Virus record (IMG/VR): IMGVR_UViG_3300005512_000002
Span: 1 to 64,000 of that record
DNA: 64,000 bases
Direction: 5' to 3' (one strand)
From: a virus
Lineage: Duplodnaviria > Heunggongvirae > Uroviricota > Caudoviricetes
Shown here: positions 1-64,000 of the stretch, one piece after another
How the letters are laid out: the number at the start of each line of letters is the position of its first letter
Position numbering within the stretch: position 1 is the stretch's first letter
Position numbers and translations under genes: made by a program
The notes under the pieces: model-generated
The model's database searches: none
The model's input: the letters and a program-made list of their open reading frames with translations, nothing else
What the model was told of the DNA's origin: nothing

Positions 1-60
1 GTGCCCCCGCCCCCGGAACCCCCGGAACCCCCGGAACCCCCGGAATCCCCGGAAGCCCCG
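1..60 (+). repeat. Tandem CCCCGGAAC/CCCCGGAAG nonamer array (5 units) at window edge
   Basis: Direct reading: cccccggaacccccggaacccccggaacccccggaatccccggaagcccc; same motif family recurs >30x in window. Confidence 0.7.
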
Positions 61-204
61 GGGGTCGCCGCCGAGCGGTCACCATCAAGTAGCACCCAAC
101 CCAACACTAAGGTACCCACCTGGAACAACCGATCACACACCATGGCTATCACCCTCGCACCCCGCACGCAGAAAAACACCCCCGTGAGCCCCGTCAACCC
201 CAAC

Positions 205-260
205 CCGCGTCACGGCAGCACCGCAGGTGCGCCTGGCGGCGCGACCGCTAAGCAGCCGCC
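205..260 (+). repeat. Composite upstream repeat copy R1 (CGCGTCACGGCAGCACCGCAGGTGCG...GCGACCGCTAAGCAGCCG)
   Basis: Near-identical copies at 4866-4960, 5688-5752, 14766-14840 (+) and 16335-16425, 39669-39723, 43570-43657 (-); degenerate copy 38866-38930. Confidence 0.7.
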
Positions 261-328
261 CCAGCCGCCCGCACACGCCATCCACCTGCCGGCGTTCGCC
301 AAGGACGGCAGCCGGCTGGCCAAGGACA

Positions 329-1278
329 TGCTCCTGGCCCGCCTGGTGGTCCGCTGCCCGGACTTCGCCTGCAAGATCCAGGGCGGCACCGTCTCGGCCG
401 CCGGCCACGAGATCAAGGGCAAGCACAGCATCGGTCGCTACCGCTACGACGTGGGCGCCGAGATCTTCGCGGACCTGACCACCAACAAGACCAGGATCGA
501 CGCCGTGCTGCACCAGTTCTCGGTGGTGGACGCCGAGGACGGCTTCCGCATGGTGCCCATGGAGAAGCGCGAGGACCTCTTGAAGGCCCTGGAGCCGCTG
601 ATCCAGAAGCGCATGGGCTACGGCCAGTGGCTCGATGAGCACTGGTTCAGCACCATCGTCCCGGCCATCCAGGCCGAGCATCCCGACCACTTCGAGTACA
701 TCCTGCAGCGGGCGGTCACCCCGCCGTTCGAGCCCCGGCTGGAAGTCGTGCTCAGCATGCGGCCCCTGGGCGTGCTGGGGCCCAACGACTTCGACTGGGA
801 CAAGCTCACCCCCAAGGAACGCGAACGCTGCATCCAGCGGATGCGCCAGCAGGCCGACGACCTGGCCCGCGAGCGGGTGCAGAAGATCTTCGACGGGTTG
901 CTCAACCCGATCGCCGATCTGGCCGTCGAGATCAACGGCCAGAAGCCCAATCCCAAGTTCAACCCCGACCAGCCCGAGGGCCCCAAGAACCGCAAGTTCC
1001 TGCCCGGCATCGGCGATGATGGCAAGAAGGCCACCGTGCTCGATCGCATGTTCCGCGAACTCGACCGGCTCTTGAACTTCAAGAGCTTCCTGACCCCGGA
1101 ACTGGTCAACCAGGTCGAGCAGGCCCGCACCAACGTCTCCCAGGCCGGCGGCAGCCTCGATCGGGTCAAGGCCAGCGCCACGATCAAACAGGCGATTCTC
1201 GCCAGCTTCAACTCCGTGGCGGCCACCATGCGCCAGCAGTCCGAGGCCGCCCAGCAGCACGCGCGACCCGTCTCGTGA
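329..1278 (+). CDS. Hypothetical protein (start uncertain; ORF frame open from nt 1 through the repeat)
   Basis: Long ORF 1-1278, 316 aa from ATG 329; no recognisable motif; N-terminal extension would be translation of repeat DNA. Confidence 0.4.
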
Positions 1279-1322
1279 AACACGAGACGGGATGCGAAGG
1301 CGCAAGCGTACTACCATCACCC

Positions 1323-1907
1323 ATGGGCAACGCAGACCATCCGACCTCGCCGAAGAAAAACTTCCGGGGGAGTCTGGGGTTCGAGCGCACGGTCTCCACC
1401 GCCTTCGAGGACGTGCTCTACTGCAAGTTCATGCCCGGGTTCCTGCTGGCCGAGGATATCGAGCCCCTGACGCTGCACCTGGGCTATACCAACCCCATCC
1501 AGATGGCCAAGGACCACCTGGTGGCCTCGCCCGGCTCGACGGTCGTGAAAGACGGCGCCATCCACCGCCTGGGGACCCTGGTACCGGCCCGTGCTCCCAT
1601 CGGGAGCACGGGCCAGCTTGCGTTTGGCGAGTCTTCACAGGGCCCGTGCAAGTTCCTGGACCGCAACGACCGCTGTATCATCCACGCGCAGGCGCCCTGG
1701 GCCTGCGCTTTCTGCGACTCGATCATGTCCAAGGCCGAAGGCGATCGCCGAACCCTGGCGGCCAACATCGAGTTGTGGAAGTCCTGGCACGGCCGGGCAG
1801 ACGGCTACGCCGACCTGTGGCAGATCCTGTGGACCATGGGCCGGCGCGGGATCGCCCCGCGACTGTCCCGGGCCCGCATCCTCGCCGCCCTCAAGCAACG
1901 GGGATAA
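1323..1907 (+). CDS. Hypothetical Cys/His-containing protein (start uncertain)
   Basis: ORF 1275-1907; CIIHAQAPWACAFCDS cysteine cluster; contains CTTCCGGGGG motif near 5' end. Confidence 0.35.
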   Translation: MGNADHPTSPKKNFRGSLGFERTVSTAFEDVLYCKFMPGFLLAEDIEPLTLHLGYTNPIQMAKDHLVASPGSTVVKDGAIHRLGTLVPARAPIGSTGQLAFGESSQGPCKFLDRNDRCIIHAQAPWACAFCDSIMSKAEGDRRTLAANIELWKSWHGRADGYADLWQILWTMGRRGIAPRLSRARILAALKQRG

Positions 1908-2001
1908 GCCCTAAGAACCCAACACCAAAAAAGTTTCCCGCCAAACCGCAAGCGTGGAAGATGGTCGCTTGCGCCTGCACATCATCTTGGTGAGATATCC
2001 C

Positions 2002-3147
2002 ATGAGCATCAGCTTCACCACCACCACACCCAGTGTAACGACTGCACCGTCAGGTTCGCCCTCGTCGCCACCGCCCAGCCCTGCGGCGCCCGCCCCCGGC
2101 GGGCTCACCGAGCAGGAACTGGAACAGCGCCGCCGCTACATCGGGGCCAGCGAGGTTCCGGTGATCGTTTTGGGCGACAGCTATCCGTGGCGCCGCTACT
2201 TCAACCAGCTAAGCCTCTACCGCCAGAAGCTGGGCCTGGAAACGCCCCGGCCCCGCACCGCCGCCACCGACGCGGGCCTGTGGCTGGAAGACTCGCTGAT
2301 CCGCTTCGCCTACCACACCGTGGGCAAGGGCAATCGCAAGCACCGCCGGGTCACCCATCCCAACGGGGTCATGCAGGCCACCCTCGATGCTAAAGTTCCA
2401 GCACAACGTCGGGTCCTGGAACTGAAAAGTGTCGGCGAGACTTCGGTGCGTTGGCCCCGCGAACGCTGGGGGCATCCCGACCAAGTCGTCACCGGGCCCG
2501 ACCAGTGCAGCCCGTGTCTGGGCTTCGACCCGCATGGCGGCCCAGTGTTCGGCGAAGGCGTTGTTCCCATCGAGTATTACTGGCAGGTCATCGCCCAGGT
2601 GGCCTGTATCAACGCACGCGGAGCGGTGCTGGCCCAGCAGCACGGCAAGCCGTTTATCCCTTATCTGGGCGGCTACCTCGCCGCCCACCTGCCCGGCACC
2701 CATCAGCCCTACCGCCTCTACACCATCGACGCACTGCCCGAACACGTCAGCTTCGTCGAGAACACGGTCTGCGACTGGTACGAGCAGCACCTGGTCAACC
2801 AGGTCGCCCCGGACATGGTGATGACCGTCGGTTCGTTCCTGAACAGTGTGCTCGCCGACGACACCGCCGAGGTGCCCGACGACCTGTTCGAGGCCGTGCT
2901 GCCGCTGCGACAGCAGCGCTCCGAGCACGAACGGCGTTCCCGCCAGTTGGAAAAGCAGATCAAGGAGCACGAAGCCGCCATCTGGCAGGCCGCCGGCAAC
3001 GTCAAGCGGGTCACCTGCCCCGCCGGCCACGTGGCCGAACGGGTTGCCCGCCACCGCAAGGCCATGGCCGCCAGCACCTACCAGCAGACCGTCTACTACG
3101 CCCCGCCCCTCGGGGATCAGCCAGACACCGACGACACGCAGGAGTAA
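2002..3147 (+). CDS. YqaJ-like viral recombinase-associated exonuclease (lambda Exo-like PD-(D/E)XK)
   Basis: YIGASEVPVIVLGDSYPWRRYFNQLSLYRQKLG matches the YqaJ N-terminal motif; ELK acidic/Lys motif; GGTGAG RBS before ATG 2002. Confidence 0.7.
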   Translation: MSISFTTTTPSVTTAPSGSPSSPPPSPAAPAPGGLTEQELEQRRRYIGASEVPVIVLGDSYPWRRYFNQLSLYRQKLGLETPRPRTAATDAGLWLEDSLIRFAYHTVGKGNRKHRRVTHPNGVMQATLDAKVPAQRRVLELKSVGETSVRWPRERWGHPDQVVTGPDQCSPCLGFDPHGGPVFGEGVVPIEYYWQVIAQVACINARGAVLAQQHGKPFIPYLGGYLAAHLPGTHQPYRLYTIDALPEHVSFVENTVCDWYEQHLVNQVAPDMVMTVGSFLNSVLADDTAEVPDDLFEAVLPLRQQRSEHERRSRQLEKQIKEHEAAIWQAAGNVKRVTCPAGHVAERVARHRKAMAASTYQQTVYYAPPLGDQPDTDDTQE

Positions 3148-3150
3148 ACC

Positions 3151-4101
3151 ATGAGCACCCCCGGAAATCAGCCCATCCAGTTCAACCGACCGAATCGCAC
3201 GCACAACACCCAGCCCCGCAGCTTCACCCCGGAGCGACCCGCCACCTCGCCGCCCGCCGCCAAACCGCAAGCGACGCCGCAAGCCTCGCCGCAAGAGCAG
3301 GTGCACGAAGGAACCGGGCGCGGCCCGGCCAAGTGGAAGCAGCGCCCCAACGAAAGCTGCACGCCGAAAGAAATCCTGGAACTGCTGGCCAGGTACCAGG
3401 CCCGCATCCAGGAACTGATCCCGCCGCAGGTCACCCTCACCGCCGCGCGGCTCATTCGGCGGATCGAGGTCCAACTTCGCCGCAATCGGGAACTGGGCCT
3501 GTGCACTCCGTCCAGCGTGGTGACCACCGTCGGGGCCGCCGCCGCCATGGGCCTGGATATCTGCGACGGCCAGGTGTCCGTGCGCATCAACTGCGCCCGC
3601 CATGAAAGCGAGATCGTGTTTCGCTACGCCAGTCCGATCGTGGCGTATCCCGGCCTTCTCCTGATCGCGGCACGCAACGGCTTTGCCATCTCCGCCCAGG
3701 CCGTGCACGAGCACGACCAGTTCGAGTTCGGACACGAGGGCGATCAGTACCACGTGCACTGGCGGCGGGCCCTCGACCAGAAAGGCAAGCTGATCGGGGC
3801 CTTCGCCAAGTTCTCCGACAAGGCCTCCGGGCACATGGTGCACGTGGAGTTCATGGACGCCCAGCAGATCGACCAGGTCGCCGGCGATCCCAAGTACCGC
3901 AGTGCCACCTGGAGTGCCTGGCCGACCGAGCTATGGAGAAAGTCACCCATTCGCAGGGGTTTCAAGATGCTGCCGGCATTGTCCGACAGTCTCAAGGTGG
4001 CCATCCAGGTCACCCAGCAGGATGAGACCGGCGAACCGCTGGACGACCTGCTGGACCTGTACCCGGAAGCTCACCCGGAAGATGGCGACGACTTGACTTG
4101 A
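3151..4101 (+). CDS. recT: RecT-family single-strand annealing protein
   Basis: CTPSSVVTTVGAAAAMGLDI, YPGLLLIAARNGF, AVHEHDQFEF, WSAWPTELWRKSPIRRGFKMLP match RecT (PF03837) blocks; immediately follows the YqaJ exonuclease. Confidence 0.65.
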   Translation: MSTPGNQPIQFNRPNRTHNTQPRSFTPERPATSPPAAKPQATPQASPQEQVHEGTGRGPAKWKQRPNESCTPKEILELLARYQARIQELIPPQVTLTAARLIRRIEVQLRRNRELGLCTPSSVVTTVGAAAAMGLDICDGQVSVRINCARHESEIVFRYASPIVAYPGLLLIAARNGFAISAQAVHEHDQFEFGHEGDQYHVHWRRALDQKGKLIGAFAKFSDKASGHMVHVEFMDAQQIDQVAGDPKYRSATWSAWPTELWRKSPIRRGFKMLPALSDSLKVAIQVTQQDETGEPLDDLLDLYPEAHPEDGDDLT

Positions 4102-4210
4102 TCCTGGTGCTGGCGCAGGATATGGCCGGGGCCCGGAGTTCTTTGGGAAGGTGCCGCCGGCACTGGCTCCGGACCCGGCTCGTATCCACTTCGCCAAGGA
4201 GTCTGCTCCC

Positions 4211-5194
4211 ATGACAGCGGACACTGTCGTAAGCCCCGACATACGACCCGAGCAGGAAGCTCAAGACGACCAGGACATCCACGTCATCGCTGACAGCAAG
4301 TCCGGGCGCTTCTGGAGTGCCCAGCGACAACGCTTCGTGCGTCAGCACTTTTACGCCACCGAGTACCGGGACCCCAGGCAGGCAGCCGGCACCGCCAAGC
4401 GACTCGCACAACACTGGGGTCACAACAGCAAGGGATACACACCGGGAGCAACCAAGTCACCCGACCTGGTCGTGCTGCATCGCAGACAGATCCAGAACTT
4501 CCTCGATCGCCAGCAACGCACGGACAAAGTCACCATGCAGAGCACACCGCAGCCCGGGCACGCCGGCTCGCCGTTCACCGCCCAGCAACTACACGAGATG
4601 GGCTACGTGGTGATCGACATCGACGACGGCACCTGCTACGGCGGGGCCCAGAACCCGCACTTCTACGCCGACTGGCAGCGGGCCCACGAATACAACCGGC
4701 TGGGCAACGCCACCAACGTACTGAGCAAGATCAACGACCCGACCCGCTTCGCCGTGGTCCGCACCGGCCACGCCCAACGCATCCGCCAGGCCCTGCTCGG
4801 GGCCAACGGCCGACGACCACAGATCCAGGTGCTCGACCCCGACCGCGTGCACATCCACACCCCACCCCCGCCCCCGGAAGCCCCGGAAACTCCCCGCGTA
4901 ACGGCAGCACCGCCAGATGCGCCTGCCGGCGCGACCACCAAGCCGCCCCCGGAAGCCCCACAAGCACGCCCGGACACCGCCAGGGCCCTGGAGAAACTCG
5001 CCGAAGCGGTCAACCAGTACGCCACCGCCCACCAGCAACTGGCCCAGGCCCGGGAACAACTCCAGCAATACGCCGAGTCCCTGCGGCACAACCTGCACAA
5101 ACTCGAAGACGAGACCCTGGCACTGGGCCTGCAAGTCGAAGAAGCCGACACAGCCCTGAAACAAAGCCTGATCAAGGTCCCGGACAAACCATGA
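4211..5194 (+). CDS. Hypothetical protein with repeat-derived Pro/Ala linker and C-terminal coiled coil
   Basis: AAGGAG RBS 9 nt before ATG 4211; repeat copy R2 read through in-frame (PPPPEAPETPRVTAAPPDAPAGATTKPPPEAP); C-terminal heptad-rich segment. Confidence 0.5.
   Translation: MTADTVVSPDIRPEQEAQDDQDIHVIADSKSGRFWSAQRQRFVRQHFYATEYRDPRQAAGTAKRLAQHWGHNSKGYTPGATKSPDLVVLHRRQIQNFLDRQQRTDKVTMQSTPQPGHAGSPFTAQQLHEMGYVVIDIDDGTCYGGAQNPHFYADWQRAHEYNRLGNATNVLSKINDPTRFAVVRTGHAQRIRQALLGANGRRPQIQVLDPDRVHIHTPPPPPEAPETPRVTAAPPDAPAGATTKPPPEAPQARPDTARALEKLAEAVNQYATAHQQLAQAREQLQQYAESLRHNLHKLEDETLALGLQVEEADTALKQSLIKVPDKP
4866..4960 (+). repeat. Composite repeat copy R2 embedded in-frame in a CDS
   Basis: cccgcccccggaagccccggaaactccccgcgtaacggcagcaccgccagatgcgcctgccggcgcgaccaccaagccgcccccggaagcccc. 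Confidence 0.65.
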
Positions 5195-5688
5195 GCCACG
5201 TCACCCGCATCAAGATGAAGATCAAGAGCCTCGACGCCCTCAAGGCCGCCGTCGCCCGCTTCGAGAACCTGGAATGGCGCGAGGGTAAGAAGACCCACAA
5301 CTGGTGGGGCAGATTTCAAGGCGACTACAACGACGGAACCATCCGTCCCGACCAGATGGGCAAGTGCGACCACGCCATCGCCCTGACGGGATCACCCTGG
5401 CTGGACCACGCCGACCGCAGCCAGCCCTACGAGGTCGGTGTCTGCGCCGAGCCCGACGGCACCTGGCGGCTGCAACTGGACTTCTACAGCGGCGGCCGGG
5501 GCCTGTGCTCCGTGGTGGGCGAGAAGTGCCAGAAGCTCAAGCACGCCTACGCCCTGGAGTATGCCAAGGAGAAGCTCAGCACGCAGATCGGGGCCGGCTG
5601 GCGGGTCACCGAGGTCCCCCAGGAAGACGGCAGTGTCAACCTGGAGGTCAGCGAGTCGGCCGGCAGTATCGCCGCCGGCTGGAGATAG
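5191..5688 (+). CDS. DUF1257 family protein (Ycf35-like)
   Basis: N-terminus MSHVTRIKMKIKSLDALKAAVARF matches the DUF1257 signature MSHF..IKTKIKD...L..AL; ATGA overlap with upstream gene. Confidence 0.6.
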   Translation: MSHVTRIKMKIKSLDALKAAVARFENLEWREGKKTHNWWGRFQGDYNDGTIRPDQMGKCDHAIALTGSPWLDHADRSQPYEVGVCAEPDGTWRLQLDFYSGGRGLCSVVGEKCQKLKHAYALEYAKEKLSTQIGAGWRVTEVPQEDGSVNLEVSESAGSIAAGWR

Positions 5689-5752
5689 CCCCGGCGTTGC
5701 CGCGTCACGGCAGCACCGACAGGTGCGACTGCCGATGCGACCGCTAAGCCAA
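5688..5752 (+). repeat. Composite repeat copy R3 immediately upstream of the DUF2997 gene
   Basis: ccgcgtcacggcagcaccgacaggtgcgactgccgatgcgaccgctaagcc followed by AAGGAG RBS and ATG 5766. Confidence 0.65.
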
Positions 5753-5765
5753 GGAGCAACCACAG

Positions 5766-5963
5766 ATGCGTAAAATCATCGTTCACGTCCCGGCCGACCC
5801 GGAAGAAGACACCGTCACCGTCACCACCGAGGGCTTCGACGGCCCGGCGTGCCTGGAGGCCACCGCCGAACTGGAACGGGCCCTGGGCGACACTGTCGCC
5901 GAGGAACGCACCCCCGAGTTCTACGAACGCCAGGACGACATCCGTCTGGCACAGGAAAGATAG
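5766..5963 (+). CDS. DUF2997 family small protein
   Basis: MRKIIVHVPADPEEDTVTVTTEGFDGPACLEATAELERALG...TPEFY matches the DUF2997 pattern (kveG..G..C.e....le..lG....e.TpEYY); partner of DUF1257. Confidence 0.6.
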   Translation: MRKIIVHVPADPEEDTVTVTTEGFDGPACLEATAELERALGDTVAEERTPEFYERQDDIRLAQER

Positions 5964-6024
5964 CCGCCAAACCGCAAGCGACACCCACAATCCACGCTTG
6001 CGCCTCCACATTCGGGAATCTCCC

Positions 6025-6297
6025 ATGATCGCACGTACCACCCTCAAGATCCATCCCGACGGCCAGATCGAGTTTATTCACGACGATGAGCTTGTCGAGA
6101 TGTTCCAGGACGCCATCGCCGACCAGCACACCACCCGTGCTTCCCACGTCGAGCCCAGCCAGACCAGCCCCGGCACCTGGGACGCGGACTTGTCGCCGGT
6201 GGGTGGTCCGCTGCTGTGCGGATTTGCCAAGCGGCAAGCCGCCCTCCAGGCGGAAGTCGCCTGGCTCAACGCCCATTACCTGCACATATCATCGTAA
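6025..6297 (+). CDS. Hypothetical protein
   Basis: ORF 5998-6297, ATG at 6025; preceded by GCCAAACCGCAAGCG 15-mer and CGCAAGCG/GCTTGCG hairpin. Confidence 0.35.
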   Translation: MIARTTLKIHPDGQIEFIHDDELVEMFQDAIADQHTTRASHVEPSQTSPGTWDADLSPVGGPLLCGFAKRQAALQAEVAWLNAHYLHISS

Positions 6298-6334
6298 CCG
6301 ACATCGCATCCAGCACCCTTCACAAGGAGACCCC

Positions 6335-6835
6335 ATGCCACGACCCAAGAACCTGATCCCCAAGATGCGTACCGCCCAGGACCTGGTCAAGTTCCTCCAG
6401 GACCTCAAGCACCGCCGCGAACAGGCCCTCCAGCAGGTCCACGAGATCGACCAGGTCTTCGCCAGCTTGCAGACGCTGGACCTGACGGACCACCAGCACC
6501 AGACCAGAACCAACGCCAAGCCGCAAGCGAGAACCCGCACCACCCGGGGGGATAAGGCCAAAGCCTACCGCGTGAAGAAAAAACGGGCGTTCAGCAAGGC
6601 CCAGGCCCGCAACACCCCCGGAAGCAACCGCACCACCGGCCGTGAGTTTGTGCTCACGTTCCTCAAGCGTTCGGGCCCGGCCAACACCAAGGCCATCACC
6701 GGTGCCTGGCGCAAGGCCCGCCGGTCCGCCCGGCCCGACCAGGCCATCAAGACCCTGGTGGACAGCGGCCTGGTCGCCAAGAAGAACGACCCCGAGACCA
6801 AGGGTTCGCTGTACACCCTGGCGGAAAAGAAATAA
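6335..6835 (+). CDS. Hypothetical basic protein, possible DNA-binding
   Basis: AAGGAG RBS 5 nt before ATG 6335; Lys/Arg-rich middle; contains GCCAAGCCGCAAGCG 15-mer variant. Confidence 0.45.
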   Translation: MPRPKNLIPKMRTAQDLVKFLQDLKHRREQALQQVHEIDQVFASLQTLDLTDHQHQTRTNAKPQARTRTTRGDKAKAYRVKKKRAFSKAQARNTPGSNRTTGREFVLTFLKRSGPANTKAITGAWRKARRSARPDQAIKTLVDSGLVAKKNDPETKGSLYTLAEKK

Positions 6836-6837
6836 CC

Positions 6838-7332
6838 ATGCAGCTACCCGAAGCATACATCTCCCCGCATCCGCAGGTGGACCGCCTGCTGCTCGATGTC
6901 AGCGACCACTTCACCACCGAGGGTCTGCTGCCCGGCCAGATGCTCTGCTTCTGGTGCGCCCGGCTGGACGATGGCAGCCTGGAAGTCCAGACCCGCAGCT
7001 ACGTGCTGCAAGATCAGGACGACAAGGGCAAGTCCGCCGACGCCATCCGGGAACTGGCTGCCAGGATCGAGCCGTTCGCCCTGGTGACCATGTCCGACGC
7101 GACACTCACCCTCGTCAGGCCCGACGGCACGCACGAGCAGACCGACGCGGTGATCTTCACCATCCAGGACTACCACCAGAACAAACCCCGCACCCAGCAG
7201 ATGATCGTGCCCTACCGCCAGGAGGTTCAGGACTCCAAGCTGACCCGGACCCTGGGCCAGCCGACGGTCGGACTGACCGGCGCGGGCATAGCGAGCCGCT
7301 GGCAGGACCTGCTGCCGCCCAAAGATAAGTGA
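6838..7332 (+). CDS. Hypothetical protein
   Basis: 164-aa ORF tightly packed after upstream stop. Confidence 0.45.
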   Translation: MQLPEAYISPHPQVDRLLLDVSDHFTTEGLLPGQMLCFWCARLDDGSLEVQTRSYVLQDQDDKGKSADAIRELAARIEPFALVTMSDATLTLVRPDGTHEQTDAVIFTIQDYHQNKPRTQQMIVPYRQEVQDSKLTRTLGQPTVGLTGAGIASRWQDLLPPKDK

Positions 7333-7955
7333 ACCCGCAGACCGCCCGGGTGCCGGGCCACTACGCGGCGGGGTGGAACTCCGCCGGCCCGGCCCCGGGC
7401 TTTTCACCCACCATCATGACCCGCAAAAAAGACACCTACCGCAAGCAGAAACCCATTGCCATGAGCCAGTGGGGCAAGGACCACTGGTCCACCCTGGCCT
7501 ACATCGAGTGCCGCTGCGTCGATCACGGCGGCGTGCCCGACCGCCGGCACATGAGGGCCAACCCCGAACTGCACCCGCAGTTCGCCCACATTGCCTGGGA
7601 AGACGACATCCCCACCCGGCGCAAGGGCGGCAAGCTCAAGCACAACCACGACGACTGGAGTTGCGTGGATGACATGGTCGCCGAGGGCCTGGTCCGCTGG
7701 TTGGGCACGGGCATGAACCCCGTGTTCAAGCTGACCGAGCGCGGCCTGGCCGTGTGCACCGCCATCCGCAAGCACAAGGCGTCCGGGGGTAACTTCGCCG
7801 GCTTCATCCCGCCCCCGGAAGACACCCTGCCGCCCCGGCCCGAGCCCCAGGATCAGGACGAGATCGACCTGCGCGAAGCCCTGCACCTGACCGCCGACGG
7901 CCATCCGGTGCACGGCTACGCAGGTCCCGCCGCACCACTGGGGCCCACGCCATGA
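7329..7955 (+). CDS. Hypothetical protein (GTG start overlapping the upstream stop; alternative ATG at 7416)
   Basis: ORF 7329-7955; Cys/His-containing (IECRCVDHGG). Confidence 0.4.
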   Translation: MNPQTARVPGHYAAGWNSAGPAPGFSPTIMTRKKDTYRKQKPIAMSQWGKDHWSTLAYIECRCVDHGGVPDRRHMRANPELHPQFAHIAWEDDIPTRRKGGKLKHNHDDWSCVDDMVAEGLVRWLGTGMNPVFKLTERGLAVCTAIRKHKASGGNFAGFIPPPEDTLPPRPEPQDQDEIDLREALHLTADGHPVHGYAGPAAPLGPTP

Positions 7956-8200
7956 AAATCTATAAGGTCAGCGTCCACGATCCCGACGAAGGAGCCTGTC
8001 TAAGCTGGCACGCCAGTCTGGCAGAGGCCAACAAGGCTCGCCGCAAGGCCAAGCACACCATCTACATGGCCACCCAAATCTGCAAGGACGCCCGGAGGGA
8101 CGCCGGTGAACCGTCCCACATCACCACCATGCAGATCCCCATGACCAAGCAGGGCCTGCTCGATTGGCTCAACAGCCACTTCACCCACGACAACGGTTAG
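7952..8200 (+). CDS. Hypothetical small protein
   Basis: ATGA overlap with the upstream gene; 82 aa. Confidence 0.4.
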   Translation: MKIYKVSVHDPDEGACLSWHASLAEANKARRKAKHTIYMATQICKDARRDAGEPSHITTMQIPMTKQGLLDWLNSHFTHDNG

Positions 8201-8202
8201 CC

Positions 8203-9723
8203 ATGAGCAAGACATCATCCTCCACCTGGTTCGAGGTAGACAAGGACGGCCTGGCCCGGCTGCTGGCCCGGCAAGGCAAGAGCTTCGTGGTCTTCGAGCT
8301 ACTGCAAAACGCCTGGGACGAGGACGGCGTGACCGAGGTCCGCGTCGAACTGACTCCCGTGGCGGGCCAGCCCCTGTGTCAACTCACGGTCACCGACTCG
8401 GCGCCCGAAGGCTGGAAACGACTCTCGGACGCCTGGACCCTGTTCGCCGACTCGACCAAGAAAGACAACCCCTTGAAACGCGGCCGGTTCGACATCGGCG
8501 AGAAGTTAGTATTGGCCATCTGCCGCGACGCCCGGATCGAGACCACCACCGGCACGGTCATCTTCAACGCCGACGGCACCCGCCAGCGCAGCAGTTGCAA
8601 GACCCAACGCGGCTCGTCCTTCACCGCCTACGTGAAAATGACCCGGGCCGAGTACGACACCGTCTGTCAGGACGTACAACGGCTCATCCCGCCCGAGGGC
8701 ATCAAGACCATCTTCAACCGCCAGGTGCTCCAGCGGCCCCACATGCCGACCCGGTTCGCGTGCACCCTGCCCACCGAGACCAGCGATGGCGACGGCAACC
8801 TCATCGAGACCAGCCGCAAGACCACCGTTGAGGTCTACATGCCCCGGGCGGGCGAACAGGCCTGGATCTACGAGATGGGCATCCCGGTGGTCACCTGGGA
8901 TGCACCTGGCAACTGTCACGCCAATGTCCTGCAGCGGGTGCCCTTGAACTGGAACCGCAACAACGTCACGCCCGGCTACCTCAAAGCCCTGCAGGTCGCG
9001 GTGCTCAACCACGTCTTCGAGCATCTGGATGCCGAGCAGGCGGCCAGCACGCCGGTGCGGGAAGCCTGCGGCGACCCCCGGGTTGATCCCCAGGCCATCC
9101 AGAAGGTGCTGGACCTGCGCTTCGGCAGCAAGCGGGCCAGCTACGACCCCAACGATCCGGAATCCGCCGGCAAGTTCCAGCACGCCGGTGGCCGGGTGAT
9201 CCACGGCGGCGATCTGTCCAGTGCCGAATGGCAGCAGGTCAAAGAGCACGGCCTGGTCAAGCCCGCTTCCCACTACACGCCCAGCCCCGACGCCTACAGT
9301 GCCGGGGGCCGGCCCGAGAAGGTCATCGCCGAGAAAGACTGGACGCCGGGCATGAAGAAGCTGTGCCTGTTCGCCTACGACCTGGCCCGCCAGATCCTGG
9401 GGCACTCCATCAGTGTGCGGGTAGCCAGCGAGCCCACCATCTGGTGGCGAGCCAACTACGGCCAGCGGCAACTGACCCTGAACCTGGGCAAGCTGGGGCA
9501 CCGGTTCTTCAACGACTTCCCCGACAACCTGGAAGACGCGCTCGATCTGCTGATCCACGAGTTCGGCCACGATTTCGAGGGTGGCGACGACCACCTGTCC
9601 GACCAGTACCATCGGGCCCTGACCCGCCTGGGTGCCCGAGGGGTCCTGCTGGCCCTCGACAACCCCCGCTTCTTCAAGCAGTTGAAAGTAAAAGCCGAGC
9701 CGGCCGCCCGGCCGACGGTATAA
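8203..9723 (+). CDS. GHKL-type (Bergerat fold) ATPase-like N-terminal domain protein with C-terminal HExxH motif
   Basis: FELLQNAWDEDG (N-box E..NA.D), LTVTDSAPEG, RGRFDIGEKL Gly motifs; C-terminal LLIHEFGHDFEGGDDH zincin-like HExxH. Confidence 0.5.
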   Translation: MSKTSSSTWFEVDKDGLARLLARQGKSFVVFELLQNAWDEDGVTEVRVELTPVAGQPLCQLTVTDSAPEGWKRLSDAWTLFADSTKKDNPLKRGRFDIGEKLVLAICRDARIETTTGTVIFNADGTRQRSSCKTQRGSSFTAYVKMTRAEYDTVCQDVQRLIPPEGIKTIFNRQVLQRPHMPTRFACTLPTETSDGDGNLIETSRKTTVEVYMPRAGEQAWIYEMGIPVVTWDAPGNCHANVLQRVPLNWNRNNVTPGYLKALQVAVLNHVFEHLDAEQAASTPVREACGDPRVDPQAIQKVLDLRFGSKRASYDPNDPESAGKFQHAGGRVIHGGDLSSAEWQQVKEHGLVKPASHYTPSPDAYSAGGRPEKVIAEKDWTPGMKKLCLFAYDLARQILGHSISVRVASEPTIWWRANYGQRQLTLNLGKLGHRFFNDFPDNLEDALDLLIHEFGHDFEGGDDHLSDQYHRALTRLGARGVLLALDNPRFFKQLKVKAEPAARPTV

Positions 9724-9734
9724 TTGACACGACC

Positions 9735-10109
9735 ATGAGCAACCAGATTCTCACCATCGCACCGTACCGCCAGCACGGCACCTGGGTCTTCGACGACGAC
9801 GCGGCGGACCTGCACCAGGAACCGTTCGTCGCCGGCGCCCCCGAGATGATCGACGTGCTGGTGGCCGACATCCCCCAGGCCGCCGCCGGCTTCCGCCTGT
9901 TGTTCTCGCCCGAGCCGTTCCCGGGCCACCAGCAGGTGCTGATCCACGACGGCGAAGAAGACGGGGGCAACTGGTACCGCACCCAACAGCCCGCCATGCG
10001 CGGCTGGCTGTGCCCGGCCCTGTTCAAGTATTTCCGCATGGCCCCGCAGCGCATCTACGTGAAAGCCGAGGCCCTCGCCCAGCACCAGGGGAACAACCGC
10101 CATGAGTGA
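9735..10109 (+). CDS. Hypothetical protein
   Basis: ORF in frame of 9228-10109 with ATG at 9735 just after the upstream stop. Confidence 0.4.
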   Translation: MSNQILTIAPYRQHGTWVFDDDAADLHQEPFVAGAPEMIDVLVADIPQAAAGFRLLFSPEPFPGHQQVLIHDGEEDGGNWYRTQQPAMRGWLCPALFKYFRMAPQRIYVKAEALAQHQGNNRHE

Positions 10110-10488
10110 AACCACCCTGCATCCCGTACTCTGCCAGCAGCTTGAAGAAACCGACCCGGGCCACGACCTGGGCTACCGTTACCAGGTCGTCCAGCCCGAC
10201 GGCGACTGCCACCGCTTCCGCACCCGCGAGCAGCTTGAGCAGTTCGTCGGTCGCCACGGCCTGCGGGCGGTCACCGAAAGCGAATGGTTTGACATCACCC
10301 ACGCCGGATCGCCGAGCCCCAAGTCGAAACTCCACGGCTTGTCCGGCCACGTCACGCACGACGAAATGGCCTACAACCCCGACGATCCGGACAACCAGCC
10401 GTTCGACCCCCGGAACCCCAACGGCCCGCCGGACGACACGGACCAAGACCCGGGGGAGCTTCCGGAGGCCGGGGCGGACCCTACCTGA
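10102..10488 (+). CDS. Hypothetical acidic protein
   Basis: ATGA-type overlap with the upstream gene; Asp/Pro-rich C-terminus. Confidence 0.4.
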   Translation: MSETTLHPVLCQQLEETDPGHDLGYRYQVVQPDGDCHRFRTREQLEQFVGRHGLRAVTESEWFDITHAGSPSPKSKLHGLSGHVTHDEMAYNPDDPDNQPFDPRNPNGPPDDTDQDPGELPEAGADPT

Positions 10489-10707
10489 CTGGCTTGCGGG
10501 GGCCGGGGCGGGGCCGGGGGCGGCCAAGCCCAGGCAAGCCACGTGACCCCGGCTTCTTCGCCGGCTGGCGGATGGGCCGCCGGGAGCGGTTCCGGGGTTC
10601 GACCCTGCCCTATCTGCCCGCCCACCACTGGTGGGACTGGCTCACCCCCTGGCTGGGCCTGTTCGTGTTCTACCTGCTGTTCATCCGGGGCTGCTCGGGC
10701 TGAACCC

Positions 10708-10736
10708 TTGCAACCAGAACCGGTGCGCGGTATGAT
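10708..10736 (+). promoter_or_regulatory. Sigma70-like promoter TTGCAA-N17-TATGAT
   Basis: TTGCAA 10708-10713, 17-nt spacer, TATGAT 10731-10736, in the intergenic gap upstream of the HNH-containing unit. Confidence 0.4.
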
Positions 10737-10786
10737 ACCCCGAGAAGTTATCTACTGGGCAGTTGTGTATTTGCCTTCATGCGGAT

Positions 10787-11077
10787 GTGGAGAGAGAAAC
10801 CCTGGCGATCACCTGGTCCAAGCGGTTCCCCGAGCCGGCCACGCTCGACGAGGCCGAGACCCGCCTGCGGGCCCTGCGGCGGGAGGTCGAGCGCATCGGC
10901 ATCCAGACGCTCACAAGCCGCCCGGGACGCGGCAGGATGGCGTACAAGGCGTGGGACTGGCGGGGGCGGGCCACCAGGGCCCTGGGCATCAAGCGGGCTC
11001 AGGCGGCCTGCCTGGCCGCCTGGATGCAAAGCCAGGCCCGTCCGACTCAAGTCGCACCTTCCGAGGGCCGACCATAG
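10787..11077 (+). CDS. Hypothetical protein (start very uncertain; track uses TTG at 10763)
   Basis: Open frame 10763-11077 downstream of promoter; no motif. Confidence 0.2.
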   Translation: MERETLAITWSKRFPEPATLDEAETRLRALRREVERIGIQTLTSRPGRGRMAYKAWDWRGRATRALGIKRAQAACLAAWMQSQARPTQVAPSEGRP

Positions 11078-11081
11078 GTCT

Positions 11082-11342
11082 ATGCCCCGATCGGCCAGGA
11101 ACATCCCAGGTTACCCAGGTTACCAGGTCGATCAGGCCGGCCGGGTCTTCACCGAATGGCAGCGGCGGGGACTGGGCAAGGGCCAGGGGTTCGCCTGGTA
11201 CCGCTCGGGACACTTCCGGCCCTTGAAGGTCCAGTCCGGACTCTGCGGCCGCCTGTACGTCCGCCTGCGCCGCCGCGAGGGTGTCTATGACAAGCGATCC
11301 CCCAGCACCCTGATCCGGCTGGCCTTTGCCCCCGAAAGCTAG
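11082..11342 (+). CDS. HNH homing-endonuclease-like protein (NUMOD4/HNH_3 type, short)
   Basis: IPGYPGYQVDQAGRVFTEWQRRG...GLCGRLYVRLRRREGVYDKRSPSTLIRLAF matches the IPGF.GY.VS..G.V.S...YL...L..NGK...HRLV.AF pattern. Confidence 0.65.
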   Translation: MPRSARNIPGYPGYQVDQAGRVFTEWQRRGLGKGQGFAWYRSGHFRPLKVQSGLCGRLYVRLRRREGVYDKRSPSTLIRLAFAPES

Positions 11343-11355
11343 AGGAGAATGAGCC

Positions 11356-12285
11356 GTGGCCCAATGGACCAAGCCCTACACCCAGACCAAGATCCGTCCA
11401 CCGATCAAGTGCCACGGCGGCAAGTTCTACCTGGCCCGGCGACTGCTGGACCTGGCCCCGCCCGATGAGATCGGTTACCTGGTCGAGCCGTTCGCCGGCG
11501 GGGCCAGCTTCATGCTCAACCAGAACCTCAAGGTCACCGGGGGCCGCATCCTCGCGGATCTCGACTGGTTCCGGGTCAACCTGCTGGCCTGCATCCGCGA
11601 CAAGGGCCCGCTGCTGGCCGAAGCTCTGCGCCAGGTCCAATACACCCAGGAGACTTTCGACTTAGGCAAGCTGCTGGTGGCCCACCGCGAGCAGCCCAGG
11701 ACCACCGACCCGGGCCCGGGCCGGCCCTGCTGCGTGGCCACGGCGGTGGCATATCTCGTTGCCAACCGCATGTCGCGCGGTGGCATGGGCAAGGCCTTCG
11801 CCTGGTCCACCCGCAAGCGAGGCGGCCAGCCCGGAGACCTGAATGCCTGGCAGACCATGATCGAGCAGATCCCGCTGGTCAGCCAGCGGCTGCAAGGCGT
11901 CAAGACCTACCACAGCGAATGCCTGCAGACGCTGCGCAATGTCCAGTGGCAGCCGTGGGATCTGATCTACGCGGACCCGACTTATTTGGCTTCCACCCGG
12001 AAGGCTCCCCGGGTGTACGCTTTCGAGATGGACCGCCAGCGGCACATGCTGCTGGCCACGGCCCTCAATGCCGTGCCCTGCCGCGTGATGCTCAGCGGCT
12101 ACGACAGCGACGACTACCAGGCCTGGTACGACGCCCAGGGCGGCTGGCAGCGGATCACCTTCGACATGCCCAACCACTCGGGCCAGAACAAGACCAAAGA
12201 GCGCCGCACGGAGGTGGTGTGGCTGAACTACTGCCTGACCACCGGCCAGCGCCTGCCCGGCGGCAATCGGAGACCCGCCGCATGA
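11356..12285 (+). CDS. dam: DNA N6-adenine methyltransferase, Dam/D12 class
   Basis: EPFAGGAS (motif I) and IYADPTY (DPPY-type motif IV); KCHGGKFYLARRLL N-terminus; GAGGAG RBS 8 nt before GTG 11356. Confidence 0.75.
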   Translation: MAQWTKPYTQTKIRPPIKCHGGKFYLARRLLDLAPPDEIGYLVEPFAGGASFMLNQNLKVTGGRILADLDWFRVNLLACIRDKGPLLAEALRQVQYTQETFDLGKLLVAHREQPRTTDPGPGRPCCVATAVAYLVANRMSRGGMGKAFAWSTRKRGGQPGDLNAWQTMIEQIPLVSQRLQGVKTYHSECLQTLRNVQWQPWDLIYADPTYLASTRKAPRVYAFEMDRQRHMLLATALNAVPCRVMLSGYDSDDYQAWYDAQGGWQRITFDMPNHSGQNKTKERRTEVVWLNYCLTTGQRLPGGNRRPAA

Positions 12286-12521
12286 GCAGCGTCAAACAAA
12301 TTGCCAGCCGGGAGATCTGCAAGCTCTGCTGGCACGTGAATGCCGTGGGCTTCCAGGTCCCGGACGCCGTCTGGGCCGAGGTGGCCCCGGCCCACCTGCT
12401 GTCCAGTGTCATCTGCCTGCAGTGCTTCACCCGTCTGGCCGATGAGAAACTTATTGCCTGGGACCGGGCCATCACCCTCTACCCGGTGAGCCTGGCCACC
12501 CACCTGGAGATCAACCCATGA
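12282..12521 (+). CDS. Hypothetical small Cys-containing protein
   Basis: ATGA overlap; CKLCWH...CLQC cysteine pairs suggest a zinc ribbon. Confidence 0.4.
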   Translation: MSSVKQIASREICKLCWHVNAVGFQVPDAVWAEVAPAHLLSSVICLQCFTRLADEKLIAWDRAITLYPVSLATHLEINP

Positions 12522-12826
12522 ACCCCATCCAGATCACCCACATCGACACCGGCCTGTACCCCCACGGCATCATCGTCCACGGCGAGGACCCGGCGGGCGC
12601 ATGCTGCCAGGCCCGGCTGAACTTCTACACCGTCAAGGGCAACCTGGCCTGTGATTTCCGCCAGATGCAGAGCATGGCCGGCGTAGACCAAAGCATTCAC
12701 ATCTGGCTGGACCTGGTCAGCAGCCCCAAGCCCCTGGTGGCCATGTTCGGCTCGACCTGGCGGGTCACCGGGATCTCCCCGGCCCCGGCCCCGGAAAAAG
12801 CCCCGCAGGCGGAGTGTGCCGCATGA
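12518..12826 (+). CDS. Hypothetical protein
   Basis: ATGA overlap chain; 102 aa. Confidence 0.4.
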   Translation: MNPIQITHIDTGLYPHGIIVHGEDPAGACCQARLNFYTVKGNLACDFRQMQSMAGVDQSIHIWLDLVSSPKPLVAMFGSTWRVTGISPAPAPEKAPQAECAA

Positions 12827-13089
12827 CCCGGCAACCCTTCGAGGATATACTCGGCGGCATGTTCGGCGCAGGCAATCCGTTCGGCCACCAGCCACCCTTC
12901 ACGCCCGACGAAGTTCGGGCCGGCGAATCCTGGCTGGCCGGCAGGTGCCGCAGCTTCGTGGCGGGGTTTACCCATGCCGCCCGGGCCGACACGCACCACA
13001 GCCAGGACCGGAAGCTGGCCGCCTTCCAGAAAGTCTTCGGGCCCCTGCCCGATCGCGTGGCTTTGTACATCCTGACCCAAGGGGGATAA
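12823..13089 (+). CDS. Hypothetical protein
   Basis: ATGA overlap chain; 88 aa; ends in the GGGGGATAAGCCCTATG junction motif. Confidence 0.4.
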   Translation: MTRQPFEDILGGMFGAGNPFGHQPPFTPDEVRAGESWLAGRCRSFVAGFTHAARADTHHSQDRKLAAFQKVFGPLPDRVALYILTQGG

Positions 13090-13094
13090 GCCCT

Positions 13095-13664
13095 ATGACC
13101 ATTCGCGTCGAAAATAAAAAGCACTTCCAGGGCCAGGGCATCTACATCGGGCGCCCCAGTGTGTTGGGCAACCCCTACACCCTGGAGATGTACTCGCGGG
13201 AGCAGAGCATCGCCCTCTACCGCGAGTGGCTGGCGATCGAGTACCCCAAGAGCCTGGCGGTCCGCCGCCAGATCAACGCCCTGCTGCAGCTTTACGAGCG
13301 CGGCGAGGACGTGGTGCTCATCTGCTGGTGCAAGCCCTTGCCCTGCCACGGCGACGTGATCGTCGAGTTTGTCCTGGACCTGAACGCCGGCACCCGCCCC
13401 CGGATACCCGACGTGGTCACCGGTTGCGTAGACCCAGCTTCCGGGGGTAAAACTTCCGGGGGCGGAAGCAAACCGCCCCGCCACGAGCGGCTGTGCGATT
13501 TCATCGACGAGTTGATCGAGAGTGACCAGTTCGACTGGTGCCTGCCCACCCTGGAGGGCATCCGCCAGACGGTGGCCGACAACGAACGGGCCAGCATGGG
13601 CCAGATCCAGGCCATCGTCAACATCGCCGAGACCCGCGAGTTTTCCGTGCCCGACCTGGAGTAG
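13095..13664 (+). CDS. DUF4326 domain protein with C-terminal extension
   Basis: YIGRPSVLGNPYTL...ALYREWL...GEDVVLICWCKPLPCHGDVI matches the DUF4326 pattern (yIGR...wGNPf....Y..wl...L.G..L.CwC.P..CH.dvl). Confidence 0.55.
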   Translation: MTIRVENKKHFQGQGIYIGRPSVLGNPYTLEMYSREQSIALYREWLAIEYPKSLAVRRQINALLQLYERGEDVVLICWCKPLPCHGDVIVEFVLDLNAGTRPRIPDVVTGCVDPASGGKTSGGGSKPPRHERLCDFIDELIESDQFDWCLPTLEGIRQTVADNERASMGQIQAIVNIAETREFSVPDLE

Positions 13665-13666
13665 CC

Positions 13667-13906
13667 ATGATCACGCACGACCCGTATCCAAGCATCATAA
13701 ACCCATGCAAGTACGAATGCGAGAATATGTATCGCGTCGCCACACTGCAGGACGGACCCGCCTTTCAGCAAGCCATCATGGCCCTTAACGACCTGATCAT
13801 GAAGCTGCACACCTTCACCGCCACGCCCAAACTGCTGGCCCGGAAGATCGACGAGGGCCTGCAACTGCTGCCGCCCGAGATCAACACCCAGCCCACCAAA
13901 CCATGA
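13667..13906 (+). CDS. Hypothetical small protein
   Basis: ATG 13667 directly after the upstream TAG; 79 aa. Confidence 0.35.
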   Translation: MITHDPYPSIINPCKYECENMYRVATLQDGPAFQQAIMALNDLIMKLHTFTATPKLLARKIDEGLQLLPPEINTQPTKP

Positions 13907-14598
13907 ACCTCCAACCCGCCAAGAACAACCCCCGATCCAAACGCAAGTTGACCCAGGGCTCGTGGACCGAGCACTTCACGTGCGTGCTGCCCGAGATGCA
14001 GCGCGGCCCCTGGACCATCGAACGCTTCGAGGTCCCCAAGTGCAGCATCGAGAACATCCGCCTGGCCTTCGACGGCCGAGCTTGCCAGCCGGGCGTCTAC
14101 ACCCGGCTGATGCACAAGAACCTCGGACACGACCCCGTAATGAGCGACACCACCGCCGAGATGTGCGATCAGATCGCCGTGTTCCGTCACGCCACCGGAC
14201 GGGTGCTGATCCATGGCCTTGGCCTGGGCTGCACCCTGCAGGCGGTGCTGGACAAGCCCAAGGTCACCCACGTGGACGTGGTGGAGATCGACCAGGACCT
14301 GCTCCTGCTGGTGGGCCCCTACTTCGTGGCCGACCAGCGTGTAAACTTCGTGCACGCCGACTGCCTTGCCCACAAGTGGCCGCCGGGCACCCGCTGGAAC
14401 ACCGTCTGGCACGACATCTGGCCCAGCTTGAGCGAAGACAACCTGCCCGAGATGCACCGGCTGCACCGCTCGTTCGGCTCGCGCTGCGACTGGCAGGGCT
14501 CCTGGGGCTCGGCGTACCTCAAGCAGCAAGCCCGCCAGTGGCGGCAGCGTGACCGGTTCTTCGAGTGCGCCGCCCGCCGCCGCCTGGGAGTCGGATAG
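13903..14598 (+). CDS. Spermidine-synthase-like / class I SAM-dependent methyltransferase-fold protein
   Basis: RVLIHGLGLGCTLQAVLDKPKVTHVDVVEIDQDLL...DQRVNFVHADCL resembles aminopropyltransferase motifs (VLIIGGGDGG...VEID...DPRV...GDG). Confidence 0.45.
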   Translation: MNLQPAKNNPRSKRKLTQGSWTEHFTCVLPEMQRGPWTIERFEVPKCSIENIRLAFDGRACQPGVYTRLMHKNLGHDPVMSDTTAEMCDQIAVFRHATGRVLIHGLGLGCTLQAVLDKPKVTHVDVVEIDQDLLLLVGPYFVADQRVNFVHADCLAHKWPPGTRWNTVWHDIWPSLSEDNLPEMHRLHRSFGSRCDWQGSWGSAYLKQQARQWRQRDRFFECAARRRLGVG

Positions 14599-14605
14599 CA
14601 CCTGC

Positions 14606-15007
14606 ATGTTCCGCGAGTTCACCCTGACCGAGACCGACTTTCCCTTGGGTTGCCGGGTCATCAAGCCGATGTTGGGCCTGGGGCGCGATCGCACCGGCAC
14701 CGTGGTCGGCCACGACGTGTACCCCTATGCCGGTTATCAGACGCTGGTGCTGCTGGTAACCTGGGACCCCCGGAACCCCCGGAACGCCGCCCCCCCGTGT
14801 AACGGCCGCGGCGCAGTCGCCGGTGCCGCCAACAGCAAGCCCGGGAAAATCACCCGGCACCCGCTGGTGCACGACTCGCGGATCACGAGACTCGACGATG
14901 GCAACCCCCCGGAAGAAAACCCCCCGGAAGAAAGCACGCAAGAAAAAGGGTCCCCACCCGCCGATCGAGCACCCGATCAAGCCGACCCCGATCACCTGGG
15001 TGTCTGA
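14606..15007 (+). CDS. Hypothetical protein; repeat copy R4 read through in-frame in C-terminal half
   Basis: ORF 14549-15007, ATG 14606; compact N-terminal domain then PRNPRNAAPPCNGRGAVAGAANSK from repeat DNA. Confidence 0.3.
   Translation: MFREFTLTETDFPLGCRVIKPMLGLGRDRTGTVVGHDVYPYAGYQTLVLLVTWDPRNPRNAAPPCNGRGAVAGAANSKPGKITRHPLVHDSRITRLDDGNPPEENPPEESTQEKGSPPADRAPDQADPDHLGV
14766..14840 (+). repeat. Composite repeat copy R4
   Basis: cccccggaaccccccggaacgccgcccccccgtgtaacggccgcggcgcagtcgccggtgccgcc. Confidence 0.55.
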
Positions 15008-15539
15008 CATCGGTCAGACCCGCAACGTCATCCAGGACACGCTCAACCGCGCCGACCCCGACGATCGCGCCGGCCATGTCCCGCTAAAGCACAGCCTCTC
15101 ACGACCCGATCAACAACGATGGAGAAAGTGGGTGGGCCGCACCCCCGAAGGGTACGACCGGCCCACCGAAAGCTACCAGCGACCCACCATCGGACCCCAC
15201 ACGCCGCCCGTCACCATGAGTGCCAAGACCGTCACCCAAGTCCGCCGGCCCCGCGAAGTGTTCGGGGTGAACCTGGGCATCGAGCCGATGGTCCTGGTCC
15301 GCAAGGGCCTGACCGAACTGTGGTGGCTGCCCGGACGGCAGATCGGCGGCCAGTACCACCAGCCGGAACTGCGGCTGGTCAACCTCGATAACCACACCCT
15401 GGTCAGCCGCACTCTGCAAACCGGCGGCAGCCTGACCCAACACACCCTGAGCCTGCGCAACCGCTTGCTCAGCGACAGTTTCGGCGTCGAGGATCTGGGC
15501 CTGTCGCTCGATCCGACCAAGACGACCGTCATCACGTAG
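14898..15539 (+). CDS. Hypothetical basic protein (overlaps the 3' part of the previous ORF in another frame; one of the two may be spurious)
   Basis: MATPRKKTPRKKARKKKGPHPP basic N-terminus; ORF 14823-15539. Confidence 0.3.
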   Translation: MATPRKKTPRKKARKKKGPHPPIEHPIKPTPITWVSDIGQTRNVIQDTLNRADPDDRAGHVPLKHSLSRPDQQRWRKWVGRTPEGYDRPTESYQRPTIGPHTPPVTMSAKTVTQVRRPREVFGVNLGIEPMVLVRKGLTELWWLPGRQIGGQYHQPELRLVNLDNHTLVSRTLQTGGSLTQHTLSLRNRLLSDSFGVEDLGLSLDPTKTTVIT

Positions 15540-15550
15540 GAGAGCTTCTG

Positions 15551-15796
15551 ATGAAACTGCTCGTCGTTCTTTGGACCCTGTTGTGCGATCTGCTGATGCT
15601 GGGAGCCTGCATCGCCGTGTTCCTGGTGGTCAAGCCCGTGCTGCTGGCCGTGGTGATGGTGGCCGCCATGGCCTACATCTGGCTCAGCAAGCACCCGTCA
15701 CCGTTCGTGACCTGGCAGCCATCCAACCTCAAGAATTACTGGACCCAGGCCCAGGGCACCTTCGACCTGTGGAAAGGCTCCTCCTCGGGCACCTGA
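15551..15796 (+). CDS. Small membrane protein (2 predicted TM helices)
   Basis: GGAGAG RBS 6 nt before ATG; LLVVLWTLLCDLLMLGACIAVFLVVKPVLLAVVMVAAMAYIW hydrophobic stretch. Confidence 0.45.
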   Translation: MKLLVVLWTLLCDLLMLGACIAVFLVVKPVLLAVVMVAAMAYIWLSKHPSPFVTWQPSNLKNYWTQAQGTFDLWKGSSSGT

Positions 15797-15798
15797 TG

Positions 15799-15827
15799 TT
15801 GCCAGGCCGGCCGCCGGCTGCTAGAAT
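15799..15827 (+). promoter_or_regulatory. Sigma70-like promoter TTGCCA-N17-TAGAAT
   Basis: TTGCCA 15799-15804, 17-nt spacer, TAGAAT 15822-15827; GGGAGG RBS and ATG 15850 downstream. Confidence 0.45.
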
Positions 15828-15849
15828 GCAGTCATCGGGAGGCCCATCC

Positions 15850-16101
15850 ATGAGCGATCCCTTTGTCAAAATCGGCGTGATCCTGGTGCTCATCTGTCTG
15901 GGCATCGTCGCCTGGGAAAAGCTGACCGGCCGATGGCCGCCAGACCAGCCCAAGCCGGTGGTCGTGTTCACCCCCGAGGAACTGGCCCGCGACCCGGCGT
16001 ACCAGGAAACCCGGCGCCTGCAGGCCGACGAGGAGGCCCGCGACGCCGAGAGCAAGCTCCTGGAGATCATGCGCCAGCATCAGGACAACCCCCGAGACTA
16101 A
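15850..16101 (+). CDS. Small membrane-anchored protein
   Basis: N-terminal TM helix IGVILVLICLGIVAW; charged C-terminus. Confidence 0.45.
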   Translation: MSDPFVKIGVILVLICLGIVAWEKLTGRWPPDQPKPVVVFTPEELARDPAYQETRRLQADEEARDAESKLLEIMRQHQDNPRD

Positions 16102-16436
16102 CCCCGGGCAATCAGGGCTAACTTCCGGGGGCGCTTCAGTTTCTTGATCTCGGCTTCCCGTCTTGCGGCGTCAGCCCTTGTGGCAACGGGCTGCCGCCAG
16201 ACAAGCAGGACGGGCAGCCGGGATCTTGTATAGCGGGACCCCCGGCCGGCCATGTGATCCATGAGCCGACGGTGCAGGCCACTGGTCATGCCGCAGTACA
16301 GCGACCCGTCCACGCACAGCAACAGATAGACCCACCAGGCGTTCCGGGGGCGGCTGCTTAGCGGTCGCGCCGCCAGTCGCACCTGCGGTGCTGCCGTTAC
16401 GCGGCGGGAGCGGCTGGCGTTGGTGCCCGCCCGCAT
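16098..16436 (-). CDS. GIY-YIG nuclease superfamily protein (YhbQ/UPF0213-like); N-terminus derived from repeat copy R5
   Basis: WWVYLLLCVDGSLYCGMTSGLHRRLMDHMAGRGSRYTRSRLPVLLVW...RREAEIKKLKR matches GIY-YIG/UPF0213; no canonical start next to the domain, upstream ATGs at 16436/16466 read through the repeat. Confidence 0.6.
   Translation of the reverse strand: MRAGTNASRSRRVTAAPQVRLAARPLSSRPRNAWWVYLLLCVDGSLYCGMTSGLHRRLMDHMAGRGSRYTRSRLPVLLVWRQPVATRADAARREAEIKKLKRPRKLALIARG
16335..16425 (-). repeat. Composite repeat copy R5 (minus orientation)
   Basis: Reverse complement reads ccgccgcgtaacggcagcaccgcaggtgcgactggcggcgcgaccgctaagcagccgcccccggaacgcc. Confidence 0.65.
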
Positions 16437-16466
16437 GGGCTTGACTGGTCCCTGCCGGGTCACCAT

Positions 16467-17147
16467 TCAGGAATCCTCGGGGAAGTTCTGGGTCAGCACG
16501 TTGGCCGGCGGTGCGGCGGTGACCAGGGCCACCATGGCCCCGAAGCTGTGATCGTGGGCCAGCTTGTCGGGGATCTTGGACAGGGCCGTGATCGAGGCCC
16601 GGATCGCCAGGGCATTGCGCACCGACAGGCTGAGCACCTCGTAGCTCTTGATCCGAAACAGCTTGATCTTGGCCCCGAAGCCCTGGCTGCGGCAGGCCTT
16701 CTGCAGGCCCGTGCAGATTTTCTTATCGAGATCGTCCGGCTTGCTGTGGAACTGGGCGAAGCTCAGCGTGCCCAGCACCTGGCGCAGCACCATCTCGCCA
16801 GCCTCGGAAATCAGGAAGTCCGTGTTCTCGCTGGCGGTCAGGAACTGACCCAGGTCCTCGACGGTGTAGGTCATCACGGCGTCCACCTCGATGGGCACAC
16901 CGTCGCGCAGGGTGATCTTGATCTTGTCCACCACGTTGTAACACAGCGTGGTATGCGTATCCTCCATGGTCTGGAACATGGTGGCCAGGTGCAGGCCGGG
17001 ATTCAGGTTCGAGCCCGGCCGACCGAACGTGAACCGCACACCCAGGTTGCCCTTGCGCACGATGATCGCCTTGATCGGCAGCATCAGGTAGATGACGCCC
17101 CAAAGCAGTTGGAACAGTTGGATGATGGCCTGAATGAGTTCCGCCAT
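16467..17147 (-). CDS. SPFH/band-7 (stomatin/prohibitin/HflK-like) domain protein
   Basis: N-terminal TM segment then IVRKGNLGVRFTFGR...GLH...TLRDGVPIEVDAVMTYTVEDL typical of SPFH cores. Confidence 0.65.
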   Translation of the reverse strand: MAELIQAIIQLFQLLWGVIYLMLPIKAIIVRKGNLGVRFTFGRPGSNLNPGLHLATMFQTMEDTHTTLCYNVVDKIKITLRDGVPIEVDAVMTYTVEDLGQFLTASENTDFLISEAGEMVLRQVLGTLSFAQFHSKPDDLDKKICTGLQKACRSQGFGAKIKLFRIKSYEVLSLSVRNALAIRASITALSKIPDKLAHDHSFGAMVALVTAAPPANVLTQNFPEDS

Positions 17148-17153
17148 GGCGAT

Positions 17154-17453
17154 CTAGCTCCTCTGCTGATAGTGGCGACTCTTGCCCCAGTACCGCTGCC
17201 AGCGGGTGGCCGTGCGCATGGCACGCCCCATGCGGCTGCTGCGCGGCTGGGGCCCGCTGACAGTCACCGCCCCGAACGCCTCCAGGGTCCGGGCCCGGCA
17301 CCCTGGACGCTGGCATTGAAAACCATGAATGCCCTGGGGCTGACCGTCGGCACCCAGGCCGCCCGGCCAGGTCTTCACCTGCTGCCAAGGGTGCAGGCCC
17401 AGCCGGCACTTCAAGTGGCCGAACCAGGTTGTCTTGACTTTCTGCTCCGCCAT
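17154..17453 (-). CDS. Hypothetical Cys-containing small protein (possible zinc ribbon)
   Basis: FGHLKCRLGLHPWQQ...FQCQRPGC; directly downstream of the SPFH gene. Confidence 0.35.
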   Translation of the reverse strand: MAEQKVKTTWFGHLKCRLGLHPWQQVKTWPGGLGADGQPQGIHGFQCQRPGCRARTLEAFGAVTVSGPQPRSSRMGRAMRTATRWQRYWGKSRHYQQRS

Positions 17454-17471
17454 CTGGATCTCCCCTAATGT

Positions 17472-18233
17472 CTAAGCGTCCCGGCTCTGCAGACCACCGC
17501 CAGCATGGTCCGGGGCGACCTGCAAATGGTCGTGCACGATCCGGTGGGTGTGGCTGATGATCGCCGCCGCCAGGCTTACCGGGACACACTTGAGGTCCTC
17601 GATGCGTAGCTGCTGCATCCAATGGGCCCGAGGCAAGGCACAATCCTTCTCCAGCACCTGGATCATCTGCTCGACCTGGAACGGTGCCGCCACTTGCGAG
17701 CCGGCCACCGGCGGCTGGGCCGCAGCCGCTGCGCGAGCATCACCCGGGGGCAGTTGCTGCATGCCCTGGAACGGGCTCTCGTCCTTCTCGTACAGGTGCA
17801 GTGAGAGGCCGAACTTGGTGGCCGCCTTGCGCAGCCCGTCGGTGTGGGCCGCCTTCAGGTCGTAGCCGAAATTGTCGCACCCCCCGGCCGGGTTGCGCGA
17901 CAGGTCCGCCTGACCCAAACCGTCCTTGTCAATGCTGACAGGGCTGCTTTCAGTCTGCACGTAGACCGTCAGCCGCACGTGTACCAGCACCTGGCCCTGG
18001 TCGGGGCTCAACCAGTGGCTCAAGACCCGGTCCGACCAGGCGTACCCGAACGCCTCGTTAAGCTGCCGGATCAGGGCCGCCGGCTTGGGGTACCACGGTG
18101 TGAAGCCGTCGCCCCCGGCCCGATAACAATCCTGACGAATGTCCGACGGTTGCACGTGCCGATCAAGCACCTCGGTCACCGTGACCGGGAGCCTGATCAC
18201 CATGCCAGACGTAGCCGCTTGCTTGTTCGTCAT
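17472..18233 (-). CDS. Rad52/Rad22-family single-strand annealing protein (Sak-like)
   Basis: AHTDGLRKAATKFGLSLHLYEKD matches the Rad52 AVTDGLKRALRSFGNALGN..LDKD block; LNEAFGYAWSDRV matches the N-terminal Rad52 region. Confidence 0.55.
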   Translation of the reverse strand: MTNKQAATSGMVIRLPVTVTEVLDRHVQPSDIRQDCYRAGGDGFTPWYPKPAALIRQLNEAFGYAWSDRVLSHWLSPDQGQVLVHVRLTVYVQTESSPVSIDKDGLGQADLSRNPAGGCDNFGYDLKAAHTDGLRKAATKFGLSLHLYEKDESPFQGMQQLPPGDARAAAAAQPPVAGSQVAAPFQVEQMIQVLEKDCALPRAHWMQQLRIEDLKCVPVSLAAAIISHTHRIVHDHLQVAPDHAGGGLQSRDA

Positions 18234-19069
18234 GCTGGGGGTCCACCTGGTTTTCTCGAATCGCCAGAACCCCCCGGGATTCCCACGGTCAAATGCTCGC
18301 GGCTGTAAGCCGCCCAGGCCCGCCGCAGGATCTCGGGGCCGTCCAGGGGCCGGTAGTCCCGCGCCGGCAGACTCACCGCCGGCCAGTAGTGCAGCATTCG
18401 CACCCCCGGAAGCCCCGGAAGCCCCGGAAGCCCTGCCGGGAGTTCCGGGCCGCCGGCCTTCGGCTCGTCCTGACCGAGGGTGTGGCGAATCGAACGCTCG
18501 GCCCGAAACGATGGATATGGCCCGATCGCCCCCGTGGTGATTTCAGGAGCAAGCTGCCAGCCCAGGTGAAAGTGGCTGACCAGGGTGGGCATCCAATCGT
18601 CCACGCGGGCGTAAGCGGGCAGCACCAGCAGCCGCAGCACACTCGGGTCCTTGAGCAGTTGCTCCTGCCGAATCGACTCGATGATCCGCCACTGCCAGGC
18701 CTGCTCCTGGGCCATCGGGAACCAGGCCCACACCGCCACCACCGGCACGCTGCCGTCGAGCACGCGCGGCCGGTAATGGAACGGAAGCTCGGTGTACTCC
18801 TCGCCCGGCAGCATCAGTTCGCTGTGCTTGTTCCACTGGTAGGCGTCACGCCCGCTGAAGGTGGTGTTGCACACCATCAGGGGGATCTGGCAGTTGGGGC
18901 ACAGCGTCTGGCCGATCTGGTAGCTGGCCGGCCACGGCTCGGCCAGGTGCACCACGTGCAGGCTCTTGAAGCCCGGCCGCCCCCGGAAGTTCCCCTTGCA
19001 GCACGGGCAGCGCAGCGGTGTCGGAAGCTGAGGCAGCAGATTGTTCGATCCGATCTGGCTCATGCTCAC
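18230..19069 (-). CDS. Hypothetical protein with N-terminal CxxC...CxxC zinc ribbon and GLPGLPGLPG from a CCCCGGAAG tandem
   Basis: LRCPCCKGN...CPNCQ; ccccggaagccccggaagccccggaagccc at 18403-18432 is read on the minus frame. Confidence 0.4.
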   Translation of the reverse strand: MSMSQIGSNNLLPQLPTPLRCPCCKGNFRGRPGFKSLHVVHLAEPWPASYQIGQTLCPNCQIPLMVCNTTFSGRDAYQWNKHSELMLPGEEYTELPFHYRPRVLDGSVPVVAVWAWFPMAQEQAWQWRIIESIRQEQLLKDPSVLRLLVLPAYARVDDWMPTLVSHFHLGWQLAPEITTGAIGPYPSFRAERSIRHTLGQDEPKAGGPELPAGLPGLPGLPGVRMLHYWPAVSLPARDYRPLDGPEILRRAWAAYSREHLTVGIPGGSGDSRKPGGPPA

Positions 19070-19560
19070 GCTTTCTGGGGCCCGCGTCGGGGGTCAGGCG
19101 CGGCTTTGCCGCTGCTGCTACGCATCTCCGGCTTGGCGGCTGCCGCACCAGCGGTGCCCGGCTTCCGGGGGGCCATCTGGGCGGTCATCTCGCGGATGGT
19201 CTGGTCATACTGCTCGTTGGTCTGCTTCAAGGCCGCCAGCAGTTCCTGCTCGGTGAGCAGGCCGCGACGCTGCAGGGCCAGTCGCAGGGCGGCAAGCTCC
19301 AGTTCCACCCGGGTCAGCATGTTCATCAGCATGATGAACGGGCCGGCCTGCTCGGGCAGCTTCTCCGGGTTCAGCATCGCCCGCTGCTGGGCGTCAAGCG
19401 TCAGCAGGTCCGCCACACGACCCTGGTCACCCACGAACACCTCGTCGCCGATCGCCGCCTGGTCCATCGGCGGCGGGATCGCCGCGCCGGGCCGGCGCAC
19501 GCGAAACCCCTTGCCGTCGAGGCTGGACATGCGATTGGGGTTGGGTGGTAGCTGGCTCAT
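19066..19560 (-). CDS. Hypothetical protein
   Basis: 4-nt overlaps with both neighbours; 164 aa. Confidence 0.4.
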   Translation of the reverse strand: MSQLPPNPNRMSSLDGKGFRVRRPGAAIPPPMDQAAIGDEVFVGDQGRVADLLTLDAQQRAMLNPEKLPEQAGPFIMLMNMLTRVELELAALRLALQRRGLLTEQELLAALKQTNEQYDQTIREMTAQMAPRKPGTAGAAAAKPEMRSSSGKAAPDPRRGPQKA

Positions 19561-20156
19561 CGGCTCTTGCCTTTGCGGACCTTCACCCCGCCGGGCTTGC
19601 GCTGGTGCTTGGGCCGGACCTTATAGCCCTGGTTGACCTTGCTGACCTTCTGGTCCCAGTCGCCCTTCTTCTTGGCCTCTTGCATCTTGCCCAACGGGTC
19701 GGGCACGTTGCTGACCACCTGCACGCAGGGCTTGCCGGTCTTGGCGTCGATGTAGGCCGAGCCCAGTCCCTGCCTGGGGATCTTGCCGCTCCTGGCCAGA
19801 CGGTTGAACTCCGTCTGGTAGTCCGGGGCCCGCTGGTGCGGATGGTCGATGAACCGGAAGTTGATTTGCTCACCGTTGATCCGGGTGGTCATCATGTCGC
19901 CGGAGCCCTGCGGGTCCACCTGGTGGGTGGTCCCCCGCACGATGACCTGCGGCAGACTCAGGATGCGCACCACGCGACCGGTGCAACCCTCCAGCGGGCA
20001 GGGCACGGTCGCCCCCAGGTCCGGGGCCTTGCCGATCGGGTAGTCGATCAGGAAATGACCGACCTTGCCCTCACGGGCCGCCTGGCATGCCCGCGAGGGC
20101 TCATCGCCCTGCTGCTGACCCGGGCAGGCACACTGGCACATGAACTCGTATTGCAT
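19557..20156 (-). CDS. Hypothetical Cys-rich protein
   Basis: MQYEFMCQCACPG N-terminus; basic C-terminus. Confidence 0.4.
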   Translation of the reverse strand: MQYEFMCQCACPGQQQGDEPSRACQAAREGKVGHFLIDYPIGKAPDLGATVPCPLEGCTGRVVRILSLPQVIVRGTTHQVDPQGSGDMMTTRINGEQINFRFIDHPHQRAPDYQTEFNRLARSGKIPRQGLGSAYIDAKTGKPCVQVVSNVPDPLGKMQEAKKKGDWDQKVSKVNQGYKVRPKHQRKPGGVKVRKGKSR

Positions 20157-20159
20157 CGG

Positions 20160-20420
20160 TCAACCCGCTCCCTTCCGCCGCTGACAGGCCTGCCCGTCTC
20201 GACGTTCCAACACGGTCCACCACCAGCAAGGCAGCAGCGCCAGGGCTTCACCGCCGACGAACCCCACGGCCGAGGGCCACCAGACCGACCAGGCTTCCTG
20301 CATCGGCCAGCCGCCGCCATGGATCGCCGCCGCCAGGCCGCCGAGCCCACCGGCAACGGCCAGAACGAACAGCCACAACACCGCACGGCTGGTGTACCAG
20401 TCCAGCGCACGTCTCAGCAT
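20160..20420 (-). CDS. Small membrane protein
   Basis: GAGGAG RBS 8 nt before ATG 20420 (minus); AVLWLFVLAVAGGLGGLAAAI and SVWWPSAVGFVGGEALALL hydrophobic segments. Confidence 0.4.
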   Translation of the reverse strand: MLRRALDWYTSRAVLWLFVLAVAGGLGGLAAAIHGGGWPMQEAWSVWWPSAVGFVGGEALALLPCWWWTVLERRDGQACQRRKGAG

Positions 20421-20442
20421 GAGTAGTTCTCCTCTCACGCTC

Positions 20443-20470
20443 ATTGTACATGAGATCATAGCAAATGCAA
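20443..20470 (-). promoter_or_regulatory. Sigma70-like promoter on minus strand, TTGCAT-N16-TACAAT
   Basis: Reverse complement of 20443-20470 = TTGCAT ttgctatgatctcatg TACAAT, about 20 nt upstream of the RBS of the 20420 gene. Confidence 0.35.
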
Positions 20471-20518
20471 GAAGAAAACTCAGGCAGTAGATGATAAGCC
20501 AGGCTGGCAGAGCGGTTT

Positions 20519-23074
20519 TTAACTTCTGGTGGGGATCTGGCTGGGGGCCTGGCAGTCCGAAAGCCGCGTCAACCCGGTGCAGAAGTACCCGGGCTTGCGC
20601 TGGTCCTTCGCCAGGTTCACCAGGTAGACCTTGGCCCGCTCAACCGGCATAACCCGACCGGCCTGCTCGTACGCCGCCGGGAAGATGGGCACCGTGATGT
20701 CGCCGGCCAGGCCGGCCAGGTCCAGGATGGCCATCGAGCGGCCCTTGGATTTGCCCTGCTTGACCACCTTGACCCTGACGTTGCGGGTCAGGGCCATGAT
20801 CACCGCCTTCTCGTAGGGCGGGTCCTGGTCTTCCAGGTCGGCGGGCGTGAGCAGTTGCTGCTGGTGGTGCAGGTGCACGAAGGAGGTAAACGGCGAGCAG
20901 GACAGGAAGCAGCCGGTAAGTTGGCGCTCTTTCTCCAGCAGCGTGTCCAGGGGAAGCTCGGGCAGCGCGTCCTCGTCGGGCTGGTAGCGGTGGATGAGGT
21001 CCAGCCACTCGTCGGGGGTGTGCCGGGGCTTGCCGCCGCTGGTGATCTTGGCGGTGGTGTTGTGGTACTTCTCGGTGAGCTTGAGCAGTTCGGGCAGCAT
21101 GGCCACCAGGTGCGGGCGGCGGCCCAGGTCACCGTCGAGGTAGCAGTCCATGGCCCCGCACCAGATCAGGGTCTCGATCTCCGCCCGCGAGACCAGAACG
21201 TAAGGCTTGTACTCGTCGTCCTGGGTCTCGATCTTCCGGCCCTGGCGCACCACGGTACGTTTCTGGCCGGTGGGCCGGACCTCGATGCAGGCCCGCACGA
21301 AATCCTTGAAGCCCCCGCCCCCGCAGGCCGCCGCCTGGCCCGCAGGGCTGGTGATCCAGCGGGCCGAGCTTTCCGACAGGCCCTTGACCAGAGACAGGCC
21401 GAACCGGATCTCGTTCTTCCGAGGGTCGAGCTTACAGATAGCTCGGGAACGCTGGACACATGGCTGAAGAACGTGAATCCCCAGTCGGCGAGCTTCTTCG
21501 ACATAATCGGCGACCTTGAAGTTGTAGCCGTCTTCCTTGCTGGTCTTGCCACTCTCGGAGTTGATCAGGCACGTGAGGTAGGGCAAGGGGTAATTGGCTT
21601 TGAGGTAGGCGGTCTGGTAGGCGACGACCATGCCGTAGGCCGAGGCGTGGCCGAGGCAGAATCCATACCGACCAAAGGTTTCCATCAGCGACCAGACGTA
21701 GTCGGCCTGGTCCCGCGTGGCCCCCTTGGCCACCGCGCCCTTGACGAACAGCGGCTTCATCTTGGCCAGGATCTTGGGCTTCTTCTTGCCCACACCCTTG
21801 CGGACCTCGTCAGCCTGGCTCATGGTGAACCCCGCCATGTCCCGGCAGGCACGCATCAGGTCCTCCTGAAAGACCATGACCCCGTAGGTTTTCTTGAGCG
21901 TGTCGGCCAGCAACGGGTGCGGCGGGTCCGGGGGCTCGTCGCCCGAGGCACGCTTCAGGAACACCTCGGTCATGCCGGCGTCGAGCATGCCGGGGCGGAT
22001 GATGGCCACCAGCACGGCCAGGTCCCAGGGCTCCATGCGCTTGAGGTCCATGCGCTGGGCGAAGGCCCGCACATAGGGCCGCTCGATCTGAAAAACGCCA
22101 GCCAACTCACCCCTGGCCAGCATGGACCAGGTCCCTGGGTCATCCAGGGGGATCTGGTCGATGTTGAAGTCCGGCTGGTACAGCCGTCGGATCAGAAACT
22201 GGGCCTGCTCGATCACCCGCAGGGTGGTCAGGGCCAGGTAGTCCATCTTCAAGAGCCCCCGCTTCTCGGCGTCGTACATATCCCACTGGGTGGCCGGGAA
22301 GTTCTCCTCCTCGGTACGCGAGTCGGGGCTCTTGCGGTAGTAGGCGGGCAGGTAATCGGTGATGGGTCCCGGGGCGATGATGGTGCCGGCGGCATGAACG
22401 CCGGCCTGGCGGGCCTTGCCTTCCAGCCGGCGGGCGATGGCGAAAAGCTGGGGGAACCGGGCCTGCATGGCACGCAGGTCCGCACTGGCAGCCAGGGCCT
22501 TGTCCAGGGTGACATTGGGCCCCGGCGGAATGTAGTTAGAGATCTCAGCACTGAGCTTCTGGTAGTCGGGCAGGTCCAGGGCCCGGGCGGTGTCGATGAT
22601 CGCCGCCTTGGGTTTGAGGGTGCCGAAGGTGCACAGTCGGGCCACATGATCGGCTCCGTACTTGTCCATGCTGTACTGCATGACAGCGCCCCGGCGCAGG
22701 TCGTCGATGTCCATGTCCAGGTCGGGGTTGGAAATCCGGTCGGGATTCAAAAAGCGCTCGAAGGGTAGCTGCCATTTCAAGGGGTCCAGCCAATGGTGGG
22801 AGATCGCCAGGGCCCAGACGCAGACGCTGGAACAGCCGCTGCCGCGCACCACGTAGCGGATGTTCTGGTCACGCATGAAGCGGCACAGATCAGCCACGAT
22901 CAGGAAGTAGGGCGCGAAGCCCATGCGGGCGATCACGCCAAGCTCGAACTTGGCCCGCTCGACGTAGGCCGGGTCCTGGTCTACCCCGTAGGCGGCCAGC
23001 CCCCGGAAGACCTTGAAGGCCAGCAGGTCGATCTGCTGGCGGGCCTGGCTATCGTTGGTGCTTGCCGCCGTCAT
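20519..23074 (-). CDS. dnaE: DNA polymerase III alpha (DnaE) polymerase core lacking the N-terminal PHP domain
   Basis: YVERAKFELGVIARMGFAPYFLIVADLCRFMRDQNIRYVVRGSGCSS matches the DnaE segment just after PHP (Y..RL..EL.VI..MGF.GYFLIV.DFI.WAK...I.VGPGRGSAAGS); long collinear pol-III alpha similarity; stop codon 11 codons upstream of ATG in-frame. Confidence 0.8.
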   Translation of the reverse strand: MTAASTNDSQARQQIDLLAFKVFRGLAAYGVDQDPAYVERAKFELGVIARMGFAPYFLIVADLCRFMRDQNIRYVVRGSGCSSVCVWALAISHHWLDPLKWQLPFERFLNPDRISNPDLDMDIDDLRRGAVMQYSMDKYGADHVARLCTFGTLKPKAAIIDTARALDLPDYQKLSAEISNYIPPGPNVTLDKALAASADLRAMQARFPQLFAIARRLEGKARQAGVHAAGTIIAPGPITDYLPAYYRKSPDSRTEEENFPATQWDMYDAEKRGLLKMDYLALTTLRVIEQAQFLIRRLYQPDFNIDQIPLDDPGTWSMLARGELAGVFQIERPYVRAFAQRMDLKRMEPWDLAVLVAIIRPGMLDAGMTEVFLKRASGDEPPDPPHPLLADTLKKTYGVMVFQEDLMRACRDMAGFTMSQADEVRKGVGKKKPKILAKMKPLFVKGAVAKGATRDQADYVWSLMETFGRYGFCLGHASAYGMVVAYQTAYLKANYPLPYLTCLINSESGKTSKEDGYNFKVADYVEEARRLGIHVLQPCVQRSRAICKLDPRKNEIRFGLSLVKGLSESSARWITSPAGQAAACGGGGFKDFVRACIEVRPTGQKRTVVRQGRKIETQDDEYKPYVLVSRAEIETLIWCGAMDCYLDGDLGRRPHLVAMLPELLKLTEKYHNTTAKITSGGKPRHTPDEWLDLIHRYQPDEDALPELPLDTLLEKERQLTGCFLSCSPFTSFVHLHHQQQLLTPADLEDQDPPYEKAVIMALTRNVRVKVVKQGKSKGRSMAILDLAGLAGDITVPIFPAAYEQAGRVMPVERAKVYLVNLAKDQRKPGYFCTGLTRLSDCQAPSQIPTRS

Positions 23075-23170
23075 GCGTTGCCCAATAGGAAAAGGCCCAC
23101 TGCATCAGGTCGATCTTCAGGCCGTACAGCTTGACCAGAGCCGTGGCCAGCAGCATGAGCATGCGATGTT

Positions 23171-24166
23171 TCATAGCGACGCTGCGGCCGGTTCGTCCGT
23201 GATCGCGTCCAGGTCGTGGTCCACCATCTCAGCCACCAGCCCCTGGAAGTCCACCTGCGGCTCCCAGCCCAGAACCTTTCGGGCCTTGCGGGGGTTGGCG
23301 ATCAGGACATCCACCTCGGCCGGCCGGTAGAAGCGCGGGTCCACGGTGACGTAATCGCAGTAATCGCCCAGGCCCGCGTGCTCGAAAGCACACTGGCAGA
23401 AGTCAGCCACGCTGTGCGTCTCCCCGGTACCGACCACGTAGTCGTCCGGGTAAGCCTGCTGCAGCATCAGCCACATGGCCTTGACATAGTCGCGGGCATG
23501 GCCCCAATCCCGCTTGGCGGCCAGGTTGCCCAGGGCCAGGGTCTGCTGCGTACCGTCCTTGATACGGGCCACGGCCCGGGTGATCTTGCGGGTCACGAAG
23601 TTCGGCCCCCGCCGGGGGCTCTCGTGGTTAAAGAGAATCCCGTTGCAGGCGAACATCTTGTAGGCCTCGCGGTAGTTGACCGTCACCGCGTAGCCGTACA
23701 GCTTGGCGCAGGCGTAGGGCGAGCGGGGGTGGAAGGGCGTACTCTCATCGCAGGCCACCTCGCCGTGCTGGCCGCCAAAGAGTTCGCTGGTCGAGGCCTG
23801 GTAGAACCGGGTGAAGAAGCCCGAGGCCCGAATGGCCTCCAGGCAATACAGGACCCCCAGGCCGCTGGCCTCCAGGGTGTAGGCCGGCTGGTCGAAGCTG
23901 GTCCCCACGTGGCTCTGGGCGGCCAGGTTGTAGAACTCGTCGGCCCGGGCCAGCCGGCACAGCTTCACCAGGCTGGGCAGGTCTCCCAGGTCGCCCTCGA
24001 CGACCTCCAACCTGGAGTGGCCGATCAGGTGCTCGGCGCAGCCCGGATCATCCCCCGAGCTTCGCCGCTTGAGGCCATAGACCTTGTAATTCATATCCAA
24101 CAGCAGGTCGGCCAGATAGCTGCCGTCCTGCCCGGTGATGCCGGTGATAATGGCGGTACGTTGCAT
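23171..24166 (-). CDS. gmd: GDP-mannose 4,6-dehydratase
   Basis: MQRTAIITGITGQDGSYLADLLLDMNYKVYGLKRRSS is a near-consensus GMD N-terminus; SDR YxxxK (YACAKLYGY); AGGAGA RBS. Confidence 0.8.
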   Translation of the reverse strand: MQRTAIITGITGQDGSYLADLLLDMNYKVYGLKRRSSGDDPGCAEHLIGHSRLEVVEGDLGDLPSLVKLCRLARADEFYNLAAQSHVGTSFDQPAYTLEASGLGVLYCLEAIRASGFFTRFYQASTSELFGGQHGEVACDESTPFHPRSPYACAKLYGYAVTVNYREAYKMFACNGILFNHESPRRGPNFVTRKITRAVARIKDGTQQTLALGNLAAKRDWGHARDYVKAMWLMLQQAYPDDYVVGTGETHSVADFCQCAFEHAGLGDYCDYVTVDPRFYRPAEVDVLIANPRKARKVLGWEPQVDFQGLVAEMVDHDLDAITDEPAAASL

Positions 24167-24185
24167 GCTTTCTCCTGCTCCGGGC

Positions 24186-25028
24186 TCAGCCCGGCAGTTG
24201 CCAATTCTCATCAATCTCATAGCCCAATTCGATCAGTTCCTGACCGACAACCTCCTTGAATACGGCGACTTCCTCGACGGTCCACCGATGCCACCTTTGG
24301 TTACAGCCGGCGACTTGGCCAAAGCTCGAATGCTGGTCGGCTTCCCGGCTGCCGGCTTCAATTTCGGCGGTCCGGATCAAGGCCCTGTCATCGGGCTGCA
24401 GGCCCAGACGCTGAATGAGCAAGCTGACCGTCAAGGCCGGGGCCGCCACCAGGTCCTCGAACTTCACCACCCGATAGTTGGGCAGGTAGTGCAGACAGTC
24501 GGCCACCACCCGCAGACGGTTGCGGGCACCCAGGCACTGCATACGGAAATAATCCAGCCGGTCCCGCTGCTGAAACTCACTGTCCCTCTCGCCCTTGGTC
24601 CACCGCACCGACTCAATGTGATTGCGGGGATCTCGCACCAGAGTCACAAACTGCCAGTCTTGTATATTGCCCGGGAGCCGGACCAATTCCTCGCGGCCCC
24701 AACGGTTGATGCTCTCGCCTTCGTAAGGAGCGGGCACCTGATCGCTGTCCGATCGTTCGCCCCACCAGTTCCACACGTAGTTGTAAAAGACCAGGCTGGG
24801 CGTCGTGGTAGTCGCCAGGCAGTCCCGGATCGCCGTCAGCGGATCAACCTCCTTCGCCAGGTGCACGGTGGGACAGACACGCGGCGGCATGGTGCACAGG
24901 TAACCGTCCTCGGCGTACGGGCAGCCGTCATTTTGGCCCGTGGGCGACAGGGGTCGGCCCTGCAGCATCTTCAGGAAGAAGCACGAGCCGCCCCGGGGAT
25001 AGACGAAGAAATAAATGGGATTGGTCAT
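24186..25028 (-). CDS. Sulfotransferase-family protein
   Basis: FVYPRGGSCFFLKML (5'-PSB-like PRSG[ST] motif) and VTLVRDPRNHIESV (3'-PB-like RDPR motif). Confidence 0.5.
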   Translation of the reverse strand: MTNPIYFFVYPRGGSCFFLKMLQGRPLSPTGQNDGCPYAEDGYLCTMPPRVCPTVHLAKEVDPLTAIRDCLATTTTPSLVFYNYVWNWWGERSDSDQVPAPYEGESINRWGREELVRLPGNIQDWQFVTLVRDPRNHIESVRWTKGERDSEFQQRDRLDYFRMQCLGARNRLRVVADCLHYLPNYRVVKFEDLVAAPALTVSLLIQRLGLQPDDRALIRTAEIEAGSREADQHSSFGQVAGCNQRWHRWTVEEVAVFKEVVGQELIELGYEIDENWQLPG

Positions 25029-25855
25029 GATTCATGGTCCTTCCAGTCACAGGTGCCACCCGGCGCCCGACCATTGATGCGGTCGGCATGCTCAACGACC
25101 CATCGGTACAGCCGCAGGTCCCATTGATTGCCCTCGGCGATGCGCCGGTGCAAGTCAGCATCCAGATCGACCACCTGCCGCTGGCGGGACCGACGGTTCA
25201 ACCAGGGTAAAGGCTCGGACTTCCAGCCCAGACGGGTGGCCAGAACCTCCGCGTCCTGCTGCAACTGCTCAAAACGGCCAATCCAAAAGAATCGCTGCAG
25301 GTTGGCGATGGCCCGCTCGTAATCGAGCATGGTGAGCCGTGGCAGGCAACCAGGTTCTGCCAGCCGCACGCCCGGCACCCGCTCGGTGATGGGTCCGTAT
25401 TGTTCCAGAAGCGGGCCGGCCGCCAACATCCGCGTCATGTGATTGTGTGCCCTGCCCCACTGCCAGGTTGCCGTCCCCGGTTCAAGACTTCCGTACCAGG
25501 CCTCGTCGAACCACCGCGACAAGTCCGCCCCGCGAATCTGAGCCACCACAGTGTCATCAGGAGCCTTGGAGACCTGCGTGTATTCGTACTCGCTGAGCAC
25601 CCGCTCCAGAGGGTCGCGCACGATGGTCAGGTAGCGTGGCGATCCGACCAGTACGCCGTGCAACCCGACGGGCATGTGTCCCCAAACCAGCTTCAAGCCG
25701 TTGATAGGGCCCTGGCCCGGCACTAATACCGTCCGGGTAGCGGCAGCATTCTGCACCCACAGGTGCTCGCCGGACCGCAAGTGACTGTACAACCACTGGC
25801 CAAGGCTGTTGCCGGCGGTCTTCACCAGGTGCACGAAGATCAAGGGCTGGCTCAC
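25025..25855 (-). CDS. Sulfotransferase family 2-like protein
   Basis: FVHLVKTAGNSL (HIPKTGGT-type 5'-PSB) and YLTIVRDPLERVLSEYEY (3'-PB RDP.ER..S.Y). Confidence 0.55.
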   Translation of the reverse strand: MSQPLIFVHLVKTAGNSLGQWLYSHLRSGEHLWVQNAAATRTVLVPGQGPINGLKLVWGHMPVGLHGVLVGSPRYLTIVRDPLERVLSEYEYTQVSKAPDDTVVAQIRGADLSRWFDEAWYGSLEPGTATWQWGRAHNHMTRMLAAGPLLEQYGPITERVPGVRLAEPGCLPRLTMLDYERAIANLQRFFWIGRFEQLQQDAEVLATRLGWKSEPLPWLNRRSRQRQVVDLDADLHRRIAEGNQWDLRLYRWVVEHADRINGRAPGGTCDWKDHES

Positions 25856-26913
25856 TGCAAGGTCTCCAAAAAGCCCTTGACCCGCTCGAACTCGGCGTCG
25901 AAATCCACCACCTCACGGAAGCGTTTGACCGTGCGTTCGGACCAGGCCGGCCAGTCGGCCGCCGCCCGCTCCAGTTGGCGCGCTACGCCCGCCACGCCGT
26001 GCCTGGCCAGGTCAATGCAGGTCTGCCCGTCCGTCATCAGGTGGCTGGCGATCTGGTCGCGGATCTCCTTGAGGCTGACCACCATGGGGCGTCCGCAGGC
26101 AAAGGCGTTGTGGATGTTGAACCCGTAGCCGTCACCCCCAGCCTTGACGTGCCAGACGAAGCCGTGCTCGCGCAGGGCGTCTTCGGGCCGATAGACCGCC
26201 CGGTCCGGATTGCCCGCCCCGTAATTATGGAAAACCCAACCCTTGGTCACCAGCCGGCCGAAAAGCTGTTTGAACTGATCCAGGTACGGAGGCCGTTGGT
26301 AGTGCATCAGGTTGCACAGGCTCTTGGGCTTGGCCACCGGCCAGGGCTGAAACTGATCGAGGCTAAACTCCTGGTGGTAGCGCACGTGCTGAACGCCTTC
26401 CGGGGGCTGGAAGCTGGTGGAGTTGAGCAGGTTCTTAACTCCGGGCGGCAGCGACCAGCCGACGTTGCCCATCTGGAACACGTGCTTGGCCTGCGGGCAG
26501 TATTGCTCGCAGAACTTTTCGTAACGAGCGAAATGGCCCGGGATACTGGACAGCACCAGGTCGAACCCCATCTGTTTGGCCAAGGGCAGAGTCACGCAAC
26601 GGTACACCCGCTCGCGGTAGACCGGGTCTTCGCACAGGTAGATGCCATCTCCGGTGGTGGTGAAATACTTGTTGATGCAATGGCGAGGCCCGTGCTCCTG
26701 CTCGACCGGCTGGCCCCAGATGTCCTGGGGCGTGGCCCGGCTGGTGTCCAGGTACTGCTGGGCGGTGTTGACGTGTGGGTAGACCGCCCAGTAGTCCTCG
26801 TGAAACCACTCCAGGCCGATGGGCCGGTAAAGCTCCCAACCCAGCCGGTCCTCAAAGAGGATTCGCAGGGACTCGTACAGGTCGGTGTGATGACAGTCGG
26901 CCAGAACTCGCAT
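25852..26913 (-). CDS. Putative glycosyltransferase (GT-B-like C-terminus), uncertain
   Basis: FVWHVKAGGDGYGFNIHNAFACGRPMV resembles GT-B donor-binding region; within the sugar cassette. Confidence 0.35.
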   Translation of the reverse strand: MRVLADCHHTDLYESLRILFEDRLGWELYRPIGLEWFHEDYWAVYPHVNTAQQYLDTSRATPQDIWGQPVEQEHGPRHCINKYFTTTGDGIYLCEDPVYRERVYRCVTLPLAKQMGFDLVLSSIPGHFARYEKFCEQYCPQAKHVFQMGNVGWSLPPGVKNLLNSTSFQPPEGVQHVRYHQEFSLDQFQPWPVAKPKSLCNLMHYQRPPYLDQFKQLFGRLVTKGWVFHNYGAGNPDRAVYRPEDALREHGFVWHVKAGGDGYGFNIHNAFACGRPMVVSLKEIRDQIASHLMTDGQTCIDLARHGVAGVARQLERAAADWPAWSERTVKRFREVVDFDAEFERVKGFLETLQ

Positions 26914-26920
26914 GACTTGC

Positions 26921-27691
26921 CTAACTCCCCCACCGCTTGGGTTCGCCGGCCGGCAGCCGCCATTGCGGATCGCCGACCAGCAGGTTGTTGAACGGCTCGC
27001 GGATCGACCAGTCGTTCACTCCCAGGGCCGGGTTGTCGAACGGACGATTGAAGCGGGCATTCAGGCCCGCTCCCCCCCACTTGGTCTGCAAGTAAACCGC
27101 CATGCGGTGGGCGTTATGCTGATAGAGTCGCAGCAGTCGCGGCTCTCGAAGATTCACGCTGGCCGCGTAGGAGTGGCAGAACTGGCCCTCAGCCAGCACC
27201 CGCTTCTCACCCACACCGTTGAAACCGCTACGACGGAAGTAGTCGGCGTCCTCGTGATAAGCAGGCCAGAAGTTCTCGTCGAAATACCCACCCATCTCGA
27301 CGCCCAGTCGGGTCAGGCCAAAGCAGTGCAGATTGCGGAACAGGTAAATGCTGTGAGACTGCTCGGCCTCGTGCTGTTCGATGAACGCCAACATCTCGGC
27401 CAGCGGCTTGTCCAGCACCGCCGACACCGACATGACCAGGGCCAGATCGCAGCCCTGCCCCATGGTGCGGCGGATACCCAGGTTCCAGCTTGCCGCCACC
27501 CCCAGGTTGTAAGGACAGTCATACACCTCGGCCCCGCCGGCATGGGCCTGCTGGCACAGGGCCCGCACCTCGGGGATATCGAGGTTGCAGACCATGATCA
27601 ATTTGGTCAGATCGCCCACGTCCTTGAGCTTCTGGGCCACAAGCTCGGGGGCGTTGGTCACGGGAATGACGACGCGGTAGTCCATGTTCAC
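26921..27691 (-). CDS. Glycosyltransferase family 2 (GT-A)
   Basis: YRVVIPVTNAPEL N-terminus, VAASWNLGI, YHEDADYFRR (ED motif) typical of GT2. Confidence 0.55.
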   Translation of the reverse strand: MNMDYRVVIPVTNAPELVAQKLKDVGDLTKLIMVCNLDIPEVRALCQQAHAGGAEVYDCPYNLGVAASWNLGIRRTMGQGCDLALVMSVSAVLDKPLAEMLAFIEQHEAEQSHSIYLFRNLHCFGLTRLGVEMGGYFDENFWPAYHEDADYFRRSGFNGVGEKRVLAEGQFCHSYAASVNLREPRLLRLYQHNAHRMAVYLQTKWGGAGLNARFNRPFDNPALGVNDWSIREPFNNLLVGDPQWRLPAGEPKRWGS

Positions 27692-27694
27692 GCC

Positions 27695-28186
27695 TCAGCG
27701 ATTGGTTACCCGCCAGCAGTCCCAGTAATCCCAGGGCAGGCGGTAGTCGTCGCCTTTGCTCTCGGCGAGCGTGCTGGTCGAGAAGAACATCACGATGCTG
27801 TCGCAGTCCAGGTCCTGCCAGCCGTTGAAGAACCCCGGTGGAATCCAGAGCAGTTGCGGTTTTGCACTACTCAACACCCAACGGGTTGCCCAAGGCAACT
27901 CGATCGCCACCCGGCGGCTGTCGCCACTGGCCATGTAGCTCTTGGCGTTCGCCAACATGGCCGGGGTCATGGACACCGTGCCCACCAGGATAGCCCCCTG
28001 GGCCACGTAAACATACTTGCCCTCGTGCTGGTGGCCATGCCAGGCCCGCACGCACTCGGGATTGTGGTTATGCACCTGGTAGAACCGCTTGACCGGAGTC
28101 ATGTCGAAATCGTTGGCGAAGGTAATCTGGCCGCGATCATCGACGGCCAGGCCGCCCTCAACGATGCAGGGGCAAGGGGAGTCCAT
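27695..28186 (-). CDS. RmlC-like cupin sugar epimerase/isomerase (dTDP-sugar 3,5-epimerase / FdtA-WxcM-like)
   Basis: FANDFDMTPVKRFYQVHNHNPECVRAWHGHQHEGKYVYVAQGAILVGTV cupin/epimerase-like. Confidence 0.5.
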   Translation of the reverse strand: MDSPCPCIVEGGLAVDDRGQITFANDFDMTPVKRFYQVHNHNPECVRAWHGHQHEGKYVYVAQGAILVGTVSMTPAMLANAKSYMASGDSRRVAIELPWATRWVLSSAKPQLLWIPPGFFNGWQDLDCDSIVMFFSTSTLAESKGDDYRLPWDYWDCWRVTNR

Positions 28187-29120
28187 CGTCGCTCCTTAGA
28201 AACTGGGCGTTGGAATAGTTCGGGTCCCGGTGATTGCGCACCCGGCCGCTCTGCACCAGATGGGCGATCTCCCGCACTCCATCGTCCAAACTGAAGGCTG
28301 GTTGCCAGCCGGTGGCCTGGATCTTGGCGGTGCTGACCTGGTAGTTGCGCAGGTCGTCCGGGCTGATATCGCTTTCGTCGATCAGGGCGTGGGGCACGTA
28401 GCGTCGGATCACCTCGGCGATCTGGCCAAGTCGCTTATTGGCCCAGGCCACGTTGTGCACACCTTGAAGATTTTGAGTGATCGCCCAGAACAGCACGCCG
28501 GCGGCGTCAGCCACGTGCATGAATGGCCGCCACTGCTGCGGACCGATGATGCTGACCGGCTCGCCAGCCGCCGCCCGGGCCGACAACAGGTTGACCACCA
28601 GGTCCAGGCGCAGGCGGGAGTAGGCGTCCCCGCTGCCGAAAAGAGTGCCAAATCGAGCCACGAAATGGTCCGCCACCCGTCCGGTGACGATCTGCTCGGC
28701 GGCGTACTTGCTCTTGGCATACAGCGAGATGGGTCCAGGTGTGCTGGTTTCGTCGAGCACCCCGTCCTGCCGGCCGTAGACCGAGCAGGTCGAGGCAAAG
28801 ATGATCCGCCCCCGGTAGTTCTGCACCAGCCATTCGACCGCTTGGGTGTTGATGGCCATGGTGTGCTCGGGGTCGCAGTCGCAGGCTCCGTCACCCACCA
28901 GGGCGGCCAGCCAGACCACCACGTCATAGTGGGGCAGAATCTGGGCCAGCCGGCGCCGGTCACGCACGTCGGCATGGATGAAGTGCACCGGCTTGAAGTA
29001 GCGGTGCTCGTAGGTCAGATTATCCAGGACGGTGACCGACAGGCCCGCCCGGGCCAGTTGGTCGGCAAGGTGACCGCCGATATAGCCGGCTCCGCCCACG
29101 ATGAGAATGCGGTTGCTCAT
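28158..29120 (-). CDS. NAD-dependent sugar epimerase/dehydratase (SDR family)
   Basis: ILIVGGAGYIGGHL (GxxGxxG) and YAKSKYAAE (YxxxK). Confidence 0.65.
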   Translation of the reverse strand: MSNRILIVGGAGYIGGHLADQLARAGLSVTVLDNLTYEHRYFKPVHFIHADVRDRRRLAQILPHYDVVVWLAALVGDGACDCDPEHTMAINTQAVEWLVQNYRGRIIFASTCSVYGRQDGVLDETSTPGPISLYAKSKYAAEQIVTGRVADHFVARFGTLFGSGDAYSRLRLDLVVNLLSARAAAGEPVSIIGPQQWRPFMHVADAAGVLFWAITQNLQGVHNVAWANKRLGQIAEVIRRYVPHALIDESDISPDDLRNYQVSTAKIQATGWQPAFSLDDGVREIAHLVQSGRVRNHRDPNYSNAQFLRSDDGLPLPLHR

Positions 29121-30007
29121 GATTCAGACAGTTCCCTGTAATCCTCGGTCTCCTCGGCCACCTGGGCGAGCATGTCGTCCCAGGACGGCTTGTCGATACC
29201 AGTCGCCTGGCGAAAACGGTCATCGACCATGGTGCGGTCGCAGAGCACGCTCTCGTCCGGCTTCACACGCAAGTCGAGATCGAAATGACGGGAGATCACG
29301 CCAAGCAAATGCCACTTGTTGATCTCAGGCCCGGCTACCTGGTACAGACCATGCAGGTCCGGGTGCTCCAGTATGACCAGCTTGATGATGCGGGCCAGTT
29401 CGTTGGTGGTCACACCGCTGTACAAGGCCCGCACGTAGCCATTGACCTGTTTACCCTTCTGGCTGAGAACCCATTCCAGCAGGCTGTAGCGATTGAACAC
29501 CTCCCGTCCGATGATGCTGGTGCGCAGGGTGAGTGTATTGTGCTGGTCCACCACCTCGCCCAGGGCCTTGCTCATGCCATAGTGATCCAGGGGATCGGTG
29601 GGCGAATCTTCGGTGTACTGCCCGTGGAGACCAGAGAACACGCAATCGGTACTGACGTGGATCAGCCGATTGCTGGCCTGACTCAGATCGTGCGGTAGGA
29701 TGCTGTTGACCCGCACCAACTCGCGGGGATCACCAGTGACACATCGCGGCTTGATGACCCCCGCACAATTGATCACGAACTCCGGCTCGCGCTCGAAGAT
29801 GATCGCATCGTAGTCGTGAGCATCGACTTCGTGTATCCAATAAACGTCGGTCACGGACATGCCAGGAAGATGTTGAACCGTATCGCACTGGTGGAACATC
29901 CGCACCAGAGCGGTGACCTCGAAGCGGCCGTCCTGAGCCAGCACCTGGGTTACCTTGTGTCCCAGCATCCCACTGGCGCCCGTCACCATAACGCGGATCT
30001 TGCTCAC
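29117..30007 (-). CDS. dTDP-4-dehydrorhamnose reductase (RmlD)-like NAD(P)-dependent reductase
   Basis: KIRVMVTGASGMLG and YGMSKALGE (YxxxK); GTGA overlap with the upstream methyltransferase stop; alternative ATG 29989. Confidence 0.55.
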   Translation of the reverse strand: MSKIRVMVTGASGMLGHKVTQVLAQDGRFEVTALVRMFHQCDTVQHLPGMSVTDVYWIHEVDAHDYDAIIFEREPEFVINCAGVIKPRCVTGDPRELVRVNSILPHDLSQASNRLIHVSTDCVFSGLHGQYTEDSPTDPLDHYGMSKALGEVVDQHNTLTLRTSIIGREVFNRYSLLEWVLSQKGKQVNGYVRALYSGVTTNELARIIKLVILEHPDLHGLYQVAGPEINKWHLLGVISRHFDLDLRVKPDESVLCDRTMVDDRFRQATGIDKPSWDDMLAQVAEETEDYRELSES

Positions 30008-30576
30008 AGCTTGCTCACTTTCTCGGCCATGGACTGGCAGGTCTCGCACGGTAGGCCGGCCAAAGCCACCCGCAATTCTTCGTAGGTCACCCGATCCATG
30101 CACGGCGGCGGGTCCAGGGGAACCGGCTGCGGGATGCAAGTGAACCCGCATAATCCGGGTTCCGGGGGCAGGAACCAGCAGGTCAGATCCCGCTGCGTGG
30201 TCAGGATGTAATGCAGCAGCTTGTAGGCATCCCCGCTGAACTGCGGGGCACACTGTGCTTCGCAGGTGGGGATCATGTCGTGCAGGAAGATCACGCCCCC
30301 GGAAGCAAGGTGCTCGACGCTGTGGTTGTAGTCCCGCACCACCTGGCGGAACTCATGGCAGGCGTCGATGTAGATCACATCGAAGACTTCATCACCCACC
30401 TCATGAGCAAAGAAGTCGTCGGTGGTCATCTGGAAGGTAGCCGGGTACTTGGCGTCCACCGAGAACTTCTCGTTGGCCCGCACCGTCCCGAAGGTGGCAC
30501 CCTGAAAGACGCCAAGCTCCAGGTACCGCTTGCGGTCCATGTCCGGCACAGCATTGATAATATCGGGAATGGCCAC
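30004..30576 (-). CDS. Class I SAM-dependent methyltransferase (small, O-MT-like)
   Basis: YLELGVFQGATF (motif I), VIYIDACH, GGVIFLHDM. Confidence 0.5.
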   Translation of the reverse strand: MAIPDIINAVPDMDRKRYLELGVFQGATFGTVRANEKFSVDAKYPATFQMTTDDFFAHEVGDEVFDVIYIDACHEFRQVVRDYNHSVEHLASGGVIFLHDMIPTCEAQCAPQFSGDAYKLLHYILTTQRDLTCWFLPPEPGLCGFTCIPQPVPLDPPPCMDRVTYEELRVALAGLPCETCQSMAEKVSKL

Positions 30577-30579
30577 GAC

Positions 30580-31308
30580 TTATTGCCCCTTGATCCAAAG
30601 GGTCTGTTGGAAATCCAGCACGCACTGCCAGCCGTGGTCGGCCAGGTAACACTTGGCCAGCCGGCTCTTGCCGCCGCCGGGGAAGTTGTTGTCGTCGATC
30701 AGGATCACCGTGCCGTCGTGCACCTGGGGCCAGGCGGCCTGCAGTTCGGCCAGACAATGGGCCTGACATGGGTTGATCAGATGGCCGAACTCGGCCAGGA
30801 TCTGCTCGTCGGTGCTTTGCCGGTACTCCTGGGGCAGGCCCTGAGCGGCCAGCCACCTGACGATGGGCACGATCGGATAGTCGTAACTGTCCAGGTACAG
30901 CAGGTCGATCCCGCCCCCACCCGAATGCACCTGGGGCATGCCATCCTGCTTGAAGTCCAGGGCCCCGGGCTGGCCCAGGCTCAGCAGGTAGGCCACCGAA
31001 TCCTGACAGGTGAGCGTGCGGACCGGGGCCCACGGGTCGGTGAGCCGGGCACACACGCTCAGGTTGTCGGCACTGATGTCCACCGTCCACAGGTGTCCGC
31101 CGTAGCGGCTCAGCACCTGGCAGAACAGGACGCTGGAGTACCCGGCCCCGTAATCGTCTTCCTGGCGGACACAGCCGGTCTCGACGATCCGGGTGCCGCC
31201 GCGTTGCAGGAACAGGTTCAAGGCCGCCCGCATGGTGGGCCAGCGGCTGTCCATCCGGGCCCGGTGGGTCTGATCGAACCAGTTATTCACCAAGGCGAAG
31301 TTGTGCAT
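30580..31308 (-). CDS. Putative class I SAM-dependent methyltransferase
   Basis: RIVETGCVRQEDDYGAGYSS, IDLLYLDSYDY, GTVILIDDNNF resemble Methyltransf_24-like cores. Confidence 0.4.
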   Translation of the reverse strand: MHNFALVNNWFDQTHRARMDSRWPTMRAALNLFLQRGGTRIVETGCVRQEDDYGAGYSSVLFCQVLSRYGGHLWTVDISADNLSVCARLTDPWAPVRTLTCQDSVAYLLSLGQPGALDFKQDGMPQVHSGGGGIDLLYLDSYDYPIVPIVRWLAAQGLPQEYRQSTDEQILAEFGHLINPCQAHCLAELQAAWPQVHDGTVILIDDNNFPGGGKSRLAKCYLADHGWQCVLDFQQTLWIKGQ

Positions 31309-31310
31309 GG

Positions 31311-32342
31311 CTACAAGGTCTCCAGAAAGTTCCGCCAGCCGGCCTTGGCAGCGTCCTTGGAAAACAACTCCACGGCCCGCTTGCGCCCAGCCCGGGAAAC
31401 AGCAGCCGCCAGATCGTCGTTCTCCATCAGGTGTCGAATGATGCCCTGGGCCTCGACCACGTCGTCGCAGGTAAAGCCGCTGATGCCCTCCTGGATCAGG
31501 TCCGGAACCTCGTACAGGTCGTGGCCCGGGAAGTAGTCGGCGTTGCCCAGCTTCGGACCCACCGCCACGATGGGAATGCCGGTCATCCAGGCCTCGATGA
31601 AGTTCAGCGTGTAGCTGGCCGGATGGGTGCCCACGTACAGGTACACCCGGTGGTCGCGCATGGCAGCTTTAAGCTCGTCGAAGCTCACCTTGCCCTGATT
31701 GGCACTGCCGGCCGCCTCGTTGCCCGGACCGTAGAGCTTGGTGGGAAAGCCGCTGGTCACCTGCTTCCAGAAGTCGTAGTTGCACTGCCGCACCCGGTCG
31801 GGCAGGGCCTGGTTGAACGTGATGACGGCTTTCTCGTGCCCGGTCCAGCCACCGAACTCCTCGGGGTCCTTGTAGAACCGGATCAGGGCGTCCTCGCCCA
31901 AGTACCCTGGGATGGTCCGCTCCCGGGGCGAGTAGCGCACCACCTTCAGGCCGTCCTGACGGTAGCGGGCCAGACCCATCTCGACCGGCTGAATGCTCTG
32001 GCCGATGGTCCGCCACACCACGGGTTTGTGCCGCATGGCGGGCCAGTTGCCGGCGATCCACTTGGGCAGGTGCATGACCACCACCGCGTCGAAGCGATCG
32101 ACAAACTTGCGGGTCAGGTGATCCTTGGCATCCTGACCAGGATACTGGGCGCACAGGGCGTGCCAGGCGGCCAGGTCCTCGGGGTCGTACTGAATGTTGG
32201 CCAGACCGGGGCGCATGCCATCGCCGGAGACCGCCGGGTCGATGTAGCAGCCAGGCGAAAAGACATAGTGGCCAAGCTCGCCGAGCAGGCTGACCTCGTC
32301 GTACTCCAGGATCGAATGGCAGGACAGGTACAAAATCCTCAT
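31311..32342 (-). CDS. Glycosyltransferase family 4 (GT-B)
   Basis: RVYLYVGTHPASYTLNFIEAWMTGIPIVAVG and GFTCDD...LAAAVSRAGRKRAVELFS match the GT4 C-terminal domain. Confidence 0.55.
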   Translation of the reverse strand: MRILYLSCHSILEYDEVSLLGELGHYVFSPGCYIDPAVSGDGMRPGLANIQYDPEDLAAWHALCAQYPGQDAKDHLTRKFVDRFDAVVVMHLPKWIAGNWPAMRHKPVVWRTIGQSIQPVEMGLARYRQDGLKVVRYSPRERTIPGYLGEDALIRFYKDPEEFGGWTGHEKAVITFNQALPDRVRQCNYDFWKQVTSGFPTKLYGPGNEAAGSANQGKVSFDELKAAMRDHRVYLYVGTHPASYTLNFIEAWMTGIPIVAVGPKLGNADYFPGHDLYEVPDLIQEGISGFTCDDVVEAQGIIRHLMENDDLAAAVSRAGRKRAVELFSKDAAKAGWRNFLETL

Positions 32343-33817
32343 GGCTGAGCGGCCCCTTCCCATTGACCGCTGAGCTTCAGCACGTTGAAGGCATCGCGGT
32401 CGGCTTGCTTCCTGGCGTTGAAATCGGCCCAATCGGCGTCCGCCTTCACGTCGTAGGCGGGAAAAAGGTACTTGAAATCGTCGTCGCCCTCGGCAGGGAT
32501 GTGCAGGTCCACCCGGTCAGCCACCTCGCAGGTCCGGTCGTACATATCGGACGTGAAAAGCTCGTGCTGCATCTCGCTGCGCTGCCGGATGCTGTAGACA
32601 CCCTGGTGTTCCTGGCCGGCGGCCAACCCGTCACCCACGGAGCCCTTGCCGATGCGTGAGCAGACCGCCTGCAGGACCGCATCTTCCGGCTTGGCGTAGT
32701 GGCAGTCACCGGCGACCACCACGGGCACGTCCAGTTGGCGGGCGACCTCCAGGATCTGCGGCACGGCCTGCATGTAGCGGTCGAAGTCGATCGGCTGCAC
32801 CTCGCAGTAGTACCGGTCGCCGAACACGTCGCGGCATCGCTTCATGACCTGGAAGCTGCGGGTCGGGTCGTAAAGATAGACGGGCACCTTCCGACCGTCC
32901 TCCAGCACCCGTAAGGTCTGCTGCTGGTTTTCCCGGGGCGGCTCGAACTGCTGCAGGTGCCAGGCCACGGCCCCCTTGAAGCAGCCCGAGAGCACGATCA
33001 GGCCCTGGTGGTGCTCGGCCAGCATCTGCCAGTCGATGCGCGGCACGTGGTAAAAGTGGTCCCGGCACGCGGCAGTCGCCAGCAGGCACAGGTTGTGGAA
33101 CCCGACCTGGTTCATGGCCAACACCGTCTGGTGATACTCGAAGCGCACCGGCTTGTCGGTCTCGTCCACGTAGGGCACACGCACGTCGTCCACCAGGTAG
33201 AACTCGCAGCCGATCAAGGGCTTGACACCCACCTCCCGGCAGGCCTGGTAGAACTTGAAGGCCGCGAACAGATAGCCGTGGTCGGTCAGGGCGATGGCCT
33301 GCTGGCCGTTAATCGCGGCCTGCTCGGCAATCTGCCGAGGGCTGGCCACACCATCCAGAAACGAATACATGCTGTGCACGTGCAGGTGGCAGAACCGGTC
33401 GTCGGTGGCCAGGGCCCTGCCGCGATACAGGGAGTAGCCGCCGTCAGCCGACAGGTCCAGAATCTTGCGGGCCAGGCGTCCCAAGTCCGGCACGGCCAGG
33501 GTGCTCACGCCGCCGAGGTCCTGACTGGCGATCAAGTAGGCCTTGCTGCGCACCCCGTCCAGCAGGACCGTCCAGAGCGACGCAAGGCCGGGGAACTGGC
33601 TTCCGGGGGCCCAGCTTCCGGGGGGGTCGATCTGCCCTTGCGGTCCCACGGCGATCGGCACCACGTGGTAGGTGGCCCCGGTGTCCGGGTTGGTGGCCAG
33701 ATACCCTTCGGCGTGCATGTTCACACCCAGCGCGTCCGCCCCGCGATCGGCAAAGAATGCCGTCGCCGTGCGGGCTTCAAGCTCGGATGCCGGGTTGTAG
33801 TCCGGTCCTCGGGGCAT
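32339..33817 (-). CDS. PHP-domain protein corresponding to the detached N-terminal PHP domain of DnaE, with a ~140-aa N-terminal extension
   Basis: CHLHVHSMYSFLDGVASPRQIAEQAAINGQQAIALTDHGYLFAAFKFYQACREVGVKPLIGCEFYLV matches the DnaE PHP opening; later LSGC, E, CHY motifs; ends where DnaE PHP would join the palm. Confidence 0.7.
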   Translation of the reverse strand: MPRGPDYNPASELEARTATAFFADRGADALGVNMHAEGYLATNPDTGATYHVVPIAVGPQGQIDPPGSWAPGSQFPGLASLWTVLLDGVRSKAYLIASQDLGGVSTLAVPDLGRLARKILDLSADGGYSLYRGRALATDDRFCHLHVHSMYSFLDGVASPRQIAEQAAINGQQAIALTDHGYLFAAFKFYQACREVGVKPLIGCEFYLVDDVRVPYVDETDKPVRFEYHQTVLAMNQVGFHNLCLLATAACRDHFYHVPRIDWQMLAEHHQGLIVLSGCFKGAVAWHLQQFEPPRENQQQTLRVLEDGRKVPVYLYDPTRSFQVMKRCRDVFGDRYYCEVQPIDFDRYMQAVPQILEVARQLDVPVVVAGDCHYAKPEDAVLQAVCSRIGKGSVGDGLAAGQEHQGVYSIRQRSEMQHELFTSDMYDRTCEVADRVDLHIPAEGDDDFKYLFPAYDVKADADWADFNARKQADRDAFNVLKLSGQWEGAAQP

Positions 33818-33891
33818 ACGGCACCCGACTCCTCACACAAGGGACATCTGTGACAAGTCCCCTATCGACTCATCACACAGCGAACCTAAGC

Positions 33892-35142
33892 TCAGGTCAG
33901 AGCCACCTCGTTGGCGATGGCCGTCAGCCGGTCACCGAGCTTCTGACAGGCGATCTTCCAGGAAAAGCGTGTGCTCATGTCGCGGCGGGCCTGCTGGCGG
34001 ATCTCGGCCATCCGATCACCCAGGCTCGCCTCGTAGGCCAGCCGCATGGTGGCGGCCAGTTCATCCAGGTCGCAGTCGGCCCAGTGCTGCTCCTCGTAGT
34101 GCCGGCACTCGCCCCGCTCTCCGCGATTGGCCGGCACCAGCTTGTAGTTCTTCAGCAGCAGCGAGTTGTCATCGGTCATGAACTCGGTGTTGCCGGACCA
34201 GTTCACCGCGATGGTGGCGCATCCCGAGGCCATGGCCTCACTGAAGGTCAGCCCCCACCCTTCACCGCGTGAGGGCAGCGCGTAGCAGTCCAGGGCCGAG
34301 TAGAAGCCCGGCATGGCGGCGGCGGGCAGAATGTCGGTGACCAGGGCCACGCGCGGGCAGGTGCTCTCGCTGTGACCGCAGGCCGCGCGCAGCTTCTGCA
34401 GCTTGCCGCGAATGTAAGCCACCGAGCGTTCGACGGGGTACTGGTAAAACACCTTGAGCACCAGGCAGACCGGGTCCTTGCGGGTGAACGTCCGGAAGTA
34501 CGCGGTCAGCAGGCCCTCGGGGTTCTTGCGCGGACTCCAGTCGAAGTTCGAGCCGAACAGAAAGTAGTCCTTCTTCAAGGCCGCCAGTTCCGGCATGGGC
34601 TCGGCCCCCGGATGATAAAACGCGGTGTCTACGCCGTGGGGTACGACCGTGATCCGCCGGCGAATGCCCTGTTTGCGGAAGACCTGCTTGTTGAACTGGG
34701 AGAAGACGATGATTTCGTCCATGCTCCGGAGCGGTGCCTGCCAGCCCTGCGGCAGACCGTCGGTCTCGAAGGTGGTCATCCCGATGTGGTAGCGGCACTG
34801 CGGCGGCCCCACCAGATAATTCTCGGGCGTCAGATGCTGCAAGAACAGGAACGGGGCCCCCACCGCCAGGGTGCGGTCCTGCATGCGCATGAGGGCGGGC
34901 AGGGCGTTGCCCACATCCAACTGTTCGCCCTGCCAGAAGTACCGGGGCTTGAGATACAAGTCGAAGCCGCCGGCCGCGTCCAGGCCCAGCAGGTATCGCC
35001 GCGAGGCCTCGCCGTAGCCCGAGGGGTCCATGACCGAGCCCGACCAGACCAGCGGCACCCCCGGAAGTTTCTCCACGGGGTCTGTCGCCACCGGGCCAAC
35101 ACGATCGAGTGCACGCGGTGTTGCTTCGGGTGATTGCAGCAT
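33892..35142 (-). CDS. Glycosyltransferase family 4 (GT-B)
   Basis: LPSRGEGWGLTFSEAMASGCATIAVN matches E..G.GL...EAMA.G.PVIA. Confidence 0.6.
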   Translation of the reverse strand: MLQSPEATPRALDRVGPVATDPVEKLPGVPLVWSGSVMDPSGYGEASRRYLLGLDAAGGFDLYLKPRYFWQGEQLDVGNALPALMRMQDRTLAVGAPFLFLQHLTPENYLVGPPQCRYHIGMTTFETDGLPQGWQAPLRSMDEIIVFSQFNKQVFRKQGIRRRITVVPHGVDTAFYHPGAEPMPELAALKKDYFLFGSNFDWSPRKNPEGLLTAYFRTFTRKDPVCLVLKVFYQYPVERSVAYIRGKLQKLRAACGHSESTCPRVALVTDILPAAAMPGFYSALDCYALPSRGEGWGLTFSEAMASGCATIAVNWSGNTEFMTDDNSLLLKNYKLVPANRGERGECRHYEEQHWADCDLDELAATMRLAYEASLGDRMAEIRQQARRDMSTRFSWKIACQKLGDRLTAIANEVALT

Positions 35143-35144
35143 AA

Positions 35145-36581
35145 CTACAGCACCTCCACCCGGCCGGTCTCGGTCGTCTGTTCGGGCAGGGTCACCGGGT
35201 CGTACTCCAGAACCTGGTTGATCAGGGTCTTCCAGGCCCCGGTCGCCTTCTCCCAGGTGTACTCGGTCATGCGGTTGCGTCCGGCCAGGGCCAACTCACC
35301 GCGCAGGCCGCGCCCGAAGGACAGCTTGCTGCGCACCAGGTCCATGTCGGCCCCGTGGTGCTGCAGGTAGGGCCCCCACTTGGTGAGAAACTGGTCCTTC
35401 TCGTAGTAGAACCGGTCCATCTTGAAGACCAGGTCCAGCAGGTCCACGATGGCGTGCTCGGCGCAGTTGTGGGCCTGGGTGACCATCTCCGAGACCTCGA
35501 TGAACTCGGCGGCCCCCTGGCAGAAGTCCACGTGACCCGAGTAGCAGGTGACCAGCACCGGCACGCCGCAGGCCATGGCCTCGGCGATGGGCAGGCCCCA
35601 TCCTTCCCCGCCGGTGGGCAGGACGAACAGGTCCATGCCGTTGTAGACGCGATTGAGCAGATCGTCGGGGCATCCCACGCCCTCCTGCATGCCCTGGGGC
35701 ATGCGCACCATGTCGTCCAGACCGAAGCGGCCGACCAGGGTGATCAGGTCATGCCCGCAGTGGTCGTCCCACTTGGTGTGCAGGTAGAGCATGGCGTTGG
35801 TCTTGGCCGGCGACGGCACCAGGGTCGCATGCTCGGCCTGGCACTGCCCGCAGGTGTGCTTGGTATTCGCCGGATCATCCAGGAACATGACGAAGCCGCA
35901 GGCCGGGCAGGTGAGCGTGGCCCGGGTGAACTGCCGGAAGCCCTTGAGCAAGCGCGGCAGCATCTTGCGCACGTTGTTGCGGGCCACGCAGCCGACGATG
36001 AATCGGTCCGGCGAGCCCACCAGGGTGCTGCGGCAGGCCATGACCTCCGATTCATCGGCGATCGGACGGAAGGTCTCGATATTGACGCCGTGGGCGATGG
36101 CCGCCGCGTCCAGGCCCGGAATCGCGGCCTCGATGGCCCGTTTGCCGAACGGGCCGTAGGCCACCACCTTGTCGAAGCTGGCGATGGTCTTGACCCACTT
36201 GCCCACGACGGGGATGCCGTCGATCGGCAGGTAGCCCACCATCTTGTGCTCACGCGGACGGGCGGCCAGGTGCCGGACCATCCACTCATCGCCGATGGTG
36301 ATGACCAGGTCGGGCTTGACCCTCTCGATCACACTGTCGTAGGAGACCTGGCCATAGGCGTCCCGGGCCTTGGCCTCGGGGCTGTGCCGCTCGGTGGAAT
36401 AGACCTTGAAGGGCACGAGCCGGTCGGTGGGCCGATGGAACCAGCCGTGCTGGACCACGTCGTACTGGCCACTGGTGGTCAGGGCGGTGCCGATCTCCCG
36501 GGCCACGCGGGCGAAGCCGGTGTCCAGGAACGCCGAGTCCGAGCAGATGAGAATCTTGGGTTTGCGGGTCCAGGTGGTCAT
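35145..36581 (-). CDS. Glycosyltransferase family 4 with an inserted zinc-ribbon (CPACG...CGQC)
   Basis: TGGEGWGLPIAEAMACGVPVLVT; AGGAG RBS 8 nt before ATG 36581 (minus). Confidence 0.55.
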   Translation of the reverse strand: MTTWTRKPKILICSDSAFLDTGFARVAREIGTALTTSGQYDVVQHGWFHRPTDRLVPFKVYSTERHSPEAKARDAYGQVSYDSVIERVKPDLVITIGDEWMVRHLAARPREHKMVGYLPIDGIPVVGKWVKTIASFDKVVAYGPFGKRAIEAAIPGLDAAAIAHGVNIETFRPIADESEVMACRSTLVGSPDRFIVGCVARNNVRKMLPRLLKGFRQFTRATLTCPACGFVMFLDDPANTKHTCGQCQAEHATLVPSPAKTNAMLYLHTKWDDHCGHDLITLVGRFGLDDMVRMPQGMQEGVGCPDDLLNRVYNGMDLFVLPTGGEGWGLPIAEAMACGVPVLVTCYSGHVDFCQGAAEFIEVSEMVTQAHNCAEHAIVDLLDLVFKMDRFYYEKDQFLTKWGPYLQHHGADMDLVRSKLSFGRGLRGELALAGRNRMTEYTWEKATGAWKTLINQVLEYDPVTLPEQTTETGRVEVL

Positions 36582-36805
36582 GACGCTTGCTCCTGTTGTC
36601 TGCCCCAGGCCCACCAGCCGTAGCAGTTGTTGGCGAAAAAGAACACGAACACCGCCGCCGCCGACCAGTTGCCCGTCGAGCAAGCCTGGGGCAGCAGCAT
36701 CAGGACGCTGCAATTGAGCAACGGCCAGCACCACCGGTTGCGCCGGGCGATCAGCACACAGCCGAACATCTGCAGGAAGGTGCCAATCCAGGCTACGATT
36801 TCCAT
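36578..36805 (-). CDS. Small membrane protein
   Basis: MEIVAWIGTFLQMFGCVLIARRNRWCWPLL...AAAVFVFFFANNCYGWWAW; start overlaps the upstream stop. Confidence 0.35.
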   Translation of the reverse strand: MEIVAWIGTFLQMFGCVLIARRNRWCWPLLNCSVLMLLPQACSTGNWSAAAVFVFFFANNCYGWWAWGRQQEQAS

Positions 36806-38142
36806 CACTTCTTCCCCTTCTTCGCCGGCTTGGGCGGTTTGGGCGGTTTGATGGCGTTGACTTCCAGCCACGGGTTGGTGGTGGTCTCGCGCATGGAACT
36901 GTTCAAGGCCGCCAGGGCCTGGGTCTGACCCTGGAAGGCTTCGAGCACCTGGTTCTTGGGTCGCGGCGAGAGCACCGCCGACAGGCCGATCTGGCAGCGA
37001 TTGGCCTGGTCGATCACCGCCTGGGTCTCGAAGCTGCGGATCTTGTTGCGACGGATCTTGGCCCGGTAGTGCTGGAGGTTCTCACCCTCGCCCGTCTGGG
37101 TTTCCAGCACGGCAAGCTGGTGCTGTTCCATCTCGCCGATCAGATGCTGCTTGAGGGTGCTCTCGGCCTTGTCGATAATTTTGAGGTGCTGGCCCAGCAT
37201 CTCGATCCGGGCCATCACGTCGCCGACGGTGAGCTTGGCAAGCTCCTCGGGCGTCAGGCCCTGGACCTGGCCGAAGGCCTCGGCGATATGGCTGCGGTAG
37301 GCGACGCACTTGGTGAGCCGGCGCGAGCAGCTTGAGCAGAAGCGGTTGGGTGTTTCCCGGGCCTTGTCCGGATCGAGGTCCCGCAAGCGCTGGAACTCCA
37401 TAGCGAGCCAGCACTCGTAATCGGAAAGCTGCTCGGCCGTGGGGGCGACCAGTTCACTGGCGTAGGGCCCGCGCACCCAGAAGAACTGAAAGTCCTTGGA
37501 CCGGTAGCTGGTGAGCATGGGGTCGTAATGCACGGCGATCAGGTTCATCAGCACCTGGTCGTCGGACCACATATCCGCCTCGTCGATCTGGATGTAGCCG
37601 GTCTTGAAGTCGATCAGGCCCAGCCGGCCGCCGCCGCGATCGACGCCCAGGTCGATGATCAGGTTCATCGGCAGTCCGGCGGCCGGGCCCTGGTTCAGGG
37701 TCCCTTTGTACTGCCGCTCGGCGAACAGCACGTTCATCTTCTCGCGGGGGTAGTAGTTCAGGATCTGCTCGAAGCAGCTTCGAGCATCGAGCACGCTGGC
37801 CGCCTCGCGGGGCAGTTCCTGGTCACCAGCCACCTCGACGATGGCGTTCTTGAACGCCACGTCCGGGTCGGTGATCGGATGTTTGGGCGTGCCTGCGCAC
37901 ATCTGCTGCCAGGCGGCCTGGCCCCGGGCCACCGGGTCAGCGATGGCATTGATGGCCTTGACCCATTCGGGGTTGGGCCGGTACCAGTGCTTGGCAGCGG
38001 CGTGGGCCAGGGTGCCGGCCAGCGTGGCCTCCATCTTGACCTCGTCGGCATACTCCTGGTCGGGGCTGGCCATGGCCACGGCCCGGGCCTCGCACAGGCG
38101 GATGCGTTTGACTTTGCTGGGACTGAGTCGTCCGATCTTCAT
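36805..38142 (-). CDS. PD-(D/E)XK nuclease of the Cas4/RecB family with likely Fe-S cysteine cluster
   Basis: LIIDLGVDRGGGRLGLIDFKTGY (motif II/III D...D.K), N-terminal C and C-terminal CSSCSRRLTKC...Y cysteine pattern as in Cas4/AddB. Confidence 0.5.
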   Translation of the reverse strand: MKIGRLSPSKVKRIRLCEARAVAMASPDQEYADEVKMEATLAGTLAHAAAKHWYRPNPEWVKAINAIADPVARGQAAWQQMCAGTPKHPITDPDVAFKNAIVEVAGDQELPREAASVLDARSCFEQILNYYPREKMNVLFAERQYKGTLNQGPAAGLPMNLIIDLGVDRGGGRLGLIDFKTGYIQIDEADMWSDDQVLMNLIAVHYDPMLTSYRSKDFQFFWVRGPYASELVAPTAEQLSDYECWLAMEFQRLRDLDPDKARETPNRFCSSCSRRLTKCVAYRSHIAEAFGQVQGLTPEELAKLTVGDVMARIEMLGQHLKIIDKAESTLKQHLIGEMEQHQLAVLETQTGEGENLQHYRAKIRRNKIRSFETQAVIDQANRCQIGLSAVLSPRPKNQVLEAFQGQTQALAALNSSMRETTTNPWLEVNAIKPPKPPKPAKKGKK

Positions 38143-38148
38143 GGTGCT

Positions 38149-38850
38149 TTAAGCTCCTGTCTCACCCAGTTCCGCCCGGGTATGCAAGGCCTGCTCGGAC
38201 CGCCCGGTGGATGCAGGCCGCTCGCGTTCGCCGTGGTTGATGATCCCCAGGATCTGGTCGAGATAATACTGGTTGATATTCTCGACCATGAGGTTGAGCC
38301 CAGCGACAATCCGCTCGGCCTGCTCGACGGGCATGTCATGGCCCTGGGCCCGCACGGTGCTCAGGAATCCCTCGACGGTATGGATGGGCTCGCAGTGACA
38401 GACAGGTTCGCCCTGCTCGATGGCGCGGTTCGCCGTGACCACCGTCTGGCCGGGCCCGGCCTGCGGCGGGGGTTTATCCGGGTCGAACGACTTGGCCAGG
38501 CCGTCGGCCAGTTCGGGGGGCAGAAAGCCAAGCTCGATCATGCGGCGGGTATGCAGGAAGCACATGATGTTCCAGGCCGCCGCCTCGGCGTGCGGCTCAT
38601 CGGTCCAGCCCTGGGCGGTCTTGGCCAGGTGCCTTGAGGCGGAACTGATGTACTCACGCAGGGGAATCCCCTGCTCCCAGTTGCGGTCGCCGTATTTCTT
38701 GCAGCCGGCCTCGAAGTGGCGGGCCAGCGCTTCCAGGGCGTAGTATGGCAGCAGGTCGAACCGGCCCTTGTTCTCGCCCATGTCACGCACGGCCCCGGTG
38801 CCGAAGTCGCGCCGGTTACCGGAATCCTTGATCACTGGACCGTTGGTCAT
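38149..38850 (-). CDS. Putative nucleotide pyrophosphohydrolase-like protein (dATP/dGTP diphosphohydrolase N-terminal-domain-like), uncertain
   Basis: KGRFDLLPYYALEALARHFEAGCKKYGDRNWEQGIP...RHLAK...DE.HAEAAAWNIM resembles the phage dNTP diphosphohydrolase N-domain. Confidence 0.35.
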   Translation of the reverse strand: MTNGPVIKDSGNRRDFGTGAVRDMGENKGRFDLLPYYALEALARHFEAGCKKYGDRNWEQGIPLREYISSASRHLAKTAQGWTDEPHAEAAAWNIMCFLHTRRMIELGFLPPELADGLAKSFDPDKPPPQAGPGQTVVTANRAIEQGEPVCHCEPIHTVEGFLSTVRAQGHDMPVEQAERIVAGLNLMVENINQYYLDQILGIINHGERERPASTGRSEQALHTRAELGETGA

Positions 38851-38930
38851 GGTCGTTGGCTCCATACAGGGGCGGCTTGGCCGCGCCCGTTACGCCTCCC
38901 CCGCGTGGCGGCTGCAGCACTAGCGGCGCC

Positions 38931-39668
38931 CTACAATTCCACCAGCTTCATCTTCTCGTCGTCGCTGAGCTTCAGGGCCTTGCGTTCGCTGAGGCCCTTG
39001 ACCTTCTTGAGTCGCTTGCGGATCAAGGCGATCTGCTGGAACTCCGGCAGGTCGCCGATGGGGGTGATCCCCCGGATGACGTTGATCACGATGCCGGCCA
39101 TCCAGGCGTGCATGTAGGCGTCGGCCTGGTCGTCGTCACGGAAAGCCTTGCCCAGGCGCTGGTGGACCTTCAGCAGGTACGCGGTGTCCTTGCTGGTGGA
39201 CCCGTCAGCCAGGCAGAAGGCCTTCATGGTCTTGACGTTCTGCACCACGAACAGTTGCTTGGCGAAGCGGGTGGTTTCCCAGGCCGCCGTCCGCTCCTCG
39301 ATGTTGTGGCCGGTGCCGTAGCCGAAGTGGTAGCCGTAGCCGTGGCACAGCCACTTGATCATGCCGCCAATCTCGGCCAGGCGGGTCAGGTTGTTGCTCT
39401 TGCCGCCGACCCCCACGGCGTAGTCCTCCATGACCACCACGTCCGGGTTGTGCTGCTCGATCACACTGGCGATGCGGGCCATAAGCTGCCCGGCCCGCTG
39501 CATACCCACAGCCTCACCATGGTCGAGGCTTTCGAGCACCACCGGCTCGGCCTGCTCGGCGAGGTCGTCGAGCAGGCAGAGGCCGGTGTGCCGGATGGAC
39601 TGGTCGATGGCGAAGATTCGCACGTTGAGGCTCCAGTACGGCGCGGCTTTGCCGCTGCCGCTGCGCAT
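38931..39668 (-). CDS. RuvC-like Holliday junction resolvase
   Basis: VRIFAIDQSIRHTGLCLLD, VVVMEDYAVGVGGKSNNLTRLAEIGGMI, DQADAYMHAWMAG match RuvC catalytic blocks; start set after the SSB stop. Confidence 0.6.
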   Translation of the reverse strand: MRSGSGKAAPYWSLNVRIFAIDQSIRHTGLCLLDDLAEQAEPVVLESLDHGEAVGMQRAGQLMARIASVIEQHNPDVVVMEDYAVGVGGKSNNLTRLAEIGGMIKWLCHGYGYHFGYGTGHNIEERTAAWETTRFAKQLFVVQNVKTMKAFCLADGSTSKDTAYLLKVHQRLGKAFRDDDQADAYMHAWMAGIVINVIRGITPIGDLPEFQQIALIRKRLKKVKGLSERKALKLSDDEKMKLVEL

Positions 39669-39723
39669 CACCGGCTTAGCGGCCGCACCGCAGGTGCGCC
39701 CTGTTTCCGGGGCGGGGGCGGGG
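39669..39723 (-). repeat. Composite repeat copy R7 between SSB stop and RuvC start
   Basis: Minus-strand reading ccccgcccccgccccggaaacagggcgcacctgcggtgcggccgctaagccggtg ATG. Confidence 0.6.
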
Positions 39724-40587
39724 TTAGAACGGGATCTCGTCCTGGGGCACCGGGCTGGAAGGCTGCGGTGCGTACCCGCCCTGTTGCTGCGGCGGCTGCT
39801 GGTAGCCGCCCTGGGGCTGCTGCTGTTGGGGCGGATAGCCACCGGGCTGACCAAAGGTCTGGCCCTGACCCTGCGGCGGGTAGCCGCCTTGCGGCTGCTG
39901 CGGCGGCTGGCCCTGGGGTGGATAACCACCCTGCGGCTGCTGGTAGCCGCCCTGGGGCTGCTGCTGGTAGCCGCCGCCCTGATGTCCGCCGCCCTGCTGC
40001 GGGGGCCGTTCGTCCACGTACTGCAGGTGCCCGATGACGGCGAACCCGGCCGGGTCCCGATCGTTGACCGAGATCTTGGGCAGGCGGATGATCTGGCCCT
40101 GCTGGTTCTTGAACGAGTCGATGCGCATCTCGCCCTTGACGGCGATCATGGTGCCCACCTGCAACTGGTTCATGATCTGCTGGCCGCGCTGGCCCCAGAT
40201 CACCACCCGCAGGTTGAAGGCCCGCACTTGCTCGGAGCCCTGGCTGGTGAAGGTCTTACGGACCTTGACGTTGATCTGCAGGTTGCCCTGGCCGCCGGTG
40301 CGGCTGGGCTGCCACTTCACGCCGTTGGGCACGCTCTGGGTGGGTGCGACCTGGCCGACCAGGGTGACCTCGTTGACATAGGGGAACTGGCCGGAGCCGA
40401 CGGCGGCAGCAGCCTGTCCCGCCCACGACGGAAGCTGTGCCTGGGGTGGCGCCTGCTGGCCCTGTGGCTGCTGGTACCCACCCTGTGGCTGCTGGTACCC
40501 ACCCTGCTGCGGCTGCTGGTAGCCGCCTTGTGGCTGCTGGAAATAACCCTGGGGCGGGGCTTGGTAGCCCGTGGGAGCTTGACTCAT
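39724..40587 (-). CDS. ssb: Single-stranded DNA-binding protein with Gln/Gly/Pro-rich tails
   Basis: OB-fold core [16 protein letters not shown]...[12 protein letters not shown]...[20 protein letters not shown] and canonical C-terminal tip DEIPF. Confidence 0.75.
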
Positions 40588-40645
40588 GGTGCTTTCTCCG
40601 TAAGTTGCTTAAAGCCGGCGACACGGGCCGGACAATGGGCGGTGG

Positions 40646-41746
40646 CTAAAGGGGCCTGGCTGCGGCCAGGGCCTGCTCGAAGACCGGGCGATCCACCAGG
40701 TCGCCGGGGTCCAGGGTCGGGGGTGGCGATGCAACAAAAACCGGGGCGCGTTGAGCCAAGGGCTTCGCATACGTCTCAACGCTCACTTCACCTGCCTTGT
40801 CGGCGTCCATGAACATGATGATCTTTTCCAAAGCGTACTGTCCTATGAGTCCCAATTGAATCTCACTCGGATTGGTACCCATGAAGCATAATACCTGAAA
40901 AACACCGTGTTGCCAACAGCGAAAGACATCTGTGAAACCTTCCACCACAATAAGTTCACGTTGTTCTCTTAGGGCAGTCTGGGTAAGCCCGCACCATAGT
41001 GGATAGAGTGTGAAACTCTTGCGAGTGCCGGGCAGGATCTTGTACTTCTGGTAGCGCAGGGCGTCATAGCGGCGACCGGAGAAGCCGATCAGCCGGCCGT
41101 CGGGCAGGCGCAGCGGCACCGACAGGCGATCCTCGAACCAGCCCTGGCGCTGAGCGGGGTTCTTGGGGTGGGCCCGGACCCAGGCCCCGGCCGGCACGTG
41201 ACCGATCTGCAGGGCCCGCAGGTCAGCCGGATCAAAGCCCCGCGCTTGCAGGTAGGCGTCGGCGACCGCCTGCTGCCGCAGCGAAAAGTCCACCATGGCC
41301 TCGTCGAAGAACTCGGGGACCTGGCGGTCGTCCAGTCCCAGCCGCTTGTTGAACGCGGCGATCTCATCGCGCTCCACCAGGGCCGGGTCCAGGCCCGGGC
41401 CCGAGCCCTGGTCCAGGCGAATGCCGGCGAACTGGGCCAGGAAGGCCAGGGCGCCCGGCTCGTCGATCTGGTAGTGCCGCATGGGCAGGGTGATCAGCGG
41501 GCCCGTACCACAACCGCGCGAGTAGCATTTCCAGATGGGGATCTCCCGGTCCACGAAGATCACGAAGTTCATCGGGCCGTCCCCGCGATGCAGCGGGCAG
41601 GTCGAACGGATCTCGTGCTGGTAATCGCAGACCTGGTCGGCCCCCAGGTATTGCAGCAGCCGCATCAGCAGATGCGGGTGCTGGCGGTACACCTCGTGGA
41701 CCTGGTCCACCTGGCGGTTGCGATAGGGGTCGGCCACCCGGCTCAC
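40646..41746 (-). CDS. dnaG: DnaG-type DNA primase (zinc-binding + TOPRIM)
   Basis: CPLHRGDGPMNFVIF...WKCYSRGCG zinc finger; LIVVEGFTDVFRCWQHG...LCFMGTNPS...IIMFMDADKAGE TOPRIM. Confidence 0.7.
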   Translation of the reverse strand: MSRVADPYRNRQVDQVHEVYRQHPHLLMRLLQYLGADQVCDYQHEIRSTCPLHRGDGPMNFVIFVDREIPIWKCYSRGCGTGPLITLPMRHYQIDEPGALAFLAQFAGIRLDQGSGPGLDPALVERDEIAAFNKRLGLDDRQVPEFFDEAMVDFSLRQQAVADAYLQARGFDPADLRALQIGHVPAGAWVRAHPKNPAQRQGWFEDRLSVPLRLPDGRLIGFSGRRYDALRYQKYKILPGTRKSFTLYPLWCGLTQTALREQRELIVVEGFTDVFRCWQHGVFQVLCFMGTNPSEIQLGLIGQYALEKIIMFMDADKAGEVSVETYAKPLAQRAPVFVASPPPTLDPGDLVDRPVFEQALAAARPL

Positions 41747-43569
41747 GGCGACCCCCCGCCCCCGGAAGCCGGCCCCTGGACACCGTCCGCGTACCCCTTG
41801 AGCATGGGGACGGCCGCCTCGGGCGGCGCGTCGAGCATGCCGTCGCCGCCATTAAGGGCCTGCTGATTCTGCACCCGGGCAGGCCCCTGGGCCATCATCC
41901 GCCCGCCGGATCGTCCGGGCGGGCCCTGGTGGCGCTGCAGTTGGCGCATGAAGCGCTCGACCTCGTCGTACTGGCCCCCGGCAGCCTGCCCGTCGGGCGA
42001 CCGTCGCCAATCGTGCACCTCCTCGTAGCGAAACAGACCACGATGGTTATACAGGGCGATGCCCACCGTGCCGGGCGGGCCGTGGCGGTTGACCCCTTCG
42101 TGCAGCACCTGATCGTAGAGCAGCTTGCCCCGGTCGTGGCCCTGGGGCCGGGCATTGGGCCAGTGCTCCTCGATGGCCTGCGCCTCGTCGTCGGTCACGT
42201 GGCGCAGGTCGAAGCGGGCGGTGCAGAACCAGTTCAGCCGGTCACTGGCGGCAGTGGCCAGGTCCCCCTGGCGGTTCCAGTTCTTGCGGTCGATCTTGAC
42301 CGCCTCCTTGTTGTGCTGGGCCCCGGCGACCACCGTCAGGTCCAGGTGCTTGGCCGCATCCTTGATGGCCGAGGCCTGGAAGCCCAGGGCCTGGAACTCG
42401 GCCTGCTGCTTGGTGATCGAGTCGCCACCCGGGAGTTTGAGCCAGTCGTAGATGGTCAACGAGGGGTTACTCACCCGGTAGGTCCGTCCACCCACGGCGA
42501 TATCCTGGTAGCCCACGTAACGGCTGCGGAACTGCCGCATGGCGGCGGTGATGAAACTCACCGGCCGACCGGCCACGTTCACGTAGTACAGCGGGATGTT
42601 GTTAAGCTGGCCGACCGCCTGTTGCACCGCCCTCTCGGCGGTCCCGTCGGCGAGCATGCGTCCGGCCAGGATCTCGTGCTCCTTGTACCCCGAGCAATGG
42701 GCCAGGGATCGTGAATAGATTTCCCCGCGCGACATCTCGTTGTCGATGTACAGCACGGGGATACCCTGGCTGGCGGTGTGCAGGGCCAGGCACATCAGCA
42801 GGGTGGTCTTACCGGTCTTGGGCCGGGCGGCCAGGATGGTCAATCCCTCGCGCCGGAACCCGCCCCCCAGGGCGTGCATCCACTGGGGGAACAGGTCGCA
42901 CTTGAGGTAGAACATATTCAAGTGCGGGTAGTTCTGGTTGATCCAGATCTTGGCCTGGGTCTCGGGCCCCTGGTCGCCCATGCGGGTGATACTGGCATCG
43001 CCCTCGCCGTACTGGAAGGCCATGCGGGCGAAGGTGCTTTCCGCCTCGACGGCCAGTTCCTGGGCCTTGGGGTTGCCCGCCAGGTTCAAAGCCGCTTCCT
43101 GCATGGTCCGGGCGTGGCGATAGATCTGCACCCGCATGGCCCGATCCTGCAGGGCATAGATCGCCTGCTCGAACTCACCGGGCTTGAGGTTGTAGCCCAG
43201 CCGCTGCAGTTCACGGACCTGGTCCAGCAGGTCGGTGCTGGCCAGCAGTCGCTGCTCGTAGGCCCTGCCTAGCCAGTGGGCCACGGTCAGCATGGCCGTC
43301 GGCTCGAAGCACAGGTCCCAGCCGTGCTCACCGGCCAGGTCGGCCATGAACAGCAGGATCTGGTAGATCCGCCGGTGCATCTGGCCGAACACGGCGTCCG
43401 CCGGCACGGCGTGGCGGGCCCGGTCCACCAGGTCCGGCTGGCGGATCAGGCAGGCCAGAAAGATACGCTCGGCGGCCAGGTGGTAGAGCCGGGCCTCCTC
43501 GTGGCGCAGCACCGTGGGGTCGATCAGGGTTCGGGTTGTCTGGGTCTGCGGGTCCAACGCTGGATGCAA
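41743..43569 (-). CDS. dnaB: DnaB-family replicative DNA helicase (true start uncertain; track start is TTG)
   Basis: GLTILAARPKTGKTTLLMCLALHTASQG Walker A in a RecA-like C-domain, IDNEMS, N-terminal DnaB-like helical domain. Confidence 0.75.
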   Translation of the reverse strand: MHPALDPQTQTTRTLIDPTVLRHEEARLYHLAAERIFLACLIRQPDLVDRARHAVPADAVFGQMHRRIYQILLFMADLAGEHGWDLCFEPTAMLTVAHWLGRAYEQRLLASTDLLDQVRELQRLGYNLKPGEFEQAIYALQDRAMRVQIYRHARTMQEAALNLAGNPKAQELAVEAESTFARMAFQYGEGDASITRMGDQGPETQAKIWINQNYPHLNMFYLKCDLFPQWMHALGGGFRREGLTILAARPKTGKTTLLMCLALHTASQGIPVLYIDNEMSRGEIYSRSLAHCSGYKEHEILAGRMLADGTAERAVQQAVGQLNNIPLYYVNVAGRPVSFITAAMRQFRSRYVGYQDIAVGGRTYRVSNPSLTIYDWLKLPGGDSITKQQAEFQALGFQASAIKDAAKHLDLTVVAGAQHNKEAVKIDRKNWNRQGDLATAASDRLNWFCTARFDLRHVTDDEAQAIEEHWPNARPQGHDRGKLLYDQVLHEGVNRHGPPGTVGIALYNHRGLFRYEEVHDWRRSPDGQAAGGQYDEVERFMRQLQRHQGPPGRSGGRMMAQGPARVQNQQALNGGDGMLDAPPEAAVPMLKGYADGVQGPASGGGGSP

Positions 43570-43657
43570 CTCCTGGCGGCTGCTTAGCGGGTGCGGCGTC
43601 AGCCGCCCCGTACAACGGCGTAAGGGGCACCTGCGGTGCGGCCGTTACGCGGGGGAA
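43570..43657 (-). repeat. Composite repeat copy R8 immediately upstream of dnaB
   Basis: Minus-strand reading ccccgcgtaacggccgcaccgcaggtgcccc...cgctaagcagccgccaggag then gene start. Confidence 0.6.
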
Positions 43658-44941
43658 CTACGGGGTATGGCGGGTGTTCATGCCCGCAGCCCGCATTTCC
43701 TCGACCCGCACCTCGATGGCGCGCTTGAGGCCCTGGGCCATGACCAGCACCGCCTTGCCCATGTCCGATAGCTGGGTATGCACGGCCTGGGCCAGGATGA
43801 AATCGTTGCGCAGCTTGCGCATGTCCGGGTCGGCGACCAGCAAGGCGTTTTCCTGATCGGTCTTGGTGGCCCCGCGATGGCTCTGCCGGCGGATCTGCAT
43901 GACCCGGGAAAGTTCGCGGCCCAGGTGGTCGTAGCGGCCGTGCCAGCGATTCTCCAGGTCCTGCACGAAGGCGTGGTGGGCCGAGAGCACGGCCTCGAAC
44001 TGGCAAAGCTGGCCGGGTGCCATGTCCATGAGCCGGTGCGGCTCGTACTTCATCAGGTGCATGGCGTGCTGGGCCGGATCGTTGGGGTTGTAGCGTTCGC
44101 GCTGCTTGAGCGCGATCAGGCCGGTCTCGCTGTCGAGCCGGGCCAGGTACTGGTCGATGGCCTGGCGCTGCAGGTTCACGGCCGCCAGTTCGTCCTTCTC
44201 CCGGGCCAGCTTCTCGGCGAGGTTGGCCGCAGCGGCCGGGTCGGGGGCCGCAGGTTGCGGTGTGGTGACCGCAGCCGGCTGGGGCTGGGCCAGATCCCAG
44301 GGCTGGCCGGCCTGTTCACGTTCGGGCGGCAGACCGCTGGGTCCCGGTGCCGCCCCGGCGATCGGCGGCTCGTCCTCGGGCCAGGCATCGACCAGGGCGT
44401 TGTCGTCCCAGCCCTCCTCGGCCCCGTCATCGGCCTCGCTCACCGGGGTGGCCGGGGCGTCCGGGGTGGCCGGGGTGGCCGGGGGATCGAAGTTGGTAAA
44501 ATCGGGCACCCGGGTCGTACCGGCAAGCTGTCCCTGGCCGCCGGCCACCGGCGCCTGATACGGCGGCAGGGCCGCCGCCGGGTTCGGCGACGAGGGTGCG
44601 GCCAGATCGCCGACGGCCTGCAGGTCCTGACCGGCATCCGCCGGATCACACACCGAACTCAGGTGTCGGGGCGTGAAATCCACGGGCGGATCGGGCACGG
44701 CCTGCGGGCCCTCGTCCGCCTGTTTCTTGCCCTTACCTTTGCCTTGTGATTTGGGTTTGGCCGGCTCACTGGCGGCCTGCGGGGCCTCCGAAACCACCGG
44801 CGGCTGGGCCGCGGCCGTTACACGAGGAGAGTCCGGGGGCGAGGTGGCGGCTTTCGGGGCAACTTCCGGATCAACAGCTTCCGGGGGCTGGTCGTACATC
44901 TGGTCCAGATCGGCGATGGTGGGATTGGTCTGAGCGGTCAT
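43658..44941 (-). CDS. Hypothetical protein, long Pro/Ala-rich N-terminus and structured C-terminal domain
   Basis: GAGGAA RBS 6 nt before ATG 44941 (minus); sits between DUF559 and dnaB so may be replication-associated. Confidence 0.4.
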   Translation of the reverse strand: MTAQTNPTIADLDQMYDQPPEAVDPEVAPKAATSPPDSPRVTAAAQPPVVSEAPQAASEPAKPKSQGKGKGKKQADEGPQAVPDPPVDFTPRHLSSVCDPADAGQDLQAVGDLAAPSSPNPAAALPPYQAPVAGGQGQLAGTTRVPDFTNFDPPATPATPDAPATPVSEADDGAEEGWDDNALVDAWPEDEPPIAGAAPGPSGLPPEREQAGQPWDLAQPQPAAVTTPQPAAPDPAAAANLAEKLAREKDELAAVNLQRQAIDQYLARLDSETGLIALKQRERYNPNDPAQHAMHLMKYEPHRLMDMAPGQLCQFEAVLSAHHAFVQDLENRWHGRYDHLGRELSRVMQIRRQSHRGATKTDQENALLVADPDMRKLRNDFILAQAVHTQLSDMGKAVLVMAQGLKRAIEVRVEEMRAAGMNTRHTP

Positions 44942-45333
44942 CTGGGTTCCTCGCGGTTGATGAGCTTGAGCAATTGGGGCCCGGTGATACGGCTGACAGT
45001 CTTGCTGTCCAGGGTGATCAGGCGGTAGCCGATCCGGCCCAGGGCGGCCTGTTTGGCCCTGTCCCGCTGCTGCTGGCTGGCGAACTGCTCGGGCGAGCCG
45101 TGAAAGTGCGGGGTGTAGGCGTAATGCTGGGCCCCATGCACCTCGAAGGCCAGCTTCAGGCGCGGGATGCACAGGTCCACGAACAACGTGCTGTGCCGGC
45201 CATTGACCACGGTCTGGATCGAGGCTTCCTCCTCGATGCGAAAGCCGGCGAACAACCTGGTCAACAGGTCCAGCAGTCGCTGGTGTCCCTGCGATCGGGT
45301 GCCCTTGCCAGGTTGGATCTTCTTGCGGGCCAT
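44938..45333 (-). CDS. DUF559/Vsr-like endonuclease-domain protein
   Basis: TLFVDLCIPRLKLAFEVHGAQHY...RDRAKQAALGRIGYRLITL resembles the DUF559 core (D....kl.iEvDG..H......D..R...L...G..v.R). Confidence 0.5.
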   Translation of the reverse strand: MARKKIQPGKGTRSQGHQRLLDLLTRLFAGFRIEEEASIQTVVNGRHSTLFVDLCIPRLKLAFEVHGAQHYAYTPHFHGSPEQFASQQQRDRAKQAALGRIGYRLITLDSKTVSRITGPQLLKLINREEPR

Positions 45334-45340
45334 GGGGGTG

Positions 45341-45603
45341 TCAGAAAACCAACGGATAGAACCATCGGCGCCAGGCCACCGACACAAACAGGCAGGCGAC
45401 GGCGGCCAGCAGCAGGGGCACGACCGCCAGCAGCAGTGCGACCAGGGCCACCAGCACCAGGCCGATGACCAGGAGCGACACCGCCAGCAGCACGGGCAAT
45501 GCGGTGACCACCTGGGCCAGGCTCACGATCCAGGCGAGCAGCCGCAACGGACGATCACTCACGACTATCAACCAGTCTCCCACGGTCATGTTGGTACCCA
45601 TCA
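45341..45603 (-). CDS. Small membrane protein (2-3 TM helices)
   Basis: AGGAGG RBS 7 nt before ATG 45603 (minus); LAWIVSLAQVVTALPVLLAVSLLVIGLVLVALVALLLAVVPLLLAAVACLFV. Confidence 0.4.
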
Positions 45604-46815
45604 GATCACCTCCTGCAGGCCCGGCTGGTCCATCTGGTCCTCGACACTGTGATCGACCGGCGGCACGTAATCGGGCAGTAGCTGGCAGTCGGGCGTCAGG
45701 CCCCGGCTGGCCAGCACCGCCGTCAGCAGCCGGTCGCGCAACGGTGCGGCGACCTGGCCCACCCGCTCGCGCATCTCGGCCACCAGGTTGGCCAGGCCCT
45801 GGGTTCGCAGGCCCAGGTCCGGGCACGCATACCAGGCCCCGCTCTGCTCGATGATGCCCCACTGCACGCACAGGCGGGCCAGTTCCAGCAGCCGTTCGAT
45901 GCCGTAGCCGTAGTACAGCGGGATGGTGGCGGTGCGGAACGGAGCGGCCACCTTGTTCTTGATGATGTTCACGATCATGTCGTGGCCGGCCGGCGGCGCC
46001 CCGGCCGCGTCGGCGGCGATCGACTCACCCCGCCGCACGTCGAAGCGCAGGTTCGAGTAGAACCGCAGGGCCCGGCCCCCGGGCGTGGTTCGCCCGCCAC
46101 CGTAGCGGTTGATCTTCTCGCGGATCTGGTTGATGAACACCAGCACGGTGGGGTTGTCGGGTCCCAGCTTGCCGCAGTAATCGCGCAGCGACTGGCTCAT
46201 CATGCGGGCCTGGGTCCCCACGTGGGTGTCGGTCACCTCGCCGTCCAGTTCGCTTTCCGGTGCCAGGGCGGCCACCGAATCCACCACGATCATGCCGAAC
46301 AGGCGGCTGCTGAGCAGGCGATCGACCACCTTCAGGGCCTGGTCGCCGGACTGCGGCTGGGTAAACTCCATCTCCCCGGTGCGGACCCCCAGGTTCTGGG
46401 CGTAGCTCTTATCCACGGCGTGCTCGACATCCACGTAGGCGGTCGAGAGCGGCAGCTTCAACCCCTTGAACAGCCGCTGGGCCCGGGCGATCAGGTGCAG
46501 GGCCAGGGTGGTCTTGCCGGTCGATTCGTCCCCGAAAATCTCGATCATCTTGGCCGGCGGAATCCCCGTCATCCACAGGCCCTCGGGCGTGCGGCGCAAC
46601 GGGCCGATGGCGATGTCCAGCCCCAGCGAGCCGGTGGGGATCTGGTACGGGTGCAGGTCCCCGGCCTGCGAGCAATCGAGATTGACCAGGGTCCCCTCGC
46701 CGAACTCCTTGTTGATGTTCTTGCGCACGGTTTCCAGCATGGCCGCCCGTTCCTGGTCGCTCAGCGACGGCTCGGCGGCGGTATCGGTCTTTTTGCTGCT
46801 CTTGCGTTTGGCCAC
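45601..46815 (-). CDS. recA: RecA-family recombinase
   Basis: IPTGSLGLDIAIG...IEIFGDESTGKTTLALHLIARAQ nearly identical in pattern to RecA ISTGSLSLDIALG...IVEIYGPESSGKTTL (Walker A). Confidence 0.8.
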   Translation of the reverse strand: MAKRKSSKKTDTAAEPSLSDQERAAMLETVRKNINKEFGEGTLVNLDCSQAGDLHPYQIPTGSLGLDIAIGPLRRTPEGLWMTGIPPAKMIEIFGDESTGKTTLALHLIARAQRLFKGLKLPLSTAYVDVEHAVDKSYAQNLGVRTGEMEFTQPQSGDQALKVVDRLLSSRLFGMIVVDSVAALAPESELDGEVTDTHVGTQARMMSQSLRDYCGKLGPDNPTVLVFINQIREKINRYGGGRTTPGGRALRFYSNLRFDVRRGESIAADAAGAPPAGHDMIVNIIKNKVAAPFRTATIPLYYGYGIERLLELARLCVQWGIIEQSGAWYACPDLGLRTQGLANLVAEMRERVGQVAAPLRDRLLTAVLASRGLTPDCQLLPDYVPPVDHSVEDQMDQPGLQEVI

Positions 46816-46818
46816 GGT

Positions 46819-47793
46819 TTACTCCTGGTTTTGCGGGGAATCGGCGGCTTCGGCGGCGGCCTGGGCCTGGGCGATAAGCTGCTTGCGCTCGACCGGACCC
46901 ATGGCCTGCAGGGCCATGCACTTTTCCTGGACCAGGGTGTTGGCCAGGGTGATTTCGTTGAGTTCCAGGGTCAGCCCCCGGGTCATGAACTTGATGACGC
47001 TGAAGTAGGTGACCGTCCAGCGGATGGTGTTGTAAAGCTGGGTGCTGGAATCCGGCAGGCCGCTGATGACCCCGATGATCTTGCCCCAGTTCGGGTACGG
47101 CAGCTTGATGGGCAGCCCGCGTTTGTCGCGGTGCCAGGAGAGCAGGTACCAGTAATACCCGGCGAAATGCGGCACCCGCCACTGGTTCGGATCGGGCACC
47201 CACTGGCCGGCGGGACTGCGCTGCCAGCCGGGCGCTCGTTCCCAGTCCATCTCCCCGCCGGCCCCGGCGGCGATCAGCTTGGCGTCATCCGGCTCGGCCA
47301 GGGCGGCCTTGCCGAACTTGATCCAGCGCTTGATGCTGGCCAGGTCGCGGCAGACGACCTCGCGCTGGGCGGGGGTCAGCCCGTGCGGCAGTCGCGGCGG
47401 CTTGTTAGCGGTGGTGGACGCGGCCGGTGGTTGGACCGACGGGTCCTGGACCCCCACGACGCTGGGGGCATGGGCCCCGGGCGGCGTCAATCGCATCGGA
47501 TTGGGCAACTCGATGACGCAGCCGTCGTACAGACGGCTGGCCTGGCGGCGGATGAGCTTCTGGGTCCGCAGTTCCGCCACGGCCCGGCAGATACTGCCGC
47601 GCTTGGCCACCCCCAATTGGTGCATGAACACCTGCGGGCCATGCCAGACGACCTGGTCACGATCGCCGTTGACCGAGGCGTGGATGACCATGAGGCGGAA
47701 GATCCAGGAAGCCAGGTCCTTGCGCCCGGCGACCAGTTCGAGCCGGCGCAGCAGCTTGTTGGGCGCGGTTTGCAGCAGTTCGATGGGGATCAT
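46819..47793 (-). CDS. Hypothetical protein with N-terminal winged-helix-like DNA-binding region
   Basis: GPQVFMHQLGVAKRGSICRAVAELRTQKLIRR resembles a MarR/GntR-type recognition helix; first gene of the minus block next to the non-coding hub. Confidence 0.4.
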   Translation of the reverse strand: MIPIELLQTAPNKLLRRLELVAGRKDLASWIFRLMVIHASVNGDRDQVVWHGPQVFMHQLGVAKRGSICRAVAELRTQKLIRRQASRLYDGCVIELPNPMRLTPPGAHAPSVVGVQDPSVQPPAASTTANKPPRLPHGLTPAQREVVCRDLASIKRWIKFGKAALAEPDDAKLIAAGAGGEMDWERAPGWQRSPAGQWVPDPNQWRVPHFAGYYWYLLSWHRDKRGLPIKLPYPNWGKIIGVISGLPDSSTQLYNTIRWTVTYFSVIKFMTRGLTLELNEITLANTLVQEKCMALQAMGPVERKQLIAQAQAAAEAADSPQNQE

Positions 47794-48004
47794 GGGAGGT
47801 GCCGATCGGGCCCACGATCGGCCCGCAGGGGAGTGGTCATGCGTCTTTCATCCTCTCGCGCCGCCGTCGCAGGGTTCGGCTCGGCAGGCGTCAGAGTCTA
47901 CCCGACGTTGGTGTGATCGGCAAGGTGGTATGGTGCATTTTCCAAAACTTTCATGAGTATGTCCATCGTCACAGACGTTCAGCTTTGACGACTTTAACAT
48001 TCAT

Positions 48005-48204
48005 GGGTCTGCAGGGGTCTGCAGGCACCACTTCTTCTTAGCCAGCTTAACCAGGCTAAATCCAATTGGACTATGAATAGGCTTATAGGGGCTCGGTTCA
48101 CCCTGGGGCGCTGCTTTTTTCACCCTGGGGCGCTCAGGACGGCCGACCGGGGGTCTGCCCAGTTCACCCTGCGGCGCTCCTTTTTTCACCCCGTGGTGAA
48201 ACGG
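48005..48204. other. Iteron/palindrome cluster in a ~585-bp non-coding divergent region; candidate replication origin and regulatory hub
   Basis: GGGTCTGCAG x2 (48005-48024); TTCACCCTGGGGCGCT at 48097 and 48119, TTCACCCTGCGGCGCT at 48163, TTTCACCCCGTGGTGAAA palindrome at 48185, with 22/44/22-bp spacing and T-runs. Confidence 0.4.
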
Positions 48205-48295
48205 CCCGCGCGCCAATGGCTGGTTACCACGGGCGCCATGTCCGTCTGTGCCGGCAAGATGGTGACGGAGATTGATTAAATAGACACACGTGTGC

Positions 48296-48324
48296 TTGCC
48301 AGTCGTACCATTATGGAGTAAGCT
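48296..48324 (+). promoter_or_regulatory. Sigma70-like promoter TTGCCA-N17-TAAGCT; CACACGTGTG palindrome just upstream
   Basis: TTGCCA 48296-48301, 17-nt spacer, TAAGCT 48319-48324; RBS AAAGAG and ATG 48379 downstream. Confidence 0.35.
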
Positions 48325-48378
48325 ACGTGCTCACTCTATGACTTGGATCACGCCTGATTCCTTAAAGAGAACAGCACC

Positions 48379-48915
48379 ATGAGCACCGACCCGTCTGCCG
48401 CCAGCAACCAGCCCGATCCCCAGGCCGCCGCCGAGCCCACCGACGTGGTCCCCGCCGGTGACGCGCCGCAGGCCAGCAACCAGCCCGAACCGGCGGCCCG
48501 TCCCGCCGCCCGCACCGGCCCGCGCTTCGTGCAGGTGCCCGTGCCGCCGGGACTGTCCGAGCACGCCATCCTGGCCGCGACCCAGCTTGGCCTGCAAATC
48601 TTCGGCACCGTCCATGCCAGCGGCATGGTGCTGGCCTTCCCGCGCATGAATCAGGACGCCGGCGGCCAGGCCCGCCCCGGGGTGGGACTGTTCAGCGTGC
48701 TGCTCTTAGAGCCCAAGGACGGTAAGCGGATCTTCGACCTGGCCACCCGGATCAACCAGGCCAACGTCAAGGTCGCCCGGCAGCGGGCCCAGCGGGCGAC
48801 CGACAAGGCCGCCCACCAGACCGCCAACGCCATCGCCGACCGGCTGCTGGCCAACCAGGAAAAGGACCAGGCCGAGCAGGCCGCCAACAACCCCGGAGGC
48901 ATCGTCGTCCCGTGA
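48379..48915 (+). CDS. Hypothetical protein
   Basis: First gene of the rightward block; 178 aa. Confidence 0.45.
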   Translation: MSTDPSAASNQPDPQAAAEPTDVVPAGDAPQASNQPEPAARPAARTGPRFVQVPVPPGLSEHAILAATQLGLQIFGTVHASGMVLAFPRMNQDAGGQARPGVGLFSVLLLEPKDGKRIFDLATRINQANVKVARQRAQRATDKAAHQTANAIADRLLANQEKDQAEQAANNPGGIVVP

Positions 48916-49149
48916 CCCCCGGAAGCTGTCCATCACGTGAACAGCATCGCCTCGACCTGTGGATGCGATTGTATCCGCACCAGTCCTGGAGATGGCTCGA
49001 ATGGCTGCTGTGGCAGGGTATGGGCAGTCAGAGTGACACCTGGTGGCGATTCAGGTGCTGGCGCATCCGTCGGGCTCGCCTGCACCGTTACGGTCAGGTC
49101 AATCCCCACCGGCCCGTTCACCGCTTCACCCCCATGGGGGAACCGATCT

Positions 49150-49782
49150 ATGACCACGACTGATCCGCAATCACTTGGCCCCGAACAGGAAGTCGCGGCC
49201 ATGACCGTGCCGTCCTGGCACACCTGGTTCATGGCCATGACCTTCCTCTACGCCATGCGCAGTCCCGACCGCCAGACCAAGCAGGGCTGTGTGATCGTGG
49301 ACTGGCCCAGCAAGATCCCCATTGGCTTTGGCTACAACGGCCACCCGCGCGGGGCGGTAGGCCTGCCCGTGGACCGACCCGACAAGTACCCCTACATGGT
49401 CCACGCCGACAGCAACGCCGCCGTCAACTGCATGGGCCGCTCCGAGCACGCGGTGGTCTACCTGCCCATGCCGCCCTGCGAGCGCTGCCTGGGCCTGCTG
49501 GTCAACATGCCCTTCGTGCAGGTCAGGCAGATCATCTACTACGAAGACCGCGATCTGCCCAACACCCGCCTGCTGGTGGAAGCTCTGGAACGCGGGCCCA
49601 CACAATCACCCCAACTGGTGCCTTTCGCCATGGTCACCGAACCCGGCGACCTGCAGCGACTGCTCAAGCAACTGACCCGCTACGTCCATCTGCGCACCGC
49701 CTTCAGCGACGCGCTCAGCACCCGGTCCTGCCGGGATTACGGGGCCGAAGGAAACTCGCATCATGATGCAACACCTGCGTGA
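49150..49782 (+). CDS. dCMP/CMP deaminase-fold protein (zinc-binding), catalytic Glu replaced by Asp
   Basis: YPYMVHADSNAAVNCMG versus consensus YPY.CHAE.NAI.N and PCERCLGLL (PCxxC). Confidence 0.5.
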   Translation: MTTTDPQSLGPEQEVAAMTVPSWHTWFMAMTFLYAMRSPDRQTKQGCVIVDWPSKIPIGFGYNGHPRGAVGLPVDRPDKYPYMVHADSNAAVNCMGRSEHAVVYLPMPPCERCLGLLVNMPFVQVRQIIYYEDRDLPNTRLLVEALERGPTQSPQLVPFAMVTEPGDLQRLLKQLTRYVHLRTAFSDALSTRSCRDYGAEGNSHHDATPA

Positions 49783-50716
49783 GACGTGGCTGCTGTACCT
49801 GCTGGCGGCCATCACCCTGACCATGCTGGTCTTCGCCTGCGGCTGTCAAAGCCCGGGCCTGGATGCGGTCCAGGCGGTGCAGATTCCCCCGGCCCCGCCG
49901 CCGCCGGAGGTGATCGCCCCCAAGCTCGATCAGGCCGCCGACGATCAGCAGGCGGTGATTGATGCCACCCGCTCGGAGACCGGCAAGCAGCGGCAGGCCG
50001 TCGTCGAGATCCGCACCGAGGACCCCAATGCCCCCCAGGTCCCGCTCAAGCAGATCGAGGACAGTTCCCAGCGGATCGACCGGCACATGGAGATTCTGGA
50101 GCTTCAGGTCCAGCCGGCCATCACCGGGGCCGCCGCCGGGGCCCGAACCTGGGAAACCAGCTACCAGAAGCTGGTCAAGCAATATGAGAAACTCTCCCGG
50201 CTGCTCTTGCGCCGCGACCAGGAACTGGCCCGCCTTAACAACGAGCACGCGGCTGCCGTACGCGACCGGCTCACCTGGCTGGCGGTGATCGGCTTCGCCG
50301 CCACGGCCGGCTTCCTGGCCTTCGGGGTGTTTTCGGGCAACCCCCGCCTGTTCATCATCGCCGCCGCCTGCGCCGTGTTCGCCGGTACCATGACCGGCCT
50401 GGCCATCTGGTTCAAGGCCATCGCCCTGATCAGCCTGATCGGGATCGGTGTGCTCATGCTCGGCGGAGTGATCTGGATGGCCTGGCTCTACCGCTCGCGC
50501 AGCCGCCAGTTCGGCGAGGTGGTGCAGTTGACCGAACACGTCAAGGAAGCTCTGGGCAAGGCCAACGGCGAGGGCAAGGCGGCCCGCAAACAAATCTTCG
50601 GCGGCCCCCGCGACAAGGGCGAGGCCGGCAAGCTGCTCAGCTACGACACCCAGAAGGCCGTCGCCCGGCAACGGGCCAGCAAGAAGACCTGGCTGGCCGA
50701 CAGTATCCACCTGTAA
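49763..50716 (+). CDS. Putative lipoprotein/membrane protein with coiled-coil and C-terminal TM helices
   Basis: LLAAITLTMLVFACGC lipobox-like signal; heptad-rich middle; two C-terminal hydrophobic helices. Confidence 0.45.
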   Translation: MMQHLRETWLLYLLAAITLTMLVFACGCQSPGLDAVQAVQIPPAPPPPEVIAPKLDQAADDQQAVIDATRSETGKQRQAVVEIRTEDPNAPQVPLKQIEDSSQRIDRHMEILELQVQPAITGAAAGARTWETSYQKLVKQYEKLSRLLLRRDQELARLNNEHAAAVRDRLTWLAVIGFAATAGFLAFGVFSGNPRLFIIAAACAVFAGTMTGLAIWFKAIALISLIGIGVLMLGGVIWMAWLYRSRSRQFGEVVQLTEHVKEALGKANGEGKAARKQIFGGPRDKGEAGKLLSYDTQKAVARQRASKKTWLADSIHL

Positions 50717-50718
50717 CC

Positions 50719-50760
50719 CCCCGGAAGTTAGCCCACGGAAGTTGGCCCACGGAAGTTCCC
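50719..50760 (+). repeat. Three 14-bp tandem copies of (C)CACGGAAGTT directly upstream of the RNR start codon
   Basis: ccccggaagttagc ccacggaagttggc ccacggaagttccc ggagtgaccc ATG. Confidence 0.6.
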
Positions 50761-50770
50761 GGAGTGACCC

Positions 50771-53700
50771 ATGCAGATTGATCGACACTACACCCGGCCC
50801 GGCGAAGATGCTTTCGACCGCTTCGAGTACGAGCAGCGCGACGTGCGCGTGCTCGACCACCGCACCGGTGAGATCAGCTTTGAGATGAACGGGATCGAAC
50901 TGCCCCGGCACTGGTCCAAGACCGCCGGGCAGATCGCGGTGGCTAAGTATTTCCGCAAGGCCGGCGTGCCCGCCGCCACCTGCGAGCGATCGACCAGGGT
51001 CATTCTGGCCGACGGTACGGAGCACGTCACCCCCAACTGGCTGTGCCCCAGGAAAGCTGCCCCGGACACCACCTTCGGGGCCGAGACTTCCATCAGGCAG
51101 GTGGTCCACCGCATCGTGGGGCACTGGGCTTACACCGGGCTGCTCAACGACTATTTCGAGCCCACGGAGGACCAGGTCACCCAGCTTCTGCAGGGGCACG
51201 AGAACTTCAACCGCGAGGACGCGGCACGGCAAGCCCGCTCGGACAATGCCGAGGCGTTCTACGACGAGATGGTCCACATGCTGGTGGCCCAGGTCGGGGC
51301 CCCCAACAGCCCGCAGTGGTTCAACACCGGGCTCTGGTGGGCCTACGGCATCGAGGGCCCGGCCCAGGGTCACTGGTACGTGGACCTGCCGGCCAACACC
51401 CAGCACATGGATATCCTCCCCGATACCATCGGGGACATCGCCGTTGAAGTGAGCGACCTGCGCCGCTGGCTAAGCAGAGAACGCTGCCTGCCCAGCCGCA
51501 ACGCCTACCAGTCGGTGCAGGCCCACGCCTGCTTCATTCTGGACGTGAATGATTCACTGCTGGAAGAAGGCGGGATTCTCGACTGGTACCAGCGCGAGGC
51601 CCGGATCTTCAAGTACGGCTCGGGGGCCGGGGCCAATGTCTCGAATCTGCGCGGCCGGGGTGAGAAACTCTCCGGCGGTGGCACCAGTTCCGGGGTCCTG
51701 TCCTGGATCGAGGTCGCCGACCGTTCGGCCGGAGCCATCAAATCCGGCGGCACGACCCGCCGGGCGGCCAAGATGGTGGTGCTGGACGTGGATCATCCGG
51801 ACATCGGCGAGTTTATCTCCTGCAAGATGCAGGCCGAGCAGCGGGTGGCCGACCTGATCACCGGCAGCAAGCTGAATCTGGAATGTGCCCAGGCGATCAT
51901 GGCCCATCCGGGCATTCCCCAGCCGGTGGCCGACGCCCAGAGGCTGGGCATCCCCGACCACGTCATCGAGCGGGCCCGGCTGGCCCGCCGCGAATACGGG
52001 GTCGAGCAGATCGGCTGGGAGGACTACCAACTGGATGCCGACTTCGAGGGCGAAGCGTACCAGACGGTCCCCTTCCAGAACGCCAACCATTCGGTGCGGG
52101 TACCGGCCGGCTTCTTTGACCGGGGCGAAATGCCGCTGCTGTCGCGGACCGATGCGTCGGTGATGAAAGTCGTCAGCACCCGCGACCTGCTGCGTGACAT
52201 GGCCTGGGCGGCCTGGAGTTGCGGCGATCCGGGTATCCAGTACCAGACCAACATCAACGACTGGAACACCACGCCGGAAGATGGTGAGATCCGGGCCAGC
52301 AACCCGTGCTCCGAACACCTGCGCCTGGACAATTCGGCGTGCAACCTGGCCAGCCTGCGCTTGACGGCCTTTCTCCAGGACGACGACGACGACTCCGAGC
52401 CGCAGATCGACCTCAACGGCCTGGAGCACGCGGTGTGGATGTGGGTGCTGGCCCTGGATATCACCAACACCCTGGCCCACTTCCCCGATCGCAAGATCGC
52501 GGTCAACAGCTACCTGTACCGCGACATCGGCCTGGGCTTCGCCGACCTCGGGGCCCTGCTGATGAGCCTGGGCATCCCTTATGACTCGGACGACGGCCGC
52601 GAACTGGCCGGGGCCCTGAGCGCCCTGATCCAGGGTCAAGCCTACCTGGCCAGTGCCGACCTGGCCCAGGGCCTGGGCCCCTACCCCCGATTTGGCGCCA
52701 ACCGCGAGCACCACCTGCGGGTGCTGCGCAACCACCTGCGGGCGACCGGCATTCTGCCGCACCCGGAGATCGCCGTCCCGGAGGCTTACGAGAAGCTGAC
52801 GGTCACACCCCGGGAACTGGACGCTGACCACCTGCCGGGCTTCCACGGTCAGAGCCTCAAGGCGGCGATCGCGGCCGTCTGGCAGCAGGCCGAACGCCAT
52901 GCCCGCCAGCACGGCCTGCGCAATGCCGAGATGACGGTCATCGCCCCCACCGGCACCATCGGCATGGTCATGGACTGCCAGACCACGGGCGTGGAGCCGG
53001 TGCTCAGCCTGACCGTCACCAAGCAGCTTGTCGGCGGCGGCACCGTCGAGCAGACGCCCACGCGGGCCCTGATGCGTGGCCTGCAGACCATGGGGTACGC
53101 CCGCCCGGGAGACCTGGTCTTCGTCAAGCAGATCATCGAGGACCTGGGCCGGCAGCACAACACGGTGTTCGCCACCGCCCTGGGCAGTGAGGGCATCGAC
53201 CCGATCCGGTGGGAGGCCCACCTGGGGATGATGGCCGCCGTGCAACCCTTTGTCTCCGGCGGGATCTCCAAAACGGTGAACATGCTGCACGACGCCACCG
53301 TCCAGGACGTGGCCCGGGCGTTTGCCATGGGTCACGAACTTGGCCTCAAGAGCATCGCCATCTACCGCGACGGCTCCAAGCTCAGCCAGCCGCTGACGAT
53401 CACCGCCGGCAAGCAGGGTCAGACCCCCAGTCCGCCCCCGGCCCTGGCCCCGGCCCCGGCCGAATCAGTCCTGGAACGCACCGAGCGCATGACGCAGGCC
53501 ATGGGTCAACTCATGGAGCAGGCCAAGACCCAAGGGGTCTGTTCACCGCCCCTGCATCCGTTCCGGGTGCGCCTGCCCAACGTGCGCGAGAGCGGCATCG
53601 ACGTGTGTGCCCAGCTTGGCCCGGGCAAGCTGTACGTGCATACCACCCGCTATCCCGACGGCAAGCTGGGCGAGATGTGGCTGACCTACTCGGCCGACCA

Positions 53701-54130
53701 GGGCCTGTTCCAGGCCATGCTCAGCCAGTTGTGCAAGCTGGCCAACGTCGCCCTGCAGTACGGCGTGCCGCCCGAGGCCATGCTCAGCACCATGATCGAC
53801 TCGAACTTCGAGCCCAAGGGGATGGTCACCGGCCACGTCGGCATCAAGACCGCTCCCAGCGTGGTGAACCTGGCGGCCCGCCTGATCGCCTACCACGAGT
53901 TCGGCGACACCAGCGTGCTCAACATTCAGCCGGACGCCAAATTGTCCGAGGCCGACACCCAGGCGATCGACAGTGTGCTGCAGTCGGGTGAAGGCGGCCT
54001 GATGAATGACCGGACCTCGGTCACCGTGGGCAACGAGCCCTGCCCGGCCTGCGGCTCGCACCGGTACGTCACCTCCGGCGCCGGCTGCAAGAAGTGCATG
54101 GACTGCGGATTCTCCGGCGGCTGCGGTTAG
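50771..54130 (+). CDS. nrdJ: Ribonucleotide reductase large subunit (likely class II adenosylcobalamin-dependent NrdJ-like; class not certain)
   Basis: ASNPCSEHLRLDNSACNLASL active-site block (NPC.E..L.....CNL.S.N); 1119 aa; C-terminal CPACG...CKKCMDCG cysteine tail; no adjacent NrdB-like small subunit seen. Confidence 0.65.
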   Translation: MQIDRHYTRPGEDAFDRFEYEQRDVRVLDHRTGEISFEMNGIELPRHWSKTAGQIAVAKYFRKAGVPAATCERSTRVILADGTEHVTPNWLCPRKAAPDTTFGAETSIRQVVHRIVGHWAYTGLLNDYFEPTEDQVTQLLQGHENFNREDAARQARSDNAEAFYDEMVHMLVAQVGAPNSPQWFNTGLWWAYGIEGPAQGHWYVDLPANTQHMDILPDTIGDIAVEVSDLRRWLSRERCLPSRNAYQSVQAHACFILDVNDSLLEEGGILDWYQREARIFKYGSGAGANVSNLRGRGEKLSGGGTSSGVLSWIEVADRSAGAIKSGGTTRRAAKMVVLDVDHPDIGEFISCKMQAEQRVADLITGSKLNLECAQAIMAHPGIPQPVADAQRLGIPDHVIERARLARREYGVEQIGWEDYQLDADFEGEAYQTVPFQNANHSVRVPAGFFDRGEMPLLSRTDASVMKVVSTRDLLRDMAWAAWSCGDPGIQYQTNINDWNTTPEDGEIRASNPCSEHLRLDNSACNLASLRLTAFLQDDDDDSEPQIDLNGLEHAVWMWVLALDITNTLAHFPDRKIAVNSYLYRDIGLGFADLGALLMSLGIPYDSDDGRELAGALSALIQGQAYLASADLAQGLGPYPRFGANREHHLRVLRNHLRATGILPHPEIAVPEAYEKLTVTPRELDADHLPGFHGQSLKAAIAAVWQQAERHARQHGLRNAEMTVIAPTGTIGMVMDCQTTGVEPVLSLTVTKQLVGGGTVEQTPTRALMRGLQTMGYARPGDLVFVKQIIEDLGRQHNTVFATALGSEGIDPIRWEAHLGMMAAVQPFVSGGISKTVNMLHDATVQDVARAFAMGHELGLKSIAIYRDGSKLSQPLTITAGKQGQTPSPPPALAPAPAESVLERTERMTQAMGQLMEQAKTQGVCSPPLHPFRVRLPNVRESGIDVCAQLGPGKLYVHTTRYPDGKLGEMWLTYSADQGLFQAMLSQLCKLANVALQYGVPPEAMLSTMIDSNFEPKGMVTGHVGIKTAPSVVNLAARLIAYHEFGDTSVLNIQPDAKLSEADTQAIDSVLQSGEGGLMNDRTSVTVGNEPCPACGSHRYVTSGAGCKKCMDCGFSGGCG

Positions 54131-54132
54131 CC

Positions 54133-54177
54133 ACCGCCGTGCGGCGGTGCATCTGAGATTTGAGATTTGAGATCGCC
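54133..54177 (+). terminator. Putative rho-independent terminator: GC hairpin followed by the conserved 26-mer ATCTGAGATTTGAGATTTGAGATCGC
   Basis: CACCGCC-gtgc-GGCGGTG stem-loop 3 nt after the RNR stop, then T-containing tract; same 26-mer in reverse orientation at 62198-62223. Confidence 0.5.
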
Positions 54178-54209
54178 CGCCGGACGGCGGGCGGGAAGGA
54201 GCAAGTGTC

Positions 54210-54467
54210 ATGGCGAGTGGATCTGGCAGTCACTACTACGGCGGAATTGGCTTTTTCGGCCTGTTTTTCCTGGTGCTGTTTGTGCTCAAGGTGCTGGGCA
54301 AGCTCACCTGGTCCTGGTGGTGGGTCACCGCCCCGGTGTGGGGGCCGTTCGTCCTGATCGTCGGCATCACGATGCTGATCGTCGCGGTCGTACTCCTGGC
54401 CAAGGGTCTGGTCCGGTTCCTGGAGCGCAGGAACAAGAAGCAGAAAAAGACGCTGCCCCGCCACTGA
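54210..54467 (+). CDS. Small membrane protein
   Basis: AAGGAG RBS 7 nt before ATG; GIGFFGLFFLVLFVLKVLG and FVLIVGITMLIVAVVLLA helices. Confidence 0.45.
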   Translation: MASGSGSHYYGGIGFFGLFFLVLFVLKVLGKLTWSWWWVTAPVWGPFVLIVGITMLIVAVVLLAKGLVRFLERRNKKQKKTLPRH

Positions 54468-54553
54468 ACATCACCATTTACCACGCCTTGCCCCGGGGAC
54501 AACTTCCGGGGGCGAGGGCTAACTTCCGGGGGTCCCTGGGAGGGGAAAGAAAC

Positions 54554-55930
54554 ATGGCAGAGAACAGCACCCACACGTGGACGGTCGATGAGGACAGCTT
54601 CATCATCCAGCACGCCCCCAACACCGGGCAGATGAGCTTCGTGCAGATCGGCGACAAGCTGGGCAAGCTCACCAAGAACCAGGTCCGGGGCCGATACCTG
54701 CGACTGCGTGAGAACTTCCTCAAGTGGCTGCACGACGGCAGCAACGAGCAGGCCGGCGGTGACCAGGGCCCGGCGGCCAAGGTCACCAAGGACACCCCGG
54801 GGGTCGAGTGGGACCAGGGCACGGACAGCCAGGTGGTGACCGTGGTCTCGGACACCGTGCGCACGCTGGAGGACGCCCTGAAAACCGCCCGGGTGGACCT
54901 GACGGTCTGGGACGTGGAACGCAAGGTCATCAACAAGTGGGACTGCGCCGCCAAACGCAAGCAAGGCTTCGAGGTCGTGGAACTCTGGCAGGTCAAGGTG
55001 TGGCTCCAGCGCAAGACGCCCAGCCGCGACGAGAACGTGGTCCAGGCCCTGGTCCAGAAGCTCAAGGCCTTCACGCCGGCGATTCCGCCGGTCAACCACC
55101 GCCGCCTGCCGGTCCGGGCCGAGCACTTCATGCTGGAGGTCTCGCCCATGGACCTGCACGTGGGCAAATACTGCTGGGCGGCCGAGACCGGCACGGACTA
55201 CGACCTGAAAATCGCCGGCGAGGACTTCATGCACGCCCTGGAGACCGCCCTCAGTTACGTGCATGCGTTCCCCATCGGCCAGGTCCTGTTTCCGGTGGGC
55301 AACGACCTGATCCACGTGGACACGCCCGAGGGGACCACGGCCGCCGGCACCCGCCAGGACGTGGACACCCGCTGGCAGAAGCTGTACATGAAGACCTACG
55401 ACCTGATGACCCTGGCCATCAACCGCCTGCGGCTGCTGGCCCCGGTCAAGGTGCTGGTCATTCCCGGCAACCACGACACGCAACTGTGCTTCACCATGGG
55501 CCACAGCCTGGAGTGTACCTATCGCAACGCCCGGGACGTGGACGTGGACAACCGGCCGACCCGCCGCAAATACTTCCGCTACGGCGTGAACCTGCTGGGT
55601 TTCACCCATGGCCACAAGGAGAAGAAGGCCAGCCTGCCCCTGATCATGGCCCAGGAGTGCCCGGCCGACTGGGCCGCCGCCACCACCAAGGAATGGCACG
55701 TCGGGCACCTGCACAAGCGGGCCCTGGACAAGTACACCGCCGGTGATTCGCACCAGGGGGTGGGCGTGCGCATCCTGCCCAGCCTGTCGGGCACCGACGC
55801 CTGGCACGCGGAGATGGGCTACGTCAAGGGCCCCAGGGCCCTGGAGGCTTACCTCTGGGGTCTGACCTCGGGCTACGCCGGGCACTTCTCGGCCAACGTG
55901 CCGCCCGAGGCCCATACCCAGGTCGCCTGA
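54554..55930 (+). CDS. Calcineurin-like metallophosphoesterase with extra N-terminal domain
   Basis: DLH (motif I), VGNDLIHVD (GD..D), VIPGNHD (GNHD), GFTHGH, GHLHKR (GH.H) in canonical order. Confidence 0.55.
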   Translation: MAENSTHTWTVDEDSFIIQHAPNTGQMSFVQIGDKLGKLTKNQVRGRYLRLRENFLKWLHDGSNEQAGGDQGPAAKVTKDTPGVEWDQGTDSQVVTVVSDTVRTLEDALKTARVDLTVWDVERKVINKWDCAAKRKQGFEVVELWQVKVWLQRKTPSRDENVVQALVQKLKAFTPAIPPVNHRRLPVRAEHFMLEVSPMDLHVGKYCWAAETGTDYDLKIAGEDFMHALETALSYVHAFPIGQVLFPVGNDLIHVDTPEGTTAAGTRQDVDTRWQKLYMKTYDLMTLAINRLRLLAPVKVLVIPGNHDTQLCFTMGHSLECTYRNARDVDVDNRPTRRKYFRYGVNLLGFTHGHKEKKASLPLIMAQECPADWAAATTKEWHVGHLHKRALDKYTAGDSHQGVGVRILPSLSGTDAWHAEMGYVKGPRALEAYLWGLTSGYAGHFSANVPPEAHTQVA

Positions 55931-56021
55931 CCCGCGTCATCGCTACCGGCGGACGGCTCCACGAGCATGTTTTCAACTACCAGCTTGTGTGATGCCAACC
56001 GCACGATATACTGGTTGAGCA

Positions 56022-58280
56022 ATGACTGCCGTTATGACCAAAAAAACACTCTCAGGTGATCGCATTCAGTTCGCAGGTATCATCGAGAGCATCACCTTCA
56101 CAGATGAGGAGTCTGGCTATGCTGTAGTCCGGATCAGGGCCGACAAGGTCAGCCGCGAGCAACTGCCGGCCAGCCTGCTCAACAAGGCGGGCTGGGTCAC
56201 CTGCCTGGGCCCCGGCCTGGCCGGCCTGCCGGTGGGCGAGAAGCTGCGGATCGACGGCAGCCTCAAGCGCCATCCGCAGTACGGCGACCAGGTGGCGGTC
56301 GAGGACTTCGAGATGGTCGAGCCCAGCGAGCGGGTCGAGATCCAGAAGTTCCTGGCCAGCCACGTCCACCAGATCGACACGCACTTCGCCCGCCTGATCG
56401 TCGAGCGCTTCGGCACCGACACGCTCAAGGTGGTCGCCGAGGAGCCCGAGCGGCTGGCCCAGATCAAGGGGATCGGCAAGGTGCGGGTGGCGGCCATCAA
56501 GGACGCCTGGGGCCTGATCGCCGCCGAGCGCGACCTGCTGGCCATGCTCACCCGGTGCGGGCTCTCGGCCCGCTTCAAGGGTGCCATCCAGAAGGCCTAC
56601 GGCGACCAGGCCCTGGCCAAGATCCAGGAGAACCCCTACGCCCTGATCCACGACATCGACGGGATCGGCTTCAAGACCGCCGACGCGGTCGCCCGCAAGC
56701 TGGGGGTTCCCGAGACCAGCATCTTCCGGGTCCAGGCCGCCATCTGCCACGTGCTGGAGAACGGCTCGACCCAGGGCCACAGCTTTGCTTACCGCGAGGA
56801 ACTGCTGCCCACGGTGCTGGAGTTCCTGGGCCGTGGCGACCCGATGATGAACCTGGACCTGGTCGCCGAGGCCCTGGACCAGGCCCGGGACCAGGACCTG
56901 GTGACCGTCGAGGATAACCGCATCTACCACCCCAAGCTGGCGGTGGTCGAGAACCGGGCGGCCGACCTGCTGCGGGGCATGGTCCGCTGCGGCCCGGTGC
57001 TGGACACCGAGCGCCAAAAGCGGGCTTTCGACGCCGCCGTCAAGGCCGCCGGCGTGGATCTGCACCCGGTCCAGCGCGAGGCCCTGGCCGCCAGCCTGCG
57101 CGGGCCGGTCAGCATCCTGACCGGCGGCCCGGGCACCGGCAAGACCACCATCACCCGGGGCCTGGTGGCCGGCTTCCAGGCCGTGGGTCTGTCCGTGCAC
57201 CTGATGGCCCCCACCGGGCGGGCCGCCAAGCGGATGACCGAGGTGATCGGCGAGCAGGCTTTCACCATCCACCGTCGGCTGCTGCCGATCGCCCGGGGCG
57301 AGCCGGCCCTGGAGGGGGCGGTCGTGGTGGACGAGGTCTCCATGGTGGATATCCGCCTGCTGGCCTGGGTGCTCGATTCGATCACTCCCAGCACCATGCT
57401 GGTGTTCGTCGGGGACCAGGACCAGTTGCCCAGCGTCGGACCCGGGGCGGTGATGCGCGACCTGATCGACTCGGGGGCCATCGCCGTCACCCGCTTGACG
57501 CACATCTTCCGCCAGGCGGCCCAAAGCGACATCGTGGTCAATGCCCACGCCATCAATGAAGGCCGCATTGACCGCCTGCACCGCATCGGCCGCCACTGCG
57601 GCCTGCCCACCGGCACGGACATGATGTTCGCCATGGTCGAGGGGCCCGAGCAGCAGGCCTCGGCGGCCTTGTGGCTGGCCAGCGACCTGGCCCGCCGCTA
57701 CGGCTTCGATCCGACCAGCGACGTGCAGGTGATCAGTGCCGGGCATCGCGGCCTGACCGGCGTGACCGAACTCAATGCCCAGTTGCAGCGGCGCTTGAAC
57801 CCCGACCCGGCCGACGCCCTGGAGCGGCGGCCCGGCGTGATCTGGGGCCTGGGCGATCGCCTGATGAACCTGGCCAACAACTACAAGCTGGGCATCTTCA
57901 ACGGCGACGTGGGCCGGCTGGCCGCCATTCACCGCCAGGACCCGGACAAGGCCGACCGGGTCACCGGGATCACGGTTGATTTCGAGGGCGAGAGCGTGCT
58001 GGTCGAGCCGGACTGGTTCAACTGCCTGCGGCTGTGCTACTGCACCACGGTGCACAAGTGCCAGGGCTCGGAGTTTCCCTGCGTGGTCATGGTGCTCTCG
58101 GGCAGCCACCACATGCTGCTGCAGCGGAACCTGGTCTACACCGGGGCCACCCGGGCCAGCAAGCTGCTGTTCGTGGTCACCGATCACGGCGCCCTGTCGC
58201 GGGCCCTGGCCAACAACCAGGTCGCCCGGCGCAACAGCTTCCTGGCCGAGAAGATCCGGATGGAGGCCTCCGCCGCATGA
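56022..58280 (+). CDS. RecD-like (RecD2/helicase superfamily 1) ATP-dependent DNA helicase
   Basis: IKGIGKVRVAAI HhH; GGPGTGKTT Walker A; VVVDEVSMVD; FVGDQDQLPSVGPG; CTTVHKCQGSEFPCVVMVL motif VI. Confidence 0.7.
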   Translation: MTAVMTKKTLSGDRIQFAGIIESITFTDEESGYAVVRIRADKVSREQLPASLLNKAGWVTCLGPGLAGLPVGEKLRIDGSLKRHPQYGDQVAVEDFEMVEPSERVEIQKFLASHVHQIDTHFARLIVERFGTDTLKVVAEEPERLAQIKGIGKVRVAAIKDAWGLIAAERDLLAMLTRCGLSARFKGAIQKAYGDQALAKIQENPYALIHDIDGIGFKTADAVARKLGVPETSIFRVQAAICHVLENGSTQGHSFAYREELLPTVLEFLGRGDPMMNLDLVAEALDQARDQDLVTVEDNRIYHPKLAVVENRAADLLRGMVRCGPVLDTERQKRAFDAAVKAAGVDLHPVQREALAASLRGPVSILTGGPGTGKTTITRGLVAGFQAVGLSVHLMAPTGRAAKRMTEVIGEQAFTIHRRLLPIARGEPALEGAVVVDEVSMVDIRLLAWVLDSITPSTMLVFVGDQDQLPSVGPGAVMRDLIDSGAIAVTRLTHIFRQAAQSDIVVNAHAINEGRIDRLHRIGRHCGLPTGTDMMFAMVEGPEQQASAALWLASDLARRYGFDPTSDVQVISAGHRGLTGVTELNAQLQRRLNPDPADALERRPGVIWGLGDRLMNLANNYKLGIFNGDVGRLAAIHRQDPDKADRVTGITVDFEGESVLVEPDWFNCLRLCYCTTVHKCQGSEFPCVVMVLSGSHHMLLQRNLVYTGATRASKLLFVVTDHGALSRALANNQVARRNSFLAEKIRMEASAA

Positions 58281-58594
58281 AAAGCCAGAACAAGTACACC
58301 ATCTTCAAGGTCGAGGACATCAAGGCGGCCCTCTCGGCCGAGGAGCTTGGACAGCTTCACCGCCTGCTGCAGAAGGTTCACGCCACCCGCGTGGCCCAGA
58401 ACCGTCCGACCAACCGCTACTTCGTCCTGAACCTCACCGACCCGTTCGCCCGGGCGGCCCTGGATGCCTATGTCCAGGCCGCCGAAACCGATCCGCAGGT
58501 CAAGGGCAACCCATGCGTGCAGGAGATCCTCCTGTTGCTGCGCGACATGCTGTTCGGCAGCCGCCTGGAGTGCGACGAACGCCTGCCCGACTGA
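58277..58594 (+). CDS. Hypothetical protein
   Basis: ATGA overlap with the helicase stop; 105 aa. Confidence 0.4.
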   Translation: MKSQNKYTIFKVEDIKAALSAEELGQLHRLLQKVHATRVAQNRPTNRYFVLNLTDPFARAALDAYVQAAETDPQVKGNPCVQEILLLLRDMLFGSRLECDERLPD

Positions 58595-58632
58595 CCCGTG
58601 CACGAAGGGTCACAGCCCAAGGAGAAAGCACC

Positions 58633-58878
58633 ATGCTGATCAGTCTCAAGCCCAAGCGTCACGTGAACCTCAATGTCCTGTACGACGAGGTGACCCGTCT
58701 GGAGGCCGGCGTCAAGCAAGTCAGCCGGGCCCAGGCCGGCGAGGTTTCGTCGTGTCTGCTGGACCTTCTGGCGGCCCAGTGGGAAACCAATCCCAGGGGC
58801 GTGGTGGACCTGTTCAAACAAAGGCACAGCCGCCCGGTGGTGCAGAATCTGATCCGCCACCTGCGGCACAGGAGATAG
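58633..58878 (+). CDS. Hypothetical small protein
   Basis: AAGGAG RBS 7 nt before ATG 58633. Confidence 0.4.
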   Translation: MLISLKPKRHVNLNVLYDEVTRLEAGVKQVSRAQAGEVSSCLLDLLAAQWETNPRGVVDLFKQRHSRPVVQNLIRHLRHRR

Positions 58879-58885
58879 TCCCGTC

Positions 58886-59644
58886 ATGCCCAGCTACAAG
58901 CAACACATGGCCCTGGTCCGCGACTGCCCGGACACCGACGAACTGACCCCCCTGCTGACCGCCCACGGCATGCCCGAGGACCAGGCCGCCGGGGTCGGCG
59001 ACGTGGACCAGGAGCCCGACAGCGTGGTGGGACTGCTGGCCGTGGCCTCCACCGCCACCATCAAGCGGCTCAACCGCCAGGACATGACCACCGACAAGGT
59101 GGAAGTGCCCAAGGACGACACATTCCTGTTCCGGGTGTTGCCGGTCCGCGACCCGGCCAATCCGCAACTGGCCTTCCTGGAGGTCTACGACGGCGGCCAG
59201 AAATCAGCCCAGACCGTCAGTGAGTTTCTGGCCGGCGATCTGGCGGCGGGCCTGGCTCCCGAGCCGATCGAGGTGGACCTGCAGGCGGTGTACGCCAGAC
59301 TGCGGACCTTGCATCCGGACGTGAGGATCGCCGCCGCCCAGATCGGCGGCTACAAGCTCAACGACCAGGTGGCAGGCCCCTACGCGCCCCGCTTCAGCGA
59401 GACCGCCACGGCTCTTGATTTCTTGAGCAGCCTGCCCAAGGGCGAGGATTGCAAAACCGTCGTCAAGAGCGTGAAGCTCGTCTGGCGGATGGGCAAGAAG
59501 AAGGTGACCCTGACCGCCCGGCCCAACGCCGCTTTCGGCTTCGCCTGCGCCGAGGAACTCGAAGACCGGGTCCGCGACGTGGTCCGTCAGCTTGTCGGGG
59601 CCCCCCGCCGGCACGCGGGCTCGGCTCTGGCCGGAGCGTCCTGA
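58886..59644 (+). CDS. Hypothetical protein
   Basis: 252-aa ORF; no motif recognised. Confidence 0.4.
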   Translation: MPSYKQHMALVRDCPDTDELTPLLTAHGMPEDQAAGVGDVDQEPDSVVGLLAVASTATIKRLNRQDMTTDKVEVPKDDTFLFRVLPVRDPANPQLAFLEVYDGGQKSAQTVSEFLAGDLAAGLAPEPIEVDLQAVYARLRTLHPDVRIAAAQIGGYKLNDQVAGPYAPRFSETATALDFLSSLPKGEDCKTVVKSVKLVWRMGKKKVTLTARPNAAFGFACAEELEDRVRDVVRQLVGAPRRHAGSALAGAS

Positions 59645-59646
59645 AC

Positions 59647-59919
59647 ATGAGCGTGCGACAGTGGCTCGACGAGCAACTGGAAGACGGCCTGCTGGCCGAC
59701 GGTTTTGACCAGGCCCTGATCGGCTACGTCGAGCAGTTCGGCCGGCCGCCGGTGGCCCTGTACGACCGCGCGGCGTGCATCCGGATTCTCATGGACCGCG
59801 ACGACATGGGCCGCGAGGAGGCCGAGGAGTTTTTCGAGTTCAACGTGGCCGGGGCCTGTGTCGGAGAGCACACCCCTGCCTTTGCCGTGCTGGCACCCGA
59901 AAACGAGACCGTACCATGA
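59647..59919 (+). CDS. Hypothetical small acidic protein
   Basis: ATG 3 nt after the upstream stop. Confidence 0.4.
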   Translation: MSVRQWLDEQLEDGLLADGFDQALIGYVEQFGRPPVALYDRAACIRILMDRDDMGREEAEEFFEFNVAGACVGEHTPAFAVLAPENETVP

Positions 59920-60191
59920 GCGAACCCGAACACCTGTTCCCGTGCCAGGTCGCCCACGAGCATGAGATCGAGGTGACCGTCAATCTCGACCTGCTCCGGC
60001 AGCGACGCTACGCCGCCGTGCGTATGGCCTTCCGCCTGCTGTGCCGCAAGATGCGCGACACCATGCAGGAGCACCCCAAGAAACTCATCGTGCCCCACCG
60101 CGTGGGCCACCAGTTCACCGATCAGCACCTGCGCCTGTACGCCAAGCTGCACACCCTGACCCCCCTTGTCCCGGAGGAGACCGAACCGTGA
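59916..60191 (+). CDS. Hypothetical small protein
   Basis: ATGA overlap. Confidence 0.4.
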   Translation: MSEPEHLFPCQVAHEHEIEVTVNLDLLRQRRYAAVRMAFRLLCRKMRDTMQEHPKKLIVPHRVGHQFTDQHLRLYAKLHTLTPLVPEETEP

Positions 60192-60598
60192 TCGACGAGC
60201 AACTCAGAGTCTACCTGGCCGCCAGCTACGTGCGGCGGGCCGAGGCCCGCAAGATCAAGGAGCAACTGGAGCGGATGGCCGAGGTCCGGATCGTCAGCGA
60301 CTGGATGGTCCGCGATCCCGAACCGTCCGACCAGTGCGCGCCCAAGGACTACCAGCAACTGCACGATCAGGCCCAGGTCCTGGTGGTCCTGACCGGCGAC
60401 ACGCTCTCCAAGGGTGGCCGGCACACGGAACTGGGTATCGCCCTGGCCGAAGGCAAGCCCGTCTTGCTGCTGGGCCCGCGCGAGCGGAATGTCTTTCACC
60501 ACCTGGCCCAGGTTACCCAGTGCGACACGGTCGAGGACGTGGCCAGCAAGCTGATCATGATGGCCAACGACTGCCCGCAGGTGGTGGTCGCCTCCTAA
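60188..60598 (+). CDS. Nucleoside 2-deoxyribosyltransferase-like (NDT/SLOG-fold) protein
   Basis: GTGA overlap start; LRVYLAASYV...QVLVVLTGDTLSKGGRHTELGIALAEGKPVLLLG matches the NDT pattern (iYlAGpf...aD.vval.....DsGTafElGyA.A.gKPvi). Confidence 0.45.
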   Translation: MIDEQLRVYLAASYVRRAEARKIKEQLERMAEVRIVSDWMVRDPEPSDQCAPKDYQQLHDQAQVLVVLTGDTLSKGGRHTELGIALAEGKPVLLLGPRERNVFHHLAQVTQCDTVEDVASKLIMMANDCPQVVVAS

Positions 60599-60659
60599 AG
60601 TCGCCGCCGGAAGCGGCCGACAAAGTCGCAGGATCAAACACTAACCCCGGAGACCCATC

Positions 60660-61247
60660 ATGGAACTGCTGCCCGGCGTCCGCAAGAGCATGACCGCGAA
60701 CCTGGAGAGGCTGTGCCAGGAGATCGACCAGAGTTTGGCGCATTACGAGAACGAGGGCCAGGACGGTACGTTCCACCTGGCCGACTACCTGCTGCACGCC
60801 CGCTATCACCTGCAGTTGCTGCTGGGGAACAACCACGGCCTGGACCCGGTGCGAGGTGTCATCGCGTTCCGGGAGATCGCCAAGTGGGCCATGGCGGGCT
60901 TGAAGAACTGCGGGCTGACCCGCATCACTCACGGCATCACCACGAGCACCCACGAGATCGTCGAGCACCCGACGACCGACGACGTGTGGCTCGTTGTGCT
61001 CGATGCCCTTGCCGATTCTGAGCGGCTGATCCGCGATGCAGACGGTTGCGGGCTGCGATCGCTGGGTGAACACGTGTCCGTGTTGCTCTGGATGTTCGAT
61101 AAGGCCAACCTCGATATGGTCAGGACCGTAACCGGGTCGGGCCGTAGGGTGACCAATGTGGGCCTGGATCAGATCGCGGCCGTCTGTGCTCACTACTTGA
61201 ATCTGTGTGAGGCCCGCGAGACCGCCGTCCGCACCAAGGCGGTCTGA
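60660..61247 (+). CDS. Hypothetical protein
   Basis: GGAGAC RBS-like 6 nt before ATG; 195 aa. Confidence 0.4.
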   Translation: MELLPGVRKSMTANLERLCQEIDQSLAHYENEGQDGTFHLADYLLHARYHLQLLLGNNHGLDPVRGVIAFREIAKWAMAGLKNCGLTRITHGITTSTHEIVEHPTTDDVWLVVLDALADSERLIRDADGCGLRSLGEHVSVLLWMFDKANLDMVRTVTGSGRRVTNVGLDQIAAVCAHYLNLCEARETAVRTKAV

Positions 61248-61298
61248 ATTACTGATCTGACACAAATTGGTTCTTCGTTGACATAGAGGAACACCGCC

Positions 61299-61382
61299 AT
61301 GGGCCGCTGCCTGGACATGCTGGGCATCCTGTGGATCGTGATGATCGTCGTGGCCATCATTCTGACCAAGGTATACCCGTAA
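61299..61382 (+). CDS. Possible 27-aa hydrophobic peptide (MGRCLDMLGILWIVMIVVAIILTKVYP)
   Basis: AGAGGA RBS 9 nt before ATG; single TM-like helix; very short so speculative. Confidence 0.2.
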   Translation: MGRCLDMLGILWIVMIVVAIILTKVYP

Positions 61383-61399
61383 CGGGGCGGCGTGGGAGA

Positions 61400-61460
61400 A
61401 AGGGCACGACTCAGCCCGGGCACGCGGCTACCCCTCGCCGCTGTCCGGGCTTCTTCTTGC
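61400..61460. terminator. Candidate bidirectional terminator between convergent genes
   Basis: Imperfect long hairpin GCCCGGGCACGCGGC-tacccctc-GCCGCTGTCCGGGC followed by ttcttcttg; lies between plus-strand stop 61382 and minus-strand stop 61479. Confidence 0.35.
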
Positions 61461-61478
61461 GCGAAGTACCCAGCTTGC

Positions 61479-62207
61479 CTAGCTTGTCAATTGCTCGATA
61501 AAAGAGCGACGGTCGATCGACCGGTTGTAGCTCTTGGCACAGGCTGCCAGGCCGGCCACCAGCGCCGCTGCCACGCTCGTGCCCCTGAAGGGCCGCTGAC
61601 GGGCGTCGGCCCAGTCGGGCGACGTTCCGACCGGGGCCGTCAGATCCACGCCCTGCGGGCTGTCAGGGCCGCCTACGGCCACCACGCCGGGATGCGAGTG
61701 GGGCCACTGCCACAGCGGACTGTGGGCGGCCACCACGATGACCCCGCGCCGATCCAGGTCCGCCAGCCGATCGTCGAACAGGCGGCTGTGCTCGGTGAAG
61801 GCCAGGGCCATCAGGACCACGTCGGCCCCGATCTGCACCGCCCAATCGAGCGGTCGGCACAGGTTCTGCCAGGCCATGCGGGTGCCGGGGACCTCGGTGA
61901 TCACCTTGGCCACGTACAACGTGCAGGCTGGAGCGATCCCCAGCCGGACGGGGTCCTGGGACGCCACGATCTGACAGACCCGGCTGCCATGGGCATCACC
62001 GCCGCCCCCGGAAGCTCCGCAACTTCCAGGGCTGCTTGCAGGGGAGCTTTCGGGGTGGTTTCCGGAGGTCGGGGTCTCGGATAGAAAGCTGCGCACCTCC
62101 TCGGGGTAGACGAACGGCGTGCGGGCGTCCAGTCCCGAGTCCATGACCAGCACCCGGGCCCCTTGACCCAGGGTGTCCAACCACGCTTTGGGTGCTTGCG
62201 ATCTCAA
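61479..62207 (-). CDS. Subtilisin-like serine protease (peptidase S8), compact (start uncertain; track start is TTG)
   Basis: VLVMDSGLD (Asp), HGSRVCQIVAS (His), GTSVAAALVAG (Ser) catalytic triad blocks in S8 order. Confidence 0.6.
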   Translation of the reverse strand: MRSQAPKAWLDTLGQGARVLVMDSGLDARTPFVYPEEVRSFLSETPTSGNHPESSPASSPGSCGASGGGGDAHGSRVCQIVASQDPVRLGIAPACTLYVAKVITEVPGTRMAWQNLCRPLDWAVQIGADVVLMALAFTEHSRLFDDRLADLDRRGVIVVAAHSPLWQWPHSHPGVVAVGGPDSPQGVDLTAPVGTSPDWADARQRPFRGTSVAAALVAGLAACAKSYNRSIDRRSFIEQLTS

Positions 62208-62253
62208 ATCTCAAATCTCAGATATCACATCCGGCGGCTTCAGCCGCCGCCGG
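62198..62253 (-). terminator. Putative terminator for the 62240-63505 gene: GC hairpin spanning the stop codon plus the conserved 26-mer in reverse orientation
   Basis: On minus strand: ccggcggcggc-tgaa-gccgccgg then ATCTGAGATTTGAGATTTGAGATCGC, identical to 54151-54176. Confidence 0.5.
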
Positions 62254-63505
62254 GGGCCTGGTCCGATCCGGCAAAAGGCGCCGCCGGCAGGTACTGCGTG
62301 CCGTGGACCCAGACCGTCTCGGTGCCGCCCAGCTTGTGCTGGAGGGTCACCTGGCACTTGGCCTGCACGATGCCCCCCAGGCACTGCTGCACCCAGCGGC
62401 CGTCCGCACCCCCGGAAGCCTCGCCGTAGGGGTTGTGCCAGGTGATAAGCTCGCCGGACAATTCCGGGGGCAGCTTGGCCGGCGAATCGTAGTAATACGG
62501 GTGGTCCGGCGGGCTGGCCGGGTCGTCGTAGTTCACGGTGCGATACCGGGACTTGTGGTCGTCGGTCACCAGGCTGTTGTGGTAGATCCCGATCGGGTCC
62601 ACGGTGCTCGTGCCCCGGGCACAGAACGGCGAGAGGTAGGTGCCGGTTTGCACGTCGGTGAACGGCAGGCTCACCGTCACGGAAAAGCCGTCCCCCTGGC
62701 CGGGGTCGGCGCCAGGCAGGCGGGCCCAGTCAAGCTGGGTGACCGCCTGGTACTCGATCAGCGGCCAGATGTACAGGTTGTCCGAGAACGGCGGCGCGGC
62801 CGCCGGTTCCGGGGGCAGGTCCAGGTCCCCGCCCGCGTAGAGCATCGTCCCATGCTGCAGGTCATACTTCCTCGGGTCGTAGCTGTTCGGGTCGTAAGCC
62901 GGGTTGGTGCCCGCGCAGGGGCCGCCAAACAGGGCGTCGGCCCGGTCCTTGAGCCAGTGGGTCCGGTGCCGTTCCGTGTCGCTTATCACCTGGCTTTGCG
63001 TCGGGTCCAGGTAGTAGTCGATGGGCAGCGTCCGGGCGTTCTCCAGAAACGCCGGGGTGTGGTCGCGCCCTTCGCGGTACGGCCCGGCCACCATGCCGCT
63101 TTGCGAGCAGTCGTAGCGCAGCCCGCGCTGGGCCGCCGTCTCGGCGCTGGCCACCTTCAGGTCCCAGGGCTGCACGTACACCCGCCGCCACAGTTCCTGG
63201 ACGTGGAAATACCACTTGGGCGTGCCCACCAGGGTGTACTGGTGCTGCTGGTTGCCGTCCCGGGATCTCGGGCCCCACAGGTCGGTGAGCGTGAAGGTGT
63301 AGTCCTGGCTGCCGGAGAACGCATCCTGGCGGTCGGGGTCCGCCCAGTCGAAGCCCATCAGGAACAGGTGGCAGTGCCCGAAGTGGTCGTACTCGACCCG
63401 GGTGTTGGGCCCCGTGGGATGGGTGTACTCGTAATAGTATCGCCACTGGTCGTGCCAGACCCAGAACAGCGGGTAGAACTGGATGCCTTCGGCCTCGATC
63501 GCCAT
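62240..63505 (-). CDS. Hypothetical Trp/Tyr-rich protein
   Basis: 421-aa ORF; weak His-containing motifs (FWVWHDQWRYYYEY; HFGHCH) insufficient for assignment. Confidence 0.4.
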   Translation of the reverse strand: MAIEAEGIQFYPLFWVWHDQWRYYYEYTHPTGPNTRVEYDHFGHCHLFLMGFDWADPDRQDAFSGSQDYTFTLTDLWGPRSRDGNQQHQYTLVGTPKWYFHVQELWRRVYVQPWDLKVASAETAAQRGLRYDCSQSGMVAGPYREGRDHTPAFLENARTLPIDYYLDPTQSQVISDTERHRTHWLKDRADALFGGPCAGTNPAYDPNSYDPRKYDLQHGTMLYAGGDLDLPPEPAAAPPFSDNLYIWPLIEYQAVTQLDWARLPGADPGQGDGFSVTVSLPFTDVQTGTYLSPFCARGTSTVDPIGIYHNSLVTDDHKSRYRTVNYDDPASPPDHPYYYDSPAKLPPELSGELITWHNPYGEASGGADGRWVQQCLGGIVQAKCQVTLQHKLGGTETVWVHGTQYLPAAPFAGSDQAPGGG

Positions 63506-63532
63506 GCCGCCACCTCGCGCCGGACCCCGGGG

Positions 63533-64000
63533 TTACCCTTCCGCGATCGTCGCCTCCAGGCGCACCATCAGCAGGGCCTCGATCCGCTGGACGAACTGGC
63601 CGACCAGGACATCGGTCCCTTCGCAGATGCGGTCCAGGTCCATCCAGTGGAACTCGACGAAGCCCACCGTCTTGTACTCGCCCTGCCGCAGGGGCACGTG
63701 GGCCACGGCCATGACGTTCAGGTTCATCAGCACACTCTTGATGTGGCTGTCGGCCAGGTCGTCGATCTGCCGCACCTCGATCGGCTCGCCGGACTTGTGC
63801 GCCAGCATCGGCTCGATGATCGGGGCCAGCATGCTGGCCGGCACGTTACTCTGCAGGTGCTGGCTCAAGCCCACGCCGCCGATGACCGACTCGTGGGTGC
63901 AACTGACCCGCTGGATGCTGGAGCCCGAGTAGAAGTGCTCGCCGTTGTGGAACTGGAACACGGCGGCCCGGGCGGCCCCGGAGATCACCCGCAACTCGGT
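63533..64000 (-). CDS. Hypothetical protein, N-terminally truncated by window end
   Basis: Frame open to nt 64000 on the minus strand; C-terminal 153 aa visible. Confidence 0.35.
   Translation of the reverse strand, partial: TELRVISGAARAAVFQFHNGEHFYSGSSIQRVSCTHESVIGGVGLSQHLQSNVPASMLAPIIEPMLAHKSGEPIEVRQIDDLADSHIKSVLMNLNVMAVAHVPLRQGEYKTVGFVEFHWMDLDRICEGTDVLVGQFVQRIEALLMVRLEATIAEG

Follow-up and report, generated by a model that had tools for sequence, protein, structure and literature searches.

A hyper-abundant DNA word in a phage replicon is, very probably, shared with the chromosomes and mobile DNA of a Phycisphaerae lineage

The DUS/USS words of Neisseriaceae and Pasteurellaceae are strongly over-represented in their perfect form, with observed/expected ratios of 183–392 against 2–4.8 for one-mismatch copies (PMC1939737). 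New Neisseria DUS have been described as 'matching a series of gaps', and DNA that Neisseria acquired recently is poor in DUS (PMC2397512). In Haemophilus, the temperate phage HP1 carries 17 USS cores over 32 kb, where 0.6 are expected, a density close to that of its host; USS are absent from PHB02, a virulent Pasteurella phage. Mycobacteriophages have stoperators and start-associated sequences, 13–17-bp words present in tens of copies per phage genome; these are specific to a phage cluster, follow the direction of transcription, lie mostly between genes and are bound by the phage repressor. Cyanobacterial small dispersed repeats (Elhai 2008) and the in-frame Rickettsia palindromic elements are 21–150 nt long and have internal structure. 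HIP1 (GCGATCGC), the highly iterated palindrome of cyanobacteria, is enriched 15–300-fold and is phylum- or clade-restricted (PMC5861425); its function is still disputed, and recent work connects it with transformation and horizontal transfer (PMC5861425, PMC4390886, bioRxiv 10.1101/2024.09.10.611283).

The word described here, CTTCCGGGGG, is iterated across a 64-kb stretch of phage DNA, analysed whole and referred to as the window. Like DUS/USS ('DUES'), it is a non-palindromic word of 9–12 bp found at tenths to about one copy per kb, independently of orientation, in genes (at tolerant protein segments) as well as in non-coding DNA, and as a clade-specific 'dialect'. The likeness extends to a perfect form ~100-fold over-represented with one-mismatch forms only few-fold (PMC1939737), to new sites often opposite gaps or unrelated sequence in orthologues (PMC2397512) and to near-host density in a temperate phage of the host (HP1). 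It differs in that direct tandem arrays are common and inverted terminator pairs nearly absent, in being rich rather than depleted in mobile elements, in lacking positional conservation and in being carried here by a large replicon with its own replisome. With HIP1 it shares clade-restricted hyper-abundance in all frames and in intergenic DNA; however, HIP1 is palindromic, methylated by orphan methyltransferases, conserved above background and reportedly arises by substitution, whereas the Phycisphaerae word is asymmetric, turns over rapidly and is associated with indels. Chi, KOPS and AIMS are likewise G-rich, asymmetric words that act by density, and host Chi can be mimicked by phages (PMC3784561), but Chi and KOPS show strand polarity and an enrichment of only about 2–3-fold, compared with a non-polar, 30–100-fold enrichment here. 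Small dispersed and Rickettsia repeats are similar as short units inserted relative to orthologues, in frame in genes and also in spacers, but the word is only ~9–12 nt long, shows neither recognisable ends nor a target duplication, and its arrays vary in period. Stoperators, too, are iterated tens of times with some copies just upstream of genes, whereas the Phycisphaerae word is mostly genic and common to host chromosomes and unrelated elements.

Enrichment and placement of the word in the window

The exact 10-mer CTTCCGGGGG/CCCCCGGAAG occurs 27 times in 64 kb, compared with a mean of 0.38 (maximum 3) in dinucleotide shuffles and Markov expectations of 0.28 (third order) and 2.03 (fifth order, a figure inflated by the sites' own contribution), which bears out the over-representation reported in the initial annotation even against the higher-order model. 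The 9-mer core TTCCGGGGG is present 39 times (0.61 per kb; 0.75 and 3.97 expected at third and fifth order), and this core and its sub-words rank first in over-representation at each k from 8 to 12. A count of more than 30, as first given, therefore holds for the 9-mer and not for the exact 10-mer. The full consensus, R-CTTCCGGGGG-Y, is asymmetric and ~11–12 bp long. Perfect copies are 27–130-fold over expectation, whereas one-mismatch variants of the core are near background; transition-type one-mismatch variants are not depleted. The sites are as follows (TRF, array also called by that program).

10–61, minus: tandem array, 5.8 × 9 bp (minus-strand TTCCGGGGG), at the window start, 81 nt upstream of the first gene, 142–1278 (TRF)
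1361–1370, plus: single site in CDS, encodes FRG
3158–3166, minus: single 9-mer site, start of RecT-like gene
4871–4955, minus: three copies (4871, 4881, 4946) in Pro-rich segment of CDS 4211–5194, encode PPE/APE
6615–6624, minus: single site in CDS
7812–7821, minus: single site in CDS, encodes PPE
10407–10416, minus: single site, GTTCCGGGGG form, in CDS
13438–13462, plus: direct pair, 15-bp spacing, in CDS, encodes ASGGKTSGG
14766–14785, minus: direct pair, 9-bp spacing, intergenic (TRF)
14903–14933, minus: direct pair, 15-bp spacing, start of gene 14898–15539, encodes PRKKTPRKK (TRF)
16115–16131, plus: 17-mer GGGCTAACTTCCGGGGG, intergenic, in a convergent gap, 14 nt past the stop codon at 16101
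16341–16350, plus: intergenic site, GTTCCGGGGG form
18403–18433, minus: tandem array, 3.3 × 9 bp, in CDS, encodes LPGLPGLPG (TRF)
18980–18989, minus: single site in CDS, encodes FRG
19162–19171, plus: single site in CDS
23000–23009, minus: single site in DnaE-like polymerase gene, VFRG, residues 22–25
26397–26406, plus: single site in CDS, encodes PPE
30159–30168, plus: single site, GTTCCGGGGG form, in methyltransferase-domain gene
30296–30305, minus: single site in the same methyltransferase-domain gene, opposite orientation
33600–33624, plus: direct pair, 15-bp spacing, N-terminal extension of PHP-domain gene, ahead of the PHP domain (TRF)
35058–35067, minus: single site at gene boundary
41759–41768, minus: single site, C-terminal tail of DnaB-like helicase (ASGGGGSP*)
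44878–44887, plus: single site in CDS, encodes PPE
48916–48925, minus: intergenic site, 1 nt past the stop codon at 48915
50718–50759, minus: intergenic array, 2.9 × 14 bp (GGGCYAACTTCCGK), between 49763–50716 and the RNR gene (TRF)
54503–54532, plus: intergenic direct pair, 20-bp spacing, second copy the 17-mer
62005–62014, minus: site between called genes
62409–62418, minus: single site in CDS 62240–63505
62461–62470, plus: site, ATTCCGGGGG form, same CDS, orientation opposite to the 62409 site
62806–62815, plus: site, GTTCCGGGGG form, same CDS

Most positions listed earlier were correct within a few bases and TRF upheld the arrays (10–61, 14766–14785, 14903–14933, 18404–18433, 33588–33623 and 50718–50757), but 39690 holds only the degenerate form TTTCCGGGGC, and exact sites at 6615, 7812, 19162, 23000, 26397, 30296, 35058 and 44878 had been missed. 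The 17-mer, initially placed at 16115 and 54513, occurs three times, always between genes: at 16115(+), at 54516(+) rather than 54513, and additionally at 50718(−). Direct tandem arrays make up 8 of the 36 site clusters in the window. Across the loci analysed, direct arrays have periods of 9, 12, 15 and 18 bp within genes and of 14 and 20 bp between them. In the 50718–50759 array the perfect site is confined to the first unit, which carries the 17-mer; that of the 54503–54532 pair ends 22 nt ahead of the start of an SbcD-like exonuclease gene (54554). A short-read contig of the same phage (L209, equivalent to window 16–2331) starts within the 10–61 array, so the window probably begins at a break in the assembly and not at a genome end. 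Another such contig begins exactly at the 18403–18433 array.

Both strands and all six reading frames carry sites, which occur within as well as between genes; this points to a DNA-level rather than a protein-level phenomenon, as had been proposed. By our own gene calls, 25 of the 39 (64%) are within coding sequences, in both orientations relative to transcription; AACTTCCGGGGG repeats upstream of genes, as originally described, do exist but are a minority. The peptides tolerated at genic copies are PPE, FRG, (A/T)SGG, LPG, PRK and xPGS, and within genes a copy survives only if it is in frame and in a tolerant loop. Copies showed no link to promoter-like or terminator-like sites, inverted terminator-type pairs are rare, and the 585-bp divergent control region at 47794–48378 has zero copies. 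Neighbouring clusters follow no orientation rule (same/opposite 97/90 in host loci, 75/67 in viral loci and 14/21 in the window). Given the lack of strand polarity, of a fixed relation to genes and of positional conservation between orthologous regions, the word, if it acts at all, works through its density and not its position.

The word in host chromosomes and unrelated mobile elements

Of 120 genome matches to a direct-pair pattern, 80 are from Phycisphaeraceae, Phycisphaerae or other Planctomycetota, with GC contents from 49% to 74%. Outside the pairs through which they were ascertained, the Planctomycetota loci (184 kb) contain 61 9-mers against 3.3 expected, compared with 6 against 3.0 in controls, and the window, 80 Planctomycetota loci and 19 viral loci all yield the same position weight matrix. 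Chromosomal glmS neighbourhoods, an unbiased sample, were examined in three genomes of one Phycisphaerae sub-clade, the GlmS of which is 83–90% identical to that of a motif-bearing bacterial locus (L192). They hold 23 9-mers in 66 kb (~0.8 expected), or 0.35 per kb, a host density estimated from three 22-kb regions with 10, 3 and 10 copies. Eight more distant Phycisphaerae glmS regions have only 2 9-mers in 167 kb. Backbone enrichment ends at the sub-clade boundary, and mobile elements in motif-poor genomes stay word-rich.

Enrichment of the same consensus extends to another phage family, unrelated to the present one, which encodes a terminase, a portal and a protease–capsid fusion, and to a conjugative element; these phages and the conjugative element are at least as word-rich as the backbone, their loci having been ascertained through motif pairs. 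The window shares no protein with 58 motif-rich loci except ribonucleotide reductase, which matches a bacterial-genome locus, and a relative of its polymerase (L001; 45% identity, same GC, 65%) has zero copies of the word, which argues against inheritance within the phage lineage. It is therefore very likely that CTTCCGGGGG is the core of R-CTTCCGGGGG-Y, a word hyper-abundant in the chromosomes of one Phycisphaerae (Planctomycetota) sub-clade and in the mobile DNA of Phycisphaerae genomes and metagenomes. We found no report of the word in the literature searched. In the window it is thus a host-lineage signature, indicating a Phycisphaerae host rather than a signal that belongs to the phage itself.

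Between orthologous regions, sites are no more conserved than background (10 of 55, against 25.6%). Opposite non-conserved sites, the orthologue has at least three mismatches or gaps in 72% of cases versus 23% in controls, and of 42 cases the motif-bearing genome had the longer sequence in 27, the same length in 12 and the shorter sequence in 3 (controls, 5% longer and 4% shorter). Turnover occurs mostly by short insertions, replacements or deletions, together with slippage into direct arrays.

Possible origins of the word

We tentatively prefer, by analogy, a word similar to the DUS/USS of Neisseriaceae and Pasteurellaceae: host-recognised, density-dependent and spread by molecular drive. A host-encoded DNA-handling machine would read the double-stranded word in either orientation, most plausibly when DNA is taken up or recognised as 'self' during natural transformation. 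High density throughout a shared gene pool could then result from molecular drive (preferential uptake and subsequent recombination), from selection for resemblance to self, or from both, and phages within that pool would gain host-like densities as the temperate phage HP1 has for USS. This reading is favoured by the enrichment in the window (27 copies, 0.28–0.38 expected), by the steep contrast between perfect and one-mismatch forms, which is the published DUS/USS profile (PMC1939737), by indel-type gain and loss as for Neisseria DUS (PMC2397512), by non-polar orientation, host-clade specificity, unbiased glmS enrichment and identical weight matrices, by the absence of the word from L001 and by the HP1 precedent. 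It is weakened by the word-rich mobile elements, whereas Neisseria DUS are scarce in recently acquired DNA; by the replicon's own replisome and the absence of an integrase in the 64 kb, since drive through uptake should miss a strictly virulent phage (compare PHB02); by the direct arrays, atypical of DUS/USS, and the rarity of inverted terminator-type pairs; and by the low conservation of orthologous sites, compared with the stringently conserved Neisseria DUS. No relevant paper on competence or a word receptor in Planctomycetes was found, and an uptake-like word would be in a phylum without any such system described.

A neutral insertional micro-repeat is an unlikely alternative, in which a lineage-specific mutational process would write the word, along with some flanking bases, into whatever DNA is replicated in these cells, by template switching or microhomology-mediated copying from other copies, G5-run slippage, or an end-joining or polymerase activity of unspecified kind; selection would only filter where the word is tolerated, with no protein reader. 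The excess of longer over shorter motif-bearing genomes, the gaps opposite sites, positional turnover at or above the neutral rate, the near absence of one-mismatch 'decay' forms (as for young copied units), direct arrays of variable period, in-frame arrays inserted in host genes (a methyltransferase-like ORF, for instance, has GTSGGTSGG and PGSAPAPG) and the occurrence of the word in unrelated elements of the same hosts are all consistent with it. However, functional Neisseria DUS show the same indel pattern (PMC2397512), and some sites were made by substitution, as at 23000–23009 (polymerase VFRG), which sits in gap-free, alignable conserved columns. A mutational process with 9–11-bp specificity is without known precedent, and the sub-clade boundary of backbone enrichment and the rich mobile elements of motif-poor genomes are left unexplained.

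We consider it rather improbable that the word is HIP1-like, its abundance being tied to an orphan DNA methyltransferase and/or sequence-specific (very-short-patch-like) repair. The internal CCGG, a common cytosine-methylation site, would be the putative target of modification, and the word would act by favouring recombination or horizontal transfer. Its 27–130-fold enrichment at 0.35–0.6 per kb is comparable to the 15–300-fold of HIP1 (PMC5861425), copies are coding and non-coding, in all frames and clade-restricted, and a repair-type drive would act on intracellular phage DNA whatever the phage's lifestyle. But the word is non-palindromic, its ~11-bp asymmetric specificity exceeds that of known methyltransferases or Vsr-type enzymes, transition-type variants are not depleted, and its sites, unlike those of HIP1 (PMC5861425), are not conserved above background.

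Still less probable is a Chi-like signal that attenuates a host end-processing nuclease (AddAB/RecBCD type) and is accumulated by phages and plasmids to shield linear ends. Phycisphaerae do encode an AddA-like helicase-nuclease (UvrD + PD-(D/E)XK; L114), Chi is over-represented in phages without RecBCD inhibitors (PMC3784561), and same-orientation tandem arrays would presumably make recognition more likely. Over the initial 15 kb of the window, 9 of 11 clusters have the 3' end of the G-rich strand towards the window start, but this bias coincides with a strong compositional skew of the region, and the start is probably an assembly break. Local co-orientation is lacking in host and viral loci (172 of 329 adjacent pairs have the same orientation, whereas 62.5% would be expected from a 75% skew), the word is enriched 30–100-fold versus about 2.3–2.5-fold for Chi and is longer than any known Chi (5–8 nt), and the replicon has its own RecT/YqaJ, RecA and RecD2.

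The proposal of the initial annotation, a phage-specific site read by a phage-encoded transcription factor, nucleoid protein, packaging factor or modification enzyme, is highly improbable and largely refuted by host abundance: at 0.35 per kb in glmS regions against 0.61 in the window, the word is essentially as abundant in the host, the outcome that the annotation itself had set against its proposal, and it also occurs in unrelated elements without common proteins and is absent from L001 and the main divergent control region, with mostly genic sites in both orientations, no orientation rule and no promoter or terminator link. The replicon does encode a D12-class adenine methyltransferase and two methyltransferase-domain proteins; to our knowledge, the word has no adenine in the context typical of D12-class enzymes. 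Direct repeats lie near the starts of the RNR and SbcD-like genes, and the three intergenic 17-mer copies could reflect local co-option.

Abundance and arrays of the word in the window

The decamer CTTCCGGGGG/CCCCCGGAAG, hereafter the word, has 27 copies in the 64-kb window, compared with a mean of 0.38 and a maximum of 3 in 100 dinucleotide-preserving shuffles and with 0.28 and 2.03 copies expected from third- and fifth-order Markov models, the last value being inflated by the word's own sites. The over-representation proposed in the initial annotation is thus borne out. The 9-mer core, TTCCGGGGG, is present 39 times (0.75 and 3.97 expected from the same two models), at a density of 0.61 per kb, and with its sub-words it stands at the top of the over-representation ranking for every k from 8 to 12. 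The position weight matrix yields an asymmetric consensus, R-C-T-T-C-C-G-G-G-G-G-Y (R-CTTCCGGGGG-Y), which contains an internal CCGG; information resides in about 11–12 positions only and the flanks are unconstrained. Perfect words exceed expectation 27–130 times, and one-mismatch variants of the core are close to background. A composition artefact is rejected on the basis of both Markov models and of a relative of the same GC, L001 (a 22-kb locus with a related polymerase), which contains zero copies and no comparable over-represented k-mer.

Direct arrays had also been described in the initial annotation, and TRF recovers them at six positions. Two short-read contigs of the same replicon (JGI metagenome 3300001419) are listed with them.

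Direct arrays of the word in the window, and short-read contigs that begin in arrays
10–61: direct array, 9 bp x 5.8 (TRF)
14766–14785: direct array (TRF)
14903–14933: direct array, 15 bp (TRF)
18404–18433: direct array, 9 bp x 3.3 (TRF)
33588–33623: direct array, 15 bp (TRF)
50718–50757: direct array, 14 bp x 2.9 (TRF)
16–2331: short-read contig L209, begins in an array
18403–23642: short-read contig L003, begins in an internal array

Most of the individual sites first assigned to the word are correct; the one at 39690 is merely a degenerate form, and eight exact sites had been overlooked. The 17-mer GGGCTAACTTCCGGGGG, correctly placed at 16115 (plus strand), has three copies and not the two first reported, the others being at 54516 (plus) and 50718 (minus).

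The 9-bp array at 10–61 lies at the very beginning of the window, and its G-rich strand has its 3′ end at the edge. Short-read contigs start exactly in arrays and, because these independent contigs break at internal arrays as well, the start of the window most plausibly reflects a repeat at which assembly broke off rather than a genome terminus. A physical genome end at this position (telomere-like or a Chi-protected terminus) is unsupported for the same reason. In practice, arrays of the word fragment short-read assemblies of these genomes. Of the 11 clusters in the first 15 kb, 9 lie on the minus strand, in a region that is also compositionally skewed (GC to −0.14, AT to +0.33).

Our own gene calls (77 genes by a codon-usage model, 92% coding) place 25 of the 39 9-mer sites in coding sequence and the remaining 14 in the non-coding 7.6% of the window; counted per cluster, the non-coding share is about 9 of 31, which corresponds to an excess of roughly 3.6-fold in intergenic DNA. 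The sense:antisense ratio is 13:19, and all six frames are used, giving the peptides PPE, FRG, (A/T)SGG, LPG, PRK/PRN and xPGS, so that an explanation at the protein level, by repeated peptides, is rejected. Array periods within genes are always divisible by three, at 9 or 15 bp, and those between genes are 9, 14 or 20 bp. The site in the polymerase gene encodes VFRG (residues 22–25) and faces VMKG or VLEG of homologues in gap-free columns, indicating an origin by substitution. The word is absent from the 585-bp divergent region at 47794–48378. Promoter-like and terminator-like matches in the window are about as frequent as in shuffled sequence and do not fall on word sites, and a role as promoter or terminator is therefore rejected. 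Neither tRNA genes nor Rfam matches were found in the window. G-quadruplexes were also considered: the window contains 17 canonical G4 motifs, only 3 of which overlap motif clusters (28–59, 4865–4895 and 18403–18433), and G4 formation cannot account for single sites.

The word in host chromosomes and other mobile elements

Searching IMG/VR for two direct copies of the word at most 30 bp apart (loci found in this way are referred to as pair-ascertained) returned 74 contigs. Enrichment is strong in many of these (17 copies in 6.8 kb, 18 in 11.8 kb or 9 in 8.9 kb, for instance), and GC contents range from 54% to 71%. About ten of these contigs form a second phage family, with terminase, portal and a protease–capsid fusion, in which 93 10-mers are found in 113 kb (pair-ascertained). 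The same scan over one genome per GTDB species gave 80 loci from Phycisphaeraceae, Phycisphaerae and other Planctomycetota among the 120 matches listed (GC 49%–74%). The position weight matrix is alike in the window, host loci and viral loci. The only protein that the window has in common with any of 58 motif-rich loci is ribonucleotide reductase, which matches a bacterial-genome locus; in this comparison the mobile elements were not found to encode any binding protein in common.

Outside the ascertained pairs, Planctomycetota loci on contigs longer than 50 kb contain 61 9-mers against 3.3 expected, an estimate which, being pair-ascertained, overstated the generality of the enrichment; control loci from other phyla contain 6 (3.0 expected). 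As the scan loci had been picked through the motif itself, 22-kb glmS neighbourhoods were taken instead, chosen by protein only, with GlmS of the motif-bearing bacterial locus L192 as reference. Eight Phycisphaerae with GlmS 70–80% identical to the reference have 2 9-mers in 167 kb (1.3 expected); these motif-poor genomes include Mucisphaera calidilacus and assemblies that had earlier given motif-rich loci. Three genomes with GlmS 83–90% identical have 10, 3 and 10 9-mers per 22 kb (0.2–0.4 expected), some of them in housekeeping genes. Pooled, these amount to 23 9-mers in 66 kb (about 0.8 expected), or 0.35 per kb, host densities being based on a few regions of 8–22 kb. Enrichment of the backbone is thus limited to one sub-clade, and the glmS control rules out the word as a property of all Phycisphaerae genomes.

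The initial annotation had read the word as a phage-level DNA signal and had set equal abundance in the host against that reading. For the sub-clade, host and window densities agree within about two-fold (0.35 versus 0.61 per kb). We conclude with confidence that the word belongs to a host lineage and is common to host and mobilome. From the word alone, the host of the replicon would be a member of the Phycisphaerae; an uncultured phage-like replicon of roughly the 180-kb class and a second phage family would in this way be placed with their host by sequence alone, and counts of this k-mer could offer a simple way to predict hosts in metagenomes from hypersaline sites, soda lakes and mats.

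Rich loci of motif-poor genomes look like mobile elements. Positions 1–8000 of one of them (L092; CAWCXG010000001.1, 2.96 Mb) belong to a conjugative element, encode the T4SS coupling protein TraG/VirD4 and a DUF3363 protein and contain 17 9-mers in 8 kb (pair-ascertained), whereas the 22 kb around glmS in that genome (L201) contain 0; another such locus has a HerA-like ATPase. At 1621–5079 of L091, from a 50%-GC Planctomycetota assembly, a 1152-aa DNA methyltransferase-like open reading frame with a DPPY motif carries four GC-rich word arrays in frame, on both strands, which translate to GTSGGTSGG and PGSAPAPGSAPAPG linkers.

Turnover of sites and possible mechanisms

With no close phage relatives available (best polymerases ≤50% identical), conservation was tested on orthologous regions of hosts. 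In orthologous backbone of about 80% nucleotide identity, aligned sites are kept in 10 of 55 cases, compared with 25.6% of control 8-mers. Where the orthologue lacks the word, at least three of eight positions differ, or gaps are present, in 72% of cases (control 23%). In 42 comparisons, drawn from four genomes only and not independent, the local sequence of the motif-bearing genome exceeds its counterpart in length in 27, matches it in 12 and falls short of it in 3 (controls 5.1%, 90.7% and 4.2%, respectively), and inserted lengths range from 1 to 17 nt. Turnover of the word between orthologues thus proceeds mostly via indels. Adjacent clusters have the same or opposite orientation in 97 and 90 cases (host), 75 and 67 (viral) and 14 and 21 (window). 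It is secure that the word acts, if at all, by density and not by position.

The word belongs with the clade-specific hyper-abundant oligonucleotides, and its features match neither the DNA uptake sequences of Neisseriaceae and Pasteurellaceae (DUS and USS) nor HIP1, the highly iterated palindrome of cyanobacteria, cleanly. Words this strongly hyper-abundant have been described in very few lineages (DUS, USS and HIP1), each of which started work on gene flow. Our broadest reading, which we consider evenly poised between right and wrong, is that this hitherto undescribed word of about 11 bp, shared by a Phycisphaerae clade and its virome and mobilome, would be either an uptake or ‘self-recognition’ sequence or the trace of a new sequence-specific process that inserts a 9–12-nt unit into genes and spacers. 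In the literature searched, no paper has the word in a context that matters here, and none describes an iterated motif for Phycisphaerae. The mix of indel-linked origin, in-frame protein arrays, fast turnover and sharing with phages matches no known class cleanly, and is relevant to an old debate over whether words of this kind are under selection or spread by drive.

Among known systems, DUS/USS would be the closest match, and we tentatively favour a mechanism of that kind while holding it open to real doubt. The perfect DUS or USS is 183–392-fold over-represented and its one-mismatch forms 2–4.8-fold (PMC1939737); the word has the same profile, with perfect copies far in excess of one-mismatch forms. 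Orthologues that lack a site show gaps or unrelated sequence, as do those that face new Neisseria DUS (PMC2397512). As with DUS/USS, a non-palindromic word is hyper-abundant in the host chromosome, core genes included (here in one sub-clade only), and both orientations are equally frequent, with no replication-linked polarity. Phages of USS-bearing hosts differ in whether they carry the USS: the temperate Haemophilus phage HP1 (L210) has 17 USS cores, AAGTGCGGT, in 32 kb (0.6 expected; 11 plus, 6 minus) and the virulent T7-like Pasteurella phage PHB02 (L211) has 0. However, Neisseria DUS are depleted in recently acquired DNA (PMC2397512), whereas the word is rich in mobile DNA, namely the window, the T4SS locus and the second phage family (the latter two pair-ascertained), and its tandem arrays are atypical of DUS/USS. 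Sites without positional conservation also count against a DUS-like reading, as does a literature search that returned nothing on competence in Phycisphaerae or planctomycetes. If the uptake reading were true, no earlier example of such a system would be known outside Proteobacteria, HIP1 of cyanobacteria aside, and natural transformation in planctomycetes and phage mimicry of a host word would be implied; such a word in Planctomycetota would make competence or self-recognition directly testable there.

The DUS receptor in Neisseria is a minor pilin. Prepilin-type (N_methyl) proteins adjoin glmS in the motif-rich genomes (11999–12829 of L206, 7993–8847 of L207 and 7215–8081 of L208, the glmS regions concerned); they may be considered candidate readers of the word, as a lead only.

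A neutral process, insertional or by template switching, is an unlikely source of the word, although small insertional repeats would fit the 27 of 42 comparisons in which it is an insertion relative to the orthologue; the word differs from MITE-like elements in having no defined ends, internal structure or target-site duplication, with unconstrained flanks and variable inserted lengths. We consider it quite unlikely that the word serves methylation or repair in the manner of HIP1, which is palindromic and conserved between genomes (PMC5861425), whereas the consensus here is asymmetric, not a palindromic octamer, and its sites are not conserved above background. A Chi-like signal is improbable: Chi has strand polarity and an enrichment of only about 2.3-fold (PMC3784561), and here 172 of 329 adjacent pairs (52%) are co-oriented, against the 62.5% that a 75% skew would give. 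Chi is read by RecBCD/AddAB, and an AddA-like gene is present in the Phycisphaera genome-assembly locus L114. That a phage-specific factor reads the word is highly improbable given its presence in host backbones and in unrelated elements without a shared protein, its absence from L001 and, as regards phage operator repeats, the placement of most sites in coding sequence, in both sense and antisense, with no link to promoter-like or terminator-like matches.

Gene content of the replicon

The window (65% GC) is treated as part of a large phage-like replicon. It encodes DnaB, DnaG, SSB and a split DnaE-type polymerase. Between the polymerase core gene (20519–23074) and the PHP-domain gene (32339–33817) lie sugar-nucleotide and glycan genes, over about 9 kb in which GC is slightly lower (62%). 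These comprise GDP-mannose 4,6-dehydratase, epimerases/reductases, an RmlC-like protein, two sulfotransferase-like proteins, glycosyltransferases and SAM methyltransferases; the island of sugar-nucleotide, glycosyltransferase and sulfotransferase genes measures roughly 13 kb in all. Two GT4 glycosyltransferases of the ‘conflict systems’ type come next, at 33892–36581. Recombination genes encode RecA, RecT with a YqaJ-like exonuclease, RecD2 and an SbcD-like nuclease, and a D12 adenine methyltransferase is also present. No structural genes were found in the window.

Nucleotide metabolism is represented by a class II ribonucleotide reductase, a MazZ-like dNTP diphosphohydrolase (dATP/dGTP type, PF18909; 38149–38850), a dCMP deaminase (49201–49782) and a nucleoside 2-deoxyribosyltransferase-like protein (60188–60598). 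The last three genes adjoin those of the reductase and the GT4 transferases, a set that hints at manipulation of the nucleotide pool or hypermodification of DNA; a PurZ-like gene was not recognised in the window.

GenBank phages gave no near match to the window, and the 17-mer and a unique 38-mer had no matches in IMG/VR; the matching metagenome contigs are solely short pieces of the same replicon. The nearest polymerases lie on contigs of 130–190 kb, some of them viral in IMG/VR.

The leftward gene block at 1–16000 has a coding-strand GC skew of −0.10 to −0.14 and an AT skew of +0.13 to +0.33, which sets it apart from the remainder of the window, and most of its genes have no Pfam or PHROG match, the exceptions being the YqaJ-like, RecT and D12 methyltransferase genes. 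Two further in-frame tandem repeats were noted, one located C-terminally in the SSB-like gene (40460–40569; units of 21/45 bp) and one of 4.7 copies of the 9-mer CCGGGGTGG (44443–44484, in the coding sequence 43658–44941), which has CCGGGG in common with the main word and is not a copy of it. Finally, the region 47794–48378 divides leftward replication genes from rightward nucleotide-metabolism genes; with a 10-bp direct repeat, GGGTCTGCAG (two copies, 48005–48025), and the sole sigma-70-like match of that area, it may act as a control region or an origin.

Follow-up and report, generated by a model that had tools for sequence, protein, structure and literature searches.

A dispersed, gene-oriented repeat of about 60 nt in the replication and recombination genes of an uncultured phage-like genome

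The 64,000-nt stretch of DNA analysed here (the window) belongs to an uncultured phage-like genome and encodes RecT-like, RecE/YqaJ-like, Rad52-like, UvsX/RecA-like and RuvC-like proteins. A GC-rich repeat of ~60 nt occurs in it about 12 times, clustered in the replication/recombination gene blocks at 0-6, 14.7-19.2 and 38.8-44.9 kb; no copies were found in the sugar-metabolism block or in 45-64 kb. The original prediction named eight positions and spoke of eight or more copies. Related sequence is present at all eight and the total is 12 (c1 to c12), five near-complete and seven partial or degenerate, four of the latter being additions to that list (2029-2078, 17705-17751, 19095-19159 and 44795-44827). 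The dispersed repeat family is real, which is confirmed by self-BLAST among the five full copies (pairwise E 2e-21 to 6e-07, the strongest pair being 205-262, c1, and 16404-16347, c5, with 56/58 identical positions or 97%) and by nhmmer with a profile built from the same five (E = 2e-18 to 2e-15). The exact palindrome GCACCGCAGGTGC was observed 4 times versus 0.02 expected, GYGTMACGGCMGC 7 times versus 0.06 and GCGACCGCTAAGCAGCCG, with ≤3 mismatches allowed, 3 times versus 0.15. The repeats are not an assembly artefact, since independent JGI contigs from this genome (L013, L025 and L026, 99.96-100% identical) carry c1, c11, c3, c6 and c9.

The composite, two-block structure first described for the element is complete in c1, c2, c3, c5 and c7, and in no other copy. 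Its core palindrome has the proposed 13-nt form in c1, for example, but c2, c3 and the copy at 2029 hold one additional loop base; half-site spacing is 3 or 4 nt. A 26-nt block, CGCGTAACGGCAGCACCGCAGGTGCG, which includes a 5-bp stem and a 3-nt loop, is almost invariant across five co-oriented copies. Spacing from block to block is variable because c7 holds an internal 22-nt insertion, both conserved blocks being retained there, and the distance between the 3′ block and the start codon runs from 16 to ~42 nt. Three copies form a second subfamily with a different block order (c6, 39640-39723; c9, 38867-38931; c10, 19095-19159). Overall the copies show graded decay, from 97% identity to mere fragments, which fits the expectation for non-functional copies.

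Four copies lie on the + strand in the first block. Full copy c1 (205-262; BLAST, nhmmer, codon-position GC) lies in frame b (PRHGSTAGAPGGATAKQPP) of ORF 142-1278, 63 nt past that ORF's ATG (position 142). Degenerate copy c11 (2029-2078, nhmmer E = 0.0012) falls within the 36-39 aa N-terminal extension of a YqaJ/RecE-like exonuclease (ORF 2002-3147), whose domain begins at residue 37-40. The full copy c2 (4894-4944, loop version GCACCGCCAGATGC) lies in a linker of ORF 4211-5194 as peptide PRVTAAPPDAPAGATTKPP; translation through it, as had been proposed, is upheld by a stop-free frame and a GC pattern by codon position equal on both sides. A 17-nt direct repeat, CCGCCCCCGGAAGCCCC, flanks c2 at 4868 and 4943, 75 nt apart. 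Full copy c3 (5700-5750) is non-coding, begins 11 nt past the TAG of gene 5191-5688 and is directly followed by AAGGAG and then the ATG of the DUF2997 gene (5766).

In the second block, the copy placed at 14766-14840 keeps only the 5′ block, GTGTAACGGCCGC, with a variant continuation (c4, 14796-14825, +), two CCCCGGAAC nonamers standing on its 5′ side (14766-14785); it is read in frame b of ORF 14606-15007, for which codon-position GC likewise supports translation through the copy. Full copy c5 (16347-16404, −) is read in frame a (RRVTAAPQVRLAARPLSS) within a 43-aa N-terminal extension of ORF 16098-16466, whose GIY-YIG domain begins at residue 44, in agreement with the predicted read-through. 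Direct repeats of CAGCCGCYCCCG, 60 nt apart, stand on either side of this copy. The flanking repeats at c2 (17 nt) and c5 (12 nt) include the element's own 3′ end, and both spacings are multiples of 3. Two further copies are on the − strand: c12 (17705-17751), a degenerate partial copy related to c8, in the tail behind the Rad52-like domain of ORF 17472-18203, and c10, translated in the C-terminal tail of ORF 19066-19530 and ending 32 nt ahead of the next gene's ATG (19063). Identity of c10 is 91% to 39640-39683 (c6 region) and 80% to c9.

The third block holds four − strand copies. Degenerate and non-coding, c9 occupies the 80-nt spacer from RuvC to a dGTPase-like gene. In c6 the order is CCCCGGAAA, a flipped-loop palindrome, CCGCTAAGC and GCGCAGCGGCAGCGGCAAAGCC; the palindrome reported near 39.7 kb is there, but its loop is flipped relative to the gene and matches the + strand. 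This copy would be non-coding provided that RuvC starts at GTG 39623, as alignment with relatives indicates. Both c6 and c9 share sequence through the Shine-Dalgarno (SD; GTAyTGGAGCC) as far as the start codon. Full copy c7 (43577-43652), whose 22-nt insertion is hairpin-forming, is non-coding in a 100-nt spacer from the stop at 43658 to the DnaB start, with the element's TAA in the DnaB frame. Partial copy c8 (44795-44827, 5′ block) is read in frame a (PRVTAAAQPPV) of ORF 43658-44941, in whose Pro/Ala-rich N-terminal region it lies.

Eight of the 12 copies are therefore inside ORFs, in two different frames, the third frame (TAA twice) never being used; the other four are non-coding, between a stop codon and the following gene's SD. 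The 97% identity of c1 and c5 over 58 nt is maintained while the two are read in different frames, giving PRHGSTAGAPGG in c1 and RRVTAAPQVRLA in c5, and conservation is therefore at the DNA level. Frames also differ between c4 and c8 (44824-44795), which are 93% identical over 30 nt. These pairs bear on the improbable idea that the unit acts as a module at the protein level, either a flexible linker or a short peptide motif (PRVTAAP...GATAKQPP) swapped between proteins, with the non-coding copies as leftovers. Such a module would fit the location of all eight translated copies in tails or linkers, and the 14-nt loop version leaves one open frame (RVTAAPxGAxAxATAKP in c2) that comes after the stop codons of c3 and c7 as well; by hand, one frame has a typical RNY/GC3 coding look. 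Yet the best-conserved pair encodes different peptides, as do c4 and c8, nucleotide identity exceeds peptide identity, and a third of the copies are non-coding, c7 even placing a TAA in frame for DnaB. The antisense orientation also offers two stop-free frames (c1, by hand).

Comparison was made with four syntenic relatives (64.7 kb in total), whose DnaB is 39-48% identical to that of the window. No repeat copy was found by nhmmer over the four, nor any analogous dispersed repeat in the two in which one was sought. The presence of the repeat is lineage-specific and its insertion at junctions is visible in spacer lengths: RuvC to dGTPase-like, 80 nt in the window (c9) versus 10-14 nt in three relatives; SSB to RuvC, 100 nt (c6) versus 42-49 nt in two; upstream gene to DnaB, 100 nt consisting of c7 and the SD versus overlap or near-abutment in three of the four (a stop/start ATGA in L020, 5 nt in L023). 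In the window and two aligned relatives, the gene preceding DnaB ends in the same residues, RHTP*. Given that the syntenic relatives are without it, the repeat looks more like recently spread "passenger" DNA than a promoter, with the qualification that at such distance (DnaB ≤48% identical) gain in the window's lineage is not strictly separable from loss in the others.

There is little in favour of the proposed phage-specific promoter, operator or start-associated sequence. Sigma-70-like hexamer pairs coincide with none of the 12 copies, and sigma-70-like promoters lie elsewhere in AT-richer spacers (10708, 15799, 20421-20518, 55931-56033); start-codon distance, block spacing and half-site spacing are all variable, most copies (8 of 12) are in ORFs, and the four relatives express these genes with no such element. 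T7-type promoters are conserved and roughly 23 nt long, and the near-invariance of the CGCGTAACGGCAGCACCGCAGGTGCG block in five co-oriented copies, with its short stem and loop, brings to mind a promoter of this or the hairpin type for a phage-encoded RNA polymerase or sigma factor. We hold this to be highly improbable: no RNA polymerase or sigma gene was seen among ~40 ORFs scanned, host-type promoters are present in the window, most copies are in ORFs just past start codons and so on the wrong side for that gene, hairpin spacing is broken in three copies, and in most relatives no spacer separates DnaB from the gene before it.

The alternative offered alongside, a MITE-like element or DNA tolerated in coding sequence, survives in its second half. 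Tolerance in coding sequence and spread at the DNA level are supported, since one and the same DNA serves in more than one reading frame and the insertions are specific to this lineage. The MITE label fails: terminal inverted repeats do not reach significance (P = 0.08-0.9), and no target-site duplication recurs consistently. It is barely plausible that a REP/BIME-like or MITE repeat came into the phage from its host. The family is short, GC-rich, palindrome-bearing and multi-copy, but most copies are within genes, inverted repeats are not significant, and pattern scans for the two-block arrangement in IMG/VR, 185,579 representative genomes and JGI metagenomes had no match beyond a further fragment of this genome.

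Co-orientation with the local gene, as originally claimed, holds for 12 of 12 copies. Under a neutral, orientation-blind process P is about 2e-4, which points to a strand-specific mechanism, to selection against antisense copies or to an element working in the transcript. Association with gene 5′ ends is also real, with 10 of 12 copies falling in the range of about -75 to +110 nt around a start codon, but is largely what any insertion among tightly packed genes yields. Such regularities raise the possibility, unlikely on balance though the most substantial of the alternatives, of an oriented cis-regulatory site defining a regulon of replication and recombination genes. It might act in the transcript, as a processing site or as a 5′-region element to which a phage protein or RNA binds, or be an asymmetric DNA site for an elongation-blocking phage repressor, similar to stoperators, which are repressor-bound sites that block elongation. 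Confinement to such genes (RecE/YqaJ-like, GIY-YIG, RuvC, dGTPase-like, DnaB and its upstream partner, Rad52-like) is consistent with this, as are block retention in c7 despite its insertion and the sequence shared by c6 and c9 up to the start codon. A regulon is harder to reconcile with relatives that run the same genes without the element, with the variable spacings, and with c2 and c12, which are mid-gene and ~250 nt from the next start codon. Fold energies of the copies are no better than those of shuffles (z from -1.9 to +0.9), covariation analysis gave 0 compensatory pairs and an Rfam search matched no family. Of the two candidate binders suggested, the basic protein at 6335-6835 is possibly winged-helix-like (by eye only; no Pfam or PHROG match) and would suit a regulatory role, and that at 46819-47793 appears conserved by synteny in relatives without the element.

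The CCCCGGAA part of the described element is an independent motif, and a separate and larger anomaly than the ~60-nt repeat. In the window the octamer RCCCCCGGAAGY has 48 occurrences where about 4 would be expected; they are spread over both strands and all frames, and the syntenic relatives hardly have any. Its association with copy ends is non-random (P about 0.0007), but nonamers lie ≤30 nt from a copy in only 5 of 12 cases. Five CCCCGGAAN nonamers stand in tandem at the window start (11-54, +), ~150 nt upstream of c1. Three CCCCGGAAG nonamers in tandem at 18404-18429 (+), translated GLPGLPGLPG, are antisense to their gene, and the nonamer is therefore not bound to gene orientation.

Our preferred explanation, held tentatively and at somewhat less than an even chance, is a recently expanded, lineage-specific repeat at the DNA level, one that recombination or mobilisation has spread and that linkers and gene junctions tolerate. 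A GC-rich segment of ~50-75 nt would have been copied to new genome sites by a DNA-level process, most likely gene conversion or short-homology recombination, for which dispersed RCCCCCGGAAGY and CAGCCGCCCCCG would supply the microhomologies and the recombination proteins encoded in this genome the catalysis; strand-specific mobilisation of some kind would be a second possibility. Copies may persist only where harmless, either precisely in the gap from a stop codon to the SD of the following gene or in disordered N-/C-terminal tails and inter-domain linkers in the two TAA-free frames, where they would be translated as Pro/Ala/Thr/Gly-rich peptide. As a side effect, intergenic copies with the SD would turn formerly overlapping (translationally coupled) junctions into spacers of 80-100 nt. 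We infer both how the repeat is copied and that it serves no dedicated function. The repeat could not be linked to any transposase or nuclease. In weighing this reading we counted for it the frames, lineage-specificity, junctions, flanking repeats, octamer association, decay, recombination proteins and lack of promoter, fold or Rfam signal, and against it the uniform co-orientation, the clustering, block retention in c7, the lack of a linked transposase or nuclease and the distance of the relatives. Considered as a whole, the original interpretation is partly supported.

Among known systems, Rickettsia palindromic elements (RPEs) are likewise short interspersed repeats invading both coding and non-coding DNA, and their copies in genes reportedly keep the reading frame and add peptide segments to the proteins (so Ogata et al. 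2000). R. felis has 728 RPEs, 85 of them within ORFs (PMC1166351). RPEs are ~100-150 bp, palindromic along their length and present in hundreds of copies in a bacterial chromosome, whereas the present repeat is ~60 nt, has 12 copies in a phage-like genome, is strictly gene-co-oriented and folds no more stably than shuffled sequence. MITEs are rare in viral genomes (about 0.01% of them) and by definition carry terminal inverted repeats ≥10-15 bp along with target-site duplications of 2-10 bp (PMC11602168); our copies are similarly small, multi-copy and non-autonomous-looking, but without significant inverted repeats and with flanking direct repeats of 12-17 nt at two copies only. Stoperators of Cluster A mycobacteriophages, whose orientation is strikingly correlated with transcription direction (PMC9283540), are also dispersed asymmetric sites aligned with transcription; they are 13-mers, more than 20 in number, located in promoters or short intergenic spaces and bound by a known repressor, whereas here most copies are in ORFs and internal spacing varies. 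The start-associated sequences (SAS/ESAS) of Cluster K mycobacteriophages involve a 13-bp motif at the ribosome-binding-site position, a few nt from the start codon and conserved at orthologous genes across subclusters. Shared features are asymmetry, a single orientation for nearly all copies, the non-structural half of the genome, absence from the host and gene starts with unusually long upstream spacers (PMC3203893), but our repeat is ~60 nt, at variable distance (16-42 nt, or in an ORF) and absent from syntenic relatives. The PeSL cassettes of T4-like phages are intergenic and combine a sigma-70-like -35/-10 promoter with a stem-loop, unlike our copies, which have no promoter hexamers and lie mostly inside ORFs. 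Both are, however, repeated composite cassettes between genes in non-structural regions of large phages that end in an SD and start codon, and both have been proposed as recombination substrates (PMC4122927, PMC2839356).

The window has a G+C content of 65% and, on a gene map built from codon usage and GC3, falls into four blocks: 1-16101 on the plus strand, 16098-47793 on the minus strand, 48379-61247 on the plus strand and 61479 to the window end on the minus strand. Pfam and PHROG matches mark a phage-type region of replication (SSB, primase, DnaB), recombination (RecE/YqaJ-like exonuclease, RecT-like, Rad52-like, UvsX/RecA-like and RuvC-like proteins) and nucleotide metabolism (a dATP/dGTP diphosphohydrolase-like protein), along with GIY-YIG, D12 methyltransferase and DUF2997 matches; virion genes are absent from the 64-kb window. 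Short JGI contigs (L013, L025 and L026, sample 3300001419) are 99.96-100% identical to parts of the window and independently carry five copies of the repeat discussed here, so the repeats are not an assembly artefact. Exact-protein matches were to short contigs of the same genome in one JGI sample, without variants.

The main dispersed repeat recovered by self-BLAST is a GC-rich element of about 60 nt with 12 copies, c1 to c12. That the family is real, as the original prediction held, is borne out by self-BLAST, a five-copy profile and word counts, all significant. Copies c1 (205-262) and c5 (16404-16347) are identical at 56/58 positions (E = 2e-21), the remaining pairs among 205, 4894, 5700 and 16404 match at E = 2e-10 to 6e-07, and the profile recovers its five copies at E = 2e-18 to 2e-15. 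Exact matches to the 13-nt palindrome number four in the window against 0.02 expected, and those to the 5′ word GYGTMACGGCMGC seven against 0.06.

Five of the 12 copies have the full architecture, in which CGCGTMACGGCMGC is followed by the palindrome, a spacer and GCGACCGCTAAGC(AGCCGCC): c1 (205-262), c2 (4894-4944), c3 (5700-5750), c5 (16347-16404) and c7 (43577-43652). The other seven are partial. Only the 5′ block and a variant continuation remain in c4 (14796-14825) and c8 (44795-44827), which are 93% identical over 30 nt; c12 (17705-17751) is degenerate and related to c8. A second subfamily comprises c6 (39640-39723), c10 (19095-19159) and c9 (38867-38931), mutually 80-91% identical, where the palindrome and CCGCYAAGCCGG come before the GCGYAGCRGCAGCGGCAAAGCC segment. 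The degenerate c11 (2029-2078) was found by profile search at E = 0.0012. All positions listed originally belong to the family, to which c8, c10, c11 and c12, missed at that stage, are added. A gap of 3 or 4 nt separates the palindrome half-sites: c2, c3 and c11 have one extra loop base (GCACCG-N-CAGRT). In c6 the loop is flipped relative to the gene, and c7 has a 22-nt hairpin-forming insertion between the blocks.

Copy coordinates and the gene map agree with the predicted orientation, all 12 copies pointing with the local gene, and the copies are concentrated in the replication and recombination gene blocks. Both observations favour some strand-linked role or mechanism. The main rival explanation, a cis-regulatory site with a set orientation that resembles a stoperator or works near the 5′ end of the mRNA, would account for this co-orientation and clustering, but it fits poorly with the gap between 3′ block and start codon (16 to ~42 nt in non-coding copies) and with the inter-block and half-site spacings, all of which vary. 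Searches at RNA level also weigh against it: fold stability at the copies does not exceed that of dinucleotide shuffles (z −1.9 to +0.9), only a 5-bp stem is common, the consensus fold has no compensatory changes or covariation, and the copies match no Rfam family at gathering or relaxed thresholds. No tRNA was found. These results remove the usual regulatory signatures while leaving room for a protein-binding or transcript-level role; no repressor was identified, and we consider the cis-regulatory explanation possible, though on the doubtful side. Gene direction could also equal replication direction in the window: with replication starting in the divergent, repeat-rich region at ~48 kb and ending near the convergent point at 16.1 kb the two would coincide, and a replication-strand-specific mechanism would then yield the same orientation pattern.

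The original reading of the element as a promoter, operator or start-associated sequence gained little support, given the variable distances, the four relatives that lack the element and the lack of sigma-70-like sites at the copies. None of the sigma-70-like hexamer pairs overlaps a copy, and candidates lie instead in AT-richer spacers (TTGCAA-17-TATGAT at 10708, TTGCCA-17-TAGAAT at 15799), with further ones at 20421-20518 and 55931-56033. Genuine promoters may include AACCCAACAC, a word shared by the AT-richer leaders of genes 142 (97-113) and 2002 (1911-1930), where it is found near CTAAG. A sigma-54 reading of TGGCGGCGCGACCGC was ruled out by eye, c2 and c3 losing the GG, as was an ECF-type reading of GGAAC...CGTAAC, whose spacing is wrong. 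A T7-like or N4-like promoter for a phage polymerase ranks below the cis-regulatory explanation and is very unlikely. No phage RNA polymerase gene was seen among the ORFs scanned in the 64-kb window, a result to be read knowing that the relatives' contigs span 131-190 kb, so that most of this genome lies outside the window.

Translation through the copies is supported. Eight of the 12 lie inside ORFs, in two stop-free frames, and four are non-coding. The ORFs containing c2 and c4 are backed by codon-position GC: c2 is stop-free in the middle of ORF 4211-5194 (predicted peptide PRVTAAPPDAPAGATTKPP) with the same codon-position GC pattern on both flanks, and c4 lies in ORF 14606-15007, whose GC3 is 0.83-0.90. 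Copy c5 lies in a 43-residue extension ahead of the GIY-YIG domain, in an ORF that starts at ATG 16466, immediately after the upstream stop, with a GAGGA ribosome-binding site. Similarly, c11 lies in a 36-39 residue extension ahead of the YqaJ/RecE-like domain, with no alternative canonical start before the domain. The remaining coding copies are c1 (63 nt past the ATG at 142), c8 (in a Pro/Ala-rich N-terminal region also found in orthologues), c10 (a C-terminal tail) and c12 (after the Rad52-like domain). A small ORF at 11082-11342 (+) has a IPGYPGYQVDQAGRV motif that by eye resembles NUMOD4-type homing-endonuclease DNA-binding modules.

Among the non-coding copies, c3 and c7 start ~10 nt past a TAG stop; a Shine-Dalgarno sequence (AAGGAG in c3, CAGGAG in c7) and the next start codon come after them. 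Copy c9 occupies the spacer between RuvC and the dGTPase-like gene, and c6 is a 5′ leader if RuvC starts at GTG 39623, as indicated by alignment with relatives and a PHROG match from residue 1; both have TGGAG after the 3′ block, and such Shine-Dalgarno sequences occur in non-coding copies only. TAG read-through was ruled out for the copies after TAG stops: TAG ends 21/82 genes, the standard code leaves the genes intact, and at 65% GC long post-stop open frames are common.

Near-identical DNA is read in different frames, c1 giving PRHGSTAGAPGGATAKQPP and c5 RRVTAAPQVRLAARPLSS, while c4 reads PCNGRGAVAGA and c8 PRVTAAAQPPV. The conservation is thus in the DNA and not in the peptide. A protein-level motif, which would make the encoded peptide the shared feature of the in-ORF copies, is set against by these same two pairs; we place it below the cis-regulatory explanation and consider it unlikely. 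The third frame has TAA in both blocks and is used by no copy, and the reverse complement also has two stop-free frames (hand check).

Comparison with relatives places the element in this lineage only. DnaB homologues 39-48% identical were found on long contigs of 131 kb (GCA_040384165.1) and 189 kb (Logan assembly), and four related loci (L020, L023, L027 and L028; 64.7 kb in total) are syntenic with the window at ~34-54 kb. The common gene order runs from RNR, dCMP deaminase, a divergent region, RecA-like, a conserved unknown gene and DnaB to primase, SSB, RuvC, dGTPase-like, PD-(D/E)XK, glycosyltransferases and a PHP-domain polymerase. An nhmmer search of the four loci returned no copies, and no analogous dispersed repeat was seen in the two relatives checked. 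The gene upstream of DnaB has an identical C-terminus (TRHTP) in the window and the two aligned relatives; DnaB then starts in an ATGA overlap in L020, 5 nt after the stop in L023, in an overlap in L027 and after a 50-nt gap in L028, whereas in the window the spacer is 100 nt and consists of c7 and the Shine-Dalgarno sequence. RuvC and the next gene are separated by 80 nt (c9) versus 10-14 nt in three relatives, and SSB and RuvC by 100 nt (c6) versus 42-49 nt in two. With no element in the relatives and longer spacers in the window, the copies represent additions made at gene junctions in this lineage.

Several other features came to light in this region. The SSB gene (39724-40587, minus strand) has long QGGYQQPQ-type coding repeats flanking the OB fold on both sides; the relatives' SSB repeats are analogous but different in sequence. 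The 585-nt divergent intergenic region at 47794-48378 contains TTCACCCTGGGGCGCT three to four times (48096-48191) and AT-rich stretches, and the palindromes at the equivalent place differ in the relatives (TTGACGGCACCGTCAA-type in L023, TTGGCACA-type in L020); it is likely a control or origin region with lineage-specific operators. The gene at 38149-38850 (−) encodes a dATP/dGTP diphosphohydrolase N-terminal domain (PF18909, 1.9e-19) and adjoins a ~15-kb block (23171-38142, minus strand) of apparent sugar-nucleotide and glycosyl/sulfo-transfer enzymes, a reading based only on translations and the relatives' Pfam marks. Together they may hint at nucleotide-pool manipulation, or at DNA or surface glycan modification.

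The exact two-block pattern, searched in IMG/VR (three patterns), GTDB (185,579 species genomes) and JGI metagenomes, returned chance matches and L013, the same-genome fragment. INPHARED phages gave nothing for window 1-20000 (megablast) or for the element (blastn), and DnaB found only Bacillus phages by tblastn (~25% identity). No related loci were found in IMG/VR with two window proteins as queries, and the 142-1278 protein and the YqaJ-like protein had no homologues in a set of 5.8 billion proteins, except 142-1278 itself. A host-derived repeat of the REP/BIME kind, also ranked below the cis-regulatory explanation, is highly improbable: an exact-match scan gave only chance matches to the pattern among the 185,579 species genomes, which may not include the host, and most copies here are inside genes, whereas REP/BIME repeats populate the host chromosome outside genes.

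A separate anomaly is a short word with core CCCCGGAA, the most over-represented octamer of the window, with 48 matches at 36 loci against 4.5 expected by dinucleotide shuffles and 3.2 by an order-3 Markov model (z = 25). Inside genes, 38 are observed against 4.1 ± 2.0 expected from codon-order shuffles. The context widens to the 11-12 nt RCCCCCGGAAGY, about 10-15-fold over expectation; example sites are 11-54, 4872-4888, 14768-14784, 18404-18429, 50717-50770 and 54468-54553. The word is found on both strands and in all three frames (PPE, PRN/PRK or PG in sense; FRG, SGG or LPG in antisense), its density is six-fold higher in non-coding DNA, and the four relatives combined have one copy in 64.7 kb. 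Of the 12 element copies, 5 have the word within 30 nt, in matching orientation each time (P about 0.0007). The composite element first described therefore survives in part: this nonamer often marks element ends but is an independent, lineage-specific DNA word. Candidate roles are a binding site, a Chi-like word or a recombination target.

Further repeats occur elsewhere. CCCCCGGAAGTTAGCCC is present three times, at 16123 (−), 50719 (+) and 54524 (−); three CGGAAGTTrGCCCA units immediately precede the ribonucleotide reductase gene, and gene 54554 has an inverted pair upstream of it. Contigs L013 and L025 start at window 16 and 4849, in or just before CCCCGGAA nonamer arrays, and the window start is itself inside such an array; since nonamer repeats break short-read assemblies, array copy numbers may be underestimated. 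A second repeat family, GCCGCCAAACCGCAAGCG-N11-14-CGCTTGCGCCTSCACAT, has an 8-bp inverted repeat and is found at 1937-1985 and 5963-6015, where spacers precede the RecE/YqaJ-like gene (2002) and gene 6025, as well as in coding sequence at 3260-3273 and 6516-6529; its gapped inverted-repeat core CGCAAGCG-N-CGCTTGCG is observed twice against 0.00 expected. A 26-nt exact inverted repeat with TCTGAGATTTGAGATTTGAGATCGC is found at 54151-54176 and 62198-62223, a short way beyond the ends of the genes that finish at 54130 and 62240.

The suggestion of a MITE-like element or tolerated DNA was partly upheld, in that one and the same DNA is read in different frames and the copies are specific to this lineage, but the MITE label was not. 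In the five full copies the best terminal inverted repeat is no better than in composition shuffles (P = 0.08-0.9), and no transposase was seen among the ~40 window ORFs scanned with Pfam or PHROGs, so the element fails the MITE definition (PMC11602168). Flanking direct repeats are found at c2 (17 nt, 75 nt apart) and c5 (12 nt, 60 nt apart), both containing the element's own 3′ end (CAGCCGCCCCCGGAA), and none were seen at c1, c3 and c7; they look more like short-homology recombination or duplication than transposase-made target duplications. In an attC-like reading, GCGTAAC and GCTAAGC were compared with integron inverse-core and core sites. This reading was rejected: the two element ends show no significant complementarity, an integrase is lacking, and the genes on either side keep their synteny in the relatives. 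A DGR-like interpretation of the A/C positions at which c1 and c5 differ was likewise rejected, other copies varying at non-A positions and no reverse transcriptase being seen.

The most economical account, which we hold tentatively and with confidence just short of even, is a recent DNA-level expansion whose copies persist at junctions, disordered tails and linkers in stop-free frames. The data show that the DNA is conserved across reading frames, that the copies occur in this lineage only and are inserted at gene junctions, and that promoter, inverted-repeat and fold signals are absent. How the segment was copied, and that it serves no dedicated function, we infer: a GC-rich segment would have been copied into new sites, probably via recombination for which the 11-mer and the element's own 3′ end provide the short homologies, and the several recombination proteins encoded by this genome could carry this out. 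The element may have originated as linker-coding sequence, as suggested by a 14-nt-loop version with one open frame only (RVTAAPxGAxAxATAKP), and copies would survive only at gene junctions, disordered tails or linkers, in stop-free frames. Rather doubtful to us is a more active variant, a new kind of strand-oriented mini-element recently or currently invading this genome, with RCCCCCGGAAGY as landing or homology site. Having neither terminal inverted repeats nor an enzyme gene of its own, it would be copied by the phage's single-strand-annealing recombination machinery or an ssDNA-based mechanism, landing in frame in replication and recombination proteins as well as at gene junctions. It would then be a case of "selfish DNA in protein-coding genes", RPE-like, in a virus of bacteria.

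By the common view, repeats and transposable DNA are strongly purged from phage genomes, and IS elements are rare in phages; a dozen 60-nt copies in a phage-like genome would therefore be unusual. MITEs occur in only about 0.01% of viral sequences (PMC11602168). The majority of the copies are translated within replication and recombination proteins, two frames being used, and the genome also has ~48 copies of an 11-12 nt word that the relatives lack. A recent expansion would clearly exemplify the spread of a sequence within a viral genome, would illustrate the way in which linkers, N-terminal tails and intergenic spacers with their own ribosome-binding sites newly originate, and would supply a concrete substrate for the short-homology recombination thought to lie behind phage mosaicism. 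If regulatory instead, the element would mark out replication and recombination genes as a regulon particular to this lineage, in a group of large uncultured phages.

The closest known systems are RPEs, PeSL cassettes, SAS/ESAS, stoperators and MITEs. RPEs invade both coding and non-coding DNA (PMC1166351), and the element too is found in both, its coding copies in frame and stop-free; an RPE, however, is wholly palindromic and forms a stable hairpin, whereas the element is not a long palindrome. As in PeSL cassettes, a Shine-Dalgarno sequence and start codon lie at the repeat's 3′ end, in the four non-coding copies only, but PeSL holds a sigma-70-like −35/−10 promoter that is missing here. 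SAS is a 13-bp motif that takes the place of the ribosome-binding site, within a few nt of the start, and is conserved upstream of orthologues in related phages, in contrast to an element lying 16 to ~42 nt away, with 8 of 12 copies in ORFs and absent from the four syntenic relatives. MITEs require terminal inverted repeats of at least 10-15 bp, which are not significant here, and a target-site duplication of 2-10 bp; the direct repeats at c2 (17 nt) and c5 (12 nt) include the element's own 3′ end, and the boundaries of the copies are approximate. With stoperators, asymmetric sites oriented with transcription, it shares its 12/12 orientation; a stoperator is also bound specifically by a phage repressor, which blocks elongation. 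Sharing one or two properties with each system and failing at least one defining feature of each, the element stands outside every named family, and we rate it as belonging among the interspersed short repeats of compact genomes.
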